From Candidatus Saccharicenans sp. (lineage in GTDB: Bacteria > Acidobacteriota > Aminicenantia > Aminicenantales > Saccharicenantaceae), in the NCBI GenBank assembly GCA_049719515.1, contig JBNARJ010000008.1, positions 43,035 through 107,034 of the forward strand: a stretch of DNA of 64,000 nucleotides, written 5' to 3'. The notes under the pieces were generated by a model that worked only from the letters and a program-made list of their open reading frames with translations, ran no database searches and was not told the DNA's origin. Shown here one piece after another: positions 1 to 64,000 of this stretch. Position numbers and translations under genes: made by a program. Every line of letters starts with the position of its first letter. The stretch's first letter is position 1.

Positions 1-1452
1 ACTGTTTCGACCCGTAAAACCCAGATGGCCAGGTTGAGCCAGGTTCATCTGAGACCGGCGCCCGGAACTTTCTCTCTCGTGGTTGAAGGTCTCGCCCGGA
101 TACTTTACGAAGAGAAAAAGTTTCAAACCGATTATCTGGAAAAACACACTGAAAATTTCCAGGCTTTCTTTAAAAAGCTTGAAAAAGTAGACCTGGAAGA
201 AATCCTGGGCAGGACCGGCCTTTCTCGGGAAATTCTGACGGAAGTGGCTCGGAAACTTTACGATTCAAAGTTAGCCTATGCTTTTTATCCGACAGGTGTT
301 CAGAGCCTCGACTCTCAGACGATGTCGGCCCTGTTCAACCTGATGCTTCTTACCGGCAAACTCGGCCAGGGAGCCGGCGGAATTATTCCGGTTACCGGGA
401 TAAGCAACCTGCTTGGAAGTTACGATATGGGGCTTTCCCCGGTGTTCCTGCCGGGATATCTGGATGCTTCTGAGGAAAAGAACATCAAGAAGCTTGAAGA
501 ACTCTGGCAGACCAAACTCAGCCGCCAGCCGGGTCAAAGCGTGAGTGCCTGTCTTGCTGAAAGCAAGTCGTTACGAGCTTTAGTGGTTGTGGACCATGAC
601 GAAGAAATAATCAGGAATGTAAACCGGATTAAAGAACTGGAACTGGTCATCTATTTTGGTGCTTACCACAACAACTTTGCCGGCCTGGCTCAGGTGATAA
701 TACCCAGACCGAGTTATGCTGAAGCAGAAGGCACGTATACTAACTCTGAGCGGAGAGTGCAGCTAAACCGGAAAAAAGTTGAACCGCCGGCCGAAGTCAG
801 GCCGCTCTGGAAAAACCTCACCGAGCTGGCCCGTGCTCTGGGCCACGACTGGAAATATCAGTCAGCCGAAGAGATATTTTCGGAAATAGCTAAGGTGGTA
901 CCTCAGTACTCAGGTCTTACCTACGCCCAGCTTGAATCTCACCTGGGCCTTAAATGGCCCTGCGATGAAAAACATCCGCAGGGGAGTGATTATCTTCAGC
1001 TGGATGAGGCCGGTCATAAATTTCGGTTTGTGCTTGACGAGAACCTGCGGCCCCGGGCGCAGACGATGGCCGAACTGAAGTCTACCTTCCCCTTTAAATT
1101 AACCGTCGGGCGAAGCAACTATTTCTGGCACCAGAATTCTTTGATGAAGAGGACCTTTATCCCGAAAAGGGAATACAACGCACTGCTGTTGCTCTACCCG
1201 AAAGGTTTTGTAGAGATTTCAGAGGAAGATGCCCGCCGCCTGCAGCTGCGGGAAAAGCAGGCGGTGCGAATAATTTCTGAATCGGCCGAAATGACTCTGG
1301 CCGTCAGGGTCTCGCCTGATGTGCTTCCCGGACAGCTTTATGTTCCTTATTTTATAGAGGGCATGATTCCAGAGTTTCTGCTTCGTCAGGTGCCCGAGCT
1401 GGAGAAAAACGAGGAATTCTTCTTGCCCGTGCGGCTGGAGAAAGCGGGGTAA
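1..1452 (+). CDS. FdhF/NuoG-like molybdopterin oxidoreductase family protein, C-terminal part (5' end outside the window); catalytic motifs degenerate
   Basis: Frame is open from base 1. Contains NLMLLTGKLG..GAGGIIPV.G.SN..GSYDMG, AEAEGTYTNSERRVQL and a C-terminal molybdopterin-dinucleotide-binding domain (LTVGR...FVEISEEDARRLQL...V.PGQLYVP). Confidence 0.85.
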   Translation, partial: TVSTRKTQMARLSQVHLRPAPGTFSLVVEGLARILYEEKKFQTDYLEKHTENFQAFFKKLEKVDLEEILGRTGLSREILTEVARKLYDSKLAYAFYPTGVQSLDSQTMSALFNLMLLTGKLGQGAGGIIPVTGISNLLGSYDMGLSPVFLPGYLDASEEKNIKKLEELWQTKLSRQPGQSVSACLAESKSLRALVVVDHDEEIIRNVNRIKELELVIYFGAYHNNFAGLAQVIIPRPSYAEAEGTYTNSERRVQLNRKKVEPPAEVRPLWKNLTELARALGHDWKYQSAEEIFSEIAKVVPQYSGLTYAQLESHLGLKWPCDEKHPQGSDYLQLDEAGHKFRFVLDENLRPRAQTMAELKSTFPFKLTVGRSNYFWHQNSLMKRTFIPKREYNALLLLYPKGFVEISEEDARRLQLREKQAVRIISESAEMTLAVRVSPDVLPGQLYVPYFIEGMIPEFLLRQVPELEKNEEFFLPVRLEKAG

Positions 1453-1455
1453 AAG

Positions 1456-2514
1456 ATGTACTGGCTTGAAAGACATCAATTAAACGCTTTGGTGGAAAAG
1501 CTCAGCCGAAGCTACGAGCTTTTCGGCCCGCGCCGTGATGAAGTTTCAAATGAGGTTGTATTTGACCGCCTGACCAATCCTGCGGAACTCAATTTAGAAG
1601 CACCGATTCCCTACAATCCACCCAAGTACATCCTTTTCCCGCATTATGAGGAAATTCTGAGGTACCGCTATGACCGCCAGTCAAAAAAGGTGGCCATCGA
1701 AAAGTTAAGCCACCTGAAGCCCAAAGCTTTGGTCGGACTGCGGGCCTGTGACCTTAACGGTATTCTCTGCCTGGACCGCTTTTTCCTCGGCCAGGAGTTT
1801 GTGGATGAAATTTACCTTGAACACCGAAAAAAACTTTTCTTGATTTCCAACACCTGCGTTCGACCTTTCCCCCAGTGTTTCTGTGTTTGCACGGACAGTG
1901 GTCCGTCGGCCAGGGAAGGTTTTGACCTGGATTTTACCAGGGTGGGCGACCGCTATCTGGTGGAAGTGGGTTCAAGGAAAGGGCAAAGCCTGGTAGAGGA
2001 ACTTGGCCTTGAGGAAGCCGGAAAAAATGCGGTTGAGCTTAAAAAGAAAGTGGTGGATGAATCGGTGTCTTCTTTTGACGCCTTTGCTCTTGAAAATAAA
2101 GCCTGGATTTCTCGGGCAACCAACCGCCTGACCACCGGCTTTATCAAACCAGAAGTGTGGGAATATATCGGTAATCAGTGCTTTGAGTGCGGAGCCTGTT
2201 CTTTTGTCTGCCCGACCTGTTCCTGCTTTAACGTGGAAGATGTCAACCGGCTCGACGGAACGACCGACCGAGTTCGCACCTGGGATTCCTGCTCTTTTGA
2301 GGGATACACCAAGATGGCTGGTGACCATAATCCCCGGAAGCCGGTGGAAGACAGGAGAAACAAGCGCTTCTTCTGCAAGCTGTCTTACTCTCAGTCCAAG
2401 AAATATCTGCGTCCGGGCTGCGTCGGTTGCGGCCGCTGTGCCAGGGTTTGCCCGGGAGACATAGGCCTGCCTAATGTCGTAACTTATATCAGAAGGGAAA
2501 TAACTGGAGACTGA
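1456..2514 (+). CDS. 4Fe-4S dicluster protein, AsrA / sulfhydrogenase beta (HydB) family
   Basis: Motifs GLRACD, CFC, CFECGACSFVCPTCSCF, R.WDSC and CVGCGRCARVCP. Confidence 0.9.
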   Translation: MYWLERHQLNALVEKLSRSYELFGPRRDEVSNEVVFDRLTNPAELNLEAPIPYNPPKYILFPHYEEILRYRYDRQSKKVAIEKLSHLKPKALVGLRACDLNGILCLDRFFLGQEFVDEIYLEHRKKLFLISNTCVRPFPQCFCVCTDSGPSAREGFDLDFTRVGDRYLVEVGSRKGQSLVEELGLEEAGKNAVELKKKVVDESVSSFDAFALENKAWISRATNRLTTGFIKPEVWEYIGNQCFECGACSFVCPTCSCFNVEDVNRLDGTTDRVRTWDSCSFEGYTKMAGDHNPRKPVEDRRNKRFFCKLSYSQSKKYLRPGCVGCGRCARVCPGDIGLPNVVTYIRREITGD

Positions 2515-3356
2515 TGATGGAAGAAAACCTGGTGCCCATTGTTACCGTGCCCGAAGTAGCGACGGTGGTCGAAATAAGGGACGAGATCGATGAGGTGAAG
2601 ACCTTTTACTTCCATTTTGACCGGCCGGAAATCGAGCAGGCTTTTAAAATTCGGTCCGGTCAATTTATCATGTGCACGGTTTTCGGAGCCGGTGAATTTG
2701 CCGTTTCCTTGCCTTTCAGCCCGGAAAACGACCGCCGGCACATTTCGGTGCGGAGAGTGGGAAAAGTTACCGCGGCGCTTCATGAGCTCCAGCCCGGGGA
2801 TAAAATTGGAGTGCGCGGTCCCTTCGGCAACGGCTTTCCCTTTGAAGAAATAAAGGGCAAAAACATTATTTACGTGGCCGGCGGTATCGGGCTTATACCT
2901 CTCCGCTCTTCCATCGTCCACGTGCTGCAGCATCGGGAGGAATTTGGCCGGGTAATTCTGGTGTACGGGGCCAGGAGCTCCAGAGATTTGATGTACAAAG
3001 AGTCTATCCGTGAGTGGAAGGCAACGGAAAATTTTGAAACATACTTCACCATCGACCGGCCGGAACCAGGCTGGACCGGGGAAGTTGGGTTTGTCAATCA
3101 ACTGGTAGCCAAGCTATCTCTTCCGGCCGACAACACGGTGGCTTTTGTTTGCGGCCCCCCGGTTATGTTCAACTCGGTGATAAAGGAACTGAAATTAAAA
3201 GGTATAAAGGAAGACCACATTTACTCAACTTTAGAGCGGCACATGAAATGCGGCATCGGCAAGTGCCAGCACTGTGCCATCGGCCGGACGCTGGTTTGCG
3301 TTGATGGACCCGTTTATACCTACAAGCAGATTAAGACCTTGGGAGAGCAGATTTAA
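2514..3356 (+). CDS. FAD/NAD(P)-binding 2Fe-2S protein, AsrB / sulfhydrogenase gamma (HydG) family
   Basis: Motifs GQF, RGPFGNGF, AGGIGLIP, YGARS, CGPPVM and MKCGIGKCQHC...VCVDGPV. Start overlaps the upstream stop codon. Confidence 0.92.
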   Translation: MMEENLVPIVTVPEVATVVEIRDEIDEVKTFYFHFDRPEIEQAFKIRSGQFIMCTVFGAGEFAVSLPFSPENDRRHISVRRVGKVTAALHELQPGDKIGVRGPFGNGFPFEEIKGKNIIYVAGGIGLIPLRSSIVHVLQHREEFGRVILVYGARSSRDLMYKESIREWKATENFETYFTIDRPEPGWTGEVGFVNQLVAKLSLPADNTVAFVCGPPVMFNSVIKELKLKGIKEDHIYSTLERHMKCGIGKCQHCAIGRTLVCVDGPVYTYKQIKTLGEQI

Positions 3357-3357
3357 C

Positions 3358-3912
3358 ATGGAAGCCCTCGACCTGTTGAAAGAAGTGGTTGGACAGAAGA
3401 CCATTTTTGCCGGCATCGGTAATGCCCTTCGCGGTGATGATGGCTTTGGCCCTTATCTTATAAGTAAATTGAAAGAGAAGAAGGTGTTGCCAGAAGACCG
3501 GTTACTCGCTGTCGAAGATGTGCCGGAAAATTTTGCTTTCCCCATTTCCAGAAAAGAAGCTGATTGTGTAATTTTTGCCGATGCGGTAATTGTGGATGCG
3601 GCGCCTGGCACTGTAGTTTTTGGCCCGCTGGAAGAGTTTGATGAAATTGGTGAGATAGCTTCCACCCACCGGATGTCTTTAAAGCTCACCGCCCGGGTGA
3701 TTGAAGAGACCGGCAAAAAAGTTTTTATCCTGGGGGTTGTCCCTGAAACCACTGAATTCGGCCGGGGCATGAGCCCCGTTGTTCTCCAGGCCGCGGAGGA
3801 ATTGGTCGAGCTGGTCAGTGACCTGCTTTCTCGAAACACGAGTCCGTCAAAATCCATGCCTAATAAAAAGCCGAGCAAGAAAAGCCGGGCTCGGGAAAGG
3901 GAGAAAATCTGA
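3358..3912 (+). CDS. hycI: Hydrogenase maturation protease, HycI-like
   Basis: Motifs GIGNALRGDDGFG, DVPEN, FADAV and STHRMSL. Start set to the ATG at 3358, just after the upstream stop. Confidence 0.88.
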   Translation: MEALDLLKEVVGQKTIFAGIGNALRGDDGFGPYLISKLKEKKVLPEDRLLAVEDVPENFAFPISRKEADCVIFADAVIVDAAPGTVVFGPLEEFDEIGEIASTHRMSLKLTARVIEETGKKVFILGVVPETTEFGRGMSPVVLQAAEELVELVSDLLSRNTSPSKSMPNKKPSKKSRAREREKI

Positions 3913-5804
3913 TGATGCCTGTCTGGCTTTTTTGGCTAACCCTGTTACTTCTTGCAGTTGCCTCTTTGCTATCTTTACTATTTAAGAATAATGACAGGCT
4001 CATCAGGTGGAGCGGCACAGGTTTTGTCTCTCTGAGCTCCCTGTTATTAATATGGCTGGCGATTCAGGTTCTCTGGCGGCTTAATCATCCGTTAGAGTTT
4101 GAAATAAACTTCTGGTCGGCGAAGATTCCCGTGTTAATCGACGGGCTGTCCGGCCTGTTTTTGATGCTGCTGGCTGTTCTCACTTTAAGCTCAGTCTTTT
4201 TTTCCTCTGGTTTCAATAAAGAAATTCATCCGGTGTCTAACCGGAAGTTTTACTTTGTTTTCCCCTGGTTTATAGCCGGCCTGATTGGACTGCTGACGGT
4301 GGATGACCTGGGGCTGGGTTTCACCATCGCCTGGCAGCTTATGGCTTGGTCATCCTATTTGCTGGTTAGATGGGGTCGTCCTCTTAAATTATCAGCCAGG
4401 CCAGCTCTTACCTACCTCCTTTTCATGCAGGCCGCCTGGTTGATGGTCGCTGGCGCACCATTTTTGGTAAAAGGCTATGAGTTCGGTGAGCCGCTTATGG
4501 AAATCGGGCAAAAACTGGCCGGTAGCCCCCGGCTGTCCGTCCTTATATTTTTTGCCCTGCTTCTCCTGGGTTTTGGCCTGAAGACCGGAATTTTTCCCCT
4601 CGGGCAACTCTGGATTCCCAGTGCTTATTCGACAGCCAATCCTTCAGTTTCTGCCCTCCTGGCCGGCATCCTGGAGAAGACAGGAGTTTTTGGTCTGATG
4701 CGAATTTTCTTCTTCCTGAGCCAGGGTGCCTCGCCGAATTTTAGCGCCATCTTGTGGGGTAAAACTCTGTTGATAGCCGGAACCCTCACGCTTTTCGTCG
4801 GCACGGTGCAGGCGATCAAGCAGAGCGATTATCTTAAATTGCTGGCTTTCAGTTCGATAGGCCAGGTTGGTTACATCATATTTGCTCTGGGCAGCAGTCT
4901 GCTGGCCGCCAGCTCCGGTTCTCCGGCCGGCCAGTCGCTGGCTCTGGTGATTTTTATCGGCGCGGTCTACCACAGCCTTAATCATGGAATATTCAAGGGT
5001 CTGCTTTTCCTGACCGGCGGTAACCTGCTTTATGCAACTCGCACCAGGGACTTAAACCGGCTGGGTGGACTGCTGGCGGTTATGCCTGCCACCGGTCTTC
5101 TGGTTGCCTTGGCTTCTTATTCGATTGCCGGCATGCCGGCTTCCAGCGGGTTTTTCAGTAAATGGCTGATGATTTCCGGAAATTTTTTAGCCGGACAGAA
5201 CAACCTGCTCATGACCTGGAGCGGCATTATAGCCCTGTTTACCGCGGCTTTTACCTTAGCCTGCTATGTAAAATTTTTCGGGCTGGCTTTTACTTCGGCC
5301 GGGGCTAACTTGAAATTAAACAGAACCATAAAAGAAGTGCCGGCTTCTATGTTAGCGGGCGGGATTCTGCTGGCTGTTATCTGCCTGAGCCAGGCTTTTT
5401 TGCCGATGGCTTATGTGAAGCTCATAAGCCACAGTTTAAGTCTCAGCCCGGGCTTCCTGCTGGCCGATAGCCGTCAGAGCTATCTTTCCGGCAGCCTGTC
5501 TGAAGTTAAAATATTCAATGGTCAAAATCTGCTGGCTGCGGTTTCGCCGCTGGTTATTCTTTTGCTGATGGTGGCTTTAATCATCCTCGGCCGGGCTCTG
5601 CGGCAATCAGCCGGGACGGCTGAAGTTAAGGTGCCTGCCTGGCTGTGCGGCTACCAGGACCTTAACCAGGACAACGTTTATGCTGACCGGAACATGTTTT
5701 CTGACCTCAAGAAATTTTTCTGGTGGACAGGTGGAAGAGCAAAACAGGTAGTTGATGATGAAGCTGCAGAAACTGCTCAAATCAAAAATGAGGTTGGCTC
5801 ATGA
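3912..5804 (+). CDS. Antiporter-like membrane subunit of group 4 hydrogenase (HycC/HyfB, NuoL/M-like)
   Basis: Many TM helices. Motifs GLKTGIFPL..WIP.A, LLAFSSIGQVG, YHSLNHGIFKGLLFL..G, GFFSKW and W.CGY. Confidence 0.9.
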   Translation: MMPVWLFWLTLLLLAVASLLSLLFKNNDRLIRWSGTGFVSLSSLLLIWLAIQVLWRLNHPLEFEINFWSAKIPVLIDGLSGLFLMLLAVLTLSSVFFSSGFNKEIHPVSNRKFYFVFPWFIAGLIGLLTVDDLGLGFTIAWQLMAWSSYLLVRWGRPLKLSARPALTYLLFMQAAWLMVAGAPFLVKGYEFGEPLMEIGQKLAGSPRLSVLIFFALLLLGFGLKTGIFPLGQLWIPSAYSTANPSVSALLAGILEKTGVFGLMRIFFFLSQGASPNFSAILWGKTLLIAGTLTLFVGTVQAIKQSDYLKLLAFSSIGQVGYIIFALGSSLLAASSGSPAGQSLALVIFIGAVYHSLNHGIFKGLLFLTGGNLLYATRTRDLNRLGGLLAVMPATGLLVALASYSIAGMPASSGFFSKWLMISGNFLAGQNNLLMTWSGIIALFTAAFTLACYVKFFGLAFTSAGANLKLNRTIKEVPASMLAGGILLAVICLSQAFLPMAYVKLISHSLSLSPGFLLADSRQSYLSGSLSEVKIFNGQNLLAAVSPLVILLLMVALIILGRALRQSAGTAEVKVPAWLCGYQDLNQDNVYADRNMFSDLKKFFWWTGGRAKQVVDDEAAETAQIKNEVGS

Positions 5805-7492
5805 CGAAAAAAGAATATTTGGCCGGGCTATTAAAAAATAAACTTGGAGTTGATTTTTTAGGTGAAGAACCTTCTTCTGACCGCCGCTTGTTTGTTGACC
5901 TTAAAAAACAGGCCCTGCTGCCGGCGGTCAAACTTCTGCTGGAGCAAGGCGGCCGCTACCAGGTGGGCATTGCTTATGATGACAGAAAAAATAATCAGAG
6001 GTTTGCCCTGCTTCATACTTTTGCCTTTGACGCCGATGGCCTTCTGGTAGCGTTGCGCACTTTTACGCCGGAGGGTGAACCGGAATTTGATTCCATAACA
6101 CCGGTGGTGCCGGGGGCCGGCTGGTCGGAGCGCGAGTACCGCGACCTGCTCGGTTTAAATTTTAAAGGTCACCCCAATCTCAAGCGCCTGGTGCTGTCTG
6201 ATGACTGGCCAGAAGGAATATATCCTCTGAGAAAAGATGTGCCGCACGACCTGATGCCGCCCGCGGCGGAAGAAGTTGCTTTCCGCTTGGAACAGGCTCC
6301 GCCCGGGACTTCGGTCATTCCCTTTGGCCCTTTTCATGCAAGTCTTCATGAGCCGGCGCATTTTTCGGTTTATGTTGATGGAGAGGACATTAAGGGCTGT
6401 GAGTACCGGGGGTTCATGACTCACCGCGGGATTGAAAAGCTGGGCGAGACAGAGCTGACTTACAATGATGTGCCCTTTGTGGCGGAAAGAATCTGCGGCA
6501 TCTGCGGCTCGGTTCATTCGACCAATTATGCACAGGCGGTGGAAGCGGCGGCCGGTCTGAAGATTTCGAGACGGGCCGAGTTCATCCGGGTGGTGATGCT
6601 CGAGCTGGAGAGGCTACATTCGCACCTGCTGTGGCTTGGGGTGGCCGGACACCTGATCGGCTTTGACACGGTATTCATGCAGGCCTGGAGAATCAGGGAA
6701 AAAATCATGTGGCTGGCAGAGGGTCTGACCGGTAACCGCAAGACTTACGGCATGATTATCATCGGTGGTGTCCGCAGAAACATCACCAGAGAAAAAGCAG
6801 AAGACATACGACGGGTGATGCAGGAAGTGGAAAAAGAAACCCTCACGCTGGAGAAAGCCATTATCAAAGACAAGACCATTCATAAAAGAACCAGAGGCGT
6901 GGGGTATCTTTCAAAGGAGGAGGCTATCAGGTGGAACCTGGTGGGGCCGGTGGCCAGGGCCCGCGGCCTGGATATGGATGTGCGGCGCGACCATCCCTAT
7001 GCCGCTTATGATGAGCTACAATTCGATGTCCCAGTGGCAGAGACCGGCGATGTCTGGGGTACCCTGGTGGTCAGGCTAAAAGAAATCTACGAGGCCATTA
7101 AAATAATCAGACAGTGCTTGGATAAGCTGTCTGTTCTGCCAGAGCATGAGCCGTTAGCGCTCGAGCTCGAAGGGCCAGTTCCGGCGGGCAAACAGGGTCT
7201 TTCCGTGGTTGAAGCACCGCGCGGAGAGGCGGTTCACTATGTGCTTACCGGTGAGAAAAACCGGCCTGAACGGTGGCGTGTTCGAGCTCCCACTTACCCC
7301 AACCTGCAGGCGGTGCCGGACATGCTGCTCAACAACAAGCTGGCCGATTTTCCCATCATAGTTGGTTCGATTGACCCCTGCATTTCCTGTACTGACCGGG
7401 TCCTGGTGGTTGAGCTCAGGGAAAGCCGGGCCAGGATAATCAGCAAACAGGAACTTGAAAAAATGTCTCGGAAGGTGAGGTTCGGAAGATGA
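5801..7492 (+). CDS. hycE: Group 4 [NiFe] hydrogenase large subunit (HycE/HyfG type, NuoC+D fused)
   Basis: L1 motif ERICGICGSVH and L2 motif DPCISCTDR, followed by a 30-aa cleavable tail. N-terminal NuoC-like domain (WSEREYRDLLG..F.GHP, DWPEG.YPLRKD). Confidence 0.93.
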   Translation: MTKKEYLAGLLKNKLGVDFLGEEPSSDRRLFVDLKKQALLPAVKLLLEQGGRYQVGIAYDDRKNNQRFALLHTFAFDADGLLVALRTFTPEGEPEFDSITPVVPGAGWSEREYRDLLGLNFKGHPNLKRLVLSDDWPEGIYPLRKDVPHDLMPPAAEEVAFRLEQAPPGTSVIPFGPFHASLHEPAHFSVYVDGEDIKGCEYRGFMTHRGIEKLGETELTYNDVPFVAERICGICGSVHSTNYAQAVEAAAGLKISRRAEFIRVVMLELERLHSHLLWLGVAGHLIGFDTVFMQAWRIREKIMWLAEGLTGNRKTYGMIIIGGVRRNITREKAEDIRRVMQEVEKETLTLEKAIIKDKTIHKRTRGVGYLSKEEAIRWNLVGPVARARGLDMDVRRDHPYAAYDELQFDVPVAETGDVWGTLVVRLKEIYEAIKIIRQCLDKLSVLPEHEPLALELEGPVPAGKQGLSVVEAPRGEAVHYVLTGEKNRPERWRVRAPTYPNLQAVPDMLLNNKLADFPIIVGSIDPCISCTDRVLVVELRESRARIISKQELEKMSRKVRFGR

Positions 7493-8388
7493 AAATCGCT
7501 GGCGTTCTGTTAAACCTGCTCTTTTTCCTGTTGTTTGCACCTTTTCTGGAAGGGGTCATGAGAAAAATCACGGCCAGGATTCAATCTCGACAGGGCCCGC
7601 CACTCTACCAGCCTTATCTGGACCTCTTTAAGCTTTTTGGTAAAGAAAATTTAATTTCCGCCAGAAACTGGGCTTTTCGCTTGGCCCCGCTGCTGGCTTT
7701 TGCCTCAATTCTGGCCGCCGTGGCTATTTTGCCCTTTCATGGTGGGGAAACTTTTCTTTCTCAGAAAGCAGACCTGATGACGCTGATTTACCTGTTAACC
7801 CTGAGCGGTTTTTCCATACTAATTGGTGCTCTGGCCAGCGGCAATCCGTTTGGCAGCGTGGGTGCCAGCCGGGAAATGATGACCATCATCATGCTGGAAC
7901 CGGTTCTGGCCATGACCATCATCCTGGGGGCGCTGAGAAATGGCACGATGACCCTCTCCGGAGCTATTCAGGGCGTGGCCAGCACCAAAAGCTTTTCTTA
8001 TTTTCTGATGCTGGTCGTTTACCTTTTGGCCCTTCAGGCTTTTGTTTCACGGCAGCCTTTTGACATACCGGAAGCTGAAGTGGAAATACTCGAGGGACCT
8101 TACATTGAATACAGCGGGCCGAACTATGCACTTTTTCGCTATGCCTTAAACCTAAAAAGAATGTTTTATGCCTGGCTGCTGGTCAACGCTTTTCTGAGTT
8201 TCTTGCGCCCGGCGAATTGTTTTCTGGACTTTTTGTTGCAAGCCATACTTATAATCCTGCTGTTCGTTATGATTTCTGTCATCGGGGCAACTCACCCGAG
8301 GTTCAGGATAGACCAGGCGATTAAATTTTATGCCTTTTTGATAGTTTTATCGTTGGTAGCTGTTGGCCTGGGAGTAAGCGGGCTATGA
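7489..8388 (+). CDS. hycD: Group 4 hydrogenase membrane subunit (HycD/HyfC, NuoH-like)
   Basis: Motifs RKITARIQSRQGPP..QPY.D..KL..KE, GASRE, PFDIPEAE.E..EG...EYSG and R.RIDQ. Confidence 0.92.
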   Translation: MKIAGVLLNLLFFLLFAPFLEGVMRKITARIQSRQGPPLYQPYLDLFKLFGKENLISARNWAFRLAPLLAFASILAAVAILPFHGGETFLSQKADLMTLIYLLTLSGFSILIGALASGNPFGSVGASREMMTIIMLEPVLAMTIILGALRNGTMTLSGAIQGVASTKSFSYFLMLVVYLLALQAFVSRQPFDIPEAEVEILEGPYIEYSGPNYALFRYALNLKRMFYAWLLVNAFLSFLRPANCFLDFLLQAILIILLFVMISVIGATHPRFRIDQAIKFYAFLIVLSLVAVGLGVSGL

Positions 8389-8412
8389 TTGGGAAGAGAG
8401 GAGAGGCTTTAA

Positions 8413-8958
8413 ATGTGGCTCTGGAATAAGATAAAGCAGCTGGCCATTTCCTGGAAATCCGGAGTGGTCACCCTGCGCTATCCATTTGAACCAAGACCGG
8501 CCCCTGCCGGTTTTCGAGGTCAGCCTATCTGGGACCACACAAAGTGTATTGGCTGTGCCGGCTGTGCCAATCACTGCCCGGCGCGGACGATTTTTCTGAG
8601 GGATATCTGCCAGGAAATCAGAGTCCTCCTTTACGATTCTTCACGCTGCACATATTGCGGCCGCTGTGCCGACCTCTGCCCGGAAAAAGCCATAACTATG
8701 AGTGACCGCTACGAGCTGGCCACGGATAACAGGCAGGACATCACCCAGGTCATCGAACTTTTCATGATGACCTGTCAGCGATGCGGGCGGTGTTATGACC
8801 TGGAAATCAAAAACAGCCTTGACCGGCTGCATACGCTCGGTTACCGTTATGACAGCCTGGAAGTGCGAAAGGTCATCCGCCACAGCACGGCTGAATTTTC
8901 GCCTGAAATGCTGGAAAAAACCAAAACATACGAAAGGCCGAAGCAACTGGAGAAATGA
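8413..8958 (+). CDS. hycF: Group 4 hydrogenase 2x[4Fe-4S] subunit (HycF/HyfH, NuoI-like)
   Basis: Motifs T..YPF....P.GFRG.P, CIGCAGCANHCP and CTYCGRCADLCP. Confidence 0.9.
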   Translation: MWLWNKIKQLAISWKSGVVTLRYPFEPRPAPAGFRGQPIWDHTKCIGCAGCANHCPARTIFLRDICQEIRVLLYDSSRCTYCGRCADLCPEKAITMSDRYELATDNRQDITQVIELFMMTCQRCGRCYDLEIKNSLDRLHTLGYRYDSLEVRKVIRHSTAEFSPEMLEKTKTYERPKQLEK

Positions 8959-9521
8959 GCATGTGGAAAAAACTGGCTGAAAAAGCTTTTCGCCGCTCCA
9001 TCTGGGTTTACCACTGTAACAGCGGGGCCTGCAACGGTTGCGACATAGAAATTTTAAACGTGCTCACGCCTTATTATGATGTGGAAAGGTTTGGCATCAG
9101 GCTGGTTGGTTCTCCCCGCCACGCTGATGCTATTCTTCTTTCCGGGGCAGTCACCAGGCCGACCCTGCCCCTGGTCAGGAAAGCCTACCAGGCTGTTCCG
9201 GCGCCCAAACTGGTTTTTGCCGTCGGTTCCTGTGCCATTGGCGGCGGCTGCTGGTATGATACTTATAATGTCACCGGCGGTGGTGAAAAAGCCATTCCGG
9301 TTCATTATTTTATTCCAGGCTGTCCGCCAAGACCGGAAGCCATTATCTACGGAATTGCCCTGGCGCTGGGACTGGTGGATAAAAAAGTGGCGCCAGTTGA
9401 GTTGAAGCAGATGGAGTTTCCGGTCGATATGTACCGGCACGGTAAACTTCTTGAAGTTAACAACGTCATCTATAAGCTCCTGGATGAAGAAGATGACCGT
9501 CTGAATTTCGGGAGGAAATGA
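8955..9521 (+). CDS. hycG: Group 4 hydrogenase small subunit (HycG/HyfI, NuoB-like)
   Basis: Motifs GACNGCDIE, SPRHAD, GSCAIGGG and IPGCPPRP. Confidence 0.93.
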   Translation: MSMWKKLAEKAFRRSIWVYHCNSGACNGCDIEILNVLTPYYDVERFGIRLVGSPRHADAILLSGAVTRPTLPLVRKAYQAVPAPKLVFAVGSCAIGGGCWYDTYNVTGGGEKAIPVHYFIPGCPPRPEAIIYGIALALGLVDKKVAPVELKQMEFPVDMYRHGKLLEVNNVIYKLLDEEDDRLNFGRK

Positions 9522-9522
9522 T

Positions 9523-9930
9523 ATGGCCATGATACTTCTGGTGGACGATGACCGCGACCTGACCCAAAGCCTGAGTCAGGTGTTAAAGGTTAAAGGTTAT
9601 GAAGTTGAAGTGGCTCACAGCGGACAGGAAGGGTTGAAGAAGCTGCTGGAAGTAAAGCCTGACCTTCTCATCCTGGACGTCATGATGGAAACGGACACGG
9701 CCGGGTTCGAGGCGGTGTACCAGATAAGAAGCGAACGCTCAGATTCTAAGTACCGGGAGTTTAAAAATATTCCGATAATCATCCTGACGGCCATTGACCA
9801 GGTAACCAATTCGCGTTTTTCCCTGGACCAGGAAGAAAGTTTCCTGCCCGGGCGCAATGAATTCCTGACTAAACCGGTTGACCTGGAGGAATTGCTGGAA
9901 AAAATCGAAATGAGTCTGGCCAGAAAATAA
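9523..9930 (+). CDS. Single-domain response regulator (receiver)
   Basis: Motifs LLVDDD, LILDVMM, IILTA and LTKP. Confidence 0.92.
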   Translation: MAMILLVDDDRDLTQSLSQVLKVKGYEVEVAHSGQEGLKKLLEVKPDLLILDVMMETDTAGFEAVYQIRSERSDSKYREFKNIPIIILTAIDQVTNSRFSLDQEESFLPGRNEFLTKPVDLEELLEKIEMSLARK

Positions 9931-9957
9931 GAGAAAAGTTTAAGTGAAATAAATAAA

Positions 9958-11910
9958 ATGCGAAAAATGAACCTCAAAGAGTTTGTTCAAAGGCTGGAAA
10001 CGCTGCGCCGCAGCCTGAGGTTCAAGCTGATTTTCGGGTTGCTGACCATCGTCTTCCTGATGGGCGCCCTGTCCATTTATCTGGGGGTAAATTCCATAAA
10101 CCGCAACGTCATCCGCGAAGCCTATGATAACGTTAAGAATAGCCTCAAGGCGATAAATGACCTTTACCAGGAAGAGATAAAGAGCCGGTCGAAAATTATT
10201 GAATACCTTTCCCGCACCTCAGAGATTGTCAACGCGACGGCCGCGGGCGACAGGAAATACCTGTATGAAAAATTGCTGCAGATAAAAGAAGAATTTGGTT
10301 TTGACATAGTCAATGTGGTTAAGCCGGACGGAACGATTCTGGTCAGGGCTAATAATTTCGACGCCTATGGCGACAGCGTTGCCCACTACAAATACATTCA
10401 ATGGGTGCTGCGTAACAAAAAACCGGCGGCCGGCACCGGTATTCTTGGGTATGAAAATATCAAAAACGAAGGACAGGACCTGGCCGAAAGAACTTTGATT
10501 CCGATTATCCCCACTCCAAAAGCCAGACCGCAGCGCAAGGAGATGGAAGAAAGAGCTCTGGTTTTAAAGACAGTTTCACCCATCTTCCGGCAGGGACGCC
10601 TGGTGGGAGTGCTTTATGCGGCGGTGCTTCTGAACAATAACGACCGTTTTGTCGACCGGTTTAAAAAACTGATCTTTAAGGAAGAAAAGGTTAAAGGCAA
10701 AGACGTCGGCACCATCACCATTTTCCTCGATGATGTTCGGGTAGCCACTAACGTTTTGGATGAAAACGGGCGCAGGGCCGTGGGCACGCTGGTGTCAGAA
10801 GAAGTTTACCGGCAGGTTTTTGAGAAAGGGCAAGACTGGCTGGGGAAAGCCTTTGTGGTCAATGATTATTATCTGTCTGGCTACACACGACTGACCGATG
10901 TGGAGGGTGTGCCGGTGGGCATGCTTTATGTGGGTATTCTAGAAGCCAAGTTTACGTCTATCCTGCGCCGCACGACTCTGCTTTATTTTATGCTAATTTT
11001 TCTGATGACGGTTGTTGCGGTGTACGTCTCCACTTACCTGGTCAATCTTTACACCAGACCGATTAACCGGTTGATAAAAGCCACTTCAGAGATTGCCAGG
11101 GGGAACTACCATCTGCTGGAAATTCCCCCGGAAGAAAGCGCCGAAATACGGGAACTTGAAGAATATTTTAACGATATGGTCAAAGCGGTCGAAGAAAGGG
11201 ATGAGCGTTTAAGAGAGCTGGCAGAAAAAACTATCCTGCGGTCAGAAAAGCTGGCTTCCATCGGACGGCTGGCTTCGGGTATCGCCCATGAAATCAACAA
11301 CCCGCTGACCGGCATTCTCACTTACAGCAGCCTGCTGGCCGAAGAGCTGAAAGGTACACCTTATGAAGAAGACCTGAAAACCATCAAGGAAGAAACGCTG
11401 CGTTGCCGCAAAATTGTCAGAGGCCTGCTCGATTTTGCCCGTGATTACAAACCAGAAAAAACAAGCATAAACCTGAATTCTTTGATTGAGGAAGCTTTAC
11501 AGCTGCTGGAAAAACATGTGAATTTTCATAATATAAAAATTGTTAAAGATCTCGAGCCAAACCTGCCTGAAGTCAAAGTGGATGCGGATGAGTTTCGTTC
11601 GGTAATCAACAACCTGGCGGTCAATGCGGCTGACGCCATGCCTAACGGTGGCCAACTGACCATTACCACCAGGTTTGACCGGGCGGCCAACCAGGTTATA
11701 ATCAAGGTAGCCGACACCGGAGTAGGAATAAGCGAAGAAAACTTGAAGAAAATTTTCGAGCCCTTCTTTACCACCAAAGAAAAGGGTAAGGGAACCGGCC
11801 TGGGGCTGGCCATGACCTACGGTGTGATAAAAAGACATAACGGAACGATAGATGTGAAGAGCAGGGTAGGAGAAGGTACCGAGTTTATCATAAAATTACC
11901 GGTAGAATGA
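9958..11910 (+). CDS. Membrane sensor histidine kinase (TM-Cache-like-TM-HAMP-HisKA-HATPase)
   Basis: Two TM segments, H-box AHEINNPL, N-box [23 protein letters not shown] and GTGLGL. Confidence 0.93.
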
Positions 11911-11932
11911 CTGCCGGAAAAAAGGATAGAAA

Positions 11933-13000
11933 ATGACCAAACCGAGGATTTTATTCATTGACGACGAAGAAATTGTCCTGCGCAGCTGCCGCCGGATTTT
12001 TGCCAGTTCGGACTATGAAATTGATACCGCCCTGTCCGGGGAGGAAGGCTTAAGCAAAGCCATCAATCAGGACTATGACATAGTGGTTACTGACTTAAAA
12101 ATGCCCGGAATCGGTGGGATGGAAGTGCTGAAAAGGCTGCGTCAGGTTCGGCCTGATACCACGGTGATTATTTTTACCGGGTATGCCAGCGTGGACACAG
12201 CAAGAGAAGCTCTGAAGAATGGGGCTTTTGACTACATTCCCAAGCCTTTTACGCCGGAAGAAATCAGGGAAGTTATCAAAAATGCTCTGGAAGCCCGGGC
12301 GGGAAAGCAGCGCACCATGCTCGACCTGATGGCCATTGTCTCGCATGAATTAAAAAGCCCGGTCTCGGCCCTGCACACGACTGCTTCTACCTTATATAAG
12401 GGTTACTTTGGCCAGCTATCTCCCGAGCAGATGAAAATTCTGGAAACCATAATTCGCAACTGCGAATACTTAGAAGACATAATCAGAAGTTACCTGGATT
12501 TGTCCAAGATGGAGCTGGAGCAGCTCGATTCCTTTAAAGAAGAAATATTTTTTGTCAAAGATGTGGTTGACGAGGTGTTACAGCTCCCGGAAATCGCGGA
12601 AAACACCAAGAAAATGAAAGTCGTGAAAACTTTTGCCGATGAGGTCAAGATAAACGGCGACCCCCGGTTGCTCAAGATTCTCGTCCGCAACCTGGTCAGC
12701 AATGCCATTAAATACGGTTATGAGGGCACTGAAGTTAAGTTGGGCCTGGAAAAAAAGAATGGGGAAATGGTCTTTTCTGTTTATAACGAAGGGGTGGGTA
12801 TTAATCCCGAGGACGGGCAGAGGCTGTTCAAAAAGTTTGAGCGGCTGAAGCAGAGAGGGACCGAGGGGGTAAAAGGCTCTGGTCTCGGCCTGTACATCTG
12901 CAAGAAAATAGTCGACAGTCATAAGGGTAAAATCTGGTTTGAATCTGAGCCGGGCAAGTGGGTCACCTTTTTTGTCAGTCTGCCACTGTCCGCCGGGTAA
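11933..13000 (+). CDS. Hybrid receiver-histidine kinase
   Basis: N-terminal receiver domain (FIDDE, TDLKMP, PKPF), then SHELKSP, NLVSNAIKY and GSGLGL. Confidence 0.9.
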   Translation: MTKPRILFIDDEEIVLRSCRRIFASSDYEIDTALSGEEGLSKAINQDYDIVVTDLKMPGIGGMEVLKRLRQVRPDTTVIIFTGYASVDTAREALKNGAFDYIPKPFTPEEIREVIKNALEARAGKQRTMLDLMAIVSHELKSPVSALHTTASTLYKGYFGQLSPEQMKILETIIRNCEYLEDIIRSYLDLSKMELEQLDSFKEEIFFVKDVVDEVLQLPEIAENTKKMKVVKTFADEVKINGDPRLLKILVRNLVSNAIKYGYEGTEVKLGLEKKNGEMVFSVYNEGVGINPEDGQRLFKKFERLKQRGTEGVKGSGLGLYICKKIVDSHKGKIWFESEPGKWVTFFVSLPLSAG

Positions 13001-13230
13001 GGGAGCAATTTCCATGGCAGAAAATGGAACCCGGCCCCATAACTGAGACGATTGTTATTTAACGTACTTGCCGACGAATCTTTATAATTTACTCCAGTAA
13101 TATTGGATTTTAATTTTTGGGTAGTTCTATGGTATCTTGACGGGTGTTATATGTATCTGTTTTTCCGCCTTTTTTAGAAAAATCACCCTGCCTTTCTATT
13201 ATCAGTTTTCCTTTGGCCTGACTCCCTTAA

Positions 13231-13260
13231 TTGACAAGCCGAGGTAAACTCCCCTATAAT
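13231..13260 (+). promoter_or_regulatory. Sigma70 promoter of ssrA
   Basis: TTGACA-N18-TATAAT with both hexamers perfect, 9 nt upstream of the tmRNA 5' end. Confidence 0.85.
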
Positions 13261-13269
13261 TTACACGTC

Positions 13270-13621
13270 GGGGGCGAAATGGACTCGACGGAGGTAGTGA
13301 AGCAGAAGCTGCAGGCCGAGGTCCCATCAACCTCGTTAAACAGGTGGGAAAAAATTAACTGCAGAACCTGTTGCAGTCGCTGCCTGATAGAAAGTGCAGC
13401 CGTCTTTCATAGCCTTTCCTGCGGGCTATGAGAGACGCCGACCTGCAGGATAGTCTGCCAGGCGTGCTCAGGGTCTGGCAGATGAAGTACCACTTGAGCT
13501 GGTCGAGTGGTTCTTCTCCTCTTCAAGAACCACCTGACGAGATAAGCTGAAGAGGATAAGCCTGTAGAGGCTGACTGTGGAATGCCTCCGGACGCGGGTT
13601 CGATTCCCGCCGCCTCCACCA
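13270..13621 (+). ncRNA. ssrA: tmRNA; tag peptide (A)AEPVAVAA* at 13361-13387
   Basis: 5' end GGGGGCGAAATGGACTCGAC and 3' end GACGCGGGTTCGATTCCCGCCGCCTCCACCA. A TAACT-GCA resume context opens an ORF ending in AA-stop. Confidence 0.96.
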
Positions 13622-13645
13622 ATTTTTTTTATATTAAAAGAAGAG

Positions 13646-14881
13646 ATGCCCAAGCTGCGCAGAAAAGCTTTTATATATGTCTTCAGCCTTTTACTTTTTT
13701 TTACATCTGTTTTTCAGACGCCGGCCTGGCCCAAAACAGTTAAGGCCGCACCAGTCCTCAGAGTTTCGGTGGAAGAGGGAGCTGATTTTACACGCCTCCG
13801 GCTTACTTCAGACAGCAGCCTGGTTTACAGCCACCGGAAAAGCGGAGACAGCCTCATCGTTTCTTTCCGGGCGCTGGCCGGGCTAAAACTTGAACGCCAG
13901 AATTTTTCCAGCCAGCTGGTCAAGTCTGTAGACCTGGCCAAGACACCGGATGCTTATTTATTGGTTGTTAAAATCAATGTCGCTGATTTTACCTACTCTC
14001 ATCGCTTCAAAAAGAAACCTTTTGAAATAACGTTTGAAATAAGGAGCAAATCGGCCAGGCAGGTCAAGAAAGAAAGCACAGCCACTCAGCCGGCTGAAAA
14101 TACGGTCGCCCCCGGAACTCAGGCCGGCCAGCCAGCTCATCAAGAGAAGCCGGCGGAAGAAAGCAGCCAGGTTGCCCACGCCGGCAGTAAAAAAACAAGG
14201 CGAACCATAGTGATTGACCCCGGCCACGGGGGAATGGAAACCGGAGCGCGCGGTAATTTTGGCGCGCTGGAAAAAGATATCACCTTGGCCATTGCCCTTA
14301 AATTAAAGGAAGAAATTGAGAAAAACCTGAATTACCGCGTAGTCATGACCAGAGAAACCGATGTGGTGGTGCCTTTGGCCCAGAGGGCAGCAATAGCCAA
14401 CAACAACAAAGCTGACCTGTTTATCAGCATCCACGCCAACGGTTCCAGGCGCCCGAATGCTCACGGCTCTGAAACTTTTTTCCTCAGCCTGAATGCCACG
14501 GATGAAGAAGCGCGTCGTTTGGCTTATTTTGAAAACAATGAAAACGGTTTTAATGACCAGGTGAAAGGAAAAGAGGCGGATGATCTGAAGATGATTCTCT
14601 GGGACATGGCTCAATCAGCTTACCTGAAGCAAAGCAGTCAGTTAGCGGAAATCGTCCAGGTTGAGCTCAATGAGCTTTTAAACACGGCTAACCGTGGCAT
14701 CAAACAGGCTCCTTTTAAAGTTCTGACCGGCGTGGCCTGTCCGGCCATTCTGGTGGAAGTGGCTTTTATCACCAACCCGGAGGAAGAAAAAAAGCTGCAA
14801 TCCGAAGATTTCCAGGTTAAAGTGGCAGAAGCTATTTACCGGGGATTGGCCAAATTCTTGCAGATGTATGAAAAACCATGA
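13646..14881 (+). CDS. N-acetylmuramoyl-L-alanine amidase (Amidase_3) with signal peptide and AMIN-like N-terminal domain
   Basis: Motifs IDPGHGG, LEKD, FISIHAN and ILVEVAFITN. Start moved to 13646 because the longer ORF overlaps the tmRNA. Confidence 0.92.
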   Translation: MPKLRRKAFIYVFSLLLFFTSVFQTPAWPKTVKAAPVLRVSVEEGADFTRLRLTSDSSLVYSHRKSGDSLIVSFRALAGLKLERQNFSSQLVKSVDLAKTPDAYLLVVKINVADFTYSHRFKKKPFEITFEIRSKSARQVKKESTATQPAENTVAPGTQAGQPAHQEKPAEESSQVAHAGSKKTRRTIVIDPGHGGMETGARGNFGALEKDITLAIALKLKEEIEKNLNYRVVMTRETDVVVPLAQRAAIANNNKADLFISIHANGSRRPNAHGSETFFLSLNATDEEARRLAYFENNENGFNDQVKGKEADDLKMILWDMAQSAYLKQSSQLAEIVQVELNELLNTANRGIKQAPFKVLTGVACPAILVEVAFITNPEEEKKLQSEDFQVKVAEAIYRGLAKFLQMYEKP

Positions 14882-15474
14882 AATCAAAGAACAAGAAAAA
14901 AAGAAAAATCAGGCTGCTCCTTTTACTTCTTTTAATCCTGGTGGCCGTGGTCTTGATTTTCTTTTTCGGCAGCCGTAAAGAAAGCATAAAACATGTGGTC
15001 AGGCCAGCCGAGACGTCCGGCAGTTCCAGCCCGGCCCAAAAAGCTGAGGCCAAAACGGTAACTCTGTTTTTCCTGTCTGAGAGTGATGACCTGCTGCATC
15101 CGGAAGAAAGGCAGGTTGTTTTGAACTCTTCGTCCCCGAATGACCTGGCCCGGGTGATTGTAGAAGAAGTATTAAAAGGTTCAAGCCAGGGGCGGCTGAA
15201 CGCTTTACCTGAAGGTACAAGGCTCCGTCAGGTGTATGTCACATCTGACGGAACAGCCTATGTTGACTTCTCTCGTCATATCACGTCGGGCAACTATTAT
15301 GGTTCCTCTGGTGAGATGGCTGCTGTTTATTCAGTGGTGAATTCTCTGGCCTATAATCTGAAGTCAGTAAAAAAAGTGGTTTTTCTGGTGGAAGGAAGTG
15401 AGAAAGAGACCCTGGGCGGGCACATCGACTTGTCCAGTCCGTTTACCCCTGATTTTTCTTTGGTGGCCAAGTAG
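14878..15474 (+). CDS. GerMN domain membrane-anchored protein
   Basis: Basic N-terminus plus one TM helix. Motifs LPEGTRL..V.V..GTAYVDFS, VYSVVNSL, V..V.FLVEG and GHIDLS.P. Confidence 0.88.
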   Translation: MKSKNKKKRKIRLLLLLLLILVAVVLIFFFGSRKESIKHVVRPAETSGSSSPAQKAEAKTVTLFFLSESDDLLHPEERQVVLNSSSPNDLARVIVEEVLKGSSQGRLNALPEGTRLRQVYVTSDGTAYVDFSRHITSGNYYGSSGEMAAVYSVVNSLAYNLKSVKKVVFLVEGSEKETLGGHIDLSSPFTPDFSLVAK

Positions 15475-15492
15475 AGCCAGGAAACGCCGGAT

Positions 15493-16824
15493 ATGAAAAT
15501 AAAAAAACTGCCACGGGTGGTAATCATCGGATATCCCAACGTGGGTAAATCCACCCTTTTTAACCGCCTGCTCGGTCAAAAAAAGGCTCTGGTTCATTCT
15601 CTGCCAGGCATGACCCGAGATATAATTACCGGGATAGCCAAAATAGAGGAAAGGGAAGTTCTTCTGACCGATACCGGCGGCTTTGCTGACCATCAGATTG
15701 ACCCGTTCTCCCATCTGGTCAGGCAGAAGGCCTGGGAAGCGGCCAGGTCAGCTGATGTGCTTATTTTGCTTCTTGATGGGAAAAGACAGTTAGTGCCGGC
15801 TGAGGAAGAATTGTTTCGGGAGCTGAAAAAGCTCAACAGGCCCCTCCTGGTTGTGGTGAATAAGATTGACAACCCGGAATTTGAACCTGACCTGTCCGAG
15901 TTTTACCGCCTGGGGCAGGAAGAACTTATCCAAATTTCGGCTGAGCATAAATTAAACCTTGGTTATTTAAAGGAAAAAATTTTAGAAGCGCTGCCCCAGA
16001 CTTCATCCCCGGCCGCCGGTCCTTCTGGGGAAGAGAAACCTCTGAAAATTGCCATCGTCGGCCGGATAAACGTGGGGAAATCTTCCTTGGTCAACCGCCT
16101 GTGCGGCGAGGAAAGACTTCTGGTAAGTGAAATACCGGGCACCACCAGGGATAGCGTGGATACTCTGATTGTTCGGAACCAGAAAACGTTCTGCCTTGTT
16201 GATACTGCGGGAATAAGAAAGCTCAGCGGTACCAGGGATTCCAGGGAAAAAGCTGGAATAATAAGAGCCAAAAGGAACATAGAAGAAGCAGACGTTATCT
16301 GTCTGGTGATGGATGTCCAGGAATTTCCCACCCGCCAGGACGCCCACATCGCCACTCTGGCCTATAACTCCGGTAAACCAATGATGATTGCCCTTAATAA
16401 ATGGGACCTGGTGGAAAAAGACAAAGTTAATCCGGAACAGGTTCGGCAGCTGGTTTTTAACCGCCTGCATTTTGTTGACTATGCTCCTCTTCTTTTTATT
16501 TCGGCCAAGACCGGACAAAGGGTGGTAAAAATCCTCGACCTGGCAGAAGAAATTTATCAATCTGCTTCAAAAAAAGTCGAGACGTCAGCTTTAAACCGGT
16601 TCTGGGAAAAGTTTTCACGTGAATATCCGCCAAAGACCAGGGATGGTTCTACTCTAAAGATTAAATATGTTGTGCAAAAAGGAGTCAGGCCGCCTACCTT
16701 TGTCTTTTTCGGGCACAGCCGCAGTCCGCTGCTGCCCTCGTATGAGAAATTCCTGGCGGATGTTTTCCGCGAACAATTCGGTTTCATCGGGACGCCCATC
16801 CGCTTTCAGTTAAGAAAAAGTTAG
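15493..16824 (+). CDS. der: Ribosome biogenesis GTPase Der (EngA)
   Basis: Two G domains (GYPNVGKS/DTGG/NKID and GRINVGKS/DTAG/NKWD) plus a KH-like C-terminus ending F.GTPI. Confidence 0.96.
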   Translation: MKIKKLPRVVIIGYPNVGKSTLFNRLLGQKKALVHSLPGMTRDIITGIAKIEEREVLLTDTGGFADHQIDPFSHLVRQKAWEAARSADVLILLLDGKRQLVPAEEELFRELKKLNRPLLVVVNKIDNPEFEPDLSEFYRLGQEELIQISAEHKLNLGYLKEKILEALPQTSSPAAGPSGEEKPLKIAIVGRINVGKSSLVNRLCGEERLLVSEIPGTTRDSVDTLIVRNQKTFCLVDTAGIRKLSGTRDSREKAGIIRAKRNIEEADVICLVMDVQEFPTRQDAHIATLAYNSGKPMMIALNKWDLVEKDKVNPEQVRQLVFNRLHFVDYAPLLFISAKTGQRVVKILDLAEEIYQSASKKVETSALNRFWEKFSREYPPKTRDGSTLKIKYVVQKGVRPPTFVFFGHSRSPLLPSYEKFLADVFREQFGFIGTPIRFQLRKS

Positions 16825-16919
16825 GGGAAAAGGTGACTGGCCTTCATTTTCTTCCAGAAATTTTACCCCCTCGACCGGGGAAAATGGCTCCCGCCGGAAT
16901 TTTTAACTTCTATTTTTTC

Positions 16920-16948
16920 TTGACTTTATGCCCGCATTCTTATATAAA
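16920..16948 (+). promoter_or_regulatory. Putative sigma70 promoter
   Basis: TTGACT-N17-TATAAA upstream of an AAGGAGG RBS. Confidence 0.5.
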
Positions 16949-16988
16949 TTAAGTCTAATTATGCTGAGACCAGGAGTTTAAGGAGGTC

Positions 16989-18002
16989 ATGATGTCTCGT
17001 AAGAGGATAAACGGCTTGGCAGTTATCCTTTTGGCCTTGGCTGTTCTTGTAACCGCCACCAGTTGCGAGAAGCTAAAGGTTAACAACTTAAAGGCTAATT
17101 ATCATTTTAAAAGAGCAAATAGCTTGTTTAAAGAGGGCAAGTATCGTAATGCGGTAGCTGAATACGAGCTGGCTCTTAAGTTCAGGCCTGATCTGGTTCA
17201 GGCTTACCGGTATATCGGCGAAAGCTACAAATCGCTTTACAAGCCCGGAGTTGAATCTGCTCTGAACAAAGAGCTGGAGAAGAAAGCCATCGAAGCTCTT
17301 AGCAAGGCCCTGGAGATTGAACCCAACAACAAGGATATTATCCTTTCGCTGGGTGACATGTATGACAAGCTGAGAAATTTTAAAGAGGCAGAAAAGCTCT
17401 ACCTCAGGATACTCGAACTTGACCCGCAAAACATGGATAACTTCTACGTGGTAGCCGAATTTTACAGCCGCTACGCCGGTGAAGTTCCGGACGCCGCCAA
17501 AAAAGCTGAAACCATGTACCTGCGCCGCATCGAAGCCGACCCGGAAAATCCCATGGGATATGCTTACGCGGCCAATTACTATGAACATCTTCCGGTGAGC
17601 GAACAGAACCTGGAAGAAGCCATCGAAAATTTTGATAAGGCCAATATGTTCTGGGAAAAAAGAATTGCCCTTGACCCGGAAAACCCCCAGGCCTGGCTGG
17701 CCAAGGGTGTCAACCGCTGGAGCCGGGCTTACCGTTTCCAGGGTGCCCCGGCGGCTGAAAGACTGGCCATCGCCAGAGATGCTTTGCAGGCCATTGAAAA
17801 GGCTCGCGACCTGGACCCAAATTATCCTGAACCATACAGCTGGTTGAGCGTTCTCTACAAGAGCGTTCTGGCCAAGCTGGAACCGGAAAAAGAAGCCAGG
17901 TACAATGCTGAAGCTGATAAGAATGCCGAGAAATTCAAGGATTTGAGAACCAGAGTGCTGGAAAAGAAGAAACTGGAAGAAGAGCTGAAAAAGGTTAAGT
18001 AA
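16989..18002 (+). CDS. TPR-repeat protein, probable lipoprotein
   Basis: Signal peptide ending ATSC and several TPR repeats (ALEIEPNN, ILELDPQN, IALDPEN). Confidence 0.8.
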   Translation: MMSRKRINGLAVILLALAVLVTATSCEKLKVNNLKANYHFKRANSLFKEGKYRNAVAEYELALKFRPDLVQAYRYIGESYKSLYKPGVESALNKELEKKAIEALSKALEIEPNNKDIILSLGDMYDKLRNFKEAEKLYLRILELDPQNMDNFYVVAEFYSRYAGEVPDAAKKAETMYLRRIEADPENPMGYAYAANYYEHLPVSEQNLEEAIENFDKANMFWEKRIALDPENPQAWLAKGVNRWSRAYRFQGAPAAERLAIARDALQAIEKARDLDPNYPEPYSWLSVLYKSVLAKLEPEKEARYNAEADKNAEKFKDLRTRVLEKKKLEEELKKVK

Positions 18003-18018
18003 TTTAGAAGAAATTAAT

Positions 18019-18050
18019 AAAGGGCAGACTGAAAAGTCTGCCCTTTTTTT
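18019..18050 (+). terminator. Rho-independent terminator
   Basis: AAAGGGCAGACT-GAAA-AGTCTGCCCTTT followed by a T tract. Confidence 0.9.
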
Positions 18051-18062
18051 ATTTGAGGCTGA

Positions 18063-18734
18063 ATGTTTATTCCACTTAAAGACGAAAATCCTACCTTTCG
18101 CTATCCCTTTATAACTATCACCCTGATTGCTGTCAATTGCCTGATTTTTCTTTTTCAGGCACTTTCTCCGAGGGGGCTGGAGTATTACGTCCTGAAATTT
18201 GGCGTCATTCCTTATGAGGTAACCCACTGGCATCTGGAGGTGGCCGTCCCCCGGGTGGCCTGGCCTCTCAGCCTGTTCACCGGCATGTTCATGCACGGCA
18301 GCCTGCTCCACCTGGCTGGCAACATGCTGTACCTCTGGATTTTTGGGAACAACGTGGAGGATTACCTCGGGCCTCTGAGGTTTATTTTCTTTTATCTGAC
18401 CAGCGGTCTGGCTGCTTCTCTAGTTCAGGTAATGTTTTATCCAAACTCTACCGTGCCGATGATCGGCGCCAGCGGGGCCATTGCTGGTGTTTTGGGAGCC
18501 TATCTGCTCCTCTACCCGGCGGCTCGGGTTAAAACCCTGGTCTTCTTATTTTTTTATTTTACAGTTGTTTATGTACCGGCCTGGATTCTCTTGACTCTGT
18601 GGTTTGTGCTGCAGCTGGCCAACGTGGGGATGGGAGGCGGCGTGGCCTGGTTTGCTCATATCGGCGGTTTTTTGACCGGTTTGGGCCTGATTTCTCTGCA
18701 GCTCAAAAAACGGCGACCATTCTATTATGTTTAA
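18063..18734 (+). CDS. Rhomboid family intramembrane serine protease
   Basis: Motifs MFMHGSLLHLAGNM, GASGA (catalytic Ser) and AHIGG (catalytic His). Confidence 0.94.
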   Translation: MFIPLKDENPTFRYPFITITLIAVNCLIFLFQALSPRGLEYYVLKFGVIPYEVTHWHLEVAVPRVAWPLSLFTGMFMHGSLLHLAGNMLYLWIFGNNVEDYLGPLRFIFFYLTSGLAASLVQVMFYPNSTVPMIGASGAIAGVLGAYLLLYPAARVKTLVFLFFYFTVVYVPAWILLTLWFVLQLANVGMGGGVAWFAHIGGFLTGLGLISLQLKKRRPFYYV

Positions 18735-18786
18735 CGGGCTCTTGCCTTTATAAGAAAAAAGAGCTAAAATAAGCTCCTTCTGTTTA

Positions 18787-18815
18787 TTGACAATTTAGCC
18801 ATAATTTAGTATCTT
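18787..18815 (+). promoter_or_regulatory. Sigma70 promoter of the rplM operon
   Basis: TTGACA-N17-TATCTT. Confidence 0.65.
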
Positions 18816-18858
18816 AACACATCCATATAGGATTATTTTCTTTAGGCAAGGTCGAACA

Positions 18859-19287
18859 ATGAAGACTTATCATCCAAAAAAAGATGAAATTCAGCAAAAA
18901 TGGTGGCTGATTAACGCTGAAGGCCAGATTCTGGGACGCCTGGCCACCGAGATAGCCGTGCTTCTTCGCGGAAAAAACAAGCCCCAGTTTGCCCCGAATG
19001 TTGATGTGGGAGATTTTGTGGTGGTCATCAACGCCGAAAAGATTAAGGCTACCGGCAACAAGCTTGAGGATAAGATCTACTACCATCATTCCCTTTATCC
19101 TGGGGGTTTAAAGGAAAAAAAGCTCAAAGAAATGCTTGAAACCAAGCCGGAAGAAGTCATCCGAAAAGCAGTCTGGGGAATGATGCCGAAGAACAAGCTG
19201 GGGAGAGCCCTCATCAAGAAGTTAAAGGTCTACCGTGGCGCTGAGCATCCCCATCAGGCCCAGACCCCTGAAGAATATAAGATTTAG
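18859..19287 (+). CDS. rplM: 50S ribosomal protein L13
   Basis: Motifs LGRLAT.IA..LRGKNKP.F.P.VD.GD.VVVINA and HPHQAQ. Confidence 0.98.
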
Positions 19288-19295
19288 GAGGAGCC

Positions 19296-19700
19296 GTGAG
19301 CCTAATTCAGTATTATGGAACTGGCAAAAGAAAAAACGCTGTGGCTCGAGTTTTTCTCCGCTCGGGCAAAGGCGATATCACTCTGGTGGTGAATAGAAAA
19401 ATCCGTCCTTTTGAGGAATATTTCAAGCTGGAATCTCTCCGTTACATCATCCGTCAGCCTCTGATGATTACCGAGACCGAGAACAAATTCGACATTTTTA
19501 TGAGAGTTGAGGGCGGCGGAATCCGGGGCCAGGCAGAAGCCGTCCGCCTTGGCATTGCCCGGGCGCTGGTCGAGTTTAACAAGGAGCTCCGGCCGATATT
19601 GAGGAATGCCAACCTGCTGACCAGAGATTCCAGAATTAAAGAACGCAAGAAATACGGCTTGCTGGCTGCCCGTAAGGCACCGCAGTATCATAAGAGATAA
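19296..19700 (+). CDS. rpsI: 30S ribosomal protein S9
   Basis: Motifs GTGKRK.AVARV, GGG..GQA.A.R.GIARAL and LTRD.R..ERKK. GTG start after AGGAGG. Confidence 0.98.
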
Positions 19701-19723
19701 AGTTTTTGTAGGGGAGGAAGCCT

Positions 19724-20518
19724 TTGGTTTCAGTAACTATGAAAGAACTTTTAGAAGCTGGTGTTCATTTTGGCCATCAGACCCGTCGCTGGAATCCCAA
19801 GATGAAAGAATACATCTTTGGCCAGCGCAACGGTATATACATCATTGACCTGCAGAAAACCATCAAAAATTTCAAAGAAGCCCTGCAGTTTGTGCGCAGC
19901 GTGGCGGAAAGTGGCAAGGACATCCTGTTTGTTGGCACCAAGAAGCAGGCTCAGGATATCATCCGCGATTATGCCACAAAATGCGAATCGAGTTATGTCA
20001 ACCAGCGCTGGTTGGGCGGCCTTCTGACTAACTTCAAGGTAATCAGAGCCAGCGTGGAAAAACTGATCGAGATGGATGAAATGAGAGAGGACGGGCGCTG
20101 GGAACTTCTTTCCAAAAAAGAGCAGTCCAGAAAGGAAAAGCTGTACCGCAAGCTGCAAAAAAACCTGGGCGGGCTTAAAAAAATGACCGAGCTGCCGGGC
20201 GCTGTTTTTATCATTGACTCTTCCAAGGAAGAAATTGCCATCCAGGAAGCCAGAAAGATGAAAATTCCTATTGTGGCGGTAGTCGATACCAACGGCGACC
20301 CGGAGGTGATTGATTATCCCATCCCGGGCAATGATGATGCGGTCCGGGCTATTGAGCTTTTTGCTTCTAAAATAGCGGAAGCCATCATTGAGGGTAAAAA
20401 GGCCAGGCTGACCCAGGGAATGATGGAAGAGAAGAAGGAAGAGGTTCCGGCAGAAGCAGCCACCCCGGCTACAGAAGGACAGTCGCCAGAAACTGAAACA
20501 GCGGATAAGACTGAATAA
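19724..20518 (+). CDS. rpsB: 30S ribosomal protein S2
   Basis: Motifs [28 protein letters not shown] and IPGNDDA. TTG start. Confidence 0.98.
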
Positions 20519-20544
20519 CTTAAGATATTAAAAGGAGTTGAACC

Positions 20545-21141
20545 ATGGAAATCACGGCTGAAATGGTTAAAGAATTAAGAAATAGAACGGGCATCGGGGT
20601 AATGGAATGCAAGGAAGCCTTGCAGGAAGCTAACGGCGATATCGAAAAAGCCATAGAAATTTTGAGAAAAAAAGGCCATGCCCGAGCCCAGGAAAAAGCC
20701 ACCAAGGAAGCGGCTGACGGTATTGTTGGTTCTTACGTTCATGCCACCAACCGCATCGGCGTTTTGATCGAAGTCAACTGCGAGACCGACTTCGTGGCCC
20801 GCAACGAAGAATTCAAGGAACTGGTGAAGAACCTGGCCATGCAGGTGGCGGCCGCCAATCCTCAGTACATTTCTCCGGAAGATATTCCGGCGGAAGTAAT
20901 TGAAAGGGAAAAGGAAATAATCAAGGCTCAGCTGCAGGATTCGAAAAAACCGGCGGAGATTATCGAAAAAATAGTCCAAGGTAAACTGGCCAAATTCTAT
21001 GAGGAAGTTTGCCTGCTTGACCAGCCCTACATAAAAGATGATAAAATAAAGGTCAGAGACCTGGTGAATTCTCACATCTCCAAGTTCGGCGAGAACATCA
21101 AGGTCAGAAGGTTTGTCAGGTACGAAATAGGCAAATATTAA
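20545..21141 (+). CDS. tsf: Elongation factor Ts (short, 198-aa type)
   Basis: Motifs VKELR.RTG.G.M.CK.AL and [10 protein letters not shown]. Confidence 0.98.
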
Positions 21142-21159
21142 TTCTGGTAGATAGATAAT

Positions 21160-21879
21160 ATGGAAGAGGGCAAGCCAGTTTACAGAAGAGTTCTTCTGAA
21201 ACTTTCGGGAGAAGCTCTTCTCGGGGATCAGCCCTACGGTATAGATTTCAAAAAGACCCGCAACATTGCCGCTGAAATAAAACAGATTCACGACCTGGGT
21301 GTGGATGTGGCCATCATGATTGGGGGCGGCAATATCTTTCGCGGAGCCAGAGGCGTAAATGAGGGGATGGATCGGGTTTCGGCTGACCACATCGGCTTGC
21401 TGGCCACCATCATAAACGGCATAGCTCTCCAAGATGCTCTGGAGAAGGAAGGCCTGAACACCAGGTTAATTTCAGCGTTGGAAATAAAGGCGGTGGCGGA
21501 ACCGTTTATCAGACGCCGCGTCCTCCGGCACCTGGAGAAAAAAAGGGTAGTGATTTTTACCGCCGGGCTGGGCAGCCCTTATTTCACGACCGATACGGCC
21601 GCGGTTCTGCGGGCCTTGGAAATTAAAGCTGATGTCATACTCAAAGCCACCAAGGTGGACGGGGTTTATTCAGCTGACCCGATGGTCGACCCCACCGCTA
21701 TCAGGTACGAAGACATAAATTACTTGGATGTCTTGCAGCATGAGTTGAAAGTCATGGACAGCACAGCCATCTCGCTGTGCAAGGACAATAAACTGCAAAT
21801 CATTGTTTTTAATCTGAATGTTCCCGGCAACATCAAGAGAGCCATCACGGGCGAAAAGGTCGGGACCAGAGTTTCTTGA
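21160..21879 (+). CDS. pyrH: UMP kinase
   Basis: Motifs [28 protein letters not shown] and KVDGVY. Confidence 0.98.
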
Positions 21880-21912
21880 TCTTTCTTTTATTCTCTTCTA
21901 AGGAGGGCAAAC

Positions 21913-22470
21913 ATGGTGAAAGATGTCTTAAGAGACCTGGAAAAAAAGATGAAAGCTTCAATAGATCATTTCCGGAAAGAGATAAGCAAATTGCGGACCG
22001 GGCGGGCCAACATCAGCATTTTTGAAGATATAAAGGTTATGTACTACGGCACGCCGACGCCGATAAACCAGGTGGCGACCATCGGTGTGCCCGACCCGAC
22101 CCTCATCACGGTTCAGCCCTGGGACCCGAGCCTGATGGAAGCCGTGGAAAAAGCTATTCGCGCTTCTGATTTCGGGTTTAACCCCATCAATGACGGCCGG
22201 GTGATTAAGGTGCCGGTTCCGCCGCTGGATGAGGAAAGAAGAAAAGAGCTGGCCAAAAAAGTCAGCAAGATGCTGGAAGAAGAAAAAACCGCCCTGAGGA
22301 ACATGAGGCGGGAAAGCAAGGAATACATCGAAAAGCTGGAAAAAGACAAAAAAATTACCGAAGATGATAAATTCCAGGGACTGGAAAAACTGCAACAATT
22401 GCTTGATCAGTATATTAAGCAGGCTGAAGAAATTGCCTCGGCCAAGGAAAAGGAAATCCTGGAAGCCTGA
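21913..22470 (+). CDS. frr: Ribosome recycling factor
   Basis: Motifs LRTGRA, YYGTPTP, PPLDEERRKEL.K and RN.RR. Confidence 0.98.
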   Translation: MVKDVLRDLEKKMKASIDHFRKEISKLRTGRANISIFEDIKVMYYGTPTPINQVATIGVPDPTLITVQPWDPSLMEAVEKAIRASDFGFNPINDGRVIKVPVPPLDEERRKELAKKVSKMLEEEKTALRNMRRESKEYIEKLEKDKKITEDDKFQGLEKLQQLLDQYIKQAEEIASAKEKEILEA

Positions 22471-22752
22471 GTTTCAGGCGTGGCTGCGCCAATTATCTCT
22501 CCAATCATCTGCTGACGTGAAGATATGTCATTTCCGTTTTTAATGGGATGATAATCTTTCCAAAAAAAAAGCCCATTCTTTGCCCTGTAACTCTAAGTAA
22601 GAGCCGCGATCGTATTGAGTCGCGGGCGAAAAAAGCTCTAAGTTAGTACCCGTTTGCTGACCAGAAATCTCAGACTCCGCATTCTGCTGTTGGTTATTAC
22701 TGGCGGCTGGGCAAAATGTCCTGTGAGCCGAAATCAAATTTAATTATGGTGT

Positions 22753-23694
22753 CTAAACCTGGCGTTTAAACCAGTTATCCAGAGTACCAAACCTCGTTCT
22801 GAGAGCTGCACCCCAGACCAAAAAGCTAACCACCAGGGAAAAGAGGAACCCCACGATTGGTATCAGGCCGAAAAAGAAAGACAGCAGGAGGCCGATAATC
22901 GAGGTCCAAATGATGTGCGGCATCTTCTGGACACCCAGGGCTTTCAGGAAAGACTGACCGAAGAAAAATGAAAAAGCCGTTCCGCCGAAAATTTTGATGA
23001 TCAGGCCAAGAGAAAGGAGGACAAAAAACAGCGGAATGCCTATCAGAATAAACATAAGGATGGCAGAAAGGGCTATCAGCCCGACATAAATGACCATAGC
23101 GGCCAGCCCAAGGCCCAGCACCGGCCAAAAATCACTCTGAATCTTGCTGGCAGCCAGGTTGACCTGCCTGGGAAAAAGCCCGGCCACGAATACGGTCAGC
23201 AGAAGGCCGAAAAACAGCGATATCAATTTAAGAGCCAGGAAAAGGGTGCCCAGCGGGAAGAAAATCCCTTTTTTGAAGAATTCGCCGGTCAGTTTTCTGC
23301 CGCTCGGGAAGAACACCGTATCTCCTTTGACCAGGCATCCGGGTTGTTTTTCCAACGAACCCCCGAGCACCACCACATCCTGGTTGACCACGGCGGTGGG
23401 CTTTATGACCACCCGGCTGCCCAGGCCAACGACTGACCCCCCAACTTCACCGCTGACCACGATTTCACCACCGAAGACCACCACACTTTCTTTGACCTGC
23501 CCTTCGACCAGCACGCGGCTGTCAAAAGCCAGGATGTTTTTCTCGGTTTCCCCGGCGGCCACGATTATTTCCCTGTGAAACCGGTCCGGCTCCTGGCCGG
23601 CTGGCCACCACCTCCCGCTCAGGCCGGTGTTCAGGCTCAAGAGCAGTATGGTAAATGTTACGATTATTAAATAAGTATTACGAATCGCCTTCAT
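22753..23694 (-). CDS. Membrane protein with N-terminal bactofilin-like beta-helix repeats and about 5 C-terminal TM helices
   Basis: Signal peptide, repeated V.G.V..(S/D)VV..GG units and a hydrophobic C-terminal half. Confidence 0.7.
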   Translation of the reverse strand: MKAIRNTYLIIVTFTILLLSLNTGLSGRWWPAGQEPDRFHREIIVAAGETEKNILAFDSRVLVEGQVKESVVVFGGEIVVSGEVGGSVVGLGSRVVIKPTAVVNQDVVVLGGSLEKQPGCLVKGDTVFFPSGRKLTGEFFKKGIFFPLGTLFLALKLISLFFGLLLTVFVAGLFPRQVNLAASKIQSDFWPVLGLGLAAMVIYVGLIALSAILMFILIGIPLFFVLLSLGLIIKIFGGTAFSFFFGQSFLKALGVQKMPHIIWTSIIGLLLSFFFGLIPIVGFLFSLVVSFLVWGAALRTRFGTLDNWFKRQV

Positions 23695-23697
23695 TTT

Positions 23698-24267
23698 TCA
23701 GCTCCTTTCGGAGAGTTTGAGATTTTTAATCAGGCAGAAAGCCATGGCAATAGAAAGGAAAATACCCAGCAAAAACAGGGCCAGAGTCACAGCGGGGGGT
23801 AACAGGTTAGCCAGGAAATTGATGATTACTTTCCCGCTGAGGCTGAAGGATTTGACCAGGGCCTGCAGGTATTTAAAGCCCAAGAAAATTAGTCGGCTGA
23901 TGTCCAGAGCCAGGGTAAAAATATGTTTGAGGATTTCCCAGGTCCAAGACATGACCTTTAAGCGGGTGGCCAATACCCAAAAAACTATAGTCAAGTTAAA
24001 AAGGAGATAAAGGCCGCCAGCCGCGGCCACCACCCAGATTTTTTTCGGACTCAGCTCAGGCAGCCCGCTCATCACCTGCCGGGCGAATTCCTGAGGTGGC
24101 TCTAATCTTGGCAGACGGTTTAGCCCTTCCAGCAGAGCCTGCCGCCGGAGCAAGGCTTCCTGACAGCGGGAGCAGGACTTCAGGTGCTCTTCGACCTTGG
24201 CCCTCTGGTCTCCGGCCATCTCCTTTTCCAGGTAATCGTAGATTTCACCTGGCCTGAGGCAACTCAT
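23698..24267 (-). CDS. Zinc-binding (ZAS/zf-HC2) anti-sigma factor, membrane-bound
   Basis: N-terminal C...HLKSCSRC motif followed by TM helices; overlaps the sigma factor stop codon. Confidence 0.9.
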   Translation of the reverse strand: MSCLRPGEIYDYLEKEMAGDQRAKVEEHLKSCSRCQEALLRRQALLEGLNRLPRLEPPQEFARQVMSGLPELSPKKIWVVAAAGGLYLLFNLTIVFWVLATRLKVMSWTWEILKHIFTLALDISRLIFLGFKYLQALVKSFSLSGKVIINFLANLLPPAVTLALFLLGIFLSIAMAFCLIKNLKLSERS

Positions 24268-24848
24268 GTTTCCTCCAGCAATGCTCGAATTAATTCCTTG
24301 GCCTGGAAGACCCTGTTTTTCACCGTGCCCACCGGCAGGTTTTTGATCCGGGCAATTTCTTCGTAAGAAAAATCGTTGATGTGCCTGAGGATGAAAAGTT
24401 CCCGCAAGTTTTCCGGCAGCCTGGAAATGGCCCGGGAAAGGTTTTCCATCGTTATTTTCCTTTCATACTGTTCGGCCGCAGATGGTTCAAGGTCGGGCAG
24501 CTGGAGCGGAGCATGCTGGTCGTCATCCACCTGGGCGTCCAGGAAAACCAGCGGTAACTTCTTTTTTCTCCAGTAATCAATAAGCAGGTTTGAGGCAATG
24601 CGAAAAAGCCAGGTGGAGAACTGGAAGTTTTCCTTGTAGGTATGCAGGTTGGCGTAAGCCCTCAGGAAAACTTCTTGCGTCATCTCCAGGCTCAATTCTC
24701 TCTCCTGTATCATCCTGAAAAAATAATTCAGCAGGGGAGTCTGGTACTTCCGCACGATAAACTCAAAAGCCTGCCTCTCTCCCCGGAGACAGCGGCGGAC
24801 ATAACTTTTGTCCTCATTTTCGACCATCTTATGATTCTTTTTATTCAT
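24264..24848 (-). CDS. ECF RNA polymerase sigma factor (SigW-like); true start probably 24827
   Basis: Region 2 motif QEVFLRAY..L..Y...FSTWLFRIA.N..ID and region 4 motif SYEEIA....PVGTVK.R. Confidence 0.95.
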   Translation of the reverse strand: MNKKNHKMVENEDKSYVRRCLRGERQAFEFIVRKYQTPLLNYFFRMIQERELSLEMTQEVFLRAYANLHTYKENFQFSTWLFRIASNLLIDYWRKKKLPLVFLDAQVDDDQHAPLQLPDLEPSAAEQYERKITMENLSRAISRLPENLRELFILRHINDFSYEEIARIKNLPVGTVKNRVFQAKELIRALLEET

Positions 24849-24873
24849 ACGAAAAAGGGTTAGAAAGGTTTAG
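24848..24873 (-). promoter_or_regulatory. ECF (SigW-type) autoregulatory promoter
   Basis: Minus strand reads CTAAAC-N16-CGTA, compared with the SigW consensus TGAAAC-N16-CGTA. Confidence 0.7.
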
Positions 24874-25592
24874 TCAGCCGGGCTCTTGCTGACCGGGGAT
24901 TCGATAATTTCACAGTCAGGTGGGACTCTGAGTTCAAATAATTTGTCTGGGAGCGAGGCCGGGGTTTTCAGACGGTTAAACCAGTATTCCAGCTTGTTGC
25001 CCGCCTGGTCAAAAAAGACAGCTTTGGTAATCAGCCAGCTCGCCCGGTCAATTTCCAAAAGTATGTACTTAAAGTCGCTTTCTTCCCTGGGCGTGAGTTT
25101 AATCTGGTAGACATTCTGACGGTCAGATGGGAAAGAGTTAAAACTGATAAAATATCGTTCAACAAGATGATAATTTCCGGTGATTAAACTCAGGATTTCA
25201 GATTCATGCCCGGGGGAATCAACGGCGTTTTTTATCAATTGCTTGTCTTCAGGAAAATAAAGCCAGAACTGACCCGCCTGGTAAAGAAAAATTTGTTTCT
25301 CCGGAGCTTCATATTCCCAGCGCATGCGGTCCGGCTTCCGGAGGTAAAATTTGCCGTGGCCGGTTAGCGGTTCGGGGTTCGCCGTAGAATAATAAAATTG
25401 TTTGAACTCTGCCTGAAGGGCCGTGATGGATTTAAGCTTGACTTCCAGTTTCAGAGCTATTTCTTCTGGCGTCAGACCGGTTTTTACCTGAGAGAAGGAC
25501 AGGCTGGCCAGCCCCAGAGCCAGAAAAAGAATTATTGCCAGTCTGGGCGGCAGGACAGCAGCTATGATTTGTTTCAGGTTGTTCTTAGCCAT
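24870..25592 (-). CDS. lolA: Outer-membrane lipoprotein carrier protein LolA family
   Basis: Motifs LQAEFKQ, G.F.L.KP..MRWEY..P..Q and F....P. Confidence 0.88.
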   Translation of the reverse strand: MAKNNLKQIIAAVLPPRLAIILFLALGLASLSFSQVKTGLTPEEIALKLEVKLKSITALQAEFKQFYYSTANPEPLTGHGKFYLRKPDRMRWEYEAPEKQIFLYQAGQFWLYFPEDKQLIKNAVDSPGHESEILSLITGNYHLVERYFISFNSFPSDRQNVYQIKLTPREESDFKYILLEIDRASWLITKAVFFDQAGNKLEYWFNRLKTPASLPDKLFELRVPPDCEIIESPVSKSPAD

Positions 25593-25771
25593 TTCAGTTT
25601 CCTTCTAATCTGACGGCTCTGCTGGGTGAAAAAAATTTCACTCTGCTTATTTTCCCCTGCTCACCCGATAATGTCAATCTGAAACAGAGGCCATAAGCGG
25701 CCTGTTTTCTTTTCTTGACAACTGAGCCAAAAGCAGCTAAAAGAAAAGGGAAATTATTCTGGAGGGAATGT

Positions 25772-26560
25772 ATGGATAGAAAGTCAATAACGGCAGGATT
25801 GTTTGTTTTAGCGGTGCTGACCTGTCTGTTTAGCCCTGGTTATAGTCAGACGGCGGCCGAGTTTATCAAAGCGGGGGATGAGTATTATGCTAAATGGGAA
25901 GACCAGAAGGCCCTGGAGGAATACCTTAAGGCTCTGCAGCTTGAGCCGAATAATTACGAAGCTCTGTGGAAGGCAGCCCGAGGATACGTGGACGTCGGAG
26001 ATTTAGTGCCGGGAAAAGGGAAAGAAGCTGACAGCAAAAGGTTTGACCTTTATCTCAAAGCTGAAAAATATGCCGAGAAAGCGGTGAATGTGAACCCTAA
26101 TGACACGTGGGGGCATTTCTTCCTGTCTGCTGCCCTGGGTAAAAAAGTTTTACTCCTTGGGAAAAAAGAGCAAATAGATGTCTCCAAAAAAGTAAAGGCC
26201 GAAATCGATAAAGCCATCGAACTGGACCCCAACAACGACCTGGCCTACCACGCTCTCGGGCGGTGGCACCGGAGGATGGCAGAAATAGGCGGAGCCAAGA
26301 GAGCCATCGGCAGCCTGCTTTATGGCTCTATTCCTAAGGGTTCTTTTGAAGAATCAGAAAAATGGCTCAAAAAAGCCGTAGAGCTAAAACCTGATTACAT
26401 CAACCATCACCTGGAACTTGGACGCACTTATCTGGCCATGGGCAAAAAAGACCTGGCGGCGGCCGAGTTCCAAAAATGCCTGGAACTGCCGGAAGCCTCC
26501 TCCAAGGATAAAAGCCTCAAAGAAGAAGCTCGAGAAGAGCTGGAGAAACTGAAAAAATAA
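25772..26560 (+). CDS. Secreted TPR protein resembling the eukaryotic RMDN/PTPIP51 TPR domain
   Basis: Signal peptide, ALWKAAR, KAIELDPNNDLAYHALGRWH...R.I...LYG..P..SFEE and HLELGRTY. ATG at 25772 follows GGAGG. Confidence 0.75.
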   Translation: MDRKSITAGLFVLAVLTCLFSPGYSQTAAEFIKAGDEYYAKWEDQKALEEYLKALQLEPNNYEALWKAARGYVDVGDLVPGKGKEADSKRFDLYLKAEKYAEKAVNVNPNDTWGHFFLSAALGKKVLLLGKKEQIDVSKKVKAEIDKAIELDPNNDLAYHALGRWHRRMAEIGGAKRAIGSLLYGSIPKGSFEESEKWLKKAVELKPDYINHHLELGRTYLAMGKKDLAAAEFQKCLELPEASSKDKSLKEEAREELEKLKK

Positions 26561-26727
26561 AAATGTGGCCATAATTCTTAAAAAGATTTAATAAGTTTGG
26601 TCGTTTCTGCTTTTCCGGGAGTACATTCAGAGAAGTTTAGGCTCATAGGTATAATAAAAAGCCGGCCGGTGAATATCTTCGGGAGAGAGCTTTAACGGAT
26701 TTTTTGAAACTCATCGGTGTTACTTTA

Positions 26728-26755
26728 AATTGACATAAATATACTTAAACGGCCA
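26728..26755 (-). other. Putative dif (XerCD) site
   Basis: Minus strand reads TGGCCGTTTAA-GTATAT-TTATGTCAATT, an 11-6-11 layout. The XerD arm matches E. coli dif at 9/11 positions. It is intergenic between convergent genes. Confidence 0.65.
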
Positions 26756-26964
26756 GGCACAAATTTTGCGGTTGATGCTTCATAATCTCTCATTTTTACT
26801 CGCAAGAAATTATCCACAGGAAGGTCGGATAAGAGATAATTTTAAACCGGGGATGGGGATCAGAAAAAGCGCTGGCCATTCAAGACTTTTTGCCAGCTGA
26901 AAATAGCCTGGAGCAAACTTTAAACCGCAGAAAGCGCGGCGGGTATCTGGTATGGCGGCGGCCT

Positions 26965-27525
26965 TTACTCTTCCGAGAAAACCTGAGCTTCAAACACTTT
27001 TATTTCCACGCCGCGCCGCCATTCATCCGGCGGCAAACCGGCTTTTAAGCATCCGTGCGACAGGTAAGTTTCCAGGTCCCAGCCGTATTCCAGCGGAACC
27101 TGCGGCAGGAGCAAACCCTGGTTGAATCCTTTGCTGATGATAATCCCGTGCCGTCCGACGACTACTTCTTCCGGACGGTTCACCTTTCTGGGCAAACTCA
27201 GGACAGAAATTTCAACCTTGAGTTCATCAAGCTCATCCGGTGATACGGAAGGGAAACGGTAGTCTTCCGTGGCCGCCGCTATGGCCACATCTATGATAGT
27301 TTCGTAAAGCGGCTTGTAAGGAAGGGGATAACCGATGCAGCCTCGCAGCTCTCCCCTGACGTGAAGGGTGACAAAAGCACCCTGTTTCTGCTGCAGACGG
27401 GGGTTATCGACTTTGACTTTAATTTTTTCTCCGGTTTTCAAATAATTTTCAATAGCCTGCCTGGCCAGTTTTAAAAGGAAAGCCTGCTCTTCGGTGGTCA
27501 GCGCTCTATCTTCATGTTCCGTCAT
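26965..27525 (-). CDS. amrA: AMMECR1 domain protein (AmmeMemoRadiSam system protein A)
   Basis: Motifs GAFVTL, LRGCIG, AA.ED.RF, EISVLS, GLLLPQV and KAGL. Confidence 0.93.
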   Translation of the reverse strand: MTEHEDRALTTEEQAFLLKLARQAIENYLKTGEKIKVKVDNPRLQQKQGAFVTLHVRGELRGCIGYPLPYKPLYETIIDVAIAAATEDYRFPSVSPDELDELKVEISVLSLPRKVNRPEEVVVGRHGIIISKGFNQGLLLPQVPLEYGWDLETYLSHGCLKAGLPPDEWRRGVEIKVFEAQVFSEE

Positions 27526-27922
27526 TTTTGTCCTCCACCTCCAAAATTAGGCGCTCGAGCGGGACGAAAGAAAATCGCCCCTCGAACTGAATCATCTTGG
27601 CTCTGGCCTTAATCTCCTTCTTGCGGTCGAGGACTAAGGAAAGATAGATTTTTTCGGTAAAGAGCGGCTGCAGCAACAATTTCTTTCTGTCAGAAGAGGG
27701 GCCAAGCTCAAAAACCCCCAGTACTGACCAGCGGCCGAGCCTTTCCACTTCCTGAAAAAACTCCGGTTGAAGAAGTTTCTTCCAGTGAACAAAATGTGTT
27801 TTTTCTACTACCAGGGCGGCTCCCAGACGACGTCCGAGAAGATATCCGGAATTAAAAAGGTTACCGCTCCTGAGAGCCAAGGATAGCTCTTTTAATGGTT
27901 CTTGTAAGATGACCAGGTCCAT
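27512..27922 (-). CDS. Hypothetical protein, possibly a degenerate JAB/MPN fold
   Basis: Overlaps the amrA start. GYLLG...VV..VLGVF pattern. A promoter at 27935-27964 places the start at 27922 or 27928, not 28009. Confidence 0.6.
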   Translation of the reverse strand: MDLVILQEPLKELSLALRSGNLFNSGYLLGRRLGAALVVEKTHFVHWKKLLQPEFFQEVERLGRWSVLGVFELGPSSDRKKLLLQPLFTEKIYLSLVLDRKKEIKARAKMIQFEGRFSFVPLERLILEVEDKNDGT

Positions 27923-27934
27923 TTTCACGCTGGC

Positions 27935-27999
27935 ATTATAACATACTCCGTAAAAGGCTGACAAAAATTGCTTGACGCCGGAGTTCTGGTTAACATAAT
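27935..27999. promoter_or_regulatory. Divergent sigma70 promoters
   Basis: Minus strand TTGTCA-N18-TATAAT with extended TG (27964-27935). Plus strand TTGACG-N16-CATAAT (27972-27999). Confidence 0.6.
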
Positions 28000-28019
28000 A
28001 TGAAGGCAAGGGCAGGCTG

Positions 28020-28640
28020 ATGAGTTACCAACTGCTGATTGTCGGGCCGCTGGAAACAAATTGCTATCTTTATTTTTGCCCGGAAACCAGGGATTGTGCC
28101 ATCATTGACCCAGGCGCCGAAGCAGAAAGAATATTTCCGGTGGTGACGGAACTGAACCTGAAACCCGTGCTCATCCTGAACACGCATGGTCACGTTGACC
28201 ATATCGGAGCCAATGTCGAAGTCAAGGAGCGTTATCACATTCCCATTGCCCTCCATTCTGCAGACCTGCCCATGCTCGAGGAAAATGTTCAGTTGGAGTT
28301 TGGGCTGATGCTGGGAGCCAAGCCCAGCCCGCCACCCGACCGTCTGTTGGCCGATGGTGATGAAATTAAAATAGGCAAGACAGTTTTAAAGGTGATACAC
28401 ACTCCGGGCCATACCCCGGGCAGCGTTTGTTTTTATGCCGATGGCCTTTTGTTTTCCGGAGACACCTTATTCTGCGGCGGGGTTGGCCGAACCGATTTGC
28501 CCGGCGGTTCCTGGAAACAGCTGGCTCAATCTCTTCGCTCTCGGGTTTTAGTGCTTCCCGACGAAACGGTTGTCCTGCCGGGACACGGGCCAAAGACGAC
28601 CATCGGCGAGGAAAAAGAGTCCAACCCATTCCTGGAATAG
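28020..28640 (+). CDS. MBL-fold metallo-hydrolase (glyoxalase II/YcbL-like)
   Basis: Motifs THGHVDH, TPGHTPG, FSGDTLF..G.GRTD and PGHG. Confidence 0.93.
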   Translation: MSYQLLIVGPLETNCYLYFCPETRDCAIIDPGAEAERIFPVVTELNLKPVLILNTHGHVDHIGANVEVKERYHIPIALHSADLPMLEENVQLEFGLMLGAKPSPPPDRLLADGDEIKIGKTVLKVIHTPGHTPGSVCFYADGLLFSGDTLFCGGVGRTDLPGGSWKQLAQSLRSRVLVLPDETVVLPGHGPKTTIGEEKESNPFLE

Positions 28641-28652
28641 AATCGTTTCAGA

Positions 28653-29555
28653 ATGAAGTTAAACCGGCCAAAAGAAGAGCACGTTCTTAAAGTTTATTGC
28701 GATTACCTGACGGTGGAAAAAGGGCTTTCAGCCAACAGTGTCAGTTCCTATGCTTTTGATTTACAGAAGTTTTATAAATACCTGGAGGAAGAGAAAAAAT
28801 CTCTCTTCCACCTCAAAGAAACAGACCTGGTAAATTTCATTCAAAAACAGGCTCTCTCCGGGCTGGCGCCGCGTTCGCTGGCTCGCTGCGTGTCTTCGCT
28901 GAAATCTTTTTTTCGGTTTTTGGTGCTGGAAAATTTTATCAAGAAAAACCCGGCGGAAAACCTCAGCTCTCCTTCTCTCTGGCTGACACTGCCCAGGGTA
29001 TTGACGGAAGAAGAGGTGGAACTTCTTCTCGAACAGCCAGACCTCGGGCAGCCTCAGGGATTGAGGGACCGGGCGATGCTGGAAGTGATGTACGGCAGCG
29101 GTCTCCGGGTATCGGAGCTTATTTCCCTGAAGCTGGGGGATGTGCGCTTATCCCAGGGTTTCCTGGTTTGTCGGGGAAAAGGCAGCAAGGAAAGAATCGT
29201 GCCCGTCGGCCGAAAGGCCATTCACTGGATAAAGAACTATCTCCAGTCGGTGCGGCCGCTTTTTGATAAGGAAGGTTCATCCGTGCTTTTCCTGACCAGG
29301 CGGGGGAAGCCTTTTACCCGTCAGGGTGTGTGGAAGATTCTGAAAGCTTACGGTCAAAAAGCCGGATTAAGAGATAAACTTCATCCTCATGTGCTGAGGC
29401 ATTCTTTTGCTACTCATCTGTTAGAGCATGGAGCCGACCTCAGGTCAGTGCAGATGCTTCTGGGGCACAGCCAGATTACTACTACGCAGATTTACACGCA
29501 CGTCAGCCGGGAAAGACTAAAGCAGGTTTACGATAAGTTTCATCCGCGAGCATAA
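28653..29555 (+). CDS. xerD: Tyrosine recombinase XerD
   Basis: Motifs RDRAMLE..Y.SGLRVSEL, GKG.KER, HVLRHSFATHLL..GADLRSVQMLLGH, TTQIYTHV and HPRA. Confidence 0.95.
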   Translation: MKLNRPKEEHVLKVYCDYLTVEKGLSANSVSSYAFDLQKFYKYLEEEKKSLFHLKETDLVNFIQKQALSGLAPRSLARCVSSLKSFFRFLVLENFIKKNPAENLSSPSLWLTLPRVLTEEEVELLLEQPDLGQPQGLRDRAMLEVMYGSGLRVSELISLKLGDVRLSQGFLVCRGKGSKERIVPVGRKAIHWIKNYLQSVRPLFDKEGSSVLFLTRRGKPFTRQGVWKILKAYGQKAGLRDKLHPHVLRHSFATHLLEHGADLRSVQMLLGHSQITTTQIYTHVSRERLKQVYDKFHPRA

Positions 29556-29564
29556 TCTGTCGTT

Positions 29565-30269
29565 TTACTTCAGCTTTTTTAACTCCAGCCTGAGCAAGAC
29601 GGAAAAGCTTTCTTTGAACCGGTGTGGTCTGAGTTCGGGGATTTCTCCTTTCCAGAGGAACTCTTTCTGGCAAGACGGTTGTTCCAGGGCTTTTCTGTCT
29701 ACGGCCACCATTCTGGACCCCTGCCGCGTGATGATGACTTCAACGGGTTCTTTTCTGGCCGGCCAGGGCGAGGAAGGAAGAAGAAATCTGAGGGGGTTAT
29801 GGCTGCTCTGGCCGGGGACGGCGATTTCAGATGGGCTAAAAGAATAATAAAAACGCACTTCTTTTTCCAGGCCTTCGACATAATCCAGCCGGAATACCGG
29901 GCTCATCAGCTTTTCTTTAAGCTCAGGCTCGTTCTTTTCTCCGCTCCAAATCTTCCAATTATTTAAATAGCTTTCCAGATGATAAATAATAAAATCGAGT
30001 CCATCTTCCTCCAGAAAACCATGCCATTCCGCTTCCACGACAAAATGAGCTCTGGGGGTGGAAGCAGAATGTGGTGGAGGGAATAATTCCCCTTCAATTT
30101 TGATTTGCAGGACGGCTTTCCAGACCCTCACTTCTTCACCAAAAGAGTAGTTCGAGGATTGCAGGAAAGCAAAAAAAGCCATCATAGCTGGCAGAAAAAT
30201 TAATATCGTTTTGCCTGAATTTGCTTTTGTCAAGATGCCCCTTCCCCATATTTCTTTAGCACAGACCAC
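29565..30269 (-). CDS. Hypothetical exported protein (start uncertain, possibly 30185)
   Basis: A 234-aa ORF fills the gap between xerD and tetR and has a hydrophobic N-terminal stretch; no recognisable motif. Confidence 0.55.
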   Translation of the reverse strand: MVCAKEIWGRGILTKANSGKTILIFLPAMMAFFAFLQSSNYSFGEEVRVWKAVLQIKIEGELFPPPHSASTPRAHFVVEAEWHGFLEEDGLDFIIYHLESYLNNWKIWSGEKNEPELKEKLMSPVFRLDYVEGLEKEVRFYYSFSPSEIAVPGQSSHNPLRFLLPSSPWPARKEPVEVIITRQGSRMVAVDRKALEQPSCQKEFLWKGEIPELRPHRFKESFSVLLRLELKKLK

Positions 30270-30275
30270 CCGGCC

Positions 30276-30365
30276 TTGACAACCCTGACTTACAGTGCTA
30301 AAGTTAATAAACCAATCAGGCTAATAAATAAACTCATTAGTTTACTATATTGACTGCCGAGTATA
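30276..30365 (+). promoter_or_regulatory. tetR-tolC-MFP-RND promoter with probable TetR operator array
   Basis: TTGACA-N17-TAAAGT. Palindrome TAAACT-N4-AGTTTA at 30329-30344, with degenerate copies starting at 30308 and 30350. Confidence 0.65.
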
Positions 30366-30368
30366 AAA

Positions 30369-31052
30369 ATGAAGAAAGCTCAAGACATAAGAAAGGAAAT
30401 CATCCAGACCCAGTTCAAGAAGCACATGCTGCAGGCAGCCGAAGAGGTCATCCTCCGCCGCGGCTACAAAGCGGCCACCATGGATGAAATCGCGCGAGAG
30501 GCTGGTTTCTGCAAGGCTACACTTTACAAGTACTTCAAGAATAAGGGCGAGATTCTGCTGGAGATTATAATCCAGTATATCGACGAGATGAAAAACCGGG
30601 TAGTGGAAATTGCCGCTTCCGCTGACCCGCCGGAACTGAAGCTCAAAAAAATGATTTATTCCCTGTTAGAGATTCAGTTAAAAAAAGCCAACATCTCTCG
30701 TCTGTTTATCCAGGACAAGAACATCAGGGAATTTATGCACCGTTTTTTTGACCCGGCAGAGAAAGAAAACAACCGCGAACTGCAGCAGGCCATCCGAAAC
30801 TTCAATGCCCGGCGTGAAGAAATATTTAAAGCCGGGCTGGAAGTTATCAAGGAAGGCATAGACCGGGGAGTCTTTGTCAAAACCTCGGCCGAAAAACTTC
30901 TCAATTACGTCTGGGCGGTAACAGAAGGCTTGATCCATATCAGATTCTGGCAGGACGATAAATTACCCCCAGATAAACAGACTGATGAAGTGTTTGATTT
31001 TCTGATGAATGGCATTGGCCAACCGCCCGTCTTGAAAGGAGAGAAAAAATGA
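30369..31052 (+). CDS. TetR/AcrR family transcriptional regulator
   Basis: HTH motif GY.AATMDEIAREAG..KATLYKYF.NK.EI. Confidence 0.95.
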   Translation: MKKAQDIRKEIIQTQFKKHMLQAAEEVILRRGYKAATMDEIAREAGFCKATLYKYFKNKGEILLEIIIQYIDEMKNRVVEIAASADPPELKLKKMIYSLLEIQLKKANISRLFIQDKNIREFMHRFFDPAEKENNRELQQAIRNFNARREEIFKAGLEVIKEGIDRGVFVKTSAEKLLNYVWAVTEGLIHIRFWQDDKLPPDKQTDEVFDFLMNGIGQPPVLKGEKK

Positions 31053-32404
31053 GGTCATGGAAAGCGCTTGCCTCAATACTATTGCTACTCCTGGTTTTGT
31101 CCTCTGCGGGACAGGCTCAGGAGAATGAAAAATCAGCCTTAGAGCTGACCCTTCAGGACTGCCTGAAGCTGGCCCTGGAGAAAAACCCTTATTTCCTGGC
31201 GACCCAGGCTAAAGAAGATGAAGCCCGGGCCCAGGTAAGACAGGCCGTGGCTAACTTTTTCCCCAGCCTGAGCGCTCAGGGAACAGACATATTGGATAAG
31301 AAAGTTTTTACTGTGGAAATACCACCCATGTATCCCGGTCAGCAGCCTCAGCGAGTAAAGTTTGATTTTACCCGAACTTACCAGATGAGCCTGTCATTTT
31401 CTGTGCCAATTTTTACCAGCGGCAAGCTCCTTTCCGGCTACAGGCAGGCTCAGTATAATTATCAGGCTACTCAGGAATCTATCGAGCAGGCCCGTCAGGA
31501 AACAATCTTCAACGTCAAGAAGGCTTTCTACGGCTACCTGCTGGCTCGCCGTTTTGTCGAAGTGGCCGAAGAATCAGTTGGCCTGGCTGAAAAGCATCTG
31601 ACCAATGTTAAAAATCTTTATGAAGTGGGTATGGCCACCAAATTGGACCTGTTGCGGGCCGAAGTTCAGCTGGCCAACCTGAAGCCGCAGCTCATCCGGG
31701 CGCGCAACAGTCTGGAGGTGGCCGAGCTGGCCCTTAAAAATTTACTCGGTTTGGATTTGAACCAGCCGATTAAGATTAAAGGTGAACTGAGCTTTGAAGA
31801 CCAAAAAATCGACCTGGAAGAAGCCGTGCGGAAAGCTTTAGTCAACCGGCCCGAACTTCACCAGCTTAATTACCAGCGTCAGATGGCCCACGAAATGTTC
31901 AAACTGGCCAGGGCCGCTGATTTGCCCACACTGGCCATCGGTGGAACGTTGAATTACTGGGCGAACAACCTGAATTTCAGGAAGAACACCTGGGAAAATT
32001 ACTACACGATAAGCCTGGTTCTGAATGTGCCGATTTTTAACGGTTTTGCTAACCAGGCTCAGGCGGCCAGGGCTACCGCCATGTCAAGACAGCTTGAATA
32101 TTCACTGAAAGGGTTAACAGAAAATATAAAGTTGGAAGTGCAGCAGGCAGTGCTGAATTACCAGCAGGCCAAGGAGGCGCTGCTTTCGCAGGAAAAAAAT
32201 GTGGAGCAGGCGGCCGAGGCCGTTCGTCTGGCGGAATTAAATTTTTCTGAGGGGCTGGCCACCACCCTGGATGTGACCTCTGCTCAGGTGGCTCTGAGCC
32301 AGGCCCGAACGAATTATGCCCAGGCTCTTTATGATTGCCTGATGGCTTTAGCCCAGCTGGAAAGAGCTACAGGCGACTCAGCTCTGAGCAGTAAAACTGA
32401 CTGA
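31049..32404 (+). CDS. TolC family outer membrane efflux protein
   Basis: Signal peptide, ALEKNP, FFPSLS, YEVGMAT.LD.L.A and EGLATTLDV..AQ. Confidence 0.93.
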   Translation: MRSWKALASILLLLLVLSSAGQAQENEKSALELTLQDCLKLALEKNPYFLATQAKEDEARAQVRQAVANFFPSLSAQGTDILDKKVFTVEIPPMYPGQQPQRVKFDFTRTYQMSLSFSVPIFTSGKLLSGYRQAQYNYQATQESIEQARQETIFNVKKAFYGYLLARRFVEVAEESVGLAEKHLTNVKNLYEVGMATKLDLLRAEVQLANLKPQLIRARNSLEVAELALKNLLGLDLNQPIKIKGELSFEDQKIDLEEAVRKALVNRPELHQLNYQRQMAHEMFKLARAADLPTLAIGGTLNYWANNLNFRKNTWENYYTISLVLNVPIFNGFANQAQAARATAMSRQLEYSLKGLTENIKLEVQQAVLNYQQAKEALLSQEKNVEQAAEAVRLAELNFSEGLATTLDVTSAQVALSQARTNYAQALYDCLMALAQLERATGDSALSSKTD

Positions 32405-32451
32405 GCGGGCTGATATTTAGAGGAGTTTCTCGTGAAAGAGAGGAGGATAAA

Positions 32452-33564
32452 ATGAGAACGACAAAAACCAAATTTTTAGTTGTAATCTTGCTCCTGGTTG
32501 CTTTTATGGCCTGCCAGAAGCCTGCCCAAAAAGTCAGTGGCTCTGGCCAGGTTGAAACTAAAGCTTCACCAGTAAAAGTATATAAGGTCAAGAGACAGAA
32601 AGTATCTGAAAAATTGGTTTATACGGCCACGGTCGAACCCTGGAAAAAACAGGTTATTACACCCGATATTTCGGGAAAAGTAGCCAGAATTTATGTGGCG
32701 GAAGGTGACCGGGTGCATAAAGGGCAGCTGCTGGCTGAACTTGATACCGAATCCATCAGGCTGCAGTTAAAGCAGGCGGAAGCGGCCCTCTCCGCGGCTG
32801 CAGCTAACCTGCAGGATGCACAAAGGAATTTTGAACGGATAGAGAGGTTGTTTAAAGAGAAGGCAGTTTCGGAGCAGCAATACGAGAAAGCTCGCCTGGC
32901 GCTGGAAGCGGCCAAGGCTCAAAAAGACCAGGCAGAAGCGGCGGTCAACCTGGCTAAACGGGCCCTGGAAGTTTCCATCATGAAAGCACCCTTTGACGGA
33001 GTGGTTGCTTCCAAGAATGTTGAAGAAGGCGACATCATCAACCCGATGATGGGTGGAATGTCAGCTGCTTCTGGCGTTCTTGTGCTCATGGATTATTCCA
33101 AGATAAAGATTAAGCTTGATGTGGCTCCCTCGGATATAACCAGGATTCACAAGGGACAGAGAGTCTACCTCGAAAGTTTTGAACTGCCCGGGAAACAGTT
33201 TGAAGGCCAGGTGACGGTGGTCAGCTCGATGGCCGACCCCCAGACCAAAAAATTCAAGATAGAAGCGGTAGTGGAGAACCCCGAGCTCCTTCTCAAACCG
33301 GGCACTTTTGGGCGCCTGATTGTAGAAGTCAGTTCCAAAGAAGATTCGCTGGCTGTTCCTCAGAAAGCAATCCTCGAGAATTCTTATGTGATGGTGGTGG
33401 AGGGTGGCAAAGCTGTAAAAAGAACGGTGACCACCGGAATAAAGAATACAGACCTGGTTGAAATAACTTCCGGCCTTAATGAGGGTGACCTGGTGGTGGT
33501 CGAAGGAAATTTTGGTCTGGCAGAAGGGGCACCGGTTAAAGTTGAAGGAGAGGTGGAAAAATGA
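32452..33564 (+). CDS. RND efflux periplasmic adaptor (MFP), lipoprotein
   Basis: Lipobox FMAC. Motifs G.V..I.V.EGD.V.KGQ.LA.LD, KAPFDGVV, LKPG.F and VPQ.A. Confidence 0.94.
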   Translation: MRTTKTKFLVVILLLVAFMACQKPAQKVSGSGQVETKASPVKVYKVKRQKVSEKLVYTATVEPWKKQVITPDISGKVARIYVAEGDRVHKGQLLAELDTESIRLQLKQAEAALSAAAANLQDAQRNFERIERLFKEKAVSEQQYEKARLALEAAKAQKDQAEAAVNLAKRALEVSIMKAPFDGVVASKNVEEGDIINPMMGGMSAASGVLVLMDYSKIKIKLDVAPSDITRIHKGQRVYLESFELPGKQFEGQVTVVSSMADPQTKKFKIEAVVENPELLLKPGTFGRLIVEVSSKEDSLAVPQKAILENSYVMVVEGGKAVKRTVTTGIKNTDLVEITSGLNEGDLVVVEGNFGLAEGAPVKVEGEVEK

Positions 33565-36500
33565 AACTGCCGGAATTTTCGGTCAAAAGAAAAGTTACCG
33601 CTTCGATGATCGCCATGATTCTGGTGGTGGTCGGTCTGATTGCCTTCACCAGGCTGGGGCTTGACTTTTTCCCGGACCTGGAATATCCGACCGTTTCAGT
33701 CATCACCACCTACCGTGGCGCTTCATCTGAAGATATAGAGAATACTATCACCAAACCACTGGAGCAGGTGGTATCCTCGGTCAGCGGGGTAAAAAAGGTG
33801 ACCTCTCAGAGTTCAGAAGGAGTCTCGGTGCTCATGGTCGAATTTGAGTGGGGGACAAACCTGGACTTTGCCGCTCAGGATATTCGCGACCAGATCGGCC
33901 TTTATCGAAACTTTTTGCCGGATAACGCTTCTAACCCTCTGGTGGTTAAGTTTAATCTCTCGCAGTTTCCGGTGGTGTTCTACGGTATCACCTCGGAAGA
34001 GGCTCTATCCACTTATGAACTCAAGAAGCTGATTGAGGATGAAGTCAAACCCCGGCTGGAAAGGCTGGATGGTGTGGCTTCAGCCGCGGTATTTTCGACC
34101 GATGAGCGAGAAATCAGGGTTGAAGTTGATAAGAATGCTCTGGTGGCTTACAACCTGCCCCTTGACCGCATTCTTATGGCTCTGGCCACCGAGAATATTA
34201 ATACTCCGGCCGGAGACGTGGTGGAAAGACATGAAGATTTAATCGTCAGGGCCCTCGGTGAGTTCAAATCAGTTGATGATATAAAAAGGGTGGTCGTCGG
34301 ATTATCCCAGAGGGGCGAACCAATATATCTGAAAGACGTGGCTGAGGTCAAGGATACCTTCAAAGAAACCAGGAATGTGGCTCGAGTTCAGAAGCAAAAT
34401 GGTGTCTATCTCGTGGTCAACAAACGCTCCGGCGCCAACACGGCGATTGTGGGTAATGCGGTTAAGAAAGAAATAGAAAAGATAAAAAAAACACTCCCTC
34501 AGTCCATAACCTTCCATATAGCCATGGACCAGGCCGATATGATAAACCGGGTGGCCGGGAGAACTTCAGCCAATGCCTGGCAGGGCGGTCTGCTGGCCAT
34601 CATCCTGATTTTTCTGTTTTTGCGCAACTGGCGGCCGACTTTGATCATTGCCATTGCCATTCCGCTTTCGGTTATTACCACTTTTATTGCTCTGTATGCA
34701 GCCGGTTATACCCTAAATCTAATGACCCTGGGCGGTCTGGCCTTGGGAGTCGGGATGCTGGTGGATAATGCCATAGTCGTTATTGAGAATACTTTCAGGC
34801 ACATCGAGGAAGGTAAACCCGTGGACCAGGCCTCAATAACAGGCGCCTCTGAAGTTGGCATGGCTATTACCGCCTCGACCTTGACCACCATCATCGTCTT
34901 TTTACCGGTAGTTTTCGCCAGCGGAATAACCGGGAAACTAACACAATCATTGGCCCTGACGGTGGCTTTTTCCCTGATATCTTCGCTCTTTGTGGCTCTG
35001 ACTCTTGTTCCGCTGTTCTCGTCCATTCTTTTCAAAAGCCACAAGAGAGCTGGCTCGGAGAAAGAGGAACTGACGGTAAAAGAACCAAAATTTGAGAAAG
35101 CTCGCCGAATTTATCAAAACCTGCTGACCCAGGCCCTGAGAAAGAGAAAAACAGTTTTGGCCGTGGTGATTGCTCTTTTTGTGATTTCTCTGGCCCTGAT
35201 TCCCTTCATTGGTACAGAATTTATGCCACAGTCTGACCGTGATTTTGTTCTGCTCCGGGTCAAACTTCCGGTCGGCACTTCTTTGGAGGAAACAGACCGC
35301 ATCTTGCGACAGGTTGAAGACATCCTGATGCAACAGCCCGAGGTAAAAATGGTCTCGGCCCAGGGCGGCTCAAGGGCCGAAGAAGACCCGACCGATATGG
35401 CCAGCGGTATGGGTATCACCGGAACGCATGAAGGAATGTTCTGGATCAGACTGGTTGAACGTTCCAAGCGCAAATACACCGATGTTGAAATCCTGGAAAG
35501 AATAAGAGGGCTTTTACCCAAATACGAGAATGTCAAATTTGAGCAGGTGAACATGGAAGCCTCCATGATGGGCGGGGCTCAGGCACCGGTAGAAATCAAG
35601 ATTTTTGGTAAAGACTTAGAGACCCTCAAGCAGATTGGCGATTCGGTGGTCAATCGTCTGAGCGATGTGGAGGGCCTGAGAGATTTAACCCACAGTCTGG
35701 CTCAAGGTAAACCTGAATATCAGTTTATTATCGACCGGGAGAGAGCGGCCAGGTTGGGCCTGTCCATCAGCCAGATATCAAGCACGGTACAGACGGCAAC
35801 ACTCGGGCGGGTGGCCAGCCGTTACCGGGATGGTTCGGATGAAATCAACGTCCGGGTTATCCTGGCTAAGAAGTACCGGGAAAGCCTGGAAGAAATCAAA
35901 AAAACACCAATCGCCTCGCAGCTGGGAAAAATGGTTTACCTCGAACAGGTGGCTGACTGGACGCGTGGTCAGGGGCCCATCCAGATTACTCGAGAAAACC
36001 AGATGAGAAAGATTTCGGTGACGGCCAACATCGCCGGGCGAGACCTGGGAAGCATAATGAAGGACGTTAAGGCCCGGCTGACCGACCTGGAAAGCCAGCT
36101 GCCGGAAGGTTATTTCATCGAGTACGGCGGGGCTTACGAACAGATGATAGATGCTTTTAAAGTCCTGGCCGGTGCTTTTGCCCTGGCCCTGCTTCTGGTC
36201 TACATGGTGATGGCTTCCCAGTTTGAGCACTTCTTGCATCCTTTCGTCATCATGTTCACCATCCCCCTGGCCATTATTGGAGTAATTTTTGGTTTGCTGA
36301 TTGCCGGCAAATCAGTCAGTCTCCCTGCTTTAATCGGTGTCATTCTCCTGGCGGGAATAGCGGTTAACAACGGAATTGTTATGATTGATTACATAAATCA
36401 GCTGATAAGAAAGGGTATGAAACACCAGGAAGCTGTGATAAGAGGAGCGGTAACCAGGCTGCGGCCAATCTTGCTGACGGCGCTCACGACCATTCTTGGC

Positions 36501-36689
36501 ATGTTACCCATGGCCGTTTCCAAATCTTCTGGCTCGGAATTCAGGTCACCAATGGCCGTGGCGGTAGTCGGTGGTCTGGTGACGACCACTTTCCTGACTC
36601 TGTTCATCATTCCCATCATCTACAGCCTGATTAACAAAATTTCCTTTAAAGATTACCGGCCGGAAAGCTCTGAACAGAAAACCACTTAA
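33561..36689 (+). CDS. RND efflux permease (AcrB/AcrD/AcrF family)
   Basis: 1042 aa. Motifs GMLVDNAIVVIEN, ASTLTT..VF.P and RLRPIL.TA.TT..GMLP.A. Confidence 0.96.
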   Translation: MKLPEFSVKRKVTASMIAMILVVVGLIAFTRLGLDFFPDLEYPTVSVITTYRGASSEDIENTITKPLEQVVSSVSGVKKVTSQSSEGVSVLMVEFEWGTNLDFAAQDIRDQIGLYRNFLPDNASNPLVVKFNLSQFPVVFYGITSEEALSTYELKKLIEDEVKPRLERLDGVASAAVFSTDEREIRVEVDKNALVAYNLPLDRILMALATENINTPAGDVVERHEDLIVRALGEFKSVDDIKRVVVGLSQRGEPIYLKDVAEVKDTFKETRNVARVQKQNGVYLVVNKRSGANTAIVGNAVKKEIEKIKKTLPQSITFHIAMDQADMINRVAGRTSANAWQGGLLAIILIFLFLRNWRPTLIIAIAIPLSVITTFIALYAAGYTLNLMTLGGLALGVGMLVDNAIVVIENTFRHIEEGKPVDQASITGASEVGMAITASTLTTIIVFLPVVFASGITGKLTQSLALTVAFSLISSLFVALTLVPLFSSILFKSHKRAGSEKEELTVKEPKFEKARRIYQNLLTQALRKRKTVLAVVIALFVISLALIPFIGTEFMPQSDRDFVLLRVKLPVGTSLEETDRILRQVEDILMQQPEVKMVSAQGGSRAEEDPTDMASGMGITGTHEGMFWIRLVERSKRKYTDVEILERIRGLLPKYENVKFEQVNMEASMMGGAQAPVEIKIFGKDLETLKQIGDSVVNRLSDVEGLRDLTHSLAQGKPEYQFIIDRERAARLGLSISQISSTVQTATLGRVASRYRDGSDEINVRVILAKKYRESLEEIKKTPIASQLGKMVYLEQVADWTRGQGPIQITRENQMRKISVTANIAGRDLGSIMKDVKARLTDLESQLPEGYFIEYGGAYEQMIDAFKVLAGAFALALLLVYMVMASQFEHFLHPFVIMFTIPLAIIGVIFGLLIAGKSVSLPALIGVILLAGIAVNNGIVMIDYINQLIRKGMKHQEAVIRGAVTRLRPILLTALTTILGMLPMAVSKSSGSEFRSPMAVAVVGGLVTTTFLTLFIIPIIYSLINKISFKDYRPESSEQKTT

Positions 36690-36706
36690 ACATAGATTGG
36701 TGGTGG

Positions 36707-36740
36707 AAAGAGGGCAGCCTTCTGGCTGCCCTTTTTTATT
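36707..36740 (+). terminator. Rho-independent terminator
   Basis: AGGGCAGCC-TTCT-GGCTGCCCT followed by a T tract. Confidence 0.88.
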
Positions 36741-36799
36741 TGCCTCAAAGCTGAAAATTTATTATTCTTAAAAAAAACGGCTGATTGGAGGAATGTGGG

Positions 36800-39046
36800 G
36801 TGAAAACTCTTATTAAGAAAAATATGGGGATTAAAATTATCCTGGCTTTTATTTTCCTGACAGGTCTGGTTTCTGTTTCAACTCCGGCCAGCTATCCGCG
36901 GAAGCTGATTCGTCTTGATGCCTCTGTTCTGCCGGAAGGTCCGCTTCGAAGCTGGAAGAATCTCGGCGTGCTGGGCGGGGAATTTGTGCCAGTTTTTAAA
37001 GTGGTGCCTTCCGTAAAAACCGTAAAAAACCAGAAAGCTGTTGACCTGACGGCCATGGATGTGCTGATGCGCTCAACCTTTTCTCCACCGGCTTCTCTAA
37101 ACGGAAAAAGTCCTTTTACTGTCCTGGCCAGGGTTTTTCTGCCGGAACTGGCCCAGCGCCGGACCATCTTAACCTGGTCCACAGAACCGGGCCGGGCTGC
37201 GATTATCGGGGTGGGCAAAGCCCGGGAGGCCGCCTTCAGTAATCTAGCCACCCTGCGGCTGGGCTATACCGGCGGTTATCCCGAACCCCAGCTCTGGCAT
37301 CTGGTGGCCGTGGTTTATGATAAACAAAAATTAAAAGTTTATGTGGACGGCTGGCTCAAGGGAGAAACAGACGCTTCTCTTGATATCAAACCTGATAGAT
37401 ATTTCTACCTCGGCGGTCAGCAGCTGGGAAATTTTCCTCTGCCGTTTGACCCCCTTCACGGTTATCTGGCTTCTCTGGAACTCATAGATACGGCCCTGAC
37501 TTCCCAGGAAATCTGGCAGGCGGCCGCACACCGTGAAGCCATACCTTTGTTCCCGGCCGACAACCAGAGAATCGAAGCATTGAACATTTCTTTGAAGTGG
37601 GAAAAAGGTGACGAACGGGCTGCTTACTACAACCTGTATTTTTCCAGCAAAAAAGAAGAAACAGAAAAGGGCGAGAAAAAAGCGCTTAAAACCACACTTC
37701 CGGCTGAGGTCAATTATTATGAAATAAGCGGGCTGGAGCCGGGGCAATTTTATTACTGGCGAGTTGACCAGCTTGATGCTCAGAAAAAAGTTATGCAGCC
37801 CGGAATTATCATGAGTTTTAAAGTGGATGATGGAGCGGCTGCCAATCCTGTGCCGCATAACCGGCATGGCAGCGTTGGCCGTGATTTGAAGAGCTTGCGC
37901 TGGACGCCCGGGAAATGGGCTGTTTCCCAGGATGTATTTTTCAGCACTGACCTGAAAAAACTGGAAAAAAGCAGGCCGGTGGTCAGAGACCTCAAACCCG
38001 ACCTGAGCTTTTTCTTCCTGCCTGAAAAAGATGTGGCTTACGGACAGCAATTTTTCTGGAGAGTTGACACCAGGACGGTTCAGGGGAAAACCATCAAGGG
38101 GGAAACCTGGTCTTTTCGTATTCAGGATAATCCCAATGATGATGACCTGACTTTTTTTGTGGCGGCTGACCCGCATTATGGTGGCACCCTGAAGGCACGA
38201 GAAATCAACCGGCTGATGGTAAGGGAGATGAACTCTATGCCGGGGCAATTATATCCTGAAGAGTTTGGTTTGAGCGGAAAAATTCATACACCTCGTGGAG
38301 TGGTGCTTCTCGGGGATCTGGTTGATGATGGAGAAGCTCCGGATGTTCAGACCACCTGGCAGGACTACGTGGAAGATTTCGGCCTGAAGGGCGAGGGGCT
38401 GTTAGCCTTCCCGGTTTACGAAGGGTTTGGAGAAAATGACGGACCCTCGAACGGTTTGGTCAGGAGTAACCTGAAGAACAGGAATAAACTGCGCCCCGGC
38501 CTGCGCAGCATCTCGGCTGACGGCTGTCATTATTCCTGGGATTGGGGTAAAGTACATTTCGTTCATCTTAACCTTTATCCGGGAAGAGCCGGTGAAGAGC
38601 TTTTGAATTACTGGAGACGCCGGGTTTCAGGTGATGCCCGTTACCCGAAATACAGCCTTGATTTCCTGATTGAAGATTTGAGGAGAAATGTTGGCGGGCC
38701 CGACCGGCCGGTGGTCATCTTTCAGCATTACGGGTTTGATTCCTGGAGTGAAACTTTCTGGACAGAAAGAGAAAGAAATGCTTTTCTCCAGGCCATCGAA
38801 CCTTACAACGTGGTGGCCATCTTCTGGGGACATTCTCATGTCTCTCAGGCCTTCAGCTGGAACGGCATTAAAACCTGGTGTGCCGGCACGCTGAACAATG
38901 ACCCGGACCCGGGAGGATTTCTGGTGGTAAACATCAAGGCTGGCCGGAGAACCGGACAGATGATCATAGCTGAACGCACTGCTGGAAAATGGGTCAGGGC
39001 CGAAAAATTTTCTTTTCCGATGAAAAAGGTCCAGAAGAAGAAGTGA
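36800..39046 (+). CDS. Secreted LamG/ConA-like + 2x FN3-like + calcineurin-like metallophosphoesterase
   Basis: Signal peptide, LamG motif WHLVAVVYD...KVYVDG, two (Y/F)(Y/F)WRVD modules, then D.H, GD..D, GEND, H and GHSH. GTG start after GGAGG. Confidence 0.8.
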   Translation: MKTLIKKNMGIKIILAFIFLTGLVSVSTPASYPRKLIRLDASVLPEGPLRSWKNLGVLGGEFVPVFKVVPSVKTVKNQKAVDLTAMDVLMRSTFSPPASLNGKSPFTVLARVFLPELAQRRTILTWSTEPGRAAIIGVGKAREAAFSNLATLRLGYTGGYPEPQLWHLVAVVYDKQKLKVYVDGWLKGETDASLDIKPDRYFYLGGQQLGNFPLPFDPLHGYLASLELIDTALTSQEIWQAAAHREAIPLFPADNQRIEALNISLKWEKGDERAAYYNLYFSSKKEETEKGEKKALKTTLPAEVNYYEISGLEPGQFYYWRVDQLDAQKKVMQPGIIMSFKVDDGAAANPVPHNRHGSVGRDLKSLRWTPGKWAVSQDVFFSTDLKKLEKSRPVVRDLKPDLSFFFLPEKDVAYGQQFFWRVDTRTVQGKTIKGETWSFRIQDNPNDDDLTFFVAADPHYGGTLKAREINRLMVREMNSMPGQLYPEEFGLSGKIHTPRGVVLLGDLVDDGEAPDVQTTWQDYVEDFGLKGEGLLAFPVYEGFGENDGPSNGLVRSNLKNRNKLRPGLRSISADGCHYSWDWGKVHFVHLNLYPGRAGEELLNYWRRRVSGDARYPKYSLDFLIEDLRRNVGGPDRPVVIFQHYGFDSWSETFWTERERNAFLQAIEPYNVVAIFWGHSHVSQAFSWNGIKTWCAGTLNNDPDPGGFLVVNIKAGRRTGQMIIAERTAGKWVRAEKFSFPMKKVQKKK

Positions 39047-39333
39047 GCTTGAGGTTGAAGGCTGTTTGGCAGTTAGGGTGAGTTTGGTTAGCTCATAAAG
39101 AAAAAGAAAAACTGTCGTGAAAAGTTCTCTGCTAAGATTATAATTGTTTAAAAATTGGGCCTTATAACGTCTGTAATTTTCAGCAATTTTGTTGGCGGAA
39201 AAATCTTCAGAATTCATCGGGTTTAAAGAAAGCATCACCCCTTTAATTTTTAAACTTACTTTTCGGTAAAGCAAATTATCTGCTTTATAGCTTTTTTGCC
39301 GGAGAGGAGCAACGCCGGGATCATTTTATTTAT

Positions 39334-40485
39334 TTATTCGCGGGGTTTGAACTTGAGGAAAGCCCCTATATTGCCGTAGTGTTCCAGACGGGAGGGCGGC
39401 GTAATCTGATGAACCGGAATATTTCGGGTCATGGCCAGTTCGAGGGCTTCATCCACCACATCAACGGCTTCTTCTGTCTTCACCTTGCATTTCGGGCACT
39501 CCTCTTCATTCAGAAATAGCATATGACAGCGGGGGCACACTTTACCAGGCTTTGAAAAATTGTGGGTGACCAGGATAGTCTGAGCTTCGAAAGAATTTAG
39601 TCGGCGCAGGGTGTCGGCCAGCCCAGAAACGGCCCGTCCGCCGCTTTCCAGTTCTGAAACAAATTTTTTGACCAGCTCATCCTCTTCTTTTTTCTTCAGC
39701 TTTTCTTCAATTTCCAAACATTCCTTTAAAATTTTTGACGGCTCGGTTTCCGGCCGGGCTTTAAGGCGGCCGGCCAGCTTATTCCGCACATAGGTGTGAA
39801 AATGTTCTTCAACCTGGGGATAATACTGGTTATCGCAGCCGACCAGCAGCCAGTCAAAGCTGTTCTGTTTCAGGATTTCCAGGGTCCGGCTGGCTGCTTT
39901 TTTAAAATGTTCAAGAAGCATGGCTTCTATGTGTCTTTCTATCTTTTTAGCTTCGTTGCCTTCAAAGCCCCCTTTTTTTACCTGCTTCGGCACGTTGCTT
40001 TCCAGCCTTTCCAGCAGCCTGATTTCGCCGAGATAGACTTCGTACCAGACGGCCATCTTCCTGTTTATGAGTAAGATGCAGGTTTTTTTGTATTTTTCTA
40101 AAATGGCCGTCAGGGGCCTTGTGTAAAAATCAAAATCCTGAACGATGCGGTTTCTTGGGCCATGAGGCAGTTCCAGCTCCTGCCATAAATTCTGACCGGA
40201 GCAGGAGAAAATGGCCAGCCCCGGAGCTTTCCAGGTATTCAGTTTGAGAGTGCAGAACTGAGAGATTTTGTCCAGGTCATCCAGCAAAGATTTTTTCTCT
40301 TCCTTGGTGAGGGTGGCCTTTTCGAGAGCCATTCGCGCCTGGTTGACCAGGGCTTTGTAGGCGGCGTTAATGGCTTTTAAGGACTGCTGGCTCTTATCTG
40401 TGTTGAGATAGAAGCTGGTGGCCTGGTAGGGATGAGTCTTGATTTTGGCCAGCATTTCAACCTGGGAAGAGCTGGTAAGTTTCAT
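39334..40485 (-). CDS. Bacterial aeRF1/Pelota-like protein (baeRF family) with C-terminal zinc ribbon
   Basis: Motifs TSFYLN, GLAIFSC, KGGFEG loop, ERH.E....H, GRAVSG..TL..L, CPRC..CPKC and GNIGA.L.F. Confidence 0.85.
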   Translation of the reverse strand: MKLTSSSQVEMLAKIKTHPYQATSFYLNTDKSQQSLKAINAAYKALVNQARMALEKATLTKEEKKSLLDDLDKISQFCTLKLNTWKAPGLAIFSCSGQNLWQELELPHGPRNRIVQDFDFYTRPLTAILEKYKKTCILLINRKMAVWYEVYLGEIRLLERLESNVPKQVKKGGFEGNEAKKIERHIEAMLLEHFKKAASRTLEILKQNSFDWLLVGCDNQYYPQVEEHFHTYVRNKLAGRLKARPETEPSKILKECLEIEEKLKKKEEDELVKKFVSELESGGRAVSGLADTLRRLNSFEAQTILVTHNFSKPGKVCPRCHMLFLNEEECPKCKVKTEEAVDVVDEALELAMTRNIPVHQITPPSRLEHYGNIGAFLKFKPRE

Positions 40486-40615
40486 GAGACCTCCTTTTTA
40501 AAGAATTATTGGTACTGATGAAGACATAGAGGTTTTGCTTCGCTCAAACCAGAAAATTTTAAAATTCCCTCTGCCGTGAAGAAAAAGAAAGGTAAATAAG
40601 GCCTTTATCAAAGCC

Positions 40616-40653
40616 ACTGATTTTAACTTAATCAGTTTACGGTTGTTTGTCAA
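40616..40653 (-). promoter_or_regulatory. Promoter of the baeRF gene with overlapping palindrome
   Basis: Minus strand TTGACA-N17-TAAGTT. The palindrome ACTGATT-N7-AATCAGT (40616-40636) straddles the -10 box. Confidence 0.55.
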
Positions 40654-40788
40654 GAAGAAAATGGCTGCCGCCTTGTAAAGGAAATAATACTCCGGCCCCT
40701 TTAACCAGGGAGCAGATGGAAAGCGAGATAGTAATTTGTTGGTCAGGGAAGCCAACAGAAATTGGAACAGCAGGAGAAAATTCTTTGA

Positions 40789-41607
40789 CTAACTCGTTTG
40801 TTCAAGACGGCTGTTTTCTCTTGTCTTTCTGGCTCTGGCTGTTTTAGGCTTTTTAGGCCTGGGCGGCAACTTTATGACTGTCGTGTCGGCAATTTTGTCG
40901 TGCATGGTCAACCCTTGTTTGTGCCAGAGAACCTGCCAGAAACCGAGGGATAAGAACAGGCCAGAACAGACATAGCCATGGGCTCTTTCGAAACATTGGT
41001 ACCAGTCGAGCCGTGGCTTTCCTTCTAAATCTATCACTTTGAGACGGAAGAGCTTCTTGCCCGGAGTTTGACCTTTAAGCCTGAAAAAAAGCACAAAATA
41101 AAGAAGGGTGATTATGTATTCCTTAATTATTTTATAAGCCCGGTCTTCTTCTTTTTTGGTGGCAGAAGTTTGAGCTTTTTGGGAAAGAATTTCTTTTTGT
41201 ATTTCGGGGAAATCTGCCTGAAGCTGCCACCAGTAATTTTTGACAATCTCCTCTTCGCTCAGCTTCTGAGCTTTTTCATACTGTTCAGGTGAAAGCTTTT
41301 CTTTCAGGACTTTAAGGTATTCAAGCTTTCGTTCAGGTTCGTTCTTATTCTGGTCCACTCTTGGGCCTTCGTTAAAGTCGAGGGTCTGGCTGCCTCCCTT
41401 TTTAATTTTCTCGGCTATTTCGGCCGTTGGCGATGGTTCTCTGTTAATCCAGGCTCTGATTTCCCCGTAGGCGCTGTAGACAATGGAGGAAATAAGGCCG
41501 ATGATCAGAGCGTCAACCAGAAAAGCCAGGCCCCGCCAGACGAAACCTGCCTGCTGGGGATGGGCCCTGTGCCTCGGGAAAAGCTTTTTTAATTTTTTGA
41601 AAAACAC
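40789..41607 (-). CDS. RDD family membrane protein with a large soluble insert
   Basis: Motifs AGF..R.LAFLVD, GQTPGK.L..LKV and Q...HDKIADT.V. Confidence 0.9.
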   Translation of the reverse strand: MFFKKLKKLFPRHRAHPQQAGFVWRGLAFLVDALIIGLISSIVYSAYGEIRAWINREPSPTAEIAEKIKKGGSQTLDFNEGPRVDQNKNEPERKLEYLKVLKEKLSPEQYEKAQKLSEEEIVKNYWWQLQADFPEIQKEILSQKAQTSATKKEEDRAYKIIKEYIITLLYFVLFFRLKGQTPGKKLFRLKVIDLEGKPRLDWYQCFERAHGYVCSGLFLSLGFWQVLWHKQGLTMHDKIADTTVIKLPPRPKKPKTARARKTRENSRLEQTS

Positions 41608-41749
41608 CGATTTTTCTCTTGCTTCTCATATTAACCCGGCCTGAAGAGAATTGCAAACTTTTCTCTGAGAATCTATGTTAGGAGATTAACAGTTTGAGTC
41701 GAGGCGATTGGCTTTCTGCTTTTGCAACAATATAACTCGCCGGCGCATC

Positions 41750-41778
41750 TTTACATAAGGTTGATAAATCTATATAAT
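41750..41778 (+). promoter_or_regulatory. Sigma70 promoter of tRNA-Leu
   Basis: TTTACA-N17-TATAAT. Confidence 0.7.
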
Positions 41779-41803
41779 TATATTTGCTTTTTAGAGGCTG
41801 GTT

Positions 41804-41890
41804 GCGGAAGTGGCGGAATTGGCAGACGCGTAAGCCTCAGGAGTTTATGGCCGAAAGGCCGTGTGGGTTCGAGTCCCACCTTCCGCACCA
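41804..41890 (+). tRNA. tRNA-Leu(CAG)
   Basis: GCGGAAG/CTTCCGC acceptor stem followed by ACCA, anticodon loop CT-CAG-GA, long variable arm GGCC-GAAA-GGCC and T loop GTTCGAG. Confidence 0.96.
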
Positions 41891-41904
41891 CCAAATTTTA
41901 TTTT

Positions 41905-43269
41905 ATGCCCCAGCCGAAATCTCTCCTGTTAATCAACCCCTGGATATATGATTTCACTGCCTGCGATTTCTGGTTAAAGCCGCTGGGCTTGCTCTACTTA
42001 GGAGCCATACTAAAAAGATACACCGGCCTGAAAGTCGATTTTCTGGATTGCCTGGATATGAGCCGGATTGGCTCTGAATACGGGTATAAGCTCAGGGTAA
42101 AACCAGACGGTCGCCGATCTTTTTACAAAGAAGAAGTGGCCAAGCCGGCGCTGTTCCGCGACATTCCTCGCCGTTTTTCTCGCTACGGGCTTCCCTTCGC
42201 TCAGGTTGAGGCGGAGCTTAAGCAGCTGCAGAGGCCACAGGCAGTGCTCATGACCTGCACCATGACTTACTGGTATCCGGGCGTGCAGGCCATGGTTGAG
42301 CTCGTCAGAAAAATTTTTGGCCCGGTGCCTGTTATCCTTGGCGGTATTTATCCAACGCTTTGTCCGGAGCATGCTCGGGCTAATTCGGGGGCAGACCTGG
42401 TGGTGAGCGGGCCAGGAGAAAATGTCATTTTGAAAGTAATTGAGGAAATCGTCGGAAGCCGGTATGTCAAACCTGAAGGGCGCGAGCTCAGGTTTCATGA
42501 TTTTGATGACCTGCCTTCTCCCGCCTATGAGCTTTATGACCACCCGCGGACGGTTTGTCTGATGACTTCCCGGGGCTGCCCGTTTAATTGTTCATACTGT
42601 GCCAGCCGGCTGCTTTCCCCGGTTTTTCAGGCCAGAAAACCAGAAAAAGTTGTGGAAGAAATTTTGTTCTTAAGGCGGGCACTTGGTGTGAAGCAGGTGG
42701 CCTTTTATGATGATGCCCTGCTGTTGAATAAAGAACATCACTTAAAAATAATCCTTAAAAAGCTGGTCGAACACCGGGCTGACCTCATTTTTAATACGCC
42801 AAACGGGCTTCAGGTGCGAGAAATTGACCGAGAACTCTCAGAGTTGATGAAAGCTGCCGGGTTTAAATCAATTTTTCTCAGCCTGGAAACTGCCGACCCG
42901 GCCCTTCTCGAACTCACCGGACCAAAAGTTAAACCATCTGAACTGGAACTGGCCCTGGCCAACCTGGAAGCAGCCGGGTTTAATCGGGCCGAGGTCTCTG
43001 TTTATCTTCTGGTTGGTCTGCCGGAGCAGGACAAGAAGCAGGTGCTGGAAAGCATAAGGTTTGTCAAAGCGCTGGGAGCGAAACCCCGGCTGGCTTATTT
43101 TTCGCCAGTCCCGGGAACGGTTGAGTGGAAAAAGCTGGTAGAAGCGGGAAAATTGCACCCTGAAGCCGACCCCCTCCTCCAGAACAAACTTGTTTTCCCT
43201 TATTTCTGGGGGAAAATTACGCCCGAAGACCTGGCTGAGATAAAAAACAGCCTGTCAGAAAATACTTGA
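41905..43269 (+). CDS. B12-binding domain radical SAM protein
   Basis: Motifs LLINP...PLGLLYL, VILGGIY.T, TSRGCPFNCSYC, FYDD and P.PGT. Start moved to 41905, after the tRNA. Confidence 0.92.
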   Translation: MPQPKSLLLINPWIYDFTACDFWLKPLGLLYLGAILKRYTGLKVDFLDCLDMSRIGSEYGYKLRVKPDGRRSFYKEEVAKPALFRDIPRRFSRYGLPFAQVEAELKQLQRPQAVLMTCTMTYWYPGVQAMVELVRKIFGPVPVILGGIYPTLCPEHARANSGADLVVSGPGENVILKVIEEIVGSRYVKPEGRELRFHDFDDLPSPAYELYDHPRTVCLMTSRGCPFNCSYCASRLLSPVFQARKPEKVVEEILFLRRALGVKQVAFYDDALLLNKEHHLKIILKKLVEHRADLIFNTPNGLQVREIDRELSELMKAAGFKSIFLSLETADPALLELTGPKVKPSELELALANLEAAGFNRAEVSVYLLVGLPEQDKKQVLESIRFVKALGAKPRLAYFSPVPGTVEWKKLVEAGKLHPEADPLLQNKLVFPYFWGKITPEDLAEIKNSLSENT

Positions 43270-43316
43270 TTTAAAGCAAAAGAAAAAATAGTTTATTATT
43301 AGAAAGAAGGGTCAAA

Positions 43317-44270
43317 ATGAGTAAAACAAAAATTCAAATTATGGTCTTTGGTCTGGCTGGTTTTTTAGTTCTGATGATGGCTTCCTGCGCCACCTACCGA
43401 CTGGAAAAAAAATTAAAGCCAGAAGAGTCCGAGTGGTTGTCTGAAGTCCGTTACATCATAACGCCGGAGGAAAAAAAGATATTTCTGGAAATGCCGGAAT
43501 CGGAAAGAAAACAATTTATCGAAGATTTCTGGAAACGGCGCGACCCGGACCCTGATACTGAAGTAAACGAGTTTAAAGATGAATATTATAAAAGAATGGA
43601 AGAGGCCAACAAAATGTTTCGCGGGGAGGGACGGCCGGGCTGGCTGACCGACCGGGGGCGGATTTACATACTTTTTGGACCTCCAACCGAGCGGCAGACT
43701 TTTCCCATGGAATCGCGCGGCTACTGCCGGGAAGTCTGGTATTATGGAAGTTTTCCGGTGATATTTATCGATGAAAACTGTTCTGGAAATTATGTGCTTT
43801 CGGCCATAAACCTCGAACACCTGCAGGACCTGAACCTGGCCCAGAACTACTTTCAGCGGGAGGCCATCACCCAGGAAAAGTCCTTTTTTGATTATGACCT
43901 CAAGGTTTCAAGAATCGAGAGAAGTGCCCGGGCCGTTAAGTTTCTGGTTACTCTGACGATGTCTTATGATGAAATCTGGTTTGAAGTTATGGATAATGCC
44001 AGCCTTCAGGCAGAGCTAATTCTGAGACTTGAGCTCAAGGACGCAGCCGGAAAGGTACTCTGGCAGGGGGAAAAATCCTTTACCCTGACTTTCAAGGATG
44101 AAGACGAACTTAAGAGGCAGGAAGTAAGCAAGTTCAAAGGGGAAATGGAAGTCGAGGTACCCCAGGATGAACAATCGCCTCTGCCGCCCGGAAAATACTT
44201 GCTCTACAGCAGCGTGAAACAGAAAACAGACGGTAAAGAGATTAAGAAAGTCCAGGAAATAAGATTGTAG
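43317..44270 (+). CDS. GWxTD domain lipoprotein
   Basis: Lipobox MASC. Motifs FW.RRDP.P.T..NEF..EY..R...AN and GWLTDRGRIYI.FGPP. Confidence 0.9.
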   Translation: MSKTKIQIMVFGLAGFLVLMMASCATYRLEKKLKPEESEWLSEVRYIITPEEKKIFLEMPESERKQFIEDFWKRRDPDPDTEVNEFKDEYYKRMEEANKMFRGEGRPGWLTDRGRIYILFGPPTERQTFPMESRGYCREVWYYGSFPVIFIDENCSGNYVLSAINLEHLQDLNLAQNYFQREAITQEKSFFDYDLKVSRIERSARAVKFLVTLTMSYDEIWFEVMDNASLQAELILRLELKDAAGKVLWQGEKSFTLTFKDEDELKRQEVSKFKGEMEVEVPQDEQSPLPPGKYLLYSSVKQKTDGKEIKKVQEIRL

Positions 44271-44295
44271 CCCGCGACTTTATTCAGCAGAAGAG

Positions 44296-47200
44296 CTAAA
44301 ACCTGAACCGGAAAGAAAGCTGGGCTGTCCTCGTTCCGTAGGCGGCCAGGATTTTCTGGTAATATGGTGAGAAAATTCTGTTGCCGCTGGCGCTACCTTC
44401 AGCGGCGGGGTACCAGTAACCGGCTTCATCGAGCTGGCTGATGGTGTATTTCTTTCCCAGCAAATTCAGGATATCCAGCCAAACGTTCAGGTTAGTTTCT
44501 GCACCCAACTTTATGTTTTTTTCCAGCCTTAAATCCAGACTCTGGAAGAAGGGATAACGCCGGCGACCGGGCTCTTCAAGAAGGACCGTCACGGGAACAT
44601 TACTCGCTCCATGCTCTTCCAGCCAATCTGGCGGCGGAACGATAGTTACGGTTCTTAACCAGGGCTGGCCGCTGCAGCCGTAGAAGCGGGCACTTATGAA
44701 GAAATCTCGCGGCAGATGGTAAGTGCCCATCACCTGAAATATAAAAGGCCGGTCAAGGTCAAGCCTGGAATTGGTGGTCACGTTGAGAAAAGAATTGGGA
44801 GAGCTGGCCAATTCTGTAAGAGCGTTCGAGGACGCCTGGCTCAAACCGGCATTTCCGGTGGCTTTGCTCCAGGTAGCTGAGGCAAAGAGTTGCCATCTAT
44901 CTGACATCTTTTTTCTGAAGACAAGCTGCCAGCCAGAATAATGTTGCTTTAATCCCTTAACGTTATTTAACCTTGTAAAGTAAGTCGGGGCGTTTTTTGA
45001 AGGAAAATAGACGGTTATGTTTGTATCCCCATATCCCGGGGCTCCTGGCACTACCGTATAAAAGGGGACCCACCAATCAGGCGCATCTGCTAATTGATAC
45101 CATTCTCGGTCGTTGTCTGGGTCGTAGAGCACATCTTCAATCAGGTTCTTTTTCGTACGGTCGATGTAGGCCAGAGAAACAGTCATGTTCTCCCGGATTT
45201 TTTGTTCCAGGGAAACTGTCCACTCGGTGGTATAAGGTGGTTTTAGCCCGGGGGCCACTCTCTTTCTAAAGTAATCATTTTGATGAATGCGGTAGTCCTC
45301 CGGGAAAAGCTCCAGGGTGTCGTCGATATCAACTTTCCCGTCGCCGTTTTCATCATACCAGTAAAAAAGGTGATATTTACCGGGAGAAGCCGGCGAAAAA
45401 TTCATCAGGTAGCTTAACGATAAGTTATCCGCATAGCGGTTGAAGGAACCTTTTAGCAGCGTATTTCCTTTGCCGAAAACATCCAGGACCAGCCCCAACC
45501 TCGGAGAGAGAGTGTGCCAGATGAGCATGTTGTCCCAGCCGTTCAGGGTCTGGCCTCCATAAGGATTGACCCCGTACATCGCCTTGATGAGGGCATTGCC
45601 GTAGAGAATGGCAGTGGAATTTCCGCTGGAGCTCATAAAGACCGGTGACAGCCCGGATTGGATTCTTTCAAATTTCAGCCCGAGGGTAAAGCTCAACCGT
45701 GAACCGAGTGAGAAATTATCCCGGGCATAAAAAACCAGGCGGTGCAAAGAAGCTCGCTGCAGGAGGCCACCTTCTGTCCCGCTGGCCAGGTAAAAACCGA
45801 TGAGCCCCATGCCCACTAAATTGCCGCTGACGGGCGAGAAACCTTCTGAATAATAATATGGATTTCCGAAAAGGTAGAAGTGAATCAGGTTGTCTGTTTT
45901 CCAGACCGAGTAGGAAGCGGTGCTGCTTTCATATTCAGCCCCGGCCAGAAGCTCATGATTCACTCCTAAGAAATTTTGCCAGCGGGTGGCCGACAGGCCG
46001 ACTCTAAAAACATCATCCTTTGTCCGGTCATTATACTGGCCGCTTCCCCAGACGTAGCCGGTGCCCAAATCCACAAAGCGCGGGTTGTCTTTTCCCCTGG
46101 GGTAAAGCAGGCGCGGGCGTTTATTACCGGTGTAAAACAGGAAACCATCGGCTATCGTTTGAGAGTCAAGCTTATAGCTACCGGTAAGGTTAAGCAAAAA
46201 CAGGTTTTGGCCGTTGATGCCCATCGTGGCTATCTGGGGAGTCCTGGCCGAGACGAGGTCAGGGTCGACGTTTTGGTTATCCCGGTTGTAAGTCAGCAAA
46301 AGTGAGGCTCTCAACTCCGGGATGACCTGAGTGGTTAACCTCAGCGAGTAGAAAAAGTCTTTTGCTTTCCAGCTGTATTTGGGATAGATGATGTTATTCG
46401 GGTCTCTCCAGGGCTGGAAAGGAGTGGATCTGGCTTTCTGGTTATACCTGAGGCTGGTAAAATACCAGACTCGGTCGGGAAGGATAGCCCCACCAAAATT
46501 CAGGGAGAAATCGAGGTTATATTTTTCTTTGATTACCGAGCCGGGGTCCACCAGTTGCTCGTTGTTTGGACTCCAGAGGTTGTGAACCAGGCTGCCGCCG
46601 GTGGCAAAAAATTTAAGCTCGGTTGAACCGGAATTTCCACCCTGAACCGGAATCAGCTTGATGAAAGCTCCGGGTGTGCTGTAACTTTCCACGGGATGTC
46701 CGGCTGCCTCCACTTCCACTTCTTCCACCAGGTCAACATCCAGAAGGGAGTTGAGAGACCGGTCAAGCGAGCGATTCAGCTCGTTGGCCGATATGGTAAC
46801 GGTGTTTCCTCGGGCGGTTGAGCCGTTAGCAGAAAAACTTAAGTCTGTGGGCACTTTCTCTGGGGACAGACCGGGGGCCAAACCAAGAAGTCCTTTGAGG
46901 TCCCTGGTCTTGGGTATATGGGAGAGGATTTCCTTGTCTAAAATATATGAAACGCTTACAGATTCTTTGTCCAGCTCCGGCAGAGGAATAAGAAGAATTT
47001 TTTCTTCTTCTTGCTCGCTCGGCTGGAGTGAAATGTTCAAGGTTATGGTCTTTCCGGTTTCCACTTTAAGTTCGTTGATGATGGCCGAGGCAAACCCCGG
47101 GGCTTCCACCATCACCTTGTAGACCCCGGAGGGCAGGTTTAAGAAATGGTAAGTTCCTGTCTTGTCAGTCAGAAAGTATTCGACTCCGACCAGGCTGGGA

Positions 47201-47382
47201 GAAAAAAGTGAAAGATAGGCGCCGGTAATGGGCTTGCCCTGCTTGTCCAGCACTTTTCCTTTGATAGCTCCGGTTGTCTTGACTGTGGCTTCTAAACTGA
47301 CCGAGACAACTAATATCAACAATAAGAGAATAAAGCTCAACTTTGATAGCTTGCATTTTAATTTTGGCCTTAGGCTCAGCAC
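44296..47382 (-). CDS. TonB-dependent receptor (Oar-like) with N-terminal carboxypeptidase-regulatory-like domain
   Basis: Signal peptide, GAIKGKV.D..G.PI.GA, GG.I..DR.W.F, SPRLG..D..G.G.T..K, DLRLEK, N.L and C-terminal RF. AGGAGG RBS. Confidence 0.88.
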   Translation of the reverse strand: MLSLRPKLKCKLSKLSFILLLLILVVSVSLEATVKTTGAIKGKVLDKQGKPITGAYLSLFSPSLVGVEYFLTDKTGTYHFLNLPSGVYKVMVEAPGFASAIINELKVETGKTITLNISLQPSEQEEEKILLIPLPELDKESVSVSYILDKEILSHIPKTRDLKGLLGLAPGLSPEKVPTDLSFSANGSTARGNTVTISANELNRSLDRSLNSLLDVDLVEEVEVEAAGHPVESYSTPGAFIKLIPVQGGNSGSTELKFFATGGSLVHNLWSPNNEQLVDPGSVIKEKYNLDFSLNFGGAILPDRVWYFTSLRYNQKARSTPFQPWRDPNNIIYPKYSWKAKDFFYSLRLTTQVIPELRASLLLTYNRDNQNVDPDLVSARTPQIATMGINGQNLFLLNLTGSYKLDSQTIADGFLFYTGNKRPRLLYPRGKDNPRFVDLGTGYVWGSGQYNDRTKDDVFRVGLSATRWQNFLGVNHELLAGAEYESSTASYSVWKTDNLIHFYLFGNPYYYSEGFSPVSGNLVGMGLIGFYLASGTEGGLLQRASLHRLVFYARDNFSLGSRLSFTLGLKFERIQSGLSPVFMSSSGNSTAILYGNALIKAMYGVNPYGGQTLNGWDNMLIWHTLSPRLGLVLDVFGKGNTLLKGSFNRYADNLSLSYLMNFSPASPGKYHLFYWYDENGDGKVDIDDTLELFPEDYRIHQNDYFRKRVAPGLKPPYTTEWTVSLEQKIRENMTVSLAYIDRTKKNLIEDVLYDPDNDREWYQLADAPDWWVPFYTVVPGAPGYGDTNITVYFPSKNAPTYFTRLNNVKGLKQHYSGWQLVFRKKMSDRWQLFASATWSKATGNAGLSQASSNALTELASSPNSFLNVTTNSRLDLDRPFIFQVMGTYHLPRDFFISARFYGCSGQPWLRTVTIVPPPDWLEEHGASNVPVTVLLEEPGRRRYPFFQSLDLRLEKNIKLGAETNLNVWLDILNLLGKKYTISQLDEAGYWYPAAEGSASGNRIFSPYYQKILAAYGTRTAQLSFRFRF

Positions 47383-47579
47383 CTGGTCCTCCTTTTTCCT
47401 ACCAGAGTCTCAATTCCATAGGTTATCTGAATTATTTGCTTTAATTTCTGTAATTTCCTTTTAAGACAGAAATAAGAATAACATTATATAATTTTTCGCT
47501 ACTTTTTGTATCAAAATACTAAAACTTTTTAAAGAGGAAAAAGTTACTCTGAAGAGCAGAAAGGAAAGCAAGGAAGGTT

Positions 47580-48503
47580 TTATTTTTGGACAGCGAGCCT
47601 TTTGGCCTGGAACCGGGCCCAGGCGGCCGCGCCGATGAAACCGGCGTCGTTGCCCAGGCTGGCCTTCTTAATCTCACAGCCGGCCAGGCTAAAGGGAATG
47701 GCCCGCTTCTTAACTTCAGCCAGGGTGGGCTTCAGCAGCCACTTCCCGGAGTCCATCACTCCGCCGCCCAGAATTATTTTTTCTGGATTAAGGAAATTGA
47801 TCACTATGCTCAAGCCGAGGCCAAGGTAGTAGCCGCATTTATCAAAGCTTTTTACCGCGGCCGGGTCTCCTTTTTTGGCCCGAAGGTAGATGTCGCGGGC
47901 GGTAAGCTGTTCCCCTGAGCCGCTGAACTCCCGGTAATTTCTCACCAGAGCGGTGGCCGAGACTTCTGTTTCTAAGCACCCCTGGCTTCCGCAGTTGCAG
48001 TGAAGTCCCTCGGGGTTAACCGTGATGTGGCCGAGTTCCCCGGCAAAACCTTCTGTTCCTTGCCACAGCTCGCCGTTCAGGATTATGCCGGAGCCCACAC
48101 CTGTGCCGATGGTCAGGAACACCAGGCTTTGAGCTTTTTTCCCGCTGCCGTAAAGGTATTCACCGTAAGCCGCCAGGTTAGCATCGTTATGAACAGAAAA
48201 GGGTACCGGTAAAATTTTTCTCAGGGCGGGGAAAAGAGGGAAATTATTCAGCGTCCGGTAGTTGGGGGAATTCAAGATTCTTTTCTTCTTCAGGCTAAAA
48301 AACCCGGCAAAGCCAAGCCCCACGGTGGCAATGCGCTGGCCGCTGGCCTGGCTGAGCTCTTGCCAGCAGCGGGCGATGACTTCCAGCAGCTGTTTGATGT
48401 CAGGCGGGCTATCAGTTTTGTTTTTGTAGACAACCTGACCTTTACTGTCTATCAATCCATATTTTAACTGCGTGCCGCCGAGGTCAAAACCTGCGTAAAG
48501 CAT
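47580..48503 (-). CDS. ROK family sugar kinase (glucokinase-like)
   Basis: Motifs DLGGT, NDAN.AA.GE, TIGTGVG.G, GELGH and CNCG..GCLE. Confidence 0.93.
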   Translation of the reverse strand: MLYAGFDLGGTQLKYGLIDSKGQVVYKNKTDSPPDIKQLLEVIARCWQELSQASGQRIATVGLGFAGFFSLKKKRILNSPNYRTLNNFPLFPALRKILPVPFSVHNDANLAAYGEYLYGSGKKAQSLVFLTIGTGVGSGIILNGELWQGTEGFAGELGHITVNPEGLHCNCGSQGCLETEVSATALVRNYREFSGSGEQLTARDIYLRAKKGDPAAVKSFDKCGYYLGLGLSIVINFLNPEKIILGGGVMDSGKWLLKPTLAEVKKRAIPFSLAGCEIKKASLGNDAGFIGAAAWARFQAKRLAVQK

Positions 48504-48540
48504 TATTCAGCGTAATAAACAAAAATGAAAAGAGATGGCT

Positions 48541-48732
48541 TCAATTAGCGGCCGGTGGTTTCGGATTATTACTGTGAGTATCTTCTTCTTTCCCGCTGCT
48601 CACGGCCTTCTTAAAATTCTTGATGCCTTCTCCCAATGATTTGCCGAGTTCAGGAAGCTTTCTGGCGCCGAAGATGATGATGACGATGAGCAGAATCAAC
48701 AAAAGTTCAGTTGGCCCGATTGAACCTAACAT
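48541..48732 (-). CDS. tatA: Sec-independent translocase subunit TatA
   Basis: Motif G..EL.......[29 protein letters not shown]. Confidence 0.95.
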
Positions 48733-48957
48733 TACTTCCTCCTTACGGAGATATGGTTGCGTCCTCTCCGTTTCAGTCTAAAAGTATACCAGGCCTGTCT
48801 AAAAGTCAAGAAACAGGAGCTGCTCTGAGCGGGCCGTCTGGTTGTAAAAACGGCCGGTTTCTATTAAAATAAATATCCAGCTTGTTATTTTCGGGCTTAA
48901 GATCAGGTTGGTTTTAATTTTCATCCCGTTCCTGGAATAAGGTAACAGGTATAAAGC

Positions 48958-50751
48958 ATGCAGGATAAAATTAGAAATTTTTCTATTATCGCTCATGTCG
49001 ACCACGGCAAAAGCACCCTGGCCGACCGCTTTATCGAATACACTGGAGCTCTTTCTCCCCGCGAGCTGAAAGAACAGGTGCTGGACACCATGGAGCTCGA
49101 GCGGGAAAGGGGAATCACAATTAAAGCTCAGACGGCCAGGTTGAAATACAGGAGCAAATCCGGGGAAGAATACATCCTCAATCTGATTGATACTCCCGGT
49201 CACGTGGATTTTTCTTATGAAGTTTCTCGCAGCCTGAGCGCCTGTGAAGGGGCCATCCTGGTGATAGATGCTTCTCAGGGAGTAGAGGCTCAGACCTTAG
49301 CCAACGCCTACCTGGCCATTCAAAACGACCTGGTTATCATCCCGGTCATAAATAAGATTGATTTGCCTCAGGCTGACGTGGACATGGCTCTGGAACAGCT
49401 TGAACACATTGTCGGGCTTAAAAAAGAAGAAGCCCTGCTGGTTTCAGCCAAAAAAGGGACGGGCGTAGAAGCCGTGCTGGAGAGCATCGTGGAAAGAATT
49501 CCCGCACCGGGCGGAAATCCAGAAGCCCCGCTTAAAGCCCTGCTCTTTGATTCCTGGTTTGACCCTTATCGCGGAGTGGTGGTTCTCGTCAGAGTGGTCG
49601 ACGGTCAGCTCAGGACGGGGGACAAGATTGTTCTGATGTCCACCGGAGCTGAGTATGAGGCTGAAGAAATTGGTTACCTGACACCCAAGCCGGTGAAAGT
49701 TGACAGCCTGAAAACCGGCGAGGTGGGTTACCTGATTGCCGGGATTAAAAACCTGGCTCACGCCCGCATCGGGGAGACCATCACTCACCGGAATCGGCCG
49801 GCTGCTGAACCTCTGCCTGGCTTTAAGGAAGCAAAGCCGATGGTTTTCTGCGGACTTTACCCGGCCGGTGACAGCTCGATTGAAGACCTGCGGGATGCCC
49901 TGGAAAAACTTCGGCTGAATGATGCTTCTTTTCATTTTGAACCCGAGCATTCCCCCGCTCTTGGGTTTGGCTTTCGGGCCGGGTTCCTCGGGCTTCTTCA
50001 TCGTGAGATAATCCAGGAAAGGCTGGAAAGAGAATTTAACCTTAACCTGATTACCACCGCTCCGAGCGTCAGTTACCGCGTGGTTACCACCAAGGGCGAG
50101 GTGCTCGAAGTGCACAACCCTTCGGAACTTCCCGAGCCACAGTTCATCGAAAGAATTGAAGAACCCATCATAGAAGCCATCATCCTGACTCCTGACCGCT
50201 ACCTGGGAAATTTACTGCAGCTGCTGGATGACCGCCGGGGCGAGCAGAAAAAGATGGAATACATCTCGACCAACAGAGTTCTGCTCGATTACCTGGTGCC
50301 GCTCAACGAAGTGGTTTTTGATTTTTATAATCAGCTCAAATCACTGTCGCAGGGCTATGCTTCGATGGATTATGAGCTTTACGGCTACCGGGAAGCCTCG
50401 CTGGTCAAGCTCGACATCTTGGTTAATTATGAAGAGGTTGATGCTCTTTCAGTCATCGTGCATAAAGATAAAGCCTATCAGGTGGGCCGGTCGCTGGTGG
50501 AAAAATTGCGACAGGTTATACCAAGGCAGCAGTTTGAAGTGGTCATTCAGGCGGCCATTGGCAAACGTGTCATAGCCCGGGAAACAATCAAGCCGTTCCG
50601 CAAAGATGTTCTGGCGAAGCTTTATGGCGGTGATTACACCCGGAAAATGAAGCTGCTGGAAAAACAGAAGGAAGGCAAGAAGCGGATGAAGCGCGTCGGC
50701 CGGGTAGACATACCGCAGGAAGCCTTCCTGGCCATTCTCGAAGTAAAATAA
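48958..50751 (+). CDS. lepA: Elongation factor 4
   Basis: Motifs [35 protein letters not shown] and K.YGGD.TRK.KLL.KQK.GKK.MK. Confidence 0.98.
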
Positions 50752-50846
50752 TTCTTTTCTCTGGCCCGCCAATTTTTTATAATAGAAAAAACTTACGCCG
50801 GTTGGATAAAGTGTGTGAAATTCTGGCTGGTTAAACAGGGGGGCAA

Positions 50847-51416
50847 ATGGATGAGAAAAAACTCCAATCTTTTTTCAGGCAGGCGACTGACCTCCTGAAG
50901 GAATTTCTGCCGCCAGGGGCCACCGTGGTGGCTCCCTTTCTTTATACCCTGGCCGTCTGGGGGCTGAAGAAGCAGACTTCTTACCGCGAACAAATCACCG
51001 GCCTTCAGGTCTGGTTGCTGCCGGAGGCCCCGGTCAACAAGCCTGATGAGTTTATCCTTAACTTTTTTAAAAGTGAAGAAAAGCTGAAACAGGCTTACCG
51101 GGATGAAATAGCGGCCGGAAACCTGACCAAATTACGCCAAGATTTCGCCATCCTCTATCCGCTGCTGGGGCTGCAGGACCCCTTTCTTGAGGGTTTGTTC
51201 TGGCCTGAAATTGAATCTGGGAAATTCAAAGAAATAGTGGCCGGCTACCGACCGAAAGTGGAAAAGGCCTGGCAGGAAATAAAGGCGGCCAAAGATAGTT
51301 CCGGCTTCTGGTCGGCCGTGGGAAAAATTTCTACTGGTTTTTTGGAGCTGGGCTGGCAGGAACTTTCGGAGCCTGAAGTCAGAGGATGGATCAGACGGTG
51401 GCTCAAAAGTCAGTGA
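50847..51416 (+). CDS. Hypothetical protein
   Basis: A 189-aa ORF co-oriented with its neighbours and filling the gap; no recognisable motif. Confidence 0.6.
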   Translation: MDEKKLQSFFRQATDLLKEFLPPGATVVAPFLYTLAVWGLKKQTSYREQITGLQVWLLPEAPVNKPDEFILNFFKSEEKLKQAYRDEIAAGNLTKLRQDFAILYPLLGLQDPFLEGLFWPEIESGKFKEIVAGYRPKVEKAWQEIKAAKDSSGFWSAVGKISTGFLELGWQELSEPEVRGWIRRWLKSQ

Positions 51417-51454
51417 TTTAAGTAATAAAAAAATTAAAAAAGTGTTTCGGGGGA

Positions 51455-52306
51455 ATGATGAACAGAACTGAGCATCATTCGGTAATAATCAACAGCCTGG
51501 AGTTTTGTCTCCTGGTTTTTCTGTTAAGCTTTTCTTCGTGTTCCCTGCCTCTGGAAAAAGCTCAAGTCCACTACCTGGAGGGACAAAAATACGAAACTAA
51601 GTTCATGACGGCAGAGGCTGCCGGATGTTACATGAGTGCTCTGGTGGCGGTTGAAAAAGAAATAGAAAAAAGGCCTTCGGCTTCAGCCTACCTGCTCAAG
51701 GGGCTGGTGGAAACCAGGTTACAGTCTTGGGAAAAAGCCGAAGAAAGCTTCAGGTTGGCCTCGGCTCTGGGTGAGGAAAAAGCCGAAGATTGGGCAAAAG
51801 AAGTTGGCCTTTACGGCCTGGCTTTAAGCTTTGAGAACCAGGGATTAACTGAAGGGGCAAATAGGCTTTACCGTTCGCTGATGGAAAAGGGAAAATTTGA
51901 GCCCGTGGTGCAGGCGGCCACCGGCCGCTATCTGGACAGCCGGCTGGCCACTCTGCCGGGCAGGAGTGAAAGCGAGCAGAAAACGATGGTTCTCGATTTG
52001 CTGAACCAGCTGGAAAAAATGCTCAGGGATTCAGCCACCCAGGGATATTACCATTACCTGCTTTCGCAGGTTTTTAGCTTCGATAAAAGATACCGTGAGA
52101 GCTTTGAGGAAGCGGTCCTGGCTCGCGAACTTGGGCTGCCATCAGAAAAATTGCGCCGTGACAATGACCAGCAGATAATTTTTTGCTACCATATGTTGAA
52201 ACAAGGTTCGCCGGAAGAAGCAACCGGCTTTTTCAGAGTTTACCGGTACTGGATTAAGAAATGGAACTGGCTGGATGAGACCACGCCAGATTGGAAACGG
52301 AGGTAA
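51455..52306 (+). CDS. TPR-like putative lipoprotein
   Basis: Lipobox-like FSSC followed by helical TPR-like repeats. Confidence 0.65.
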   Translation: MMNRTEHHSVIINSLEFCLLVFLLSFSSCSLPLEKAQVHYLEGQKYETKFMTAEAAGCYMSALVAVEKEIEKRPSASAYLLKGLVETRLQSWEKAEESFRLASALGEEKAEDWAKEVGLYGLALSFENQGLTEGANRLYRSLMEKGKFEPVVQAATGRYLDSRLATLPGRSESEQKTMVLDLLNQLEKMLRDSATQGYYHYLLSQVFSFDKRYRESFEEAVLARELGLPSEKLRRDNDQQIIFCYHMLKQGSPEEATGFFRVYRYWIKKWNWLDETTPDWKRR

Positions 52307-52308
52307 AA

Positions 52309-53334
52309 ATGTTGCCGTCCATAGCCTGGAAAAAAGGGGCGGTGCTCATGGTGGACCAGCGCCGGCTTCCCTGGAAGGAAGTTTATGTCAGATGTCACAC
52401 GGTGGAACAGGTGGCTCGAGCCATCGAAACCATGATTATCAGAGGAGCCCCGGCCATCGGGCTGGCGGCAGCCTATGGCCTGGCTCTCGGCATGTTAAAG
52501 CTAAAAGCTGGAGACGACGCTGAAAAGGCTTTTGATAAATTCTACCAGAGGCTGTGGCGGACGCGCCCCACGGCACGCAATCTGTTTTGGGCTCTGGAAC
52601 GGATGAAAAAAGTCTTTGAGGAAAACAAAAACCGAAAGCTCTCCGAATTGAAAAAGGTTCTTCTGGATGAAGCCAGAGCCATGGAGAAAGAAGACCTGGA
52701 AATTAATAAAAAAATCGGAGAATTTGGTCAGGAGCTTCTTCCTGACGGAGCTGCGGTGCTTACCCACTGCAATGCTGGCGGGCTGGCTACGGCCGGCTAC
52801 GGCACAGCGCTCGGAGTGATAACGGCTGCCTTCAAGCATGGCAAAAAGATAAGGGTTCTGGCTGATGAAACCAGGCCATTTCTCCAGGGTGCCAGACTGA
52901 CCGTCTGGGAACTTATGAAACAAAAAATTCCCGTCACCCTGATTACGGACAACATGGCTGGCTGGTTGATGAATTCCGGTGAGGTGGACCTGGTGATAGT
53001 TGGGGCTGACCGCATCGCCAGAAACGGCGATACCGCTAACAAGATTGGCACCTATTCGCTGGCCGTGCTGGCCAGAGAAAACAGAATTCCCTTCTACGTG
53101 GCTGCCCCGCTCAGCACTTTTGATTTCAGCCTGGCTTCCGGGCGTGACATACCGATTGAAGAAAGAAACCCGGAAGAAGTCAGAAAAATAGGCAGTCAGC
53201 TCATCACCCTGCCTGAAGTGCCGGTTAAAAACCCGGCCTTTGACGTCACGCCGGGAAGGCTAATAACGGCCATCATCACGGAAAAGGGCGTCTTTCGCCC
53301 GCCCTATCAAAAAAGCTTAAAAGCCCTGGTATAA
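52309..53334 (+). CDS. mtnA: S-methyl-5-thioribose-1-phosphate isomerase
   Basis: Motifs DQR.LP, IRGAPAIG, RPTA.NL, THCNAG.LAT, DETRP.LQGARLT, NKIGTY and NPAFDVTP. Confidence 0.96.
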   Translation: MLPSIAWKKGAVLMVDQRRLPWKEVYVRCHTVEQVARAIETMIIRGAPAIGLAAAYGLALGMLKLKAGDDAEKAFDKFYQRLWRTRPTARNLFWALERMKKVFEENKNRKLSELKKVLLDEARAMEKEDLEINKKIGEFGQELLPDGAAVLTHCNAGGLATAGYGTALGVITAAFKHGKKIRVLADETRPFLQGARLTVWELMKQKIPVTLITDNMAGWLMNSGEVDLVIVGADRIARNGDTANKIGTYSLAVLARENRIPFYVAAPLSTFDFSLASGRDIPIEERNPEEVRKIGSQLITLPEVPVKNPAFDVTPGRLITAIITEKGVFRPPYQKSLKALV

Positions 53335-53391
53335 AAATAGCCGTGGTCAGCAAGTTAGGGTAAAATATAGTCTGATTTTAGGGAGAGAATT

Positions 53392-54405
53392 ATGCCAAGA
53401 AGAAAAGTGCGCTGGCTGCTGGCGGTAGAAACTTCCTGCGATGAAACTTCAGCCGCGGTTCTTTTTGAAGGAAAAATCCTCAGCAACATCATACTGTCCC
53501 AGGATGAAATTCATTCTCCTTACGGAGGGGTCGTGCCGGAGCTTGCTTCCCGCCAACACATCAAGTCGATAGATTATGTGGTGAGTGAAAGCCTGCAAAA
53601 AGCAGAGGCCAAACTCCAGGACATTGACCTGTTTGCCGTAACTCAGGGGCCCGGGCTGATCGGCTCACTTCTGGTCGGGCTGACTTTTACCAAAGGTCTG
53701 GCTTACTATCGGCAGAAACCTCTGGTCGGTGTTGACCACCTGCAGGCGCACATTGAAGCGGCTTTTGTCGAGAACCCGGATATTCGCTTCCCGGTTCTGG
53801 CCCTGTTGGTCTCGGGCGGACATACTTCTCTTTATTTTCTGGAACAGCCGCTGAGTTATAAACTTCTGGGCAAGACCAGGGATGATGCGGCCGGCGAAGG
53901 GTTGGACAAGGTGGCCAAGTTCCTGGGCCTCGGCTATCCGGGCGGCCCGGTTATAGAGAAAAAGGCGGAAGGCGGCGACCCCCAACGGTTCAAATTTTCC
54001 CTGCCGCGGATGAAGACGGCAGGCTATGATTTTAGCTTTTCCGGGTTGAAGACGGCTGCCTTGAGAATTATCAGAGAAAACAACCTGGGGCCCGAGCACC
54101 CGGAGCTCAAACATTTTCTGGCCAGCTTTGAAGAAACGGTGGTCAGGTCTCTGCTTGAAAATGTGAAAAAAGCGCTGGTTGAATTTCGGCCAAACTCGCT
54201 CGTGCTGTGCGGCGGTGTTGCCCGAAACAGGAGGCTGAGGACTCATTTTGCTGAACTGGCGGCTGAGAACCAGCTTCCCGCTTACATACCATCGCCCAGG
54301 TTATGCACCGATAATGCGGGGATGGTCGGCGCCCTGGCCTGGAAAAAATATAAGCTTCAGGGAAGTGCGGTCTTGGACCTGGAGCTTGATGCTTATCCTC
54401 GCTGA
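53392..54405 (+). CDS. tsaD: tRNA threonylcarbamoyltransferase subunit TsaD
   Basis: Motifs ETSCDETS, GGVVPELASR.H, HLQAH, LLVSGGHT, FSFSGLKT and CTDNA.M. Confidence 0.96.
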   Translation: MPRRKVRWLLAVETSCDETSAAVLFEGKILSNIILSQDEIHSPYGGVVPELASRQHIKSIDYVVSESLQKAEAKLQDIDLFAVTQGPGLIGSLLVGLTFTKGLAYYRQKPLVGVDHLQAHIEAAFVENPDIRFPVLALLVSGGHTSLYFLEQPLSYKLLGKTRDDAAGEGLDKVAKFLGLGYPGGPVIEKKAEGGDPQRFKFSLPRMKTAGYDFSFSGLKTAALRIIRENNLGPEHPELKHFLASFEETVVRSLLENVKKALVEFRPNSLVLCGGVARNRRLRTHFAELAAENQLPAYIPSPRLCTDNAGMVGALAWKKYKLQGSAVLDLELDAYPR

Positions 54406-54852
54406 CAACCGCTGAACCGTACAGGCGCAGCGCCTCAAAAATTTTTCCTCAAGGATTATTCTTCAATTCAAATTGACAAAAATTCTGCTCCTTCGAGATG
54501 GTTGATTTTACTGATCTGCTGGCCGGGTGCCGGTCGACATCTGTTTCAAATTTTGTCCTTTTCCAATCACCGAGTTTATCCTTCCTGCCCAAAAGGGCCA
54601 CAGCCTGAGATGGAGATTTTTTGGGCATGACCTGGTTTTCTTTTTTATTTTTCAGATGAGAAAAAAAGATGAAAGCTGGCGTTTTATTGTTTTGATGAAG
54701 CCAGGCCGGAGTCCGGCTGTAAAAGGTTATAACTTGAAGCCACTTAAGACGTATAAATCATGTAGATGACGTGGCCTGAAAATACTGAATTTGCTTTAAA
54801 AAATGGCTATTTGTTAAACTTATAAAAAGGTTCAGGCTAAAGGAGGTCTCTA

Positions 54853-56427
54853 TTGAGCCGAAAAAACATCTGGATAACAGGTTTACTGATAGTTTTTTGG
54901 TTAAGCGGGGGAGCTTTTTTGCTGGCCCAGGAAAGCCAGAAGGAAGTGGCCCTTTCGCTTGAAGATGCTGTTCTTCAGGCTTTGAAGCAGAACCTCAACC
55001 TTATTGCTGAGGTTTACACCATCGAAAAGTCCGCGGCTTCCGTTTCTCTGGCAAAGGAAATGTATTATCCGCAGCTTGAGATAAATTTTGGCAGCGACCG
55101 GAATGAGCAGCCCTCCACCTGGTGGCTTCAGAGCTCGGGTACTTACATCACGAAAATGCGCTCCTATGAAACTTCCATTTCCCAGAAGCTGCCCATTGGC
55201 GGGACTTTTTCGGTCAGCATGTCCAACTACAAGACTGACACCAACCAGCTGTTCCAGCTTTTTAATCCTTATTACAACACCCAGCTGCGCTTCAGCTTCG
55301 TTCAACCACTGCTTAAAAATTTTGGCCCCAGGGTTGCCCTCAAAGAAATAATTGTTGCCCGACAAAACCAGGCTATTTCGGAAGCCCAGTTAAAATCTCA
55401 GGTGCTGGAGACCATCTACCAGGTGGAAGAAGCTTACTGGAACCTGGTGCTGGCCAGAGAAAACCTTAAAGTCAAGCAGCAATCTCTGCAGCTGGCCCGC
55501 GACCAGCTGGCCAAGACTCAGAAAGAAATATCGGTCGGGCAGCAGGCCGCCATCGAGATCCTCAACGTTCAGGCAGCAGTCTCTCAAAGAGAAGCTGACA
55601 TCGTCCAGGCTGAAGGGGCGGTGCGCACGGCCGAAGACCGGCTTAAGGTAATTTTGAACCTGGCCAGCGGGCTCGACCTGGGAAAGATTACCATCAAAAC
55701 TCTGGACCAGCCCGCCTTCCGGCCGGTTAAAATTGATTTGAAAGAAGCGATTGAAACAGCCCTGCTTAACCGTCCTGACCTTCAGGTCAACAGCCTGACG
55801 GTGGAGAACAAACAATTCGGGCTGGAAGTGGCTAAAAATCAACTGCTGCCGCAGCTCGATTTCAACGTTTCCTACTGGAGCCCCGGAATTTCTGGCGACC
55901 GCATTCTTTATCTTAATGACAACCCGCTTACCGGAGTAATAGTCGGCAAGGTACCCGGGAGCATGTCTGATTCTTTCCGGGATGCTCTTAAATTCCTCTA
56001 CAACAACTGGTCACTTAACTTTACTCTGACCGTACCGCTGGCTGATTACCTCAGCCGGGCTAATTATGCCATAGCCAGGGCGGAACTGGCCCAGGCCCGG
56101 GCCAAGCAAAAAGCTCTCGAACAGCAGGTCCTGCTGGAAGTCAGTGAGGCGGTTAAAAACCTGGAAACCATGGCCAAGAGCGTCGAAGCTTACCGGGTAG
56201 CCAGGGAATATGCGGAAAAACGCCTCGAGGCCGAGACCAAAAAACTTTCGGTCGGTTTGACCACCAATTACTTTGTGCTGGAAGCTCAGGAAAGGCTGGC
56301 CAGCGCCCGGTCAGCTGAGCTCAAAGCTCTGGTCGATTACAACCTGGCCCAGGCCCGCTTGGAAAAAGCCCTGGGCACCAGCCTGCGCAAAAGAAACATA
56401 ACTCTGTCTGATATTGGCCAGAAATAG
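54853..56427 (+). CDS. TolC family outer membrane protein
   Basis: Signal peptide, QPLL.NFG, AYWNLV.A, A..NRPDL and GLTT...VL.AQ. TTG start after AAGGAGG. Confidence 0.9.
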   Translation: MSRKNIWITGLLIVFWLSGGAFLLAQESQKEVALSLEDAVLQALKQNLNLIAEVYTIEKSAASVSLAKEMYYPQLEINFGSDRNEQPSTWWLQSSGTYITKMRSYETSISQKLPIGGTFSVSMSNYKTDTNQLFQLFNPYYNTQLRFSFVQPLLKNFGPRVALKEIIVARQNQAISEAQLKSQVLETIYQVEEAYWNLVLARENLKVKQQSLQLARDQLAKTQKEISVGQQAAIEILNVQAAVSQREADIVQAEGAVRTAEDRLKVILNLASGLDLGKITIKTLDQPAFRPVKIDLKEAIETALLNRPDLQVNSLTVENKQFGLEVAKNQLLPQLDFNVSYWSPGISGDRILYLNDNPLTGVIVGKVPGSMSDSFRDALKFLYNNWSLNFTLTVPLADYLSRANYAIARAELAQARAKQKALEQQVLLEVSEAVKNLETMAKSVEAYRVAREYAEKRLEAETKKLSVGLTTNYFVLEAQERLASARSAELKALVDYNLAQARLEKALGTSLRKRNITLSDIGQK

Positions 56428-56469
56428 TCAAGGTTGAGAGCCGTTGCTGTCTTGTGTTAGAATTCAAGA

Positions 56470-57249
56470 GTGAAGTTTTCAGCCGTACTTGTAACCTATA
56501 ACAGCGAAAAAATAATAATCGACTGCCTGGAATCGCTGCGGGGTGTGGCCGATGAAATAGTGGTGGTCGACAGTGAAAGCACTGACCAGACCAGGAAAAT
56601 AGCTCGTTATTTTACGGATAAAGTTATCAGGCATCATTCAACTGATTATGTCGAACTGAAAAATCTTGGTCATCAGTTAGCGACCAATGAATGGGTGCTC
56701 TCCGTGGAACCCGATGAAAGGCTTTCCGCCGGCCTCCGGCTTGAGCTTCTGGAATGGAAGAAGAATCCAGAGGAAGCCGACGGATTCACCATACCGCGCA
56801 AGAGTTTTTATCTGGAGCGCTGGATACGACATTCAGGCTGGTATCCTAACCGACGCGTACGTTTTTACCGGAAAAGCCGGGCCTGCTGGAAAAGAGAAGC
56901 GGGCCGGGTTCTGGTGGAGGTTGAAGGGGAAATTAAGAAATTTAAAAGTGACCTGGAACACATAGCTTTCTCTTCTATCTCTGAACATCTGCATTACATA
57001 GACCGGATGTCGGAAAATCGGGCGCGAAAGCTTTATGCCGGGAAGAAAAAAGCTCGTTTTTATCATCTGTGCTGGTCTCCGTTTTGGGCTTTTTTGAAGA
57101 GCTATTTTTTTAAGCTGGGCTGTCTCGACGGCTTCCCCGGCCTGGTGATTTCGGTTATGTCCGGTTATAGCGTTTTTCTCAAATACGCCAAGTTGAAAGA
57201 AATATGGAAAAAAGGAGAGAAAATTGAGCCTGTTCCTTGCGGCCAGTGA
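56470..57249 (+). CDS. Glycosyltransferase family 2 (WaaE/KdtX-like)
   Basis: Motifs I..CL.SL...DEIVVVDS.STD.T, GWYP...R and YFFKLG.LDG..G..I.....KYAKL. Confidence 0.88.
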   Translation: MKFSAVLVTYNSEKIIIDCLESLRGVADEIVVVDSESTDQTRKIARYFTDKVIRHHSTDYVELKNLGHQLATNEWVLSVEPDERLSAGLRLELLEWKKNPEEADGFTIPRKSFYLERWIRHSGWYPNRRVRFYRKSRACWKREAGRVLVEVEGEIKKFKSDLEHIAFSSISEHLHYIDRMSENRARKLYAGKKKARFYHLCWSPFWAFLKSYFFKLGCLDGFPGLVISVMSGYSVFLKYAKLKEIWKKGEKIEPVPCGQ

Positions 57250-58315
57250 ACTGCAGGATGAGGTAGCGCTAAAACAAGTTTTCCTGGTCAGCCAGGAATT
57301 AAAAAAGAAAGGTTTAAATTGCATCGTCCTGGCTGGACCGGACAGCGAGCTTTTTGCCTATGCCAAAAAGTCCGGCCTTCAGGTCCTCAGTTTTAACTTT
57401 AAACCGTCATTCTTAACCACCTGGAAACTGAGACGACTGCTGCAAAAGTATCAGGCTAAGGTTTTTCATTTCCTGGATGAAGGTTCTTTTGAGGCCGGTC
57501 TGAAAGCCGTCACCAGAGCGGGAGTGCCGGTGCGTCTGGCGACTGTCCGCCCGGAGTGGCTTAAGAATAGCAACCGGCTGAACAGCAAACATCTGGAGGC
57601 CATCGTCTGCCCGAATGAAGAAACCAAGAAAAAACTTCTAAAGGCGGAAGTGACGGTTAACCGGATAGAAGTCATCCCGGCCGGGCTGGATTTTTCTCTT
57701 TACCAGATGGAAAAGAAAAGCAATTTTTTGAGAAGCGAGCTCGGACTGGCTGCAGACGACACTCTGGCCGGCTGGGTTACGCCGCTGGAAGACCTGAAGA
57801 ATTTCAAGATGCAGCTTGAAGCCATCAAGCTTCTTGACCAGCAGGCGCCGAAGCTTAAAGTAATCATCTTTGGCCTTGGTCCTCTCCACCTGGAACAGCT
57901 GCGGCATGAGCTGCCGCTTGAACTGAAAAACCTTTATTTCTACCTGGGCTTTGAAGATAAAAATGCAGAAGTTTTTTCCTCGCTCGACCTGTTTGTGTTT
58001 GGTGATTATTCCCTGCCGGAAGACCTGATGCTAAAAGCTATGGTCAGAAAAGTTCCGGTCATAGGTATCATGGCTCAAAGCAGAAGCGAGCTTTTGCTTC
58101 ATCGCGAGACCGGCTACCTGGCTCCTCCCAATGACCCGCAGGCCCTGGCGCAAGCTGTGTTAAAGGTCTATCTTGACCGCAGCCTGGCCCAGAGTTTAAG
58201 CCAACAAGCTTATCAGCTTGTTTATAACAGGCACTCTTGCGAAGCCATGGCGCAAAAATTAGCCAATTTTTATGAGCTGGTGGCTTTGCAGAAAGGAGTA
58301 AAGCTTGGCCGGTAA
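57224..58315 (+). CDS. Glycosyltransferase family 4-like (GT-B) protein with degenerate EX7E motif
   Basis: Motifs VIP.GLD, YLGF......SLDLFV, AM...PVI and ETG.L.PP.DP.ALA.A. Confidence 0.75.
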   Translation: MSLFLAASELQDEVALKQVFLVSQELKKKGLNCIVLAGPDSELFAYAKKSGLQVLSFNFKPSFLTTWKLRRLLQKYQAKVFHFLDEGSFEAGLKAVTRAGVPVRLATVRPEWLKNSNRLNSKHLEAIVCPNEETKKKLLKAEVTVNRIEVIPAGLDFSLYQMEKKSNFLRSELGLAADDTLAGWVTPLEDLKNFKMQLEAIKLLDQQAPKLKVIIFGLGPLHLEQLRHELPLELKNLYFYLGFEDKNAEVFSSLDLFVFGDYSLPEDLMLKAMVRKVPVIGIMAQSRSELLLHRETGYLAPPNDPQALAQAVLKVYLDRSLAQSLSQQAYQLVYNRHSCEAMAQKLANFYELVALQKGVKLGR

Positions 58316-59141
58316 GGTAATCATACGTAAGCTGTCTCAAAAATCAGAATTTGAAAAATTGGTGGAAATCCAGCGAGTGGTCTGGAACCACCCGGACCTG
58401 GATCTAACTCCTGTTCACCAGTTCTGTATTTCTTCTTTCATGGGCGGGTTAGTGCTGGGAGCCCTGGTCGAGGGAGAGCTGGCCGGGTTTGTCTATTCTT
58501 TCCCGGCTATTTTCCGGGGCAGGTTCTGTCATCATTCACACCTGTTAGCGGTTCTGCCTCAATATCAGGGGTACGGTCTGGGTAAGAAGCTGAAATGGGC
58601 TCAGCGGCGGGAAGTGTTAAAGCTGGGGCTTGACCTCATCACCTGGACTTATGACCCGATGCAGAGCCGGAACGCCAACCTTAACCTTCATACTCTGGGG
58701 GCTATCTGCCGGACTTATCTGCCTGATTTTTATGGCGAAACCCCGGCCCTTCGGCTTGGCCCCGGTATTCCCACCGACCGCTTGCTGGTGGAATGGCCTA
58801 TAAAGTCAGAGAGAGTGGAAAAACGCTTCAGGTCCAGGAAGAGAGAAGTGCTCGACCCGGCCGCCTGGCCCAGCGTGCTGGAAGGAATTACCGCCCCGGA
58901 CGGGAAATACTTGCCCGGCCCGTCAAACTTGAGAGCCAGGGAAAAAACATTGCTGGTGGAAACCTTGCCCAACATTCGAGCATTTAAATCGCAGCCCGAA
59001 GTGATTGGCTCGTGGCAGGCAAGTCTCAGACGGGTCCTGGAAAATTATTTTAAGAAGGGCTATGCGGCGGTGGATTTTATCTTTGGCCAGAAATGTTATT
59101 ATGTTCTGGAAAAGCTTGACCGCAATTTCCTTAAAGGATAA
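58305..59141 (+). CDS. GNAT family acyltransferase of the NSAR/OSBS-linked succinyltransferase type
   Basis: Motifs SHLLAV.P..QG.GLG..LK.AQR, ITWTYDP...RNA.LN...LG and PTDRL.VEW. Confidence 0.88.
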   Translation: MAGKVIIRKLSQKSEFEKLVEIQRVVWNHPDLDLTPVHQFCISSFMGGLVLGALVEGELAGFVYSFPAIFRGRFCHHSHLLAVLPQYQGYGLGKKLKWAQRREVLKLGLDLITWTYDPMQSRNANLNLHTLGAICRTYLPDFYGETPALRLGPGIPTDRLLVEWPIKSERVEKRFRSRKREVLDPAAWPSVLEGITAPDGKYLPGPSNLRAREKTLLVETLPNIRAFKSQPEVIGSWQASLRRVLENYFKKGYAAVDFIFGQKCYYVLEKLDRNFLKG

Positions 59142-59334
59142 AAACTCACCAATTTCAGGAAAAGGTGGGTGGCAGATGAGGGAAGGCTGTTAGCAGCCGA
59201 GGGAAAGAATTTTTTTGATCGTTAAATAAAGGGGAAAGCGAAGCTGCTGTAAGCAATAGAGAAAATTTGAGAAGAACTTGAGAAGGATTTTTACATAGAT
59301 TGAATAATCTATAAAATGGAAAGGCAGGTGCGAG

Positions 59335-60444
59335 ATGGCCATTGAAAGAATTGAGCTGAATTTTCTGCGGCTTCCTTATGTTCATTTTTTTGAGACCAGT
59401 TTTGGCCGGGCCTATGACCGGACGTTTATCATCATCAGAGTTTATGAAGACGGAGTAGCAGGCTACGGTGAATGTGTGGCGGAAGAGAAGCCACTTTACA
59501 GCGGCGAGACCACCGAGACCGCCTGGCACATTTTGAAAGATTTCTTGATTCCGCTGGTTTTCAGCCGTCAGCTGGTTGAACCTGAAGATTATTACCAGGC
59601 GGCCAAGGTTTTCCGCGGCAACCAGATGGCCAAGGCCGGGCTGGAACTGGCACTCTGGGATTTAAAGGCTAAAAAGCAAGGCCTTCCCCTTTCGAAACTC
59701 TGGGGAGGAATAAAGGAAGAAATTCCGGCCGGGGTCAGCGTCGGCATAGAAGATTCAGTGCCTGACCTGCTGTCGCGCATTGAGCAGTATTTGAGCCAGG
59801 GTTATGAGAGGATAAAAATAAAGATTAAGCCGGGCTGGGATGTGGATGTTTGTCGTGCGATAAGGGAAAAATATCCCAACCTCATGCTGCAGGCCGATGC
59901 CAACGGCGCCTATACAATTGAGCAGGCTGAGCATCTTCGCCAGCTGGATGCTTTCAACCTGCTGATGGTGGAACAGCCATTTCCACCTTATGACCTGTGG
60001 GACCACAGCCGGCTGCAGAAAAAAATGACCACCCCGATTTGCCTTGATGAGAGCATTATTTCCTTTGATTCAGCCCGGGCCGCTCTGGAAATGGGAAGCT
60101 GCCGCATCATCAACATCAAAGTTGGCCGGGTCGGTGGAATAATAGAAGCCAAGAAAATTCACGATTACTGCCAGCGTTACGGTGTCGGTGTGTGGTGCGG
60201 CGGCATGCTGGAAAGTGGCATAGGCCGGGCGGCTAATCTGCATCTTGCCACCTTACCCAATTTTAAGTACCCGAACGACCTGTCGGCCAGCGCCCGTTAC
60301 TATCAAGAAGATTTGATAGAACCGCCAATTGTGCTCAGCCGGCCGGGTTACATCCGCGTGCCTGAGGGACCGGGAATCGGCGTCAATCCGGTTGAAGAAC
60401 GAATTGAAAAAGCAACTTTGAGAAAGGAAATTTTTAAACCCTGA
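59335..60444 (+). CDS. menC: o-succinylbenzoate synthase / N-succinylamino acid racemase (enolase superfamily)
   Basis: Motifs F.TSFG, KIKIKPGWD, DAN.AY, EQP, CLDESI, NIK.GRVGG, WCGGMLESG.GRA and SAS.RY...D. Confidence 0.92.
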   Translation: MAIERIELNFLRLPYVHFFETSFGRAYDRTFIIIRVYEDGVAGYGECVAEEKPLYSGETTETAWHILKDFLIPLVFSRQLVEPEDYYQAAKVFRGNQMAKAGLELALWDLKAKKQGLPLSKLWGGIKEEIPAGVSVGIEDSVPDLLSRIEQYLSQGYERIKIKIKPGWDVDVCRAIREKYPNLMLQADANGAYTIEQAEHLRQLDAFNLLMVEQPFPPYDLWDHSRLQKKMTTPICLDESIISFDSARAALEMGSCRIINIKVGRVGGIIEAKKIHDYCQRYGVGVWCGGMLESGIGRAANLHLATLPNFKYPNDLSASARYYQEDLIEPPIVLSRPGYIRVPEGPGIGVNPVEERIEKATLRKEIFKP

Positions 60445-60612
60445 ACCTCGATTTGTGACCGAGTTTTAAGTGGAATTGAGCAAGCGCTTTTAGCAGGTAA
60501 ACTGCAGGCGGGAAGATGAGGGATAGCTCAAGTCCGTAAGAGGAAATAAAAAGCGGAGAGAATTATAGTCATCAGTTGCCGAAATAAATTAATCCAGACC
60601 CGGTGAAGTCAG

Positions 60613-61275
60613 ATGGTTAAAAGAGAAAAAATTTATCCGGAATCAAAGGTGGAACTTTCCCCGCTGGTTGCCAGGCATTATGATTTGCTCCTGGACCTGG
60701 CCACTTTTGGAGGATATGCTCGGTTTATCAGGAAAGCCATAAGTGATTTGGGAATAAAGCCGGAAGATTCCATACTTGACCTCGGTTGCGGCACCGGTCG
60801 CAACGCCGCCCTGATGATGAAATATCTTGGGGAAAGAGGCAGAATTGTCGGCCTTGATTTGCTGCCCGAGATGAAAGAGCAATTTGAAGAGAGGTTTAAA
60901 GAAGAACCGCGGGCTTCCTTCCTTCAACAGCGCATTGACCTGCCTTTTGACCTGAACGAGAAATACGATTTAGCTTTTATCAGCTTTGTGCTCCATGGTT
61001 TCCCGCAGCCGGTCAGAATGGTCATTTTAGAAAACATCAGGCGTCATTTAAAACCGGGTGGCCGACTGGCCCTTCTGGACTGGGCAGAATTCAGCCTGTC
61101 AGAAAAATCAAAGTTCTTCCGCTGGGTTTTCCGCAAATTTGAATGTCGCTATGCGCTGGATTTTATTGGGTTTGACTGGAAAAAAATTCTGGAAAGCTTC
61201 GGCTTTCAGGTTGAGACAGAGAACTTTTATTTTAAAAAATCTATTCGCCTGCTTATTTCAAGTTTAAAACCTTAA
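60613..61275 (+). CDS. Class I SAM-dependent methyltransferase (UbiE-like)
   Basis: Motifs ILDLGCGTG, VGLD, F.LH and LKPGGRL.LLD. Confidence 0.9.
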   Translation: MVKREKIYPESKVELSPLVARHYDLLLDLATFGGYARFIRKAISDLGIKPEDSILDLGCGTGRNAALMMKYLGERGRIVGLDLLPEMKEQFEERFKEEPRASFLQQRIDLPFDLNEKYDLAFISFVLHGFPQPVRMVILENIRRHLKPGGRLALLDWAEFSLSEKSKFFRWVFRKFECRYALDFIGFDWKKILESFGFQVETENFYFKKSIRLLISSLKP

Positions 61276-61698
61276 AAAGTCTTAAGAGTCGCAATTTAGT
61301 AAACGCCAGGTGAATCCGGTGCCGGCTTTTAAAATTTTGATGAAACCCGATGTCCGACTCCTGACAGATTAATCTTTTAGACAGGCTATTTTTATCGACA
61401 CTGAATTGCTTTTCTTTCAGGAAGGGGAAGCTAAATTTTTGGCTCATCTGTAGTGTCCGCTGTCGGTCTGGCTGATAAGGCCGCCAGATGTGAAACGTAA
61501 ATCTGCCCTAAATCAGCAGCTGAAGAAGGTTTCTTGAGCCTTGAGAATAGTCAGACAATTTTCCCAGAGCGAATAAGGCAGATTTTAACCTGGAAATTAA
61601 CAGGGTGGGCAAAGTTAATGTATAAAATGTATAATTAGATACTCACGGAAGCAATGAAAGTTTGGACATCAAGGAATTTTAGAAATTAGGAGAAAAGC

Positions 61699-62946
61699 AT
61701 GAAAAACCTGGTGATAATCGGAGCCGGAACGGGGGGCACCATCATGGCCAACAAGCTGGTGGGACCGCTTAAAAGGCGGGGTTGGAAAATTACGGTTATA
61801 GATAAAGATGACCACCATTATTATCAACCGGGCTTTCTGCTGGTGCCTTTCGGCATCTATCAGCCGGATGACCTGGTCAGACGGCGTTCCCACCTGCTGC
61901 CCCGCGGGGTGGAATTTTTAACCAAAGAAGTGGAAGAAATCAAGCCGCAGTCGAAGTCCATAAAACTGGCTGACGGCCAGGAAATAAATTACGACCTGTT
62001 GTTAATTGCCACCGGGACGCACATCCGACCGGAAGAAACGCCGGGCCTGCTTGATGGCTGGCGGCAAAATATCTTCGATTATTATTCGATAGATGGAGCT
62101 GCTGCTCTGGCTGAGAAACTGCATGAATTCAAAGAAGGTACTTTGGTGGTTCACCTTAATGAAATGCCCATCAAGTGCAACGTCTCGCCGCTGGAATTTG
62201 CTTTCCTGGCCGACTGGTATTTCCGAAAAAGGGGAATTCGGGATAACATAAAAATTGTTTACGTCACACCCATCTCAGGTGCTTTTACCAGGCCGGTGGC
62301 CACCCGTTACCTCGGCGACCTCCAGGCTAAGAAAAAAATCGAAGTGGAGAGCTTTTTCATGACGGAAAGAATTGACGCGGCCAACGGCAAACTCGTCTGT
62401 TATGATGGCCGTGAGGTTCACTTTGACCTGCTGGTGACCATCCCCACCAACCTGGGGGCGGAATTAATCAGACGCTCTGGCCTGGGCGATGAGATGAATT
62501 ACGTGCCGGTGGATGAATCAGGATTCCGCTCGGAAAAATATGCCGATATCTTCGTGCTGGGCGATGCCGCCGGGAATGATTGGACCAAGGCCGGTTCGGT
62601 GGTCCATTTTGCTTCAGAAATCCTGGACAAGATTATCCTGGCCGAAATAGACGGGCAGAAAACCGAAGTCAAATTTGATGGCCATGCCAACTGTTTCATC
62701 GAAACCGGGTTCGGCAAAGCAGTCGTCATAGATTACAACCACGAAATTGAGCCGCTGCCCGGAAAATATCCGTTGCCGCTCATCGGGCCGATGTCCCTGT
62801 TGAAAGAAACCCGCATCAATCACTGGTCCAAGCTGGCCTTTGAGTGGGTTTACTGGCACTGGCTGCTTAAAGGGCGGGCCGTGCCGTTCGTACCGGCCCT
62901 GATGTCAATGCGCGGCAAGAAGGATGTCAGGCTGGAAAAGGCCTGA
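61699..62946 (+). CDS. Sulfide:quinone oxidoreductase, type III-like flavoprotein
   Basis: Motifs GAGTGG, H.YQPG.L, PIKC...PLEF.FL.D, KAGSV.H, FDGHANCFIETG..KA and NHW.KL.F.W.YW..L. Confidence 0.85.
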   Translation: MKNLVIIGAGTGGTIMANKLVGPLKRRGWKITVIDKDDHHYYQPGFLLVPFGIYQPDDLVRRRSHLLPRGVEFLTKEVEEIKPQSKSIKLADGQEINYDLLLIATGTHIRPEETPGLLDGWRQNIFDYYSIDGAAALAEKLHEFKEGTLVVHLNEMPIKCNVSPLEFAFLADWYFRKRGIRDNIKIVYVTPISGAFTRPVATRYLGDLQAKKKIEVESFFMTERIDAANGKLVCYDGREVHFDLLVTIPTNLGAELIRRSGLGDEMNYVPVDESGFRSEKYADIFVLGDAAGNDWTKAGSVVHFASEILDKIILAEIDGQKTEVKFDGHANCFIETGFGKAVVIDYNHEIEPLPGKYPLPLIGPMSLLKETRINHWSKLAFEWVYWHWLLKGRAVPFVPALMSMRGKKDVRLEKA

Positions 62947-63180
62947 TGGCCATTACCTCTCTTATGATTGCTTGTTTTTGGGCCGTCATATTTATTTTAA
63001 AATTCAATTATTTTTGTCTTTTCCGGCTAAATCTCAGGTCGGAGCGGTCTGCCGATGATTGGCCGGGGAAAGACATTCAGGAGAAATAATGTTTGCTTCG
63101 GAGGGGAAATTATGGTACTTTAGTAAGCAGGTTTATTTATCTGCCGCGCGGTATAAAATTAAATTTCAGGAGGAAATTAG

Positions 63181-63837
63181 ATGACAAAAGCAATGAAGAG
63201 ACTGTCTGTGGTGTTGGCCTCTCTGTTCCTGCTCGGTCTGCTGGTTAATTCGGCCCTGGCCGGTGTCAGGTTTGGGGTTAAGGGTGGAATTGCTCTGGCC
63301 AACATCAAGTCGGTGCCCAGCACCTTTGAAGGGTACAGTTGGGAAAACAAGACGGGTCTGGCCGGCGGGCTTTCCATGGAGATCGGCCTGCCCGGACCAT
63401 TCTCCATCCAACCGGAGTTGCTTTACATTCAGAAAGGGGCCAAGATTTCGGTTTCCGAGGGTGATATTACGGGCACCTTCAAGGCCAACATTGATTATTT
63501 TGAGGTTCCTGTGCTGCTGAAATACAACCTGGTTTCCGGAGGGTTGACCATTCCATCCATTTATGCCGGTCCTTATGTTGGGTTTAACACCAGCGCAAAA
63601 TTCGTTCTTTCCATCTCCGGCTATCCGGACGAAACGGAAGATATCAAGGACCAGATAAAGAATACGGAATTCGGAGCAGTTTTTGGTGTTGGGCTGACCC
63701 AGAAACTCGGCCTGTTTAAAATTACTCTGGATGCCCGATATGACCTGGGCCTTTCCAACATTGTTGAAGTTACCGAGGGTGGGCCTGAATCCATCAAGAC
63801 GAGAACCTGGCTGTTCATGGTCGGCCTGTCTTTCTAA
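63181..63837 (+). CDS. Outer membrane beta-barrel (porin family / PorT-like)
   Basis: Signal peptide, FGVKGG, IQPELLY.QKG, Y..VPVL.K, DARY.LGL and terminal Phe. Confidence 0.88.
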   Translation: MTKAMKRLSVVLASLFLLGLLVNSALAGVRFGVKGGIALANIKSVPSTFEGYSWENKTGLAGGLSMEIGLPGPFSIQPELLYIQKGAKISVSEGDITGTFKANIDYFEVPVLLKYNLVSGGLTIPSIYAGPYVGFNTSAKFVLSISGYPDETEDIKDQIKNTEFGAVFGVGLTQKLGLFKITLDARYDLGLSNIVEVTEGGPESIKTRTWLFMVGLSF

Positions 63838-63862
63838 GAATACCTGGGAAATAGATTTTAGT

Positions 63863-63896
63863 AAGGGGAAGGACCAAAAGGCCCTTCCCTTTTTTT
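63863..63896 (+). terminator. Rho-independent terminator
   Basis: GGGAAGG-a-CC-AAAA-GG-c-CCTTCCC followed by T7. Confidence 0.8.
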
Positions 63897-64000
63897 ATGC
63901 TCATTTTGTCTAAAAGGCACAAATTTTAGGACAATTATTTTAAGTTTCGGTAGAATCTCGCTAAATCAGACTTTCTGTTGTAAGCCACGTTGTTTAACCG

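What the first reader, a model, noticed from the sequence alone, without database searches (positions are those of the whole stretch)
1..13000. FHL-like group 4 [NiFe] hydrogenase operon carrying an AsrAB/HydBG NAD(P)H module and its own signalling trio: candidate new complex
Seen: one tightly packed operon with stop/start overlaps at 2514, 3912, 5801, 7489 and 8955. The order is FdhF-like, AsrA-like, AsrB-like, HycI, HycC, HycE, HycD, HycF, HycG, then RR, HK and RR-HK. Known: E. coli FHL-1 takes electrons from FdhF through HycB, whereas HydB/HydG-type pairs normally serve group 3b sulfhydrogenases or Asr sulfite reductase. No group 3b catalytic subunit or AsrC lies in the window. Inference: the AsrAB pair is an NAD(P)H input/output module docking, possibly via the FdhF-like scaffold, on a membrane-bound Hyc-type hydrogenase. 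That would make it an NAD(P)H/H2 complex rather than a formate hydrogenlyase.
Basis: partly seen in the sequence, partly recalled or inferred. Interest (0 to 1): 0.8.

Follow-up and report, generated by a model that had tools for sequence, protein, structure and literature searches.

The report
Membrane hydrogenase with NAD(P)H module, dead FdhF
An uncultured fermenting bacterium carries a conserved operon for a membrane-bound nickel-iron hydrogenase that resembles E. coli's formate hydrogenlyase, but its formate-dehydrogenase-like subunit has lost the catalytic residues and a flavin/NAD(P)H-type module replaces the usual ferredoxin link, so it probably couples hydrogen to NAD(P)H; nobody has tested this.

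Summary
The genes, their order and the five stop/start overlaps are as described.

The unit starts upstream of the window with a stand-alone receiver and a 164-aa protein of no known family.

- No HycB, AsrC, NuoEF, Hdr or group 3b gene lies upstream.
- No AsrC or HycB-type protein, and no second HydB/AsrA homologue, was found in the 93%-complete genome.
- The linkage is conserved in 80 loci from Aminicenantes, Spirochaetota and two cultured Betaproteobacteria.

The FdhF-like subunit keeps its [4Fe-4S] cysteines (75 of 75). It has no Cys/Sec (0 of 75) and no Arg (0 of 75) at the catalytic positions. It is the genome's only MopB protein, and no MobA was found.

Best reading (0.55): an NAD(P)H-linked, possibly ion-coupled, H2-evolving or H2-consuming complex, not a formate hydrogenlyase. 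Docking, cofactor use and direction are inferred, not shown.

Related AsrAB-plus-MopB-plus-group-4 arrangements are in print from sequence only. This scan noted the same architecture in at least 8 other genomes.

Verdict: new variant of a known kind, uncharacterised, and testable in culture.

The parts
1..1452 (+). FdhF-like MopB subunit. The gene starts 566 nt before the window and is 672 aa in full (L001:17434-19452). It keeps an N-terminal [4Fe-4S] site and lacks the catalytic residues.
   Evidence: Pfam Molybdop_Fe4S4, Molybdopterin and Molydop_binding. TIGR01591 scores 415 bits against a cut-off of 666. Gly130/Gln131/Thr321 stand where FDHs have Cys(Sec)/His/Arg. Across 75 sequences the 4 Cys are 75/75; the Cys/Sec position is G 66, W 9; the Arg position is T/A/V/P.
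1456..2514 (+). HydB/AsrA-like multi-[4Fe-4S] subunit (352 aa)
   Evidence: Fer4_22 at 99 bits. HydB 154.5, AsrA 149 and ShyB 148.6 bits, all below their cut-offs. Best solved relative is P. furiosus sulfhydrogenase I beta, 9nez_B, 145.7 bits, with its cysteine motifs aligned. 18 Cys are invariant in 31 sequences. It is the only Fer4_22 hit over the cut-off in the genome.
2514..3356 (+). HydG/AsrB-like FAD / NAD(P)-binding / [2Fe-2S] subunit (280 aa)
   Evidence: FAD_binding_6, NAD_binding_1 and DHODB_Fe-S_bind. Best solved relative is 9nez_C, sulfhydrogenase I gamma, 197.9 bits. GGxGxxP and the 4 cluster Cys are conserved in 78 of 78.
3358..3912 (+). HycI-type maturation endopeptidase (probable start ATG 3358; the mechanical ORF begins at GTG 3274)
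   Evidence: TIGR00072 at 103 bits against a cut-off of 47. Start inferred. Present at this position in 68 of 78 testable loci.
3912..5804 (+). HycC/HyfB-like antiporter-type membrane subunit (630 aa)
   Evidence: Proton_antipo_M. Hydrogenase 4 subunit B scores 302 bits, below its cut-off of 667. Best solved relative is MbhH, 6cfw_H.
5801..7492 (+). HycE-like [NiFe] large subunit with fused NuoC-like N-terminal domain and a C-terminal extension (563 aa)
   Evidence: Best solved relative is E. coli HycE, 7z0s_E, 423 bits. RICGICGSVH and DPCISCTDR motifs are present, followed by a tail. The four Ni-Fe Cys are conserved in 70 of 70.
7489..8388 (+). HycD/NuoH-like membrane subunit (299 aa)
   Evidence: NADHdh at 203 bits. 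Best solved relative is 7z0s_D.
8413..8958 (+). HycF/NuoI-like 2x[4Fe-4S] subunit (181 aa)
   Evidence: PRK12387 formate hydrogenlyase iron-sulfur subunit, 111.8 bits, below its cut-off of 204. Best solved relative is 7z0s_F.
8955..9521 (+). HycG/NuoB-like small subunit (188 aa)
   Evidence: Oxidored_q6. Solved relatives are MbhJ, 6cfw_J, 166 bits and HycG, 7z0s_G, 156 bits.
9523..9930 (+). Stand-alone receiver (CheY-like, 135 aa), starting 1 nt after the hycG-like stop
   Evidence: Response_reg only, with no output domain. Present after hycG in 68 of 70 testable loci, including two Betaproteobacteria. The phospho-acceptor Asp is kept in 67 of 69; Thr and Lys in 69 of 69.
9958..11910 (+). Sensor histidine kinase with Cache-type sensor, HAMP, HisKA and HATPase domains (650 aa)
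   Evidence: Present at this position in 58 of 69 testable loci.
11933..13000 (+). Receiver-histidine kinase hybrid without sensor or DNA-binding domain (355 aa)
   Evidence: An orthologue follows the kinase in 57 of 80 loci; in most of the others the fetched flank ends before that position.

Best explanation
The operon encodes an eight-subunit membrane-bound group 4 [NiFe] hydrogenase. Its core (HycC, D, E, F, G) resembles E. coli hydrogenase 3. Its electron-input side is different.

Proposed path: NAD(P)H is oxidised, or NAD(P)+ reduced, at the FAD/[2Fe-2S] HydG/AsrB-like subunit. Electrons pass through the [4Fe-4S] clusters of the HydB/AsrA-like subunit, which stands in for the missing HycB. 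They continue to HycF, then HycG, then the Ni-Fe site of HycE.

The FdhF-like protein is not a formate dehydrogenase. It is retained as a cofactor-poor, [4Fe-4S]-bearing structural or relay subunit, as the MopB relic is in NuoG of complex I.

NAD(P)H to H2 is uphill at standard potentials (recalled: about -320 against -414 mV). The HycC/HycD membrane arm therefore most likely couples the reaction to the ion gradient. Either the gradient drives H2 release, or H2 oxidation at high H2 yields NAD(P)H plus gradient.

Shown here: gene content, conserved linkage, intact Ni-Fe, Fe-S and nucleotide-binding motifs, loss of the FDH catalytic residues, and absence of HycB, AsrC and 3b partners.
Inferred: subunit contacts, NAD(P)H as the partner, ion coupling and direction.
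For: 1. Architecture and tight coupling.

2. Conserved linkage. The loci were found with the AsrA-like protein alone; counts are present / testable:
- FdhF-like 77 of 78
- AsrB-like 79 of 79
- HycC 74 of 77
- HycE 73 of 76
- HycD 69 of 71
- HycF 69 of 71
- HycG 68 of 70
The taxa are Aminicenantes, Spirochaetota-labelled MAGs, Chitiniphilus shinanonensis DSM 23277 and Chitinilyticum litopenaei DSM 21440.

3. The hydrogenase is real. The Ni-Fe cysteines are kept in 70 of 70, and there is a C-terminal tail plus a HycI gene.

4. The AsrB-like subunit keeps GGxGxxP and the [2Fe-2S] Cys in 78 of 78. It is most like the gamma subunit of P. furiosus sulfhydrogenase I, which NCBIfam names NADPH-dependent. 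The AsrA-like subunit aligns with the beta subunit, cysteine motifs included.

5. The FdhF-like subunit has 0 of 75 Cys or Sec and 0 of 75 Arg at the catalytic positions. Its four cluster Cys are kept in 75 of 75.

6. It is the only PF00384 protein in the genome. MobA was not found with TIGR02665, nor among the 3 PF12804 matches.

7. Within the genus, a MobA-like gene occurs in 7 of 26 genomes. All 7 carry an additional, strongly matching MopB gene, and in 5 of them (G002, G005, G020, G023, G024) it lies on the same contig within about 10 kb. The other 19 genomes lack a full-length MobA-like gene (G018 has only a partial match, 28.7 bits, with an internal stop). Of those 19, 15 still carry the cluster (for 14 relatives, plus this genome itself).

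8. The molybdopterin and tungstate-uptake genes of the genome sit next to an aldehyde:ferredoxin oxidoreductase gene, which accounts for them.

9. No HycB/CooF-type protein (PF13247) was found in the genome. No AsrC match reaches the cut-off. There is no second HydB/AsrA homologue.

10. The FdhF-like subunit diverges faster than the redox subunits. Between families it is 45-49% identical, against 66-67% for AsrA, 71-74% for AsrB and 74-78% for HycG. This fits a non-catalytic role.
Against: - There is no direct evidence for any subunit contact or for NAD(P)H use.
- The genome already has a Hox-like hydrogenase with its own NuoEF-type NADH module, so a second NAD(P)H-linked enzyme needs a reason.
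- 43 of 75 FdhF-like sequences still keep His at the second catalytic position.
- A MopB enzyme can work without a protein ligand to the metal (arsenite oxidase; recalled), so Gly at the Cys position alone does not prove inactivity.
- The MobA argument rests on a 93.5%-complete assembly and on related, non-independent genomes. One uncharacterised nucleotidyltransferase (L103:1148-1879) cannot be excluded as a substitute.
- Many MobA-less genomes of the genus carry a further weak MopB-like match of about 850 aa, whose nature I did not examine.
- Authors of the related Hun complex proposed ferredoxin, not NAD(P)H, as the donor of the AsrAB-like pair.
- All subunits score below the NCBIfam equivalog cut-offs, so function cannot be transferred by family membership.
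Confidence: 0.55

Rival explanations
1. Ferredoxin-linked energy-converting hydrogenase. The AsrA-like and FdhF-like Fe-S subunits take electrons from reduced ferredoxin, as proposed for HunABC of Atribacteria. The AsrB-like flavoprotein is a side branch or a regulatory site.
For: - Glass et al. read the AsrAB-like pair of Hun as a ferredoxin acceptor (passages).
- Ferredoxin to H2 is downhill and fits an ion-pumping group 4 enzyme (established for Ech and Mbh; recalled).
- The organism has ferredoxin-producing enzymes such as aldehyde:ferredoxin oxidoreductases.
Against: - The AsrB-like subunit keeps a complete NAD-binding domain, with GGxGxxP conserved in 78 of 78. That would be unexplained.
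- The genome already has an Mrp/Mbh-type group 4 hydrogenase without such a module, the usual ferredoxin-dependent type.
Confidence: 0.15
2. Confurcating or bifurcating enzyme. NAD(P)H and reduced ferredoxin together drive H2 formation, or the reverse, with the FdhF-like subunit as the ferredoxin-docking site.
For: - It would solve the uphill NAD(P)H to H2 step without drawing on the gradient.
- There are two separate candidate entry points: the flavoprotein and the exposed [4Fe-4S] of the FdhF-like subunit.
Against: - No known bifurcating module (NuoEF/HydBC, HdrA, EtfAB or NfnAB type) is present.
- A single FAD of the FNR type is not known to bifurcate (recalled).
Confidence: 0.1
3. A hydrogenlyase after all. 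The FdhF-like subunit is an active Mo/W enzyme with a non-canonical site, oxidising formate or another small substrate, and the AsrAB-like pair merely replaces HycB as a wire.
For: - Public annotation and one paper call the Aminicenantes enzyme a formate hydrogenlyase complex (PMC5459899, passage).
- Pfam pterin-binding domains still match.
- His is kept in 43 of 75 sequences.
- MoaA, MoaC, MoeA, MobB and a tungstate transporter are present.
Against: - 0 of 75 have Cys or Sec and 0 of 75 have Arg at the catalytic positions.
- MobA was not found here, and a full-length MobA-like gene was not found in 19 of 26 genomes of the genus. Where MobA is present it accompanies a different MopB gene.
- No pyruvate formate-lyase match reaches the cut-off (139.8 bits against 994).
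- The Moco genes are explained by the adjacent AOR.
Confidence: 0.07
4. Two enzymes, one operon. FdhF-like plus AsrAB-like form a separate soluble oxidoreductase that is only co-expressed with a ferredoxin-type Hyc hydrogenase.
For: One genus member (G024, locus L018) keeps intact FdhF-like, AsrA-like, AsrB-like and HycI genes although the Hyc and signalling genes are gone.
Against: - That locus carries a deletion scar: a HycC fragment (aa 24-212) abuts a kinase fragment (aa 431-539). It is a recent loss, not a stand-alone design.
- The Hyc core has no other input subunit, and no HycB/CooF-type protein was found in the genome.
- Gene order and translational coupling are kept across phyla.
Confidence: 0.08

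Closest known systems
E. coli formate hydrogenlyase-1 / hydrogenase 3 (FdhF + HycBCDEFG; PDB 7Z0S/7Z0T; [NiFe] group 4a)
   Same: - The core has the same five subunit types.
- HycE, HycF and HycD have their best solved relatives in 7z0s.
- HycE has the fused NuoC-like domain, the C-terminal tail and a HycI protease.
- There is an FdhF-family subunit.
- The membrane arm is minimal, with one antiporter-like subunit.
   Different: - There is no HycB.
- The FdhF-like subunit lacks the catalytic Cys/Sec and Arg.
- A HydB/HydG-type flavin module is added.
- HycC and HycG are at least as close to Mbh subunits.
- All subunits score below the equivalog cut-offs.
- Two-component genes accompany the cluster; FhlA/HycA-type regulation (recalled for E. 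coli) was not looked for.
Pyrococcus furiosus sulfhydrogenase I (group 3b; HydADBG; PDB 9NEZ)
   Same: The beta and gamma subunits are the closest solved relatives of the AsrA-like and AsrB-like proteins, at 145.7 and 197.9 bits. The cysteine motifs and the FAD/NAD(P) domain align.
   Different: That enzyme is soluble and has group 3b catalytic subunits. Here the pair sits with a membrane-bound group 4 core and an FdhF-like protein.
'Hun' supercomplex of Atribacteria (Glass et al., bioRxiv 10.1101/536078) and the enigmatic group 4 locus of Saganbacteria RX5A (Matheus Carnevali et al. 2019, PMC6349859); both from sequence only
   Same: - Both combine an AsrA/AsrB-like pair without AsrC with a group 4 [NiFe] hydrogenase.
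- Both have a MopB-like 4Fe-4S protein that could not be called a formate dehydrogenase (passages).
   Different: - Those loci have Mrp-type multi-subunit antiporter modules.
- Hun is classed as 4g, with a CGIC-CYCC metal site, and the Saganbacteria locus includes CooF.
- Here the site is CGIC...CISC, the arm is Hyc-type and minimal, the gene order is FdhF-like first, and signalling genes are attached.
- I could not see their figures or supplements, which may show more likeness.
Respiratory complex I (NuoG MopB relic plus NADH module on a hydrogenase-derived core)
   Same: The logic is the same: an inactivated FdhF-type domain kept beside a nucleotide-oxidising flavin module on a NuoB/C/D/H/I-type core (relic status of NuoG recalled; NuoG, NuoD and NuoI similarity).
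   Different: - The Ni-Fe site is intact instead of a quinone site.
- The flavin module is HydBG-type, not NuoEF-type.
- The FdhF-like protein lacks the N-terminal NuoG ferredoxin domains.
Thermococcus onnurineus Fdh3 (NADP-dependent formate dehydrogenase; PMC8965080)
   Same: It is a cytoplasmic FdhA-type subunit operating with Fe-S proteins and an NAD(P)-binding flavoprotein (abstract and section 12).
   Different: - Its catalytic Cys-His-Arg set is intact and it contains tungsten.
- Its NADP subunit is Nfn/GltD-like, not HydG-like.
- No hydrogenase is attached.

Membership tests
Formate hydrogenlyase (E. coli FHL-1 type, group 4a) | Group 4 [NiFe] large subunit with both CxxC metal motifs and a C-terminal tail cleaved by HycI | tested here: met
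   Motifs and tail seen; Cys conserved in 70 of 70; HycI family over its cut-off.
Formate hydrogenlyase (E. coli FHL-1 type, group 4a) | Catalytically competent formate dehydrogenase subunit (Sec/Cys, His, Arg) | tested here: not met
   Gly, Gln and Thr stand at these positions. 0 of 75 have Cys or Sec and 0 of 75 have Arg. TIGR01591 scores 415 bits against a cut-off of 666.
Formate hydrogenlyase (E. coli FHL-1 type, group 4a) | HycB-type poly-[4Fe-4S] subunit between FdhF and HycF | tested here: not met
   None in the cluster. PF13247 gives 0 matches in the 93.5%-complete genome, while 10 of 14 control genomes ring.
Formate hydrogenlyase (E. coli FHL-1 type, group 4a) | Subunits reach the curated equivalog scores for Hyc/Hyf proteins | tested here: not met
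   HyfB 302 against 667; HycF-type 111.8 against 204; HyfH 101 against 270; HycI equivalog 68 against 119.
Formate hydrogenlyase (E. coli FHL-1 type, group 4a) | HydDB / phylogenetic placement of the large subunit in 4a | tested here: inconclusive
   The nearest solved chain is E. coli HycE (423 bits against 261 for MbhL). HydDB is not available, and a sample of 250 genomes of the class of Chitiniphilus (one further genome not scored) gave no canonical HycE for a tree.
Group 3b sulfhydrogenase (HydABGD / ShyABCD) | Group 3b large and small subunits encoded with the beta/gamma pair | tested here: not met
   None in the cluster or upstream. The only other group 3-type enzyme in the genome has its own NuoEF/HoxU module.
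Group 3b sulfhydrogenase (HydABGD / ShyABCD) | Beta and gamma subunits reach the equivalog scores | tested here: not met
   HydB 154.5 against 750; HydG 201 against 650; ShyB 148.6 against 690; ShyC 198 against 600.
Anaerobic sulfite reductase AsrABC | Sirohaem catalytic subunit AsrC | tested here: not met
   The best genome match to TIGR02912 is 34.5 bits against 324, and covers the ferredoxin-motif region only.
Anaerobic sulfite reductase AsrABC | AsrA and AsrB reach the equivalog scores | tested here: not met
   149 against 323 and 189 against 289.
Hun complex (Atribacteria, proposed) | HunG metal site CGIC-CYCC and an Mrp-type Na+/H+ antiporter module | tested here: not met
   The second motif here is CISC. 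Only HycC and HycD are membrane subunits. The features are as stated in the passages.
Respiratory complex I | NuoEF NADH-oxidising module and loss of the Ni-Fe ligands in NuoD | tested here: not met
   No NuoE/F in the cluster. The Ni-Fe Cys are present.
Two-component phosphotransfer system | HisKA plus HATPase kinases and receivers with the conserved Asp, Thr and Lys | tested here: met
   Domains. Receiver after hycG: Asp 67 of 69, Thr 69 of 69, Lys 69 of 69.
Two-component phosphotransfer system | A DNA-binding or enzymatic output domain on a response regulator | tested here: not met
   None of the three receiver-bearing proteins has any further Pfam domain except the kinase core of the hybrid.

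The most novel reading that the evidence does not exclude
The complex is a reversible, ion-coupled NAD(P)H:H+ oxidoreductase. It would be a living parallel to the step from a formate hydrogenlyase-like ancestor to complex I.

Its activity, not only its expression, would be gated by its own phosphorelay. The stand-alone receiver is translationally coupled to hycG and kept across three phylum-level groups. It would bind the enzyme when phosphorylated by the Cache kinase / hybrid kinase pair. No DNA-binding output is encoded in the cluster.
Probability: 0.15. Interest if true: 0.85.

Novelty: new variant of a known kind. Interest (0 to 1): 0.6.

Why it matters
Annotation pipelines and at least one paper file this operon as 'formate hydrogenlyase', so hydrogen and formate budgets inferred for Aminicenantes, Spirochaetota and others from metagenomes may be wrong.

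If the enzyme links NAD(P)H to H2 at the membrane, fermenters would have a way to dispose of glycolytic reducing power as H2 at the cost, or gain, of ion gradient. No such group 4 hydrogenase has been characterised, as far as I recall.

It would also be an independent example of what is thought to have happened in the evolution of complex I. There, a formate-dehydrogenase subunit became fossilised beside a newly acquired nucleotide-oxidising module.

The operon also occurs in two cultured, deposited Betaproteobacteria: Chitiniphilus shinanonensis DSM 23277 and Chitinilyticum litopenaei DSM 21440. That makes the question testable at the bench now.

Tried and rejected
1. Complex prediction of the AsrA-like with the HycF-like protein, using alignments of 31 rows each: score 0.10 and 0.01 against a mark of 0.32; no verdict. 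It is neither evidence for nor against docking.

2. Expression: no RNA holder is listed. The six runs are labelled RNA-Seq but the tool judges them probably DNA. Short, low-depth contigs of a sludge metagenome with 0-6 mismatches lie on parts of the operon. This says nothing about transcription.

3. Phylogenetic placement of HycE: HydDB is not available. A sample of 250 genomes of the class of Chitiniphilus (one further genome, G291, was not scored) gave only 33-35% identical matches besides Chitiniphilus itself, probably NuoCD-like (not examined), so no reference set for a tree was obtained.

4. The 164-aa upstream protein:
- no Pfam or NCBIfam family
- no usable protein-atlas hit
- a confident all-helical model (pLDDT 94.6)
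- no Foldseek PDB match at E <= 0.001
- only weak VIA-align matches (Z 5-6), below the noise level for helical proteins, among them RsbR N-terminal and globin-coupled-sensor domains
No TorD/NarJ-type chaperone was listed, which excludes nothing.

5. Riboswitch or other RNA upstream: only tRNA-Asp was found.

6. Promoter and terminator scans: nothing decisive. Weak sigma-70-like sites lie before the FdhF-like gene, and a perfect consensus lies before the next gene, the amidase.

7. HydDB group 4f as an identity: rejected. In the papers read, 4f denotes Ehr-like enzymes lacking Ni-Fe ligands, or an Ech-type six-subunit enzyme.

8. T. onnurineus Fdh3 as a homologue of the module: rejected. Its NADP subunit is Nfn/GltD-like.

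9. L048 as a stand-alone FdhF-like/AsrAB locus: the copies are truncated or broken, so it was not used.

10. Literature searches for a description of the Hyc-type version returned no such paper in the held library. Papers in subscription journals and all supplementary files were not visible.

Full report
**What is there.**
- an FdhF-like MopB protein (5'-open, ending at 1452)
- a HydB/AsrA-like Fe-S protein (1456-2514)
- a HydG/AsrB-like FAD/NAD(P)/[2Fe-2S] protein (2514-3356)
- a HycI-type endopeptidase
- HycC-, HycE-, HycD-, HycF- and HycG-like subunits (3912-9521)
- a stand-alone receiver (9523-9930)
- a Cache/HAMP histidine kinase (9958-11910)
- a receiver-kinase hybrid (11933-13000)

HycI probably starts at ATG 3358, one base after the preceding stop.

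The window lies at G000:C8:43035-107034. Upstream sequence (L001) shows that the FdhF-like gene is 672 aa long. It is preceded by a second stand-alone receiver and a 164-aa protein without family, and before those by tRNA-Asp, a 138-aa ORF and htpX. No HycB, NuoEF, Hdr, AsrC or group 3b gene lies upstream. Downstream, an amidase, a GerM-like protein and Der follow after a 576-nt gap.

**The hydrogenase core is intact and Hyc-like.** The large subunit has the RICGICGSVH and DPCISCTDR motifs followed by a tail. Its best solved relative is E. coli HycE (7z0s_E, 423 bits; MbhL 261 bits). The four metal cysteines are kept in 70 of 70 orthologues.

HycF and HycD also have their best solved relatives in 7z0s. 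HycG is about equally close to MbhJ and HycG. HycC is closest to MbhH. All subunits score below the NCBIfam equivalog cut-offs for Hyc/Hyf proteins. This is a relative of hydrogenase 3/4, not an orthologue set.

**The FdhF-like subunit is not a formate dehydrogenase.** I aligned it with the F420-dependent and the HDCR formate dehydrogenases. The catalytic Cys/Sec, His and Arg are replaced by Gly130, Gln131 and Thr321. The triad is as named for several FDHs in PMC8965080, section 12. The E. coli residue numbers are recalled only.

Results for 75 sequences (the window plus 74 loci with at least 85% coverage) are:

| Position | Residues found |
|---|---|
| Four N-terminal cluster Cys | invariant, 75 of 75 |
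| Cys/Sec | Gly 66, Trp 9 |
| Arg | Thr 50, Ala 16, Val 4, Pro 5 |
| His | His 43, Gln 19, Leu 7, Tyr 6 |

There is no in-frame TGA.

**A cofactor test.** I added a test that does not depend on residues.
- The protein is the only PF00384 match in the 93.5%-complete genome.
- The genome has MoaA, MoaC, MoaB/Mog, MoeA, MobB and a tungstate ABC transporter. These lie beside an aldehyde:ferredoxin oxidoreductase gene, and two further AOR matches exist. AOR accounts for them.
- MobA makes the guanine dinucleotide form needed by MopB enzymes (recalled). It was not found with TIGR02665. The three PF12804 matches are IspD, a mannose-1-phosphate guanylyltransferase and an inositol-phosphate cytidylyltransferase-like protein.

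Across 26 genomes of the genus, a full-length MobA-like gene (E about 1e-30) occurs in 7. All 7 carry an additional MopB gene with a far stronger Pfam match (E 1e-57 to 1e-61, or cut by a contig end in one). In five of the seven (G002, G005, G020, G023, G024) it lies within about 10 kb of MobA on the same contig; in G001 and G011 it is on a different contig.

The other 19 genomes lack a full-length MobA-like gene, although G018 has a partial 28.7-bit match with an internal stop. Fifteen of the 19 still carry the operon: the AsrA-like orthologue was found in 21 of 24 genus relatives, 14 of them among these 19, plus this genome itself. So MobA travels with another enzyme, not with this one.

Caveats:
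- The genomes are related and incomplete.
- One uncharacterised nucleotidyltransferase cannot be excluded as a substitute.
- Many MobA-less genomes carry another weak MopB-like match of about 850 aa, which I did not examine.

**The AsrAB-like pair.** The AsrA-like protein matches the HydB, AsrA and ShyB models about equally, all far below their cut-offs. It aligns with the beta subunit of P. furiosus sulfhydrogenase I, cysteine motifs included (9nez_B). Eighteen Cys are invariant in 31 sequences, among them two CxxCxxCxxxCP motifs.

The AsrB-like protein is closest to the gamma subunit (9nez_C, 197.9 bits). It keeps GGxGxxP and the four [2Fe-2S] Cys in 78 of 78.

Nothing else in the genome accounts for the pair:
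- The AsrA-like gene is the only Fer4_22 match over the cut-off.
- No AsrC match reaches the cut-off.
- No HycB/CooF-type protein was found.
- The other hydrogenases are self-sufficient: a group 1 enzyme; a Hox-like enzyme with fused NuoE-NuoF and HoxU; and an Mrp/Mbh-type group 4 enzyme with its own HycI.

**Conservation of the linkage.** Within the order, eight fetched loci show the full order: receiver, 164-aa protein, FdhF-like, AsrA, AsrB, (HycI), HycCEDFG, receiver, kinase, hybrid. This holds in three further genus members and in four genomes of other families.

A scan of one genome per species, with an alignment of the AsrA-like protein, found 120 relatives. The best 80 (60-93% identical) were kept. 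Counted by position, as present / testable:

| Gene | Present / testable |
|---|---|
| FdhF-like | 77 / 78 |
| AsrB | 79 / 79 |
| HycI | 68 / 78 |
| HycC | 74 / 77 |
| HycE | 73 / 76 |
| HycD | 69 / 71 |
| HycF | 69 / 71 |
| HycG | 68 / 70 |
| receiver after hycG | 68 / 70 |
| Cache kinase | 58 / 69 |
| upstream receiver | 35 / 71 |
| 164-aa protein | 42 / 72 |

The hybrid kinase was seen in 57 loci. Most others end before that position.

The record titles name Ca. Saccharicenans and Aminicenantes, Spirochaetota or Leptospirales-labelled MAGs, and two cultured Betaproteobacteria. These are Chitiniphilus shinanonensis DSM 23277 (L092) and Chitinilyticum litopenaei DSM 21440 (L099). The window's organism is therefore a member of Ca. 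Saccharicenans or a near relative.

One genus member (G024, L018) has lost everything from mid-HycC to mid-kinase, leaving a scar. This is a recent deletion, not evidence for a stand-alone FdhF-like/AsrAB enzyme.

Between families the FdhF-like protein is 45-49% identical. The figures for the others are 66-67% (AsrA), 71-74% (AsrB), 63-67% (HycE) and 74-78% (HycG). This fits relaxed, non-catalytic constraint.

**How it most likely works.** HycB is missing and the FdhF-like subunit is stripped. The HydB/AsrA-like protein is then the only candidate wire, and the HydG/AsrB-like flavoprotein the only candidate substrate site.

I therefore read the complex as an NAD(P)H-linked membrane hydrogenase. 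The path would run NAD(P)H to FAD/[2Fe-2S], to the AsrA-like clusters, to HycF, to HycG, to Ni-Fe. The FdhF-like [4Fe-4S] would lie on or beside the path.

NAD(P)H to H2 is uphill at standard potentials (recalled values). So the HycC/HycD arm probably couples the reaction to the ion gradient in one direction or the other. Alternatively, the enzyme works only at very low H2.

These steps are inference. The single complex-prediction job gave no verdict and is reported only among the things tried.

Rivals, set out with their evidence in their own section:
- a ferredoxin-linked enzyme, as proposed for Hun
- a confurcating enzyme
- a non-canonical hydrogenlyase
- two separate enzymes in one operon

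**The signalling genes.** The cluster carries two kinases and three receiver domains but no DNA-binding output.

The receiver after hycG starts one base after the hycG stop. It is kept even in the two Betaproteobacteria (47-50% identity), which lack the kinases at this place. It retains the phospho-acceptor Asp in 67 of 69 sequences.

This allows a bolder reading, raised before in this scan (note e1-1473158): that the enzyme itself is switched by phosphorylation. It does not prove it. A relay to a distant transcription factor is equally possible.

**Comparison with what is known.**
- A paper on a hot-spring mat calls the Aminicenantes group 4 enzyme a 'formate hydrogenlyase complex' (PMC5459899, passage).
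- Matheus Carnevali et al. (PMC6349859, passage) describe in Saganbacteria RX5A a group 4 hydrogenase with Mrp-like subunits. It has a molybdopterin oxidoreductase that 'could not be identified as a formate dehydrogenase', plus CooF, asrA and asrB.
- Glass et al. (bioRxiv 10.1101/536078, passages) describe the Atribacteria 'Hun' operon. HunAB are AsrAB-like with AsrC missing, some MAGs have a 4Fe-4S molybdopterin-domain protein, the large subunit is of type 4g with a CGIC-CYCC site, and ferredoxin is the proposed donor.

Both of these descriptions rest on sequence only. The version here differs in four ways: a Hyc-type minimal arm, a canonical metal site, the FdhF-like gene first, and attached signalling genes. 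I did not find it described in the held library. Supplements and subscription journals were not visible.

This scan has noted the same architecture on other DNA at least eight times. One of those is a Ca. Saccharicenans genome. My residue counts, synteny counts and the MobA test were made independently here.

It is a new variant of a known kind, namely a group 4 [NiFe] hydrogenase with a swapped input module. It is of real interest for hydrogen metabolism in uncultured fermenters and for the evolution of complex I. It can be tested in two culture-collection strains.

Noticed in passing
L001:16839-17333 (+), = G000:C8:41873-42367, just upstream of the window: A conserved 164-aa protein with no Pfam or NCBIfam family gives a confident all-helical model (pLDDT 94.6). 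Only weak structural matches appear (Z 5-6), among them RsbR N-terminal and globin-coupled-sensor domains. It sits between a stand-alone receiver and the FdhF-like gene in 42 of 72 testable loci.
   Followed up: partly
L018 (G024:C5:332500-352400), about 11530-12456: Deletion scar in a genus relative. A HycC fragment (aa 24-212) abuts a kinase fragment (aa 431-539), while the FdhF-like, AsrA-like, AsrB-like and HycI genes stay intact.
   Followed up: yes
G000:C13:42360-46884 (L105:2360-6884): A Hox-like soluble [NiFe] hydrogenase with a fused NuoE-NuoF protein (605 aa), a HoxU-like protein and small and large subunits. HypB and HypA follow it.
   Followed up: partly
G000:C12:5030-14798 (L106:30-9798): A second group 4 hydrogenase of Mrp/Mbh type: three antiporter-like subunits, NuoB/C/D/H/I-like subunits and its own HycI-type protease.
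   Followed up: partly
Genus relatives G001, G002, G005, G011, G020, G023, G024: A MobA-like gene occurs only in these 7 of 26 genomes. Each also has an extra, strongly matching MopB gene of about 780-830 aa, which lies near MobA on the same contig in 5 of the 7 (G002, G005, G020, G023, G024). I did not identify its substrate class.
   Followed up: partly
L001:11920-13245 (-): A citrate synthase scores above the cut-off of the 'eukaryotic' citrate (Si)-synthase equivalog (TIGR01793, 688.8 against 619.75 bits) in a bacterial MAG.
   Followed up: no
G000:C7:49490-51151 (+): A glycyl-radical enzyme of 799 aa lies next to a radical-SAM gene. It scores far below the pyruvate formate-lyase cut-off (139.8 against 994 bits), so its substrate is unknown.
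   Followed up: no
window 13231-13260 (+): A perfect sigma-70 consensus (TTGACA, 18 nt, TATAAT) lies in the gap before the amidase gene. It marks the start of the next transcription unit.
   Followed up: no
L048:8844-11800: A scaffold of another Aminicenantes MAG carries only a C-terminal half of the FdhF-like gene, an AsrA-like gene and a broken AsrB-like gene, with no Hyc genes within 10 kb. This is either a decayed copy or a misassembly.
   Followed up: partly
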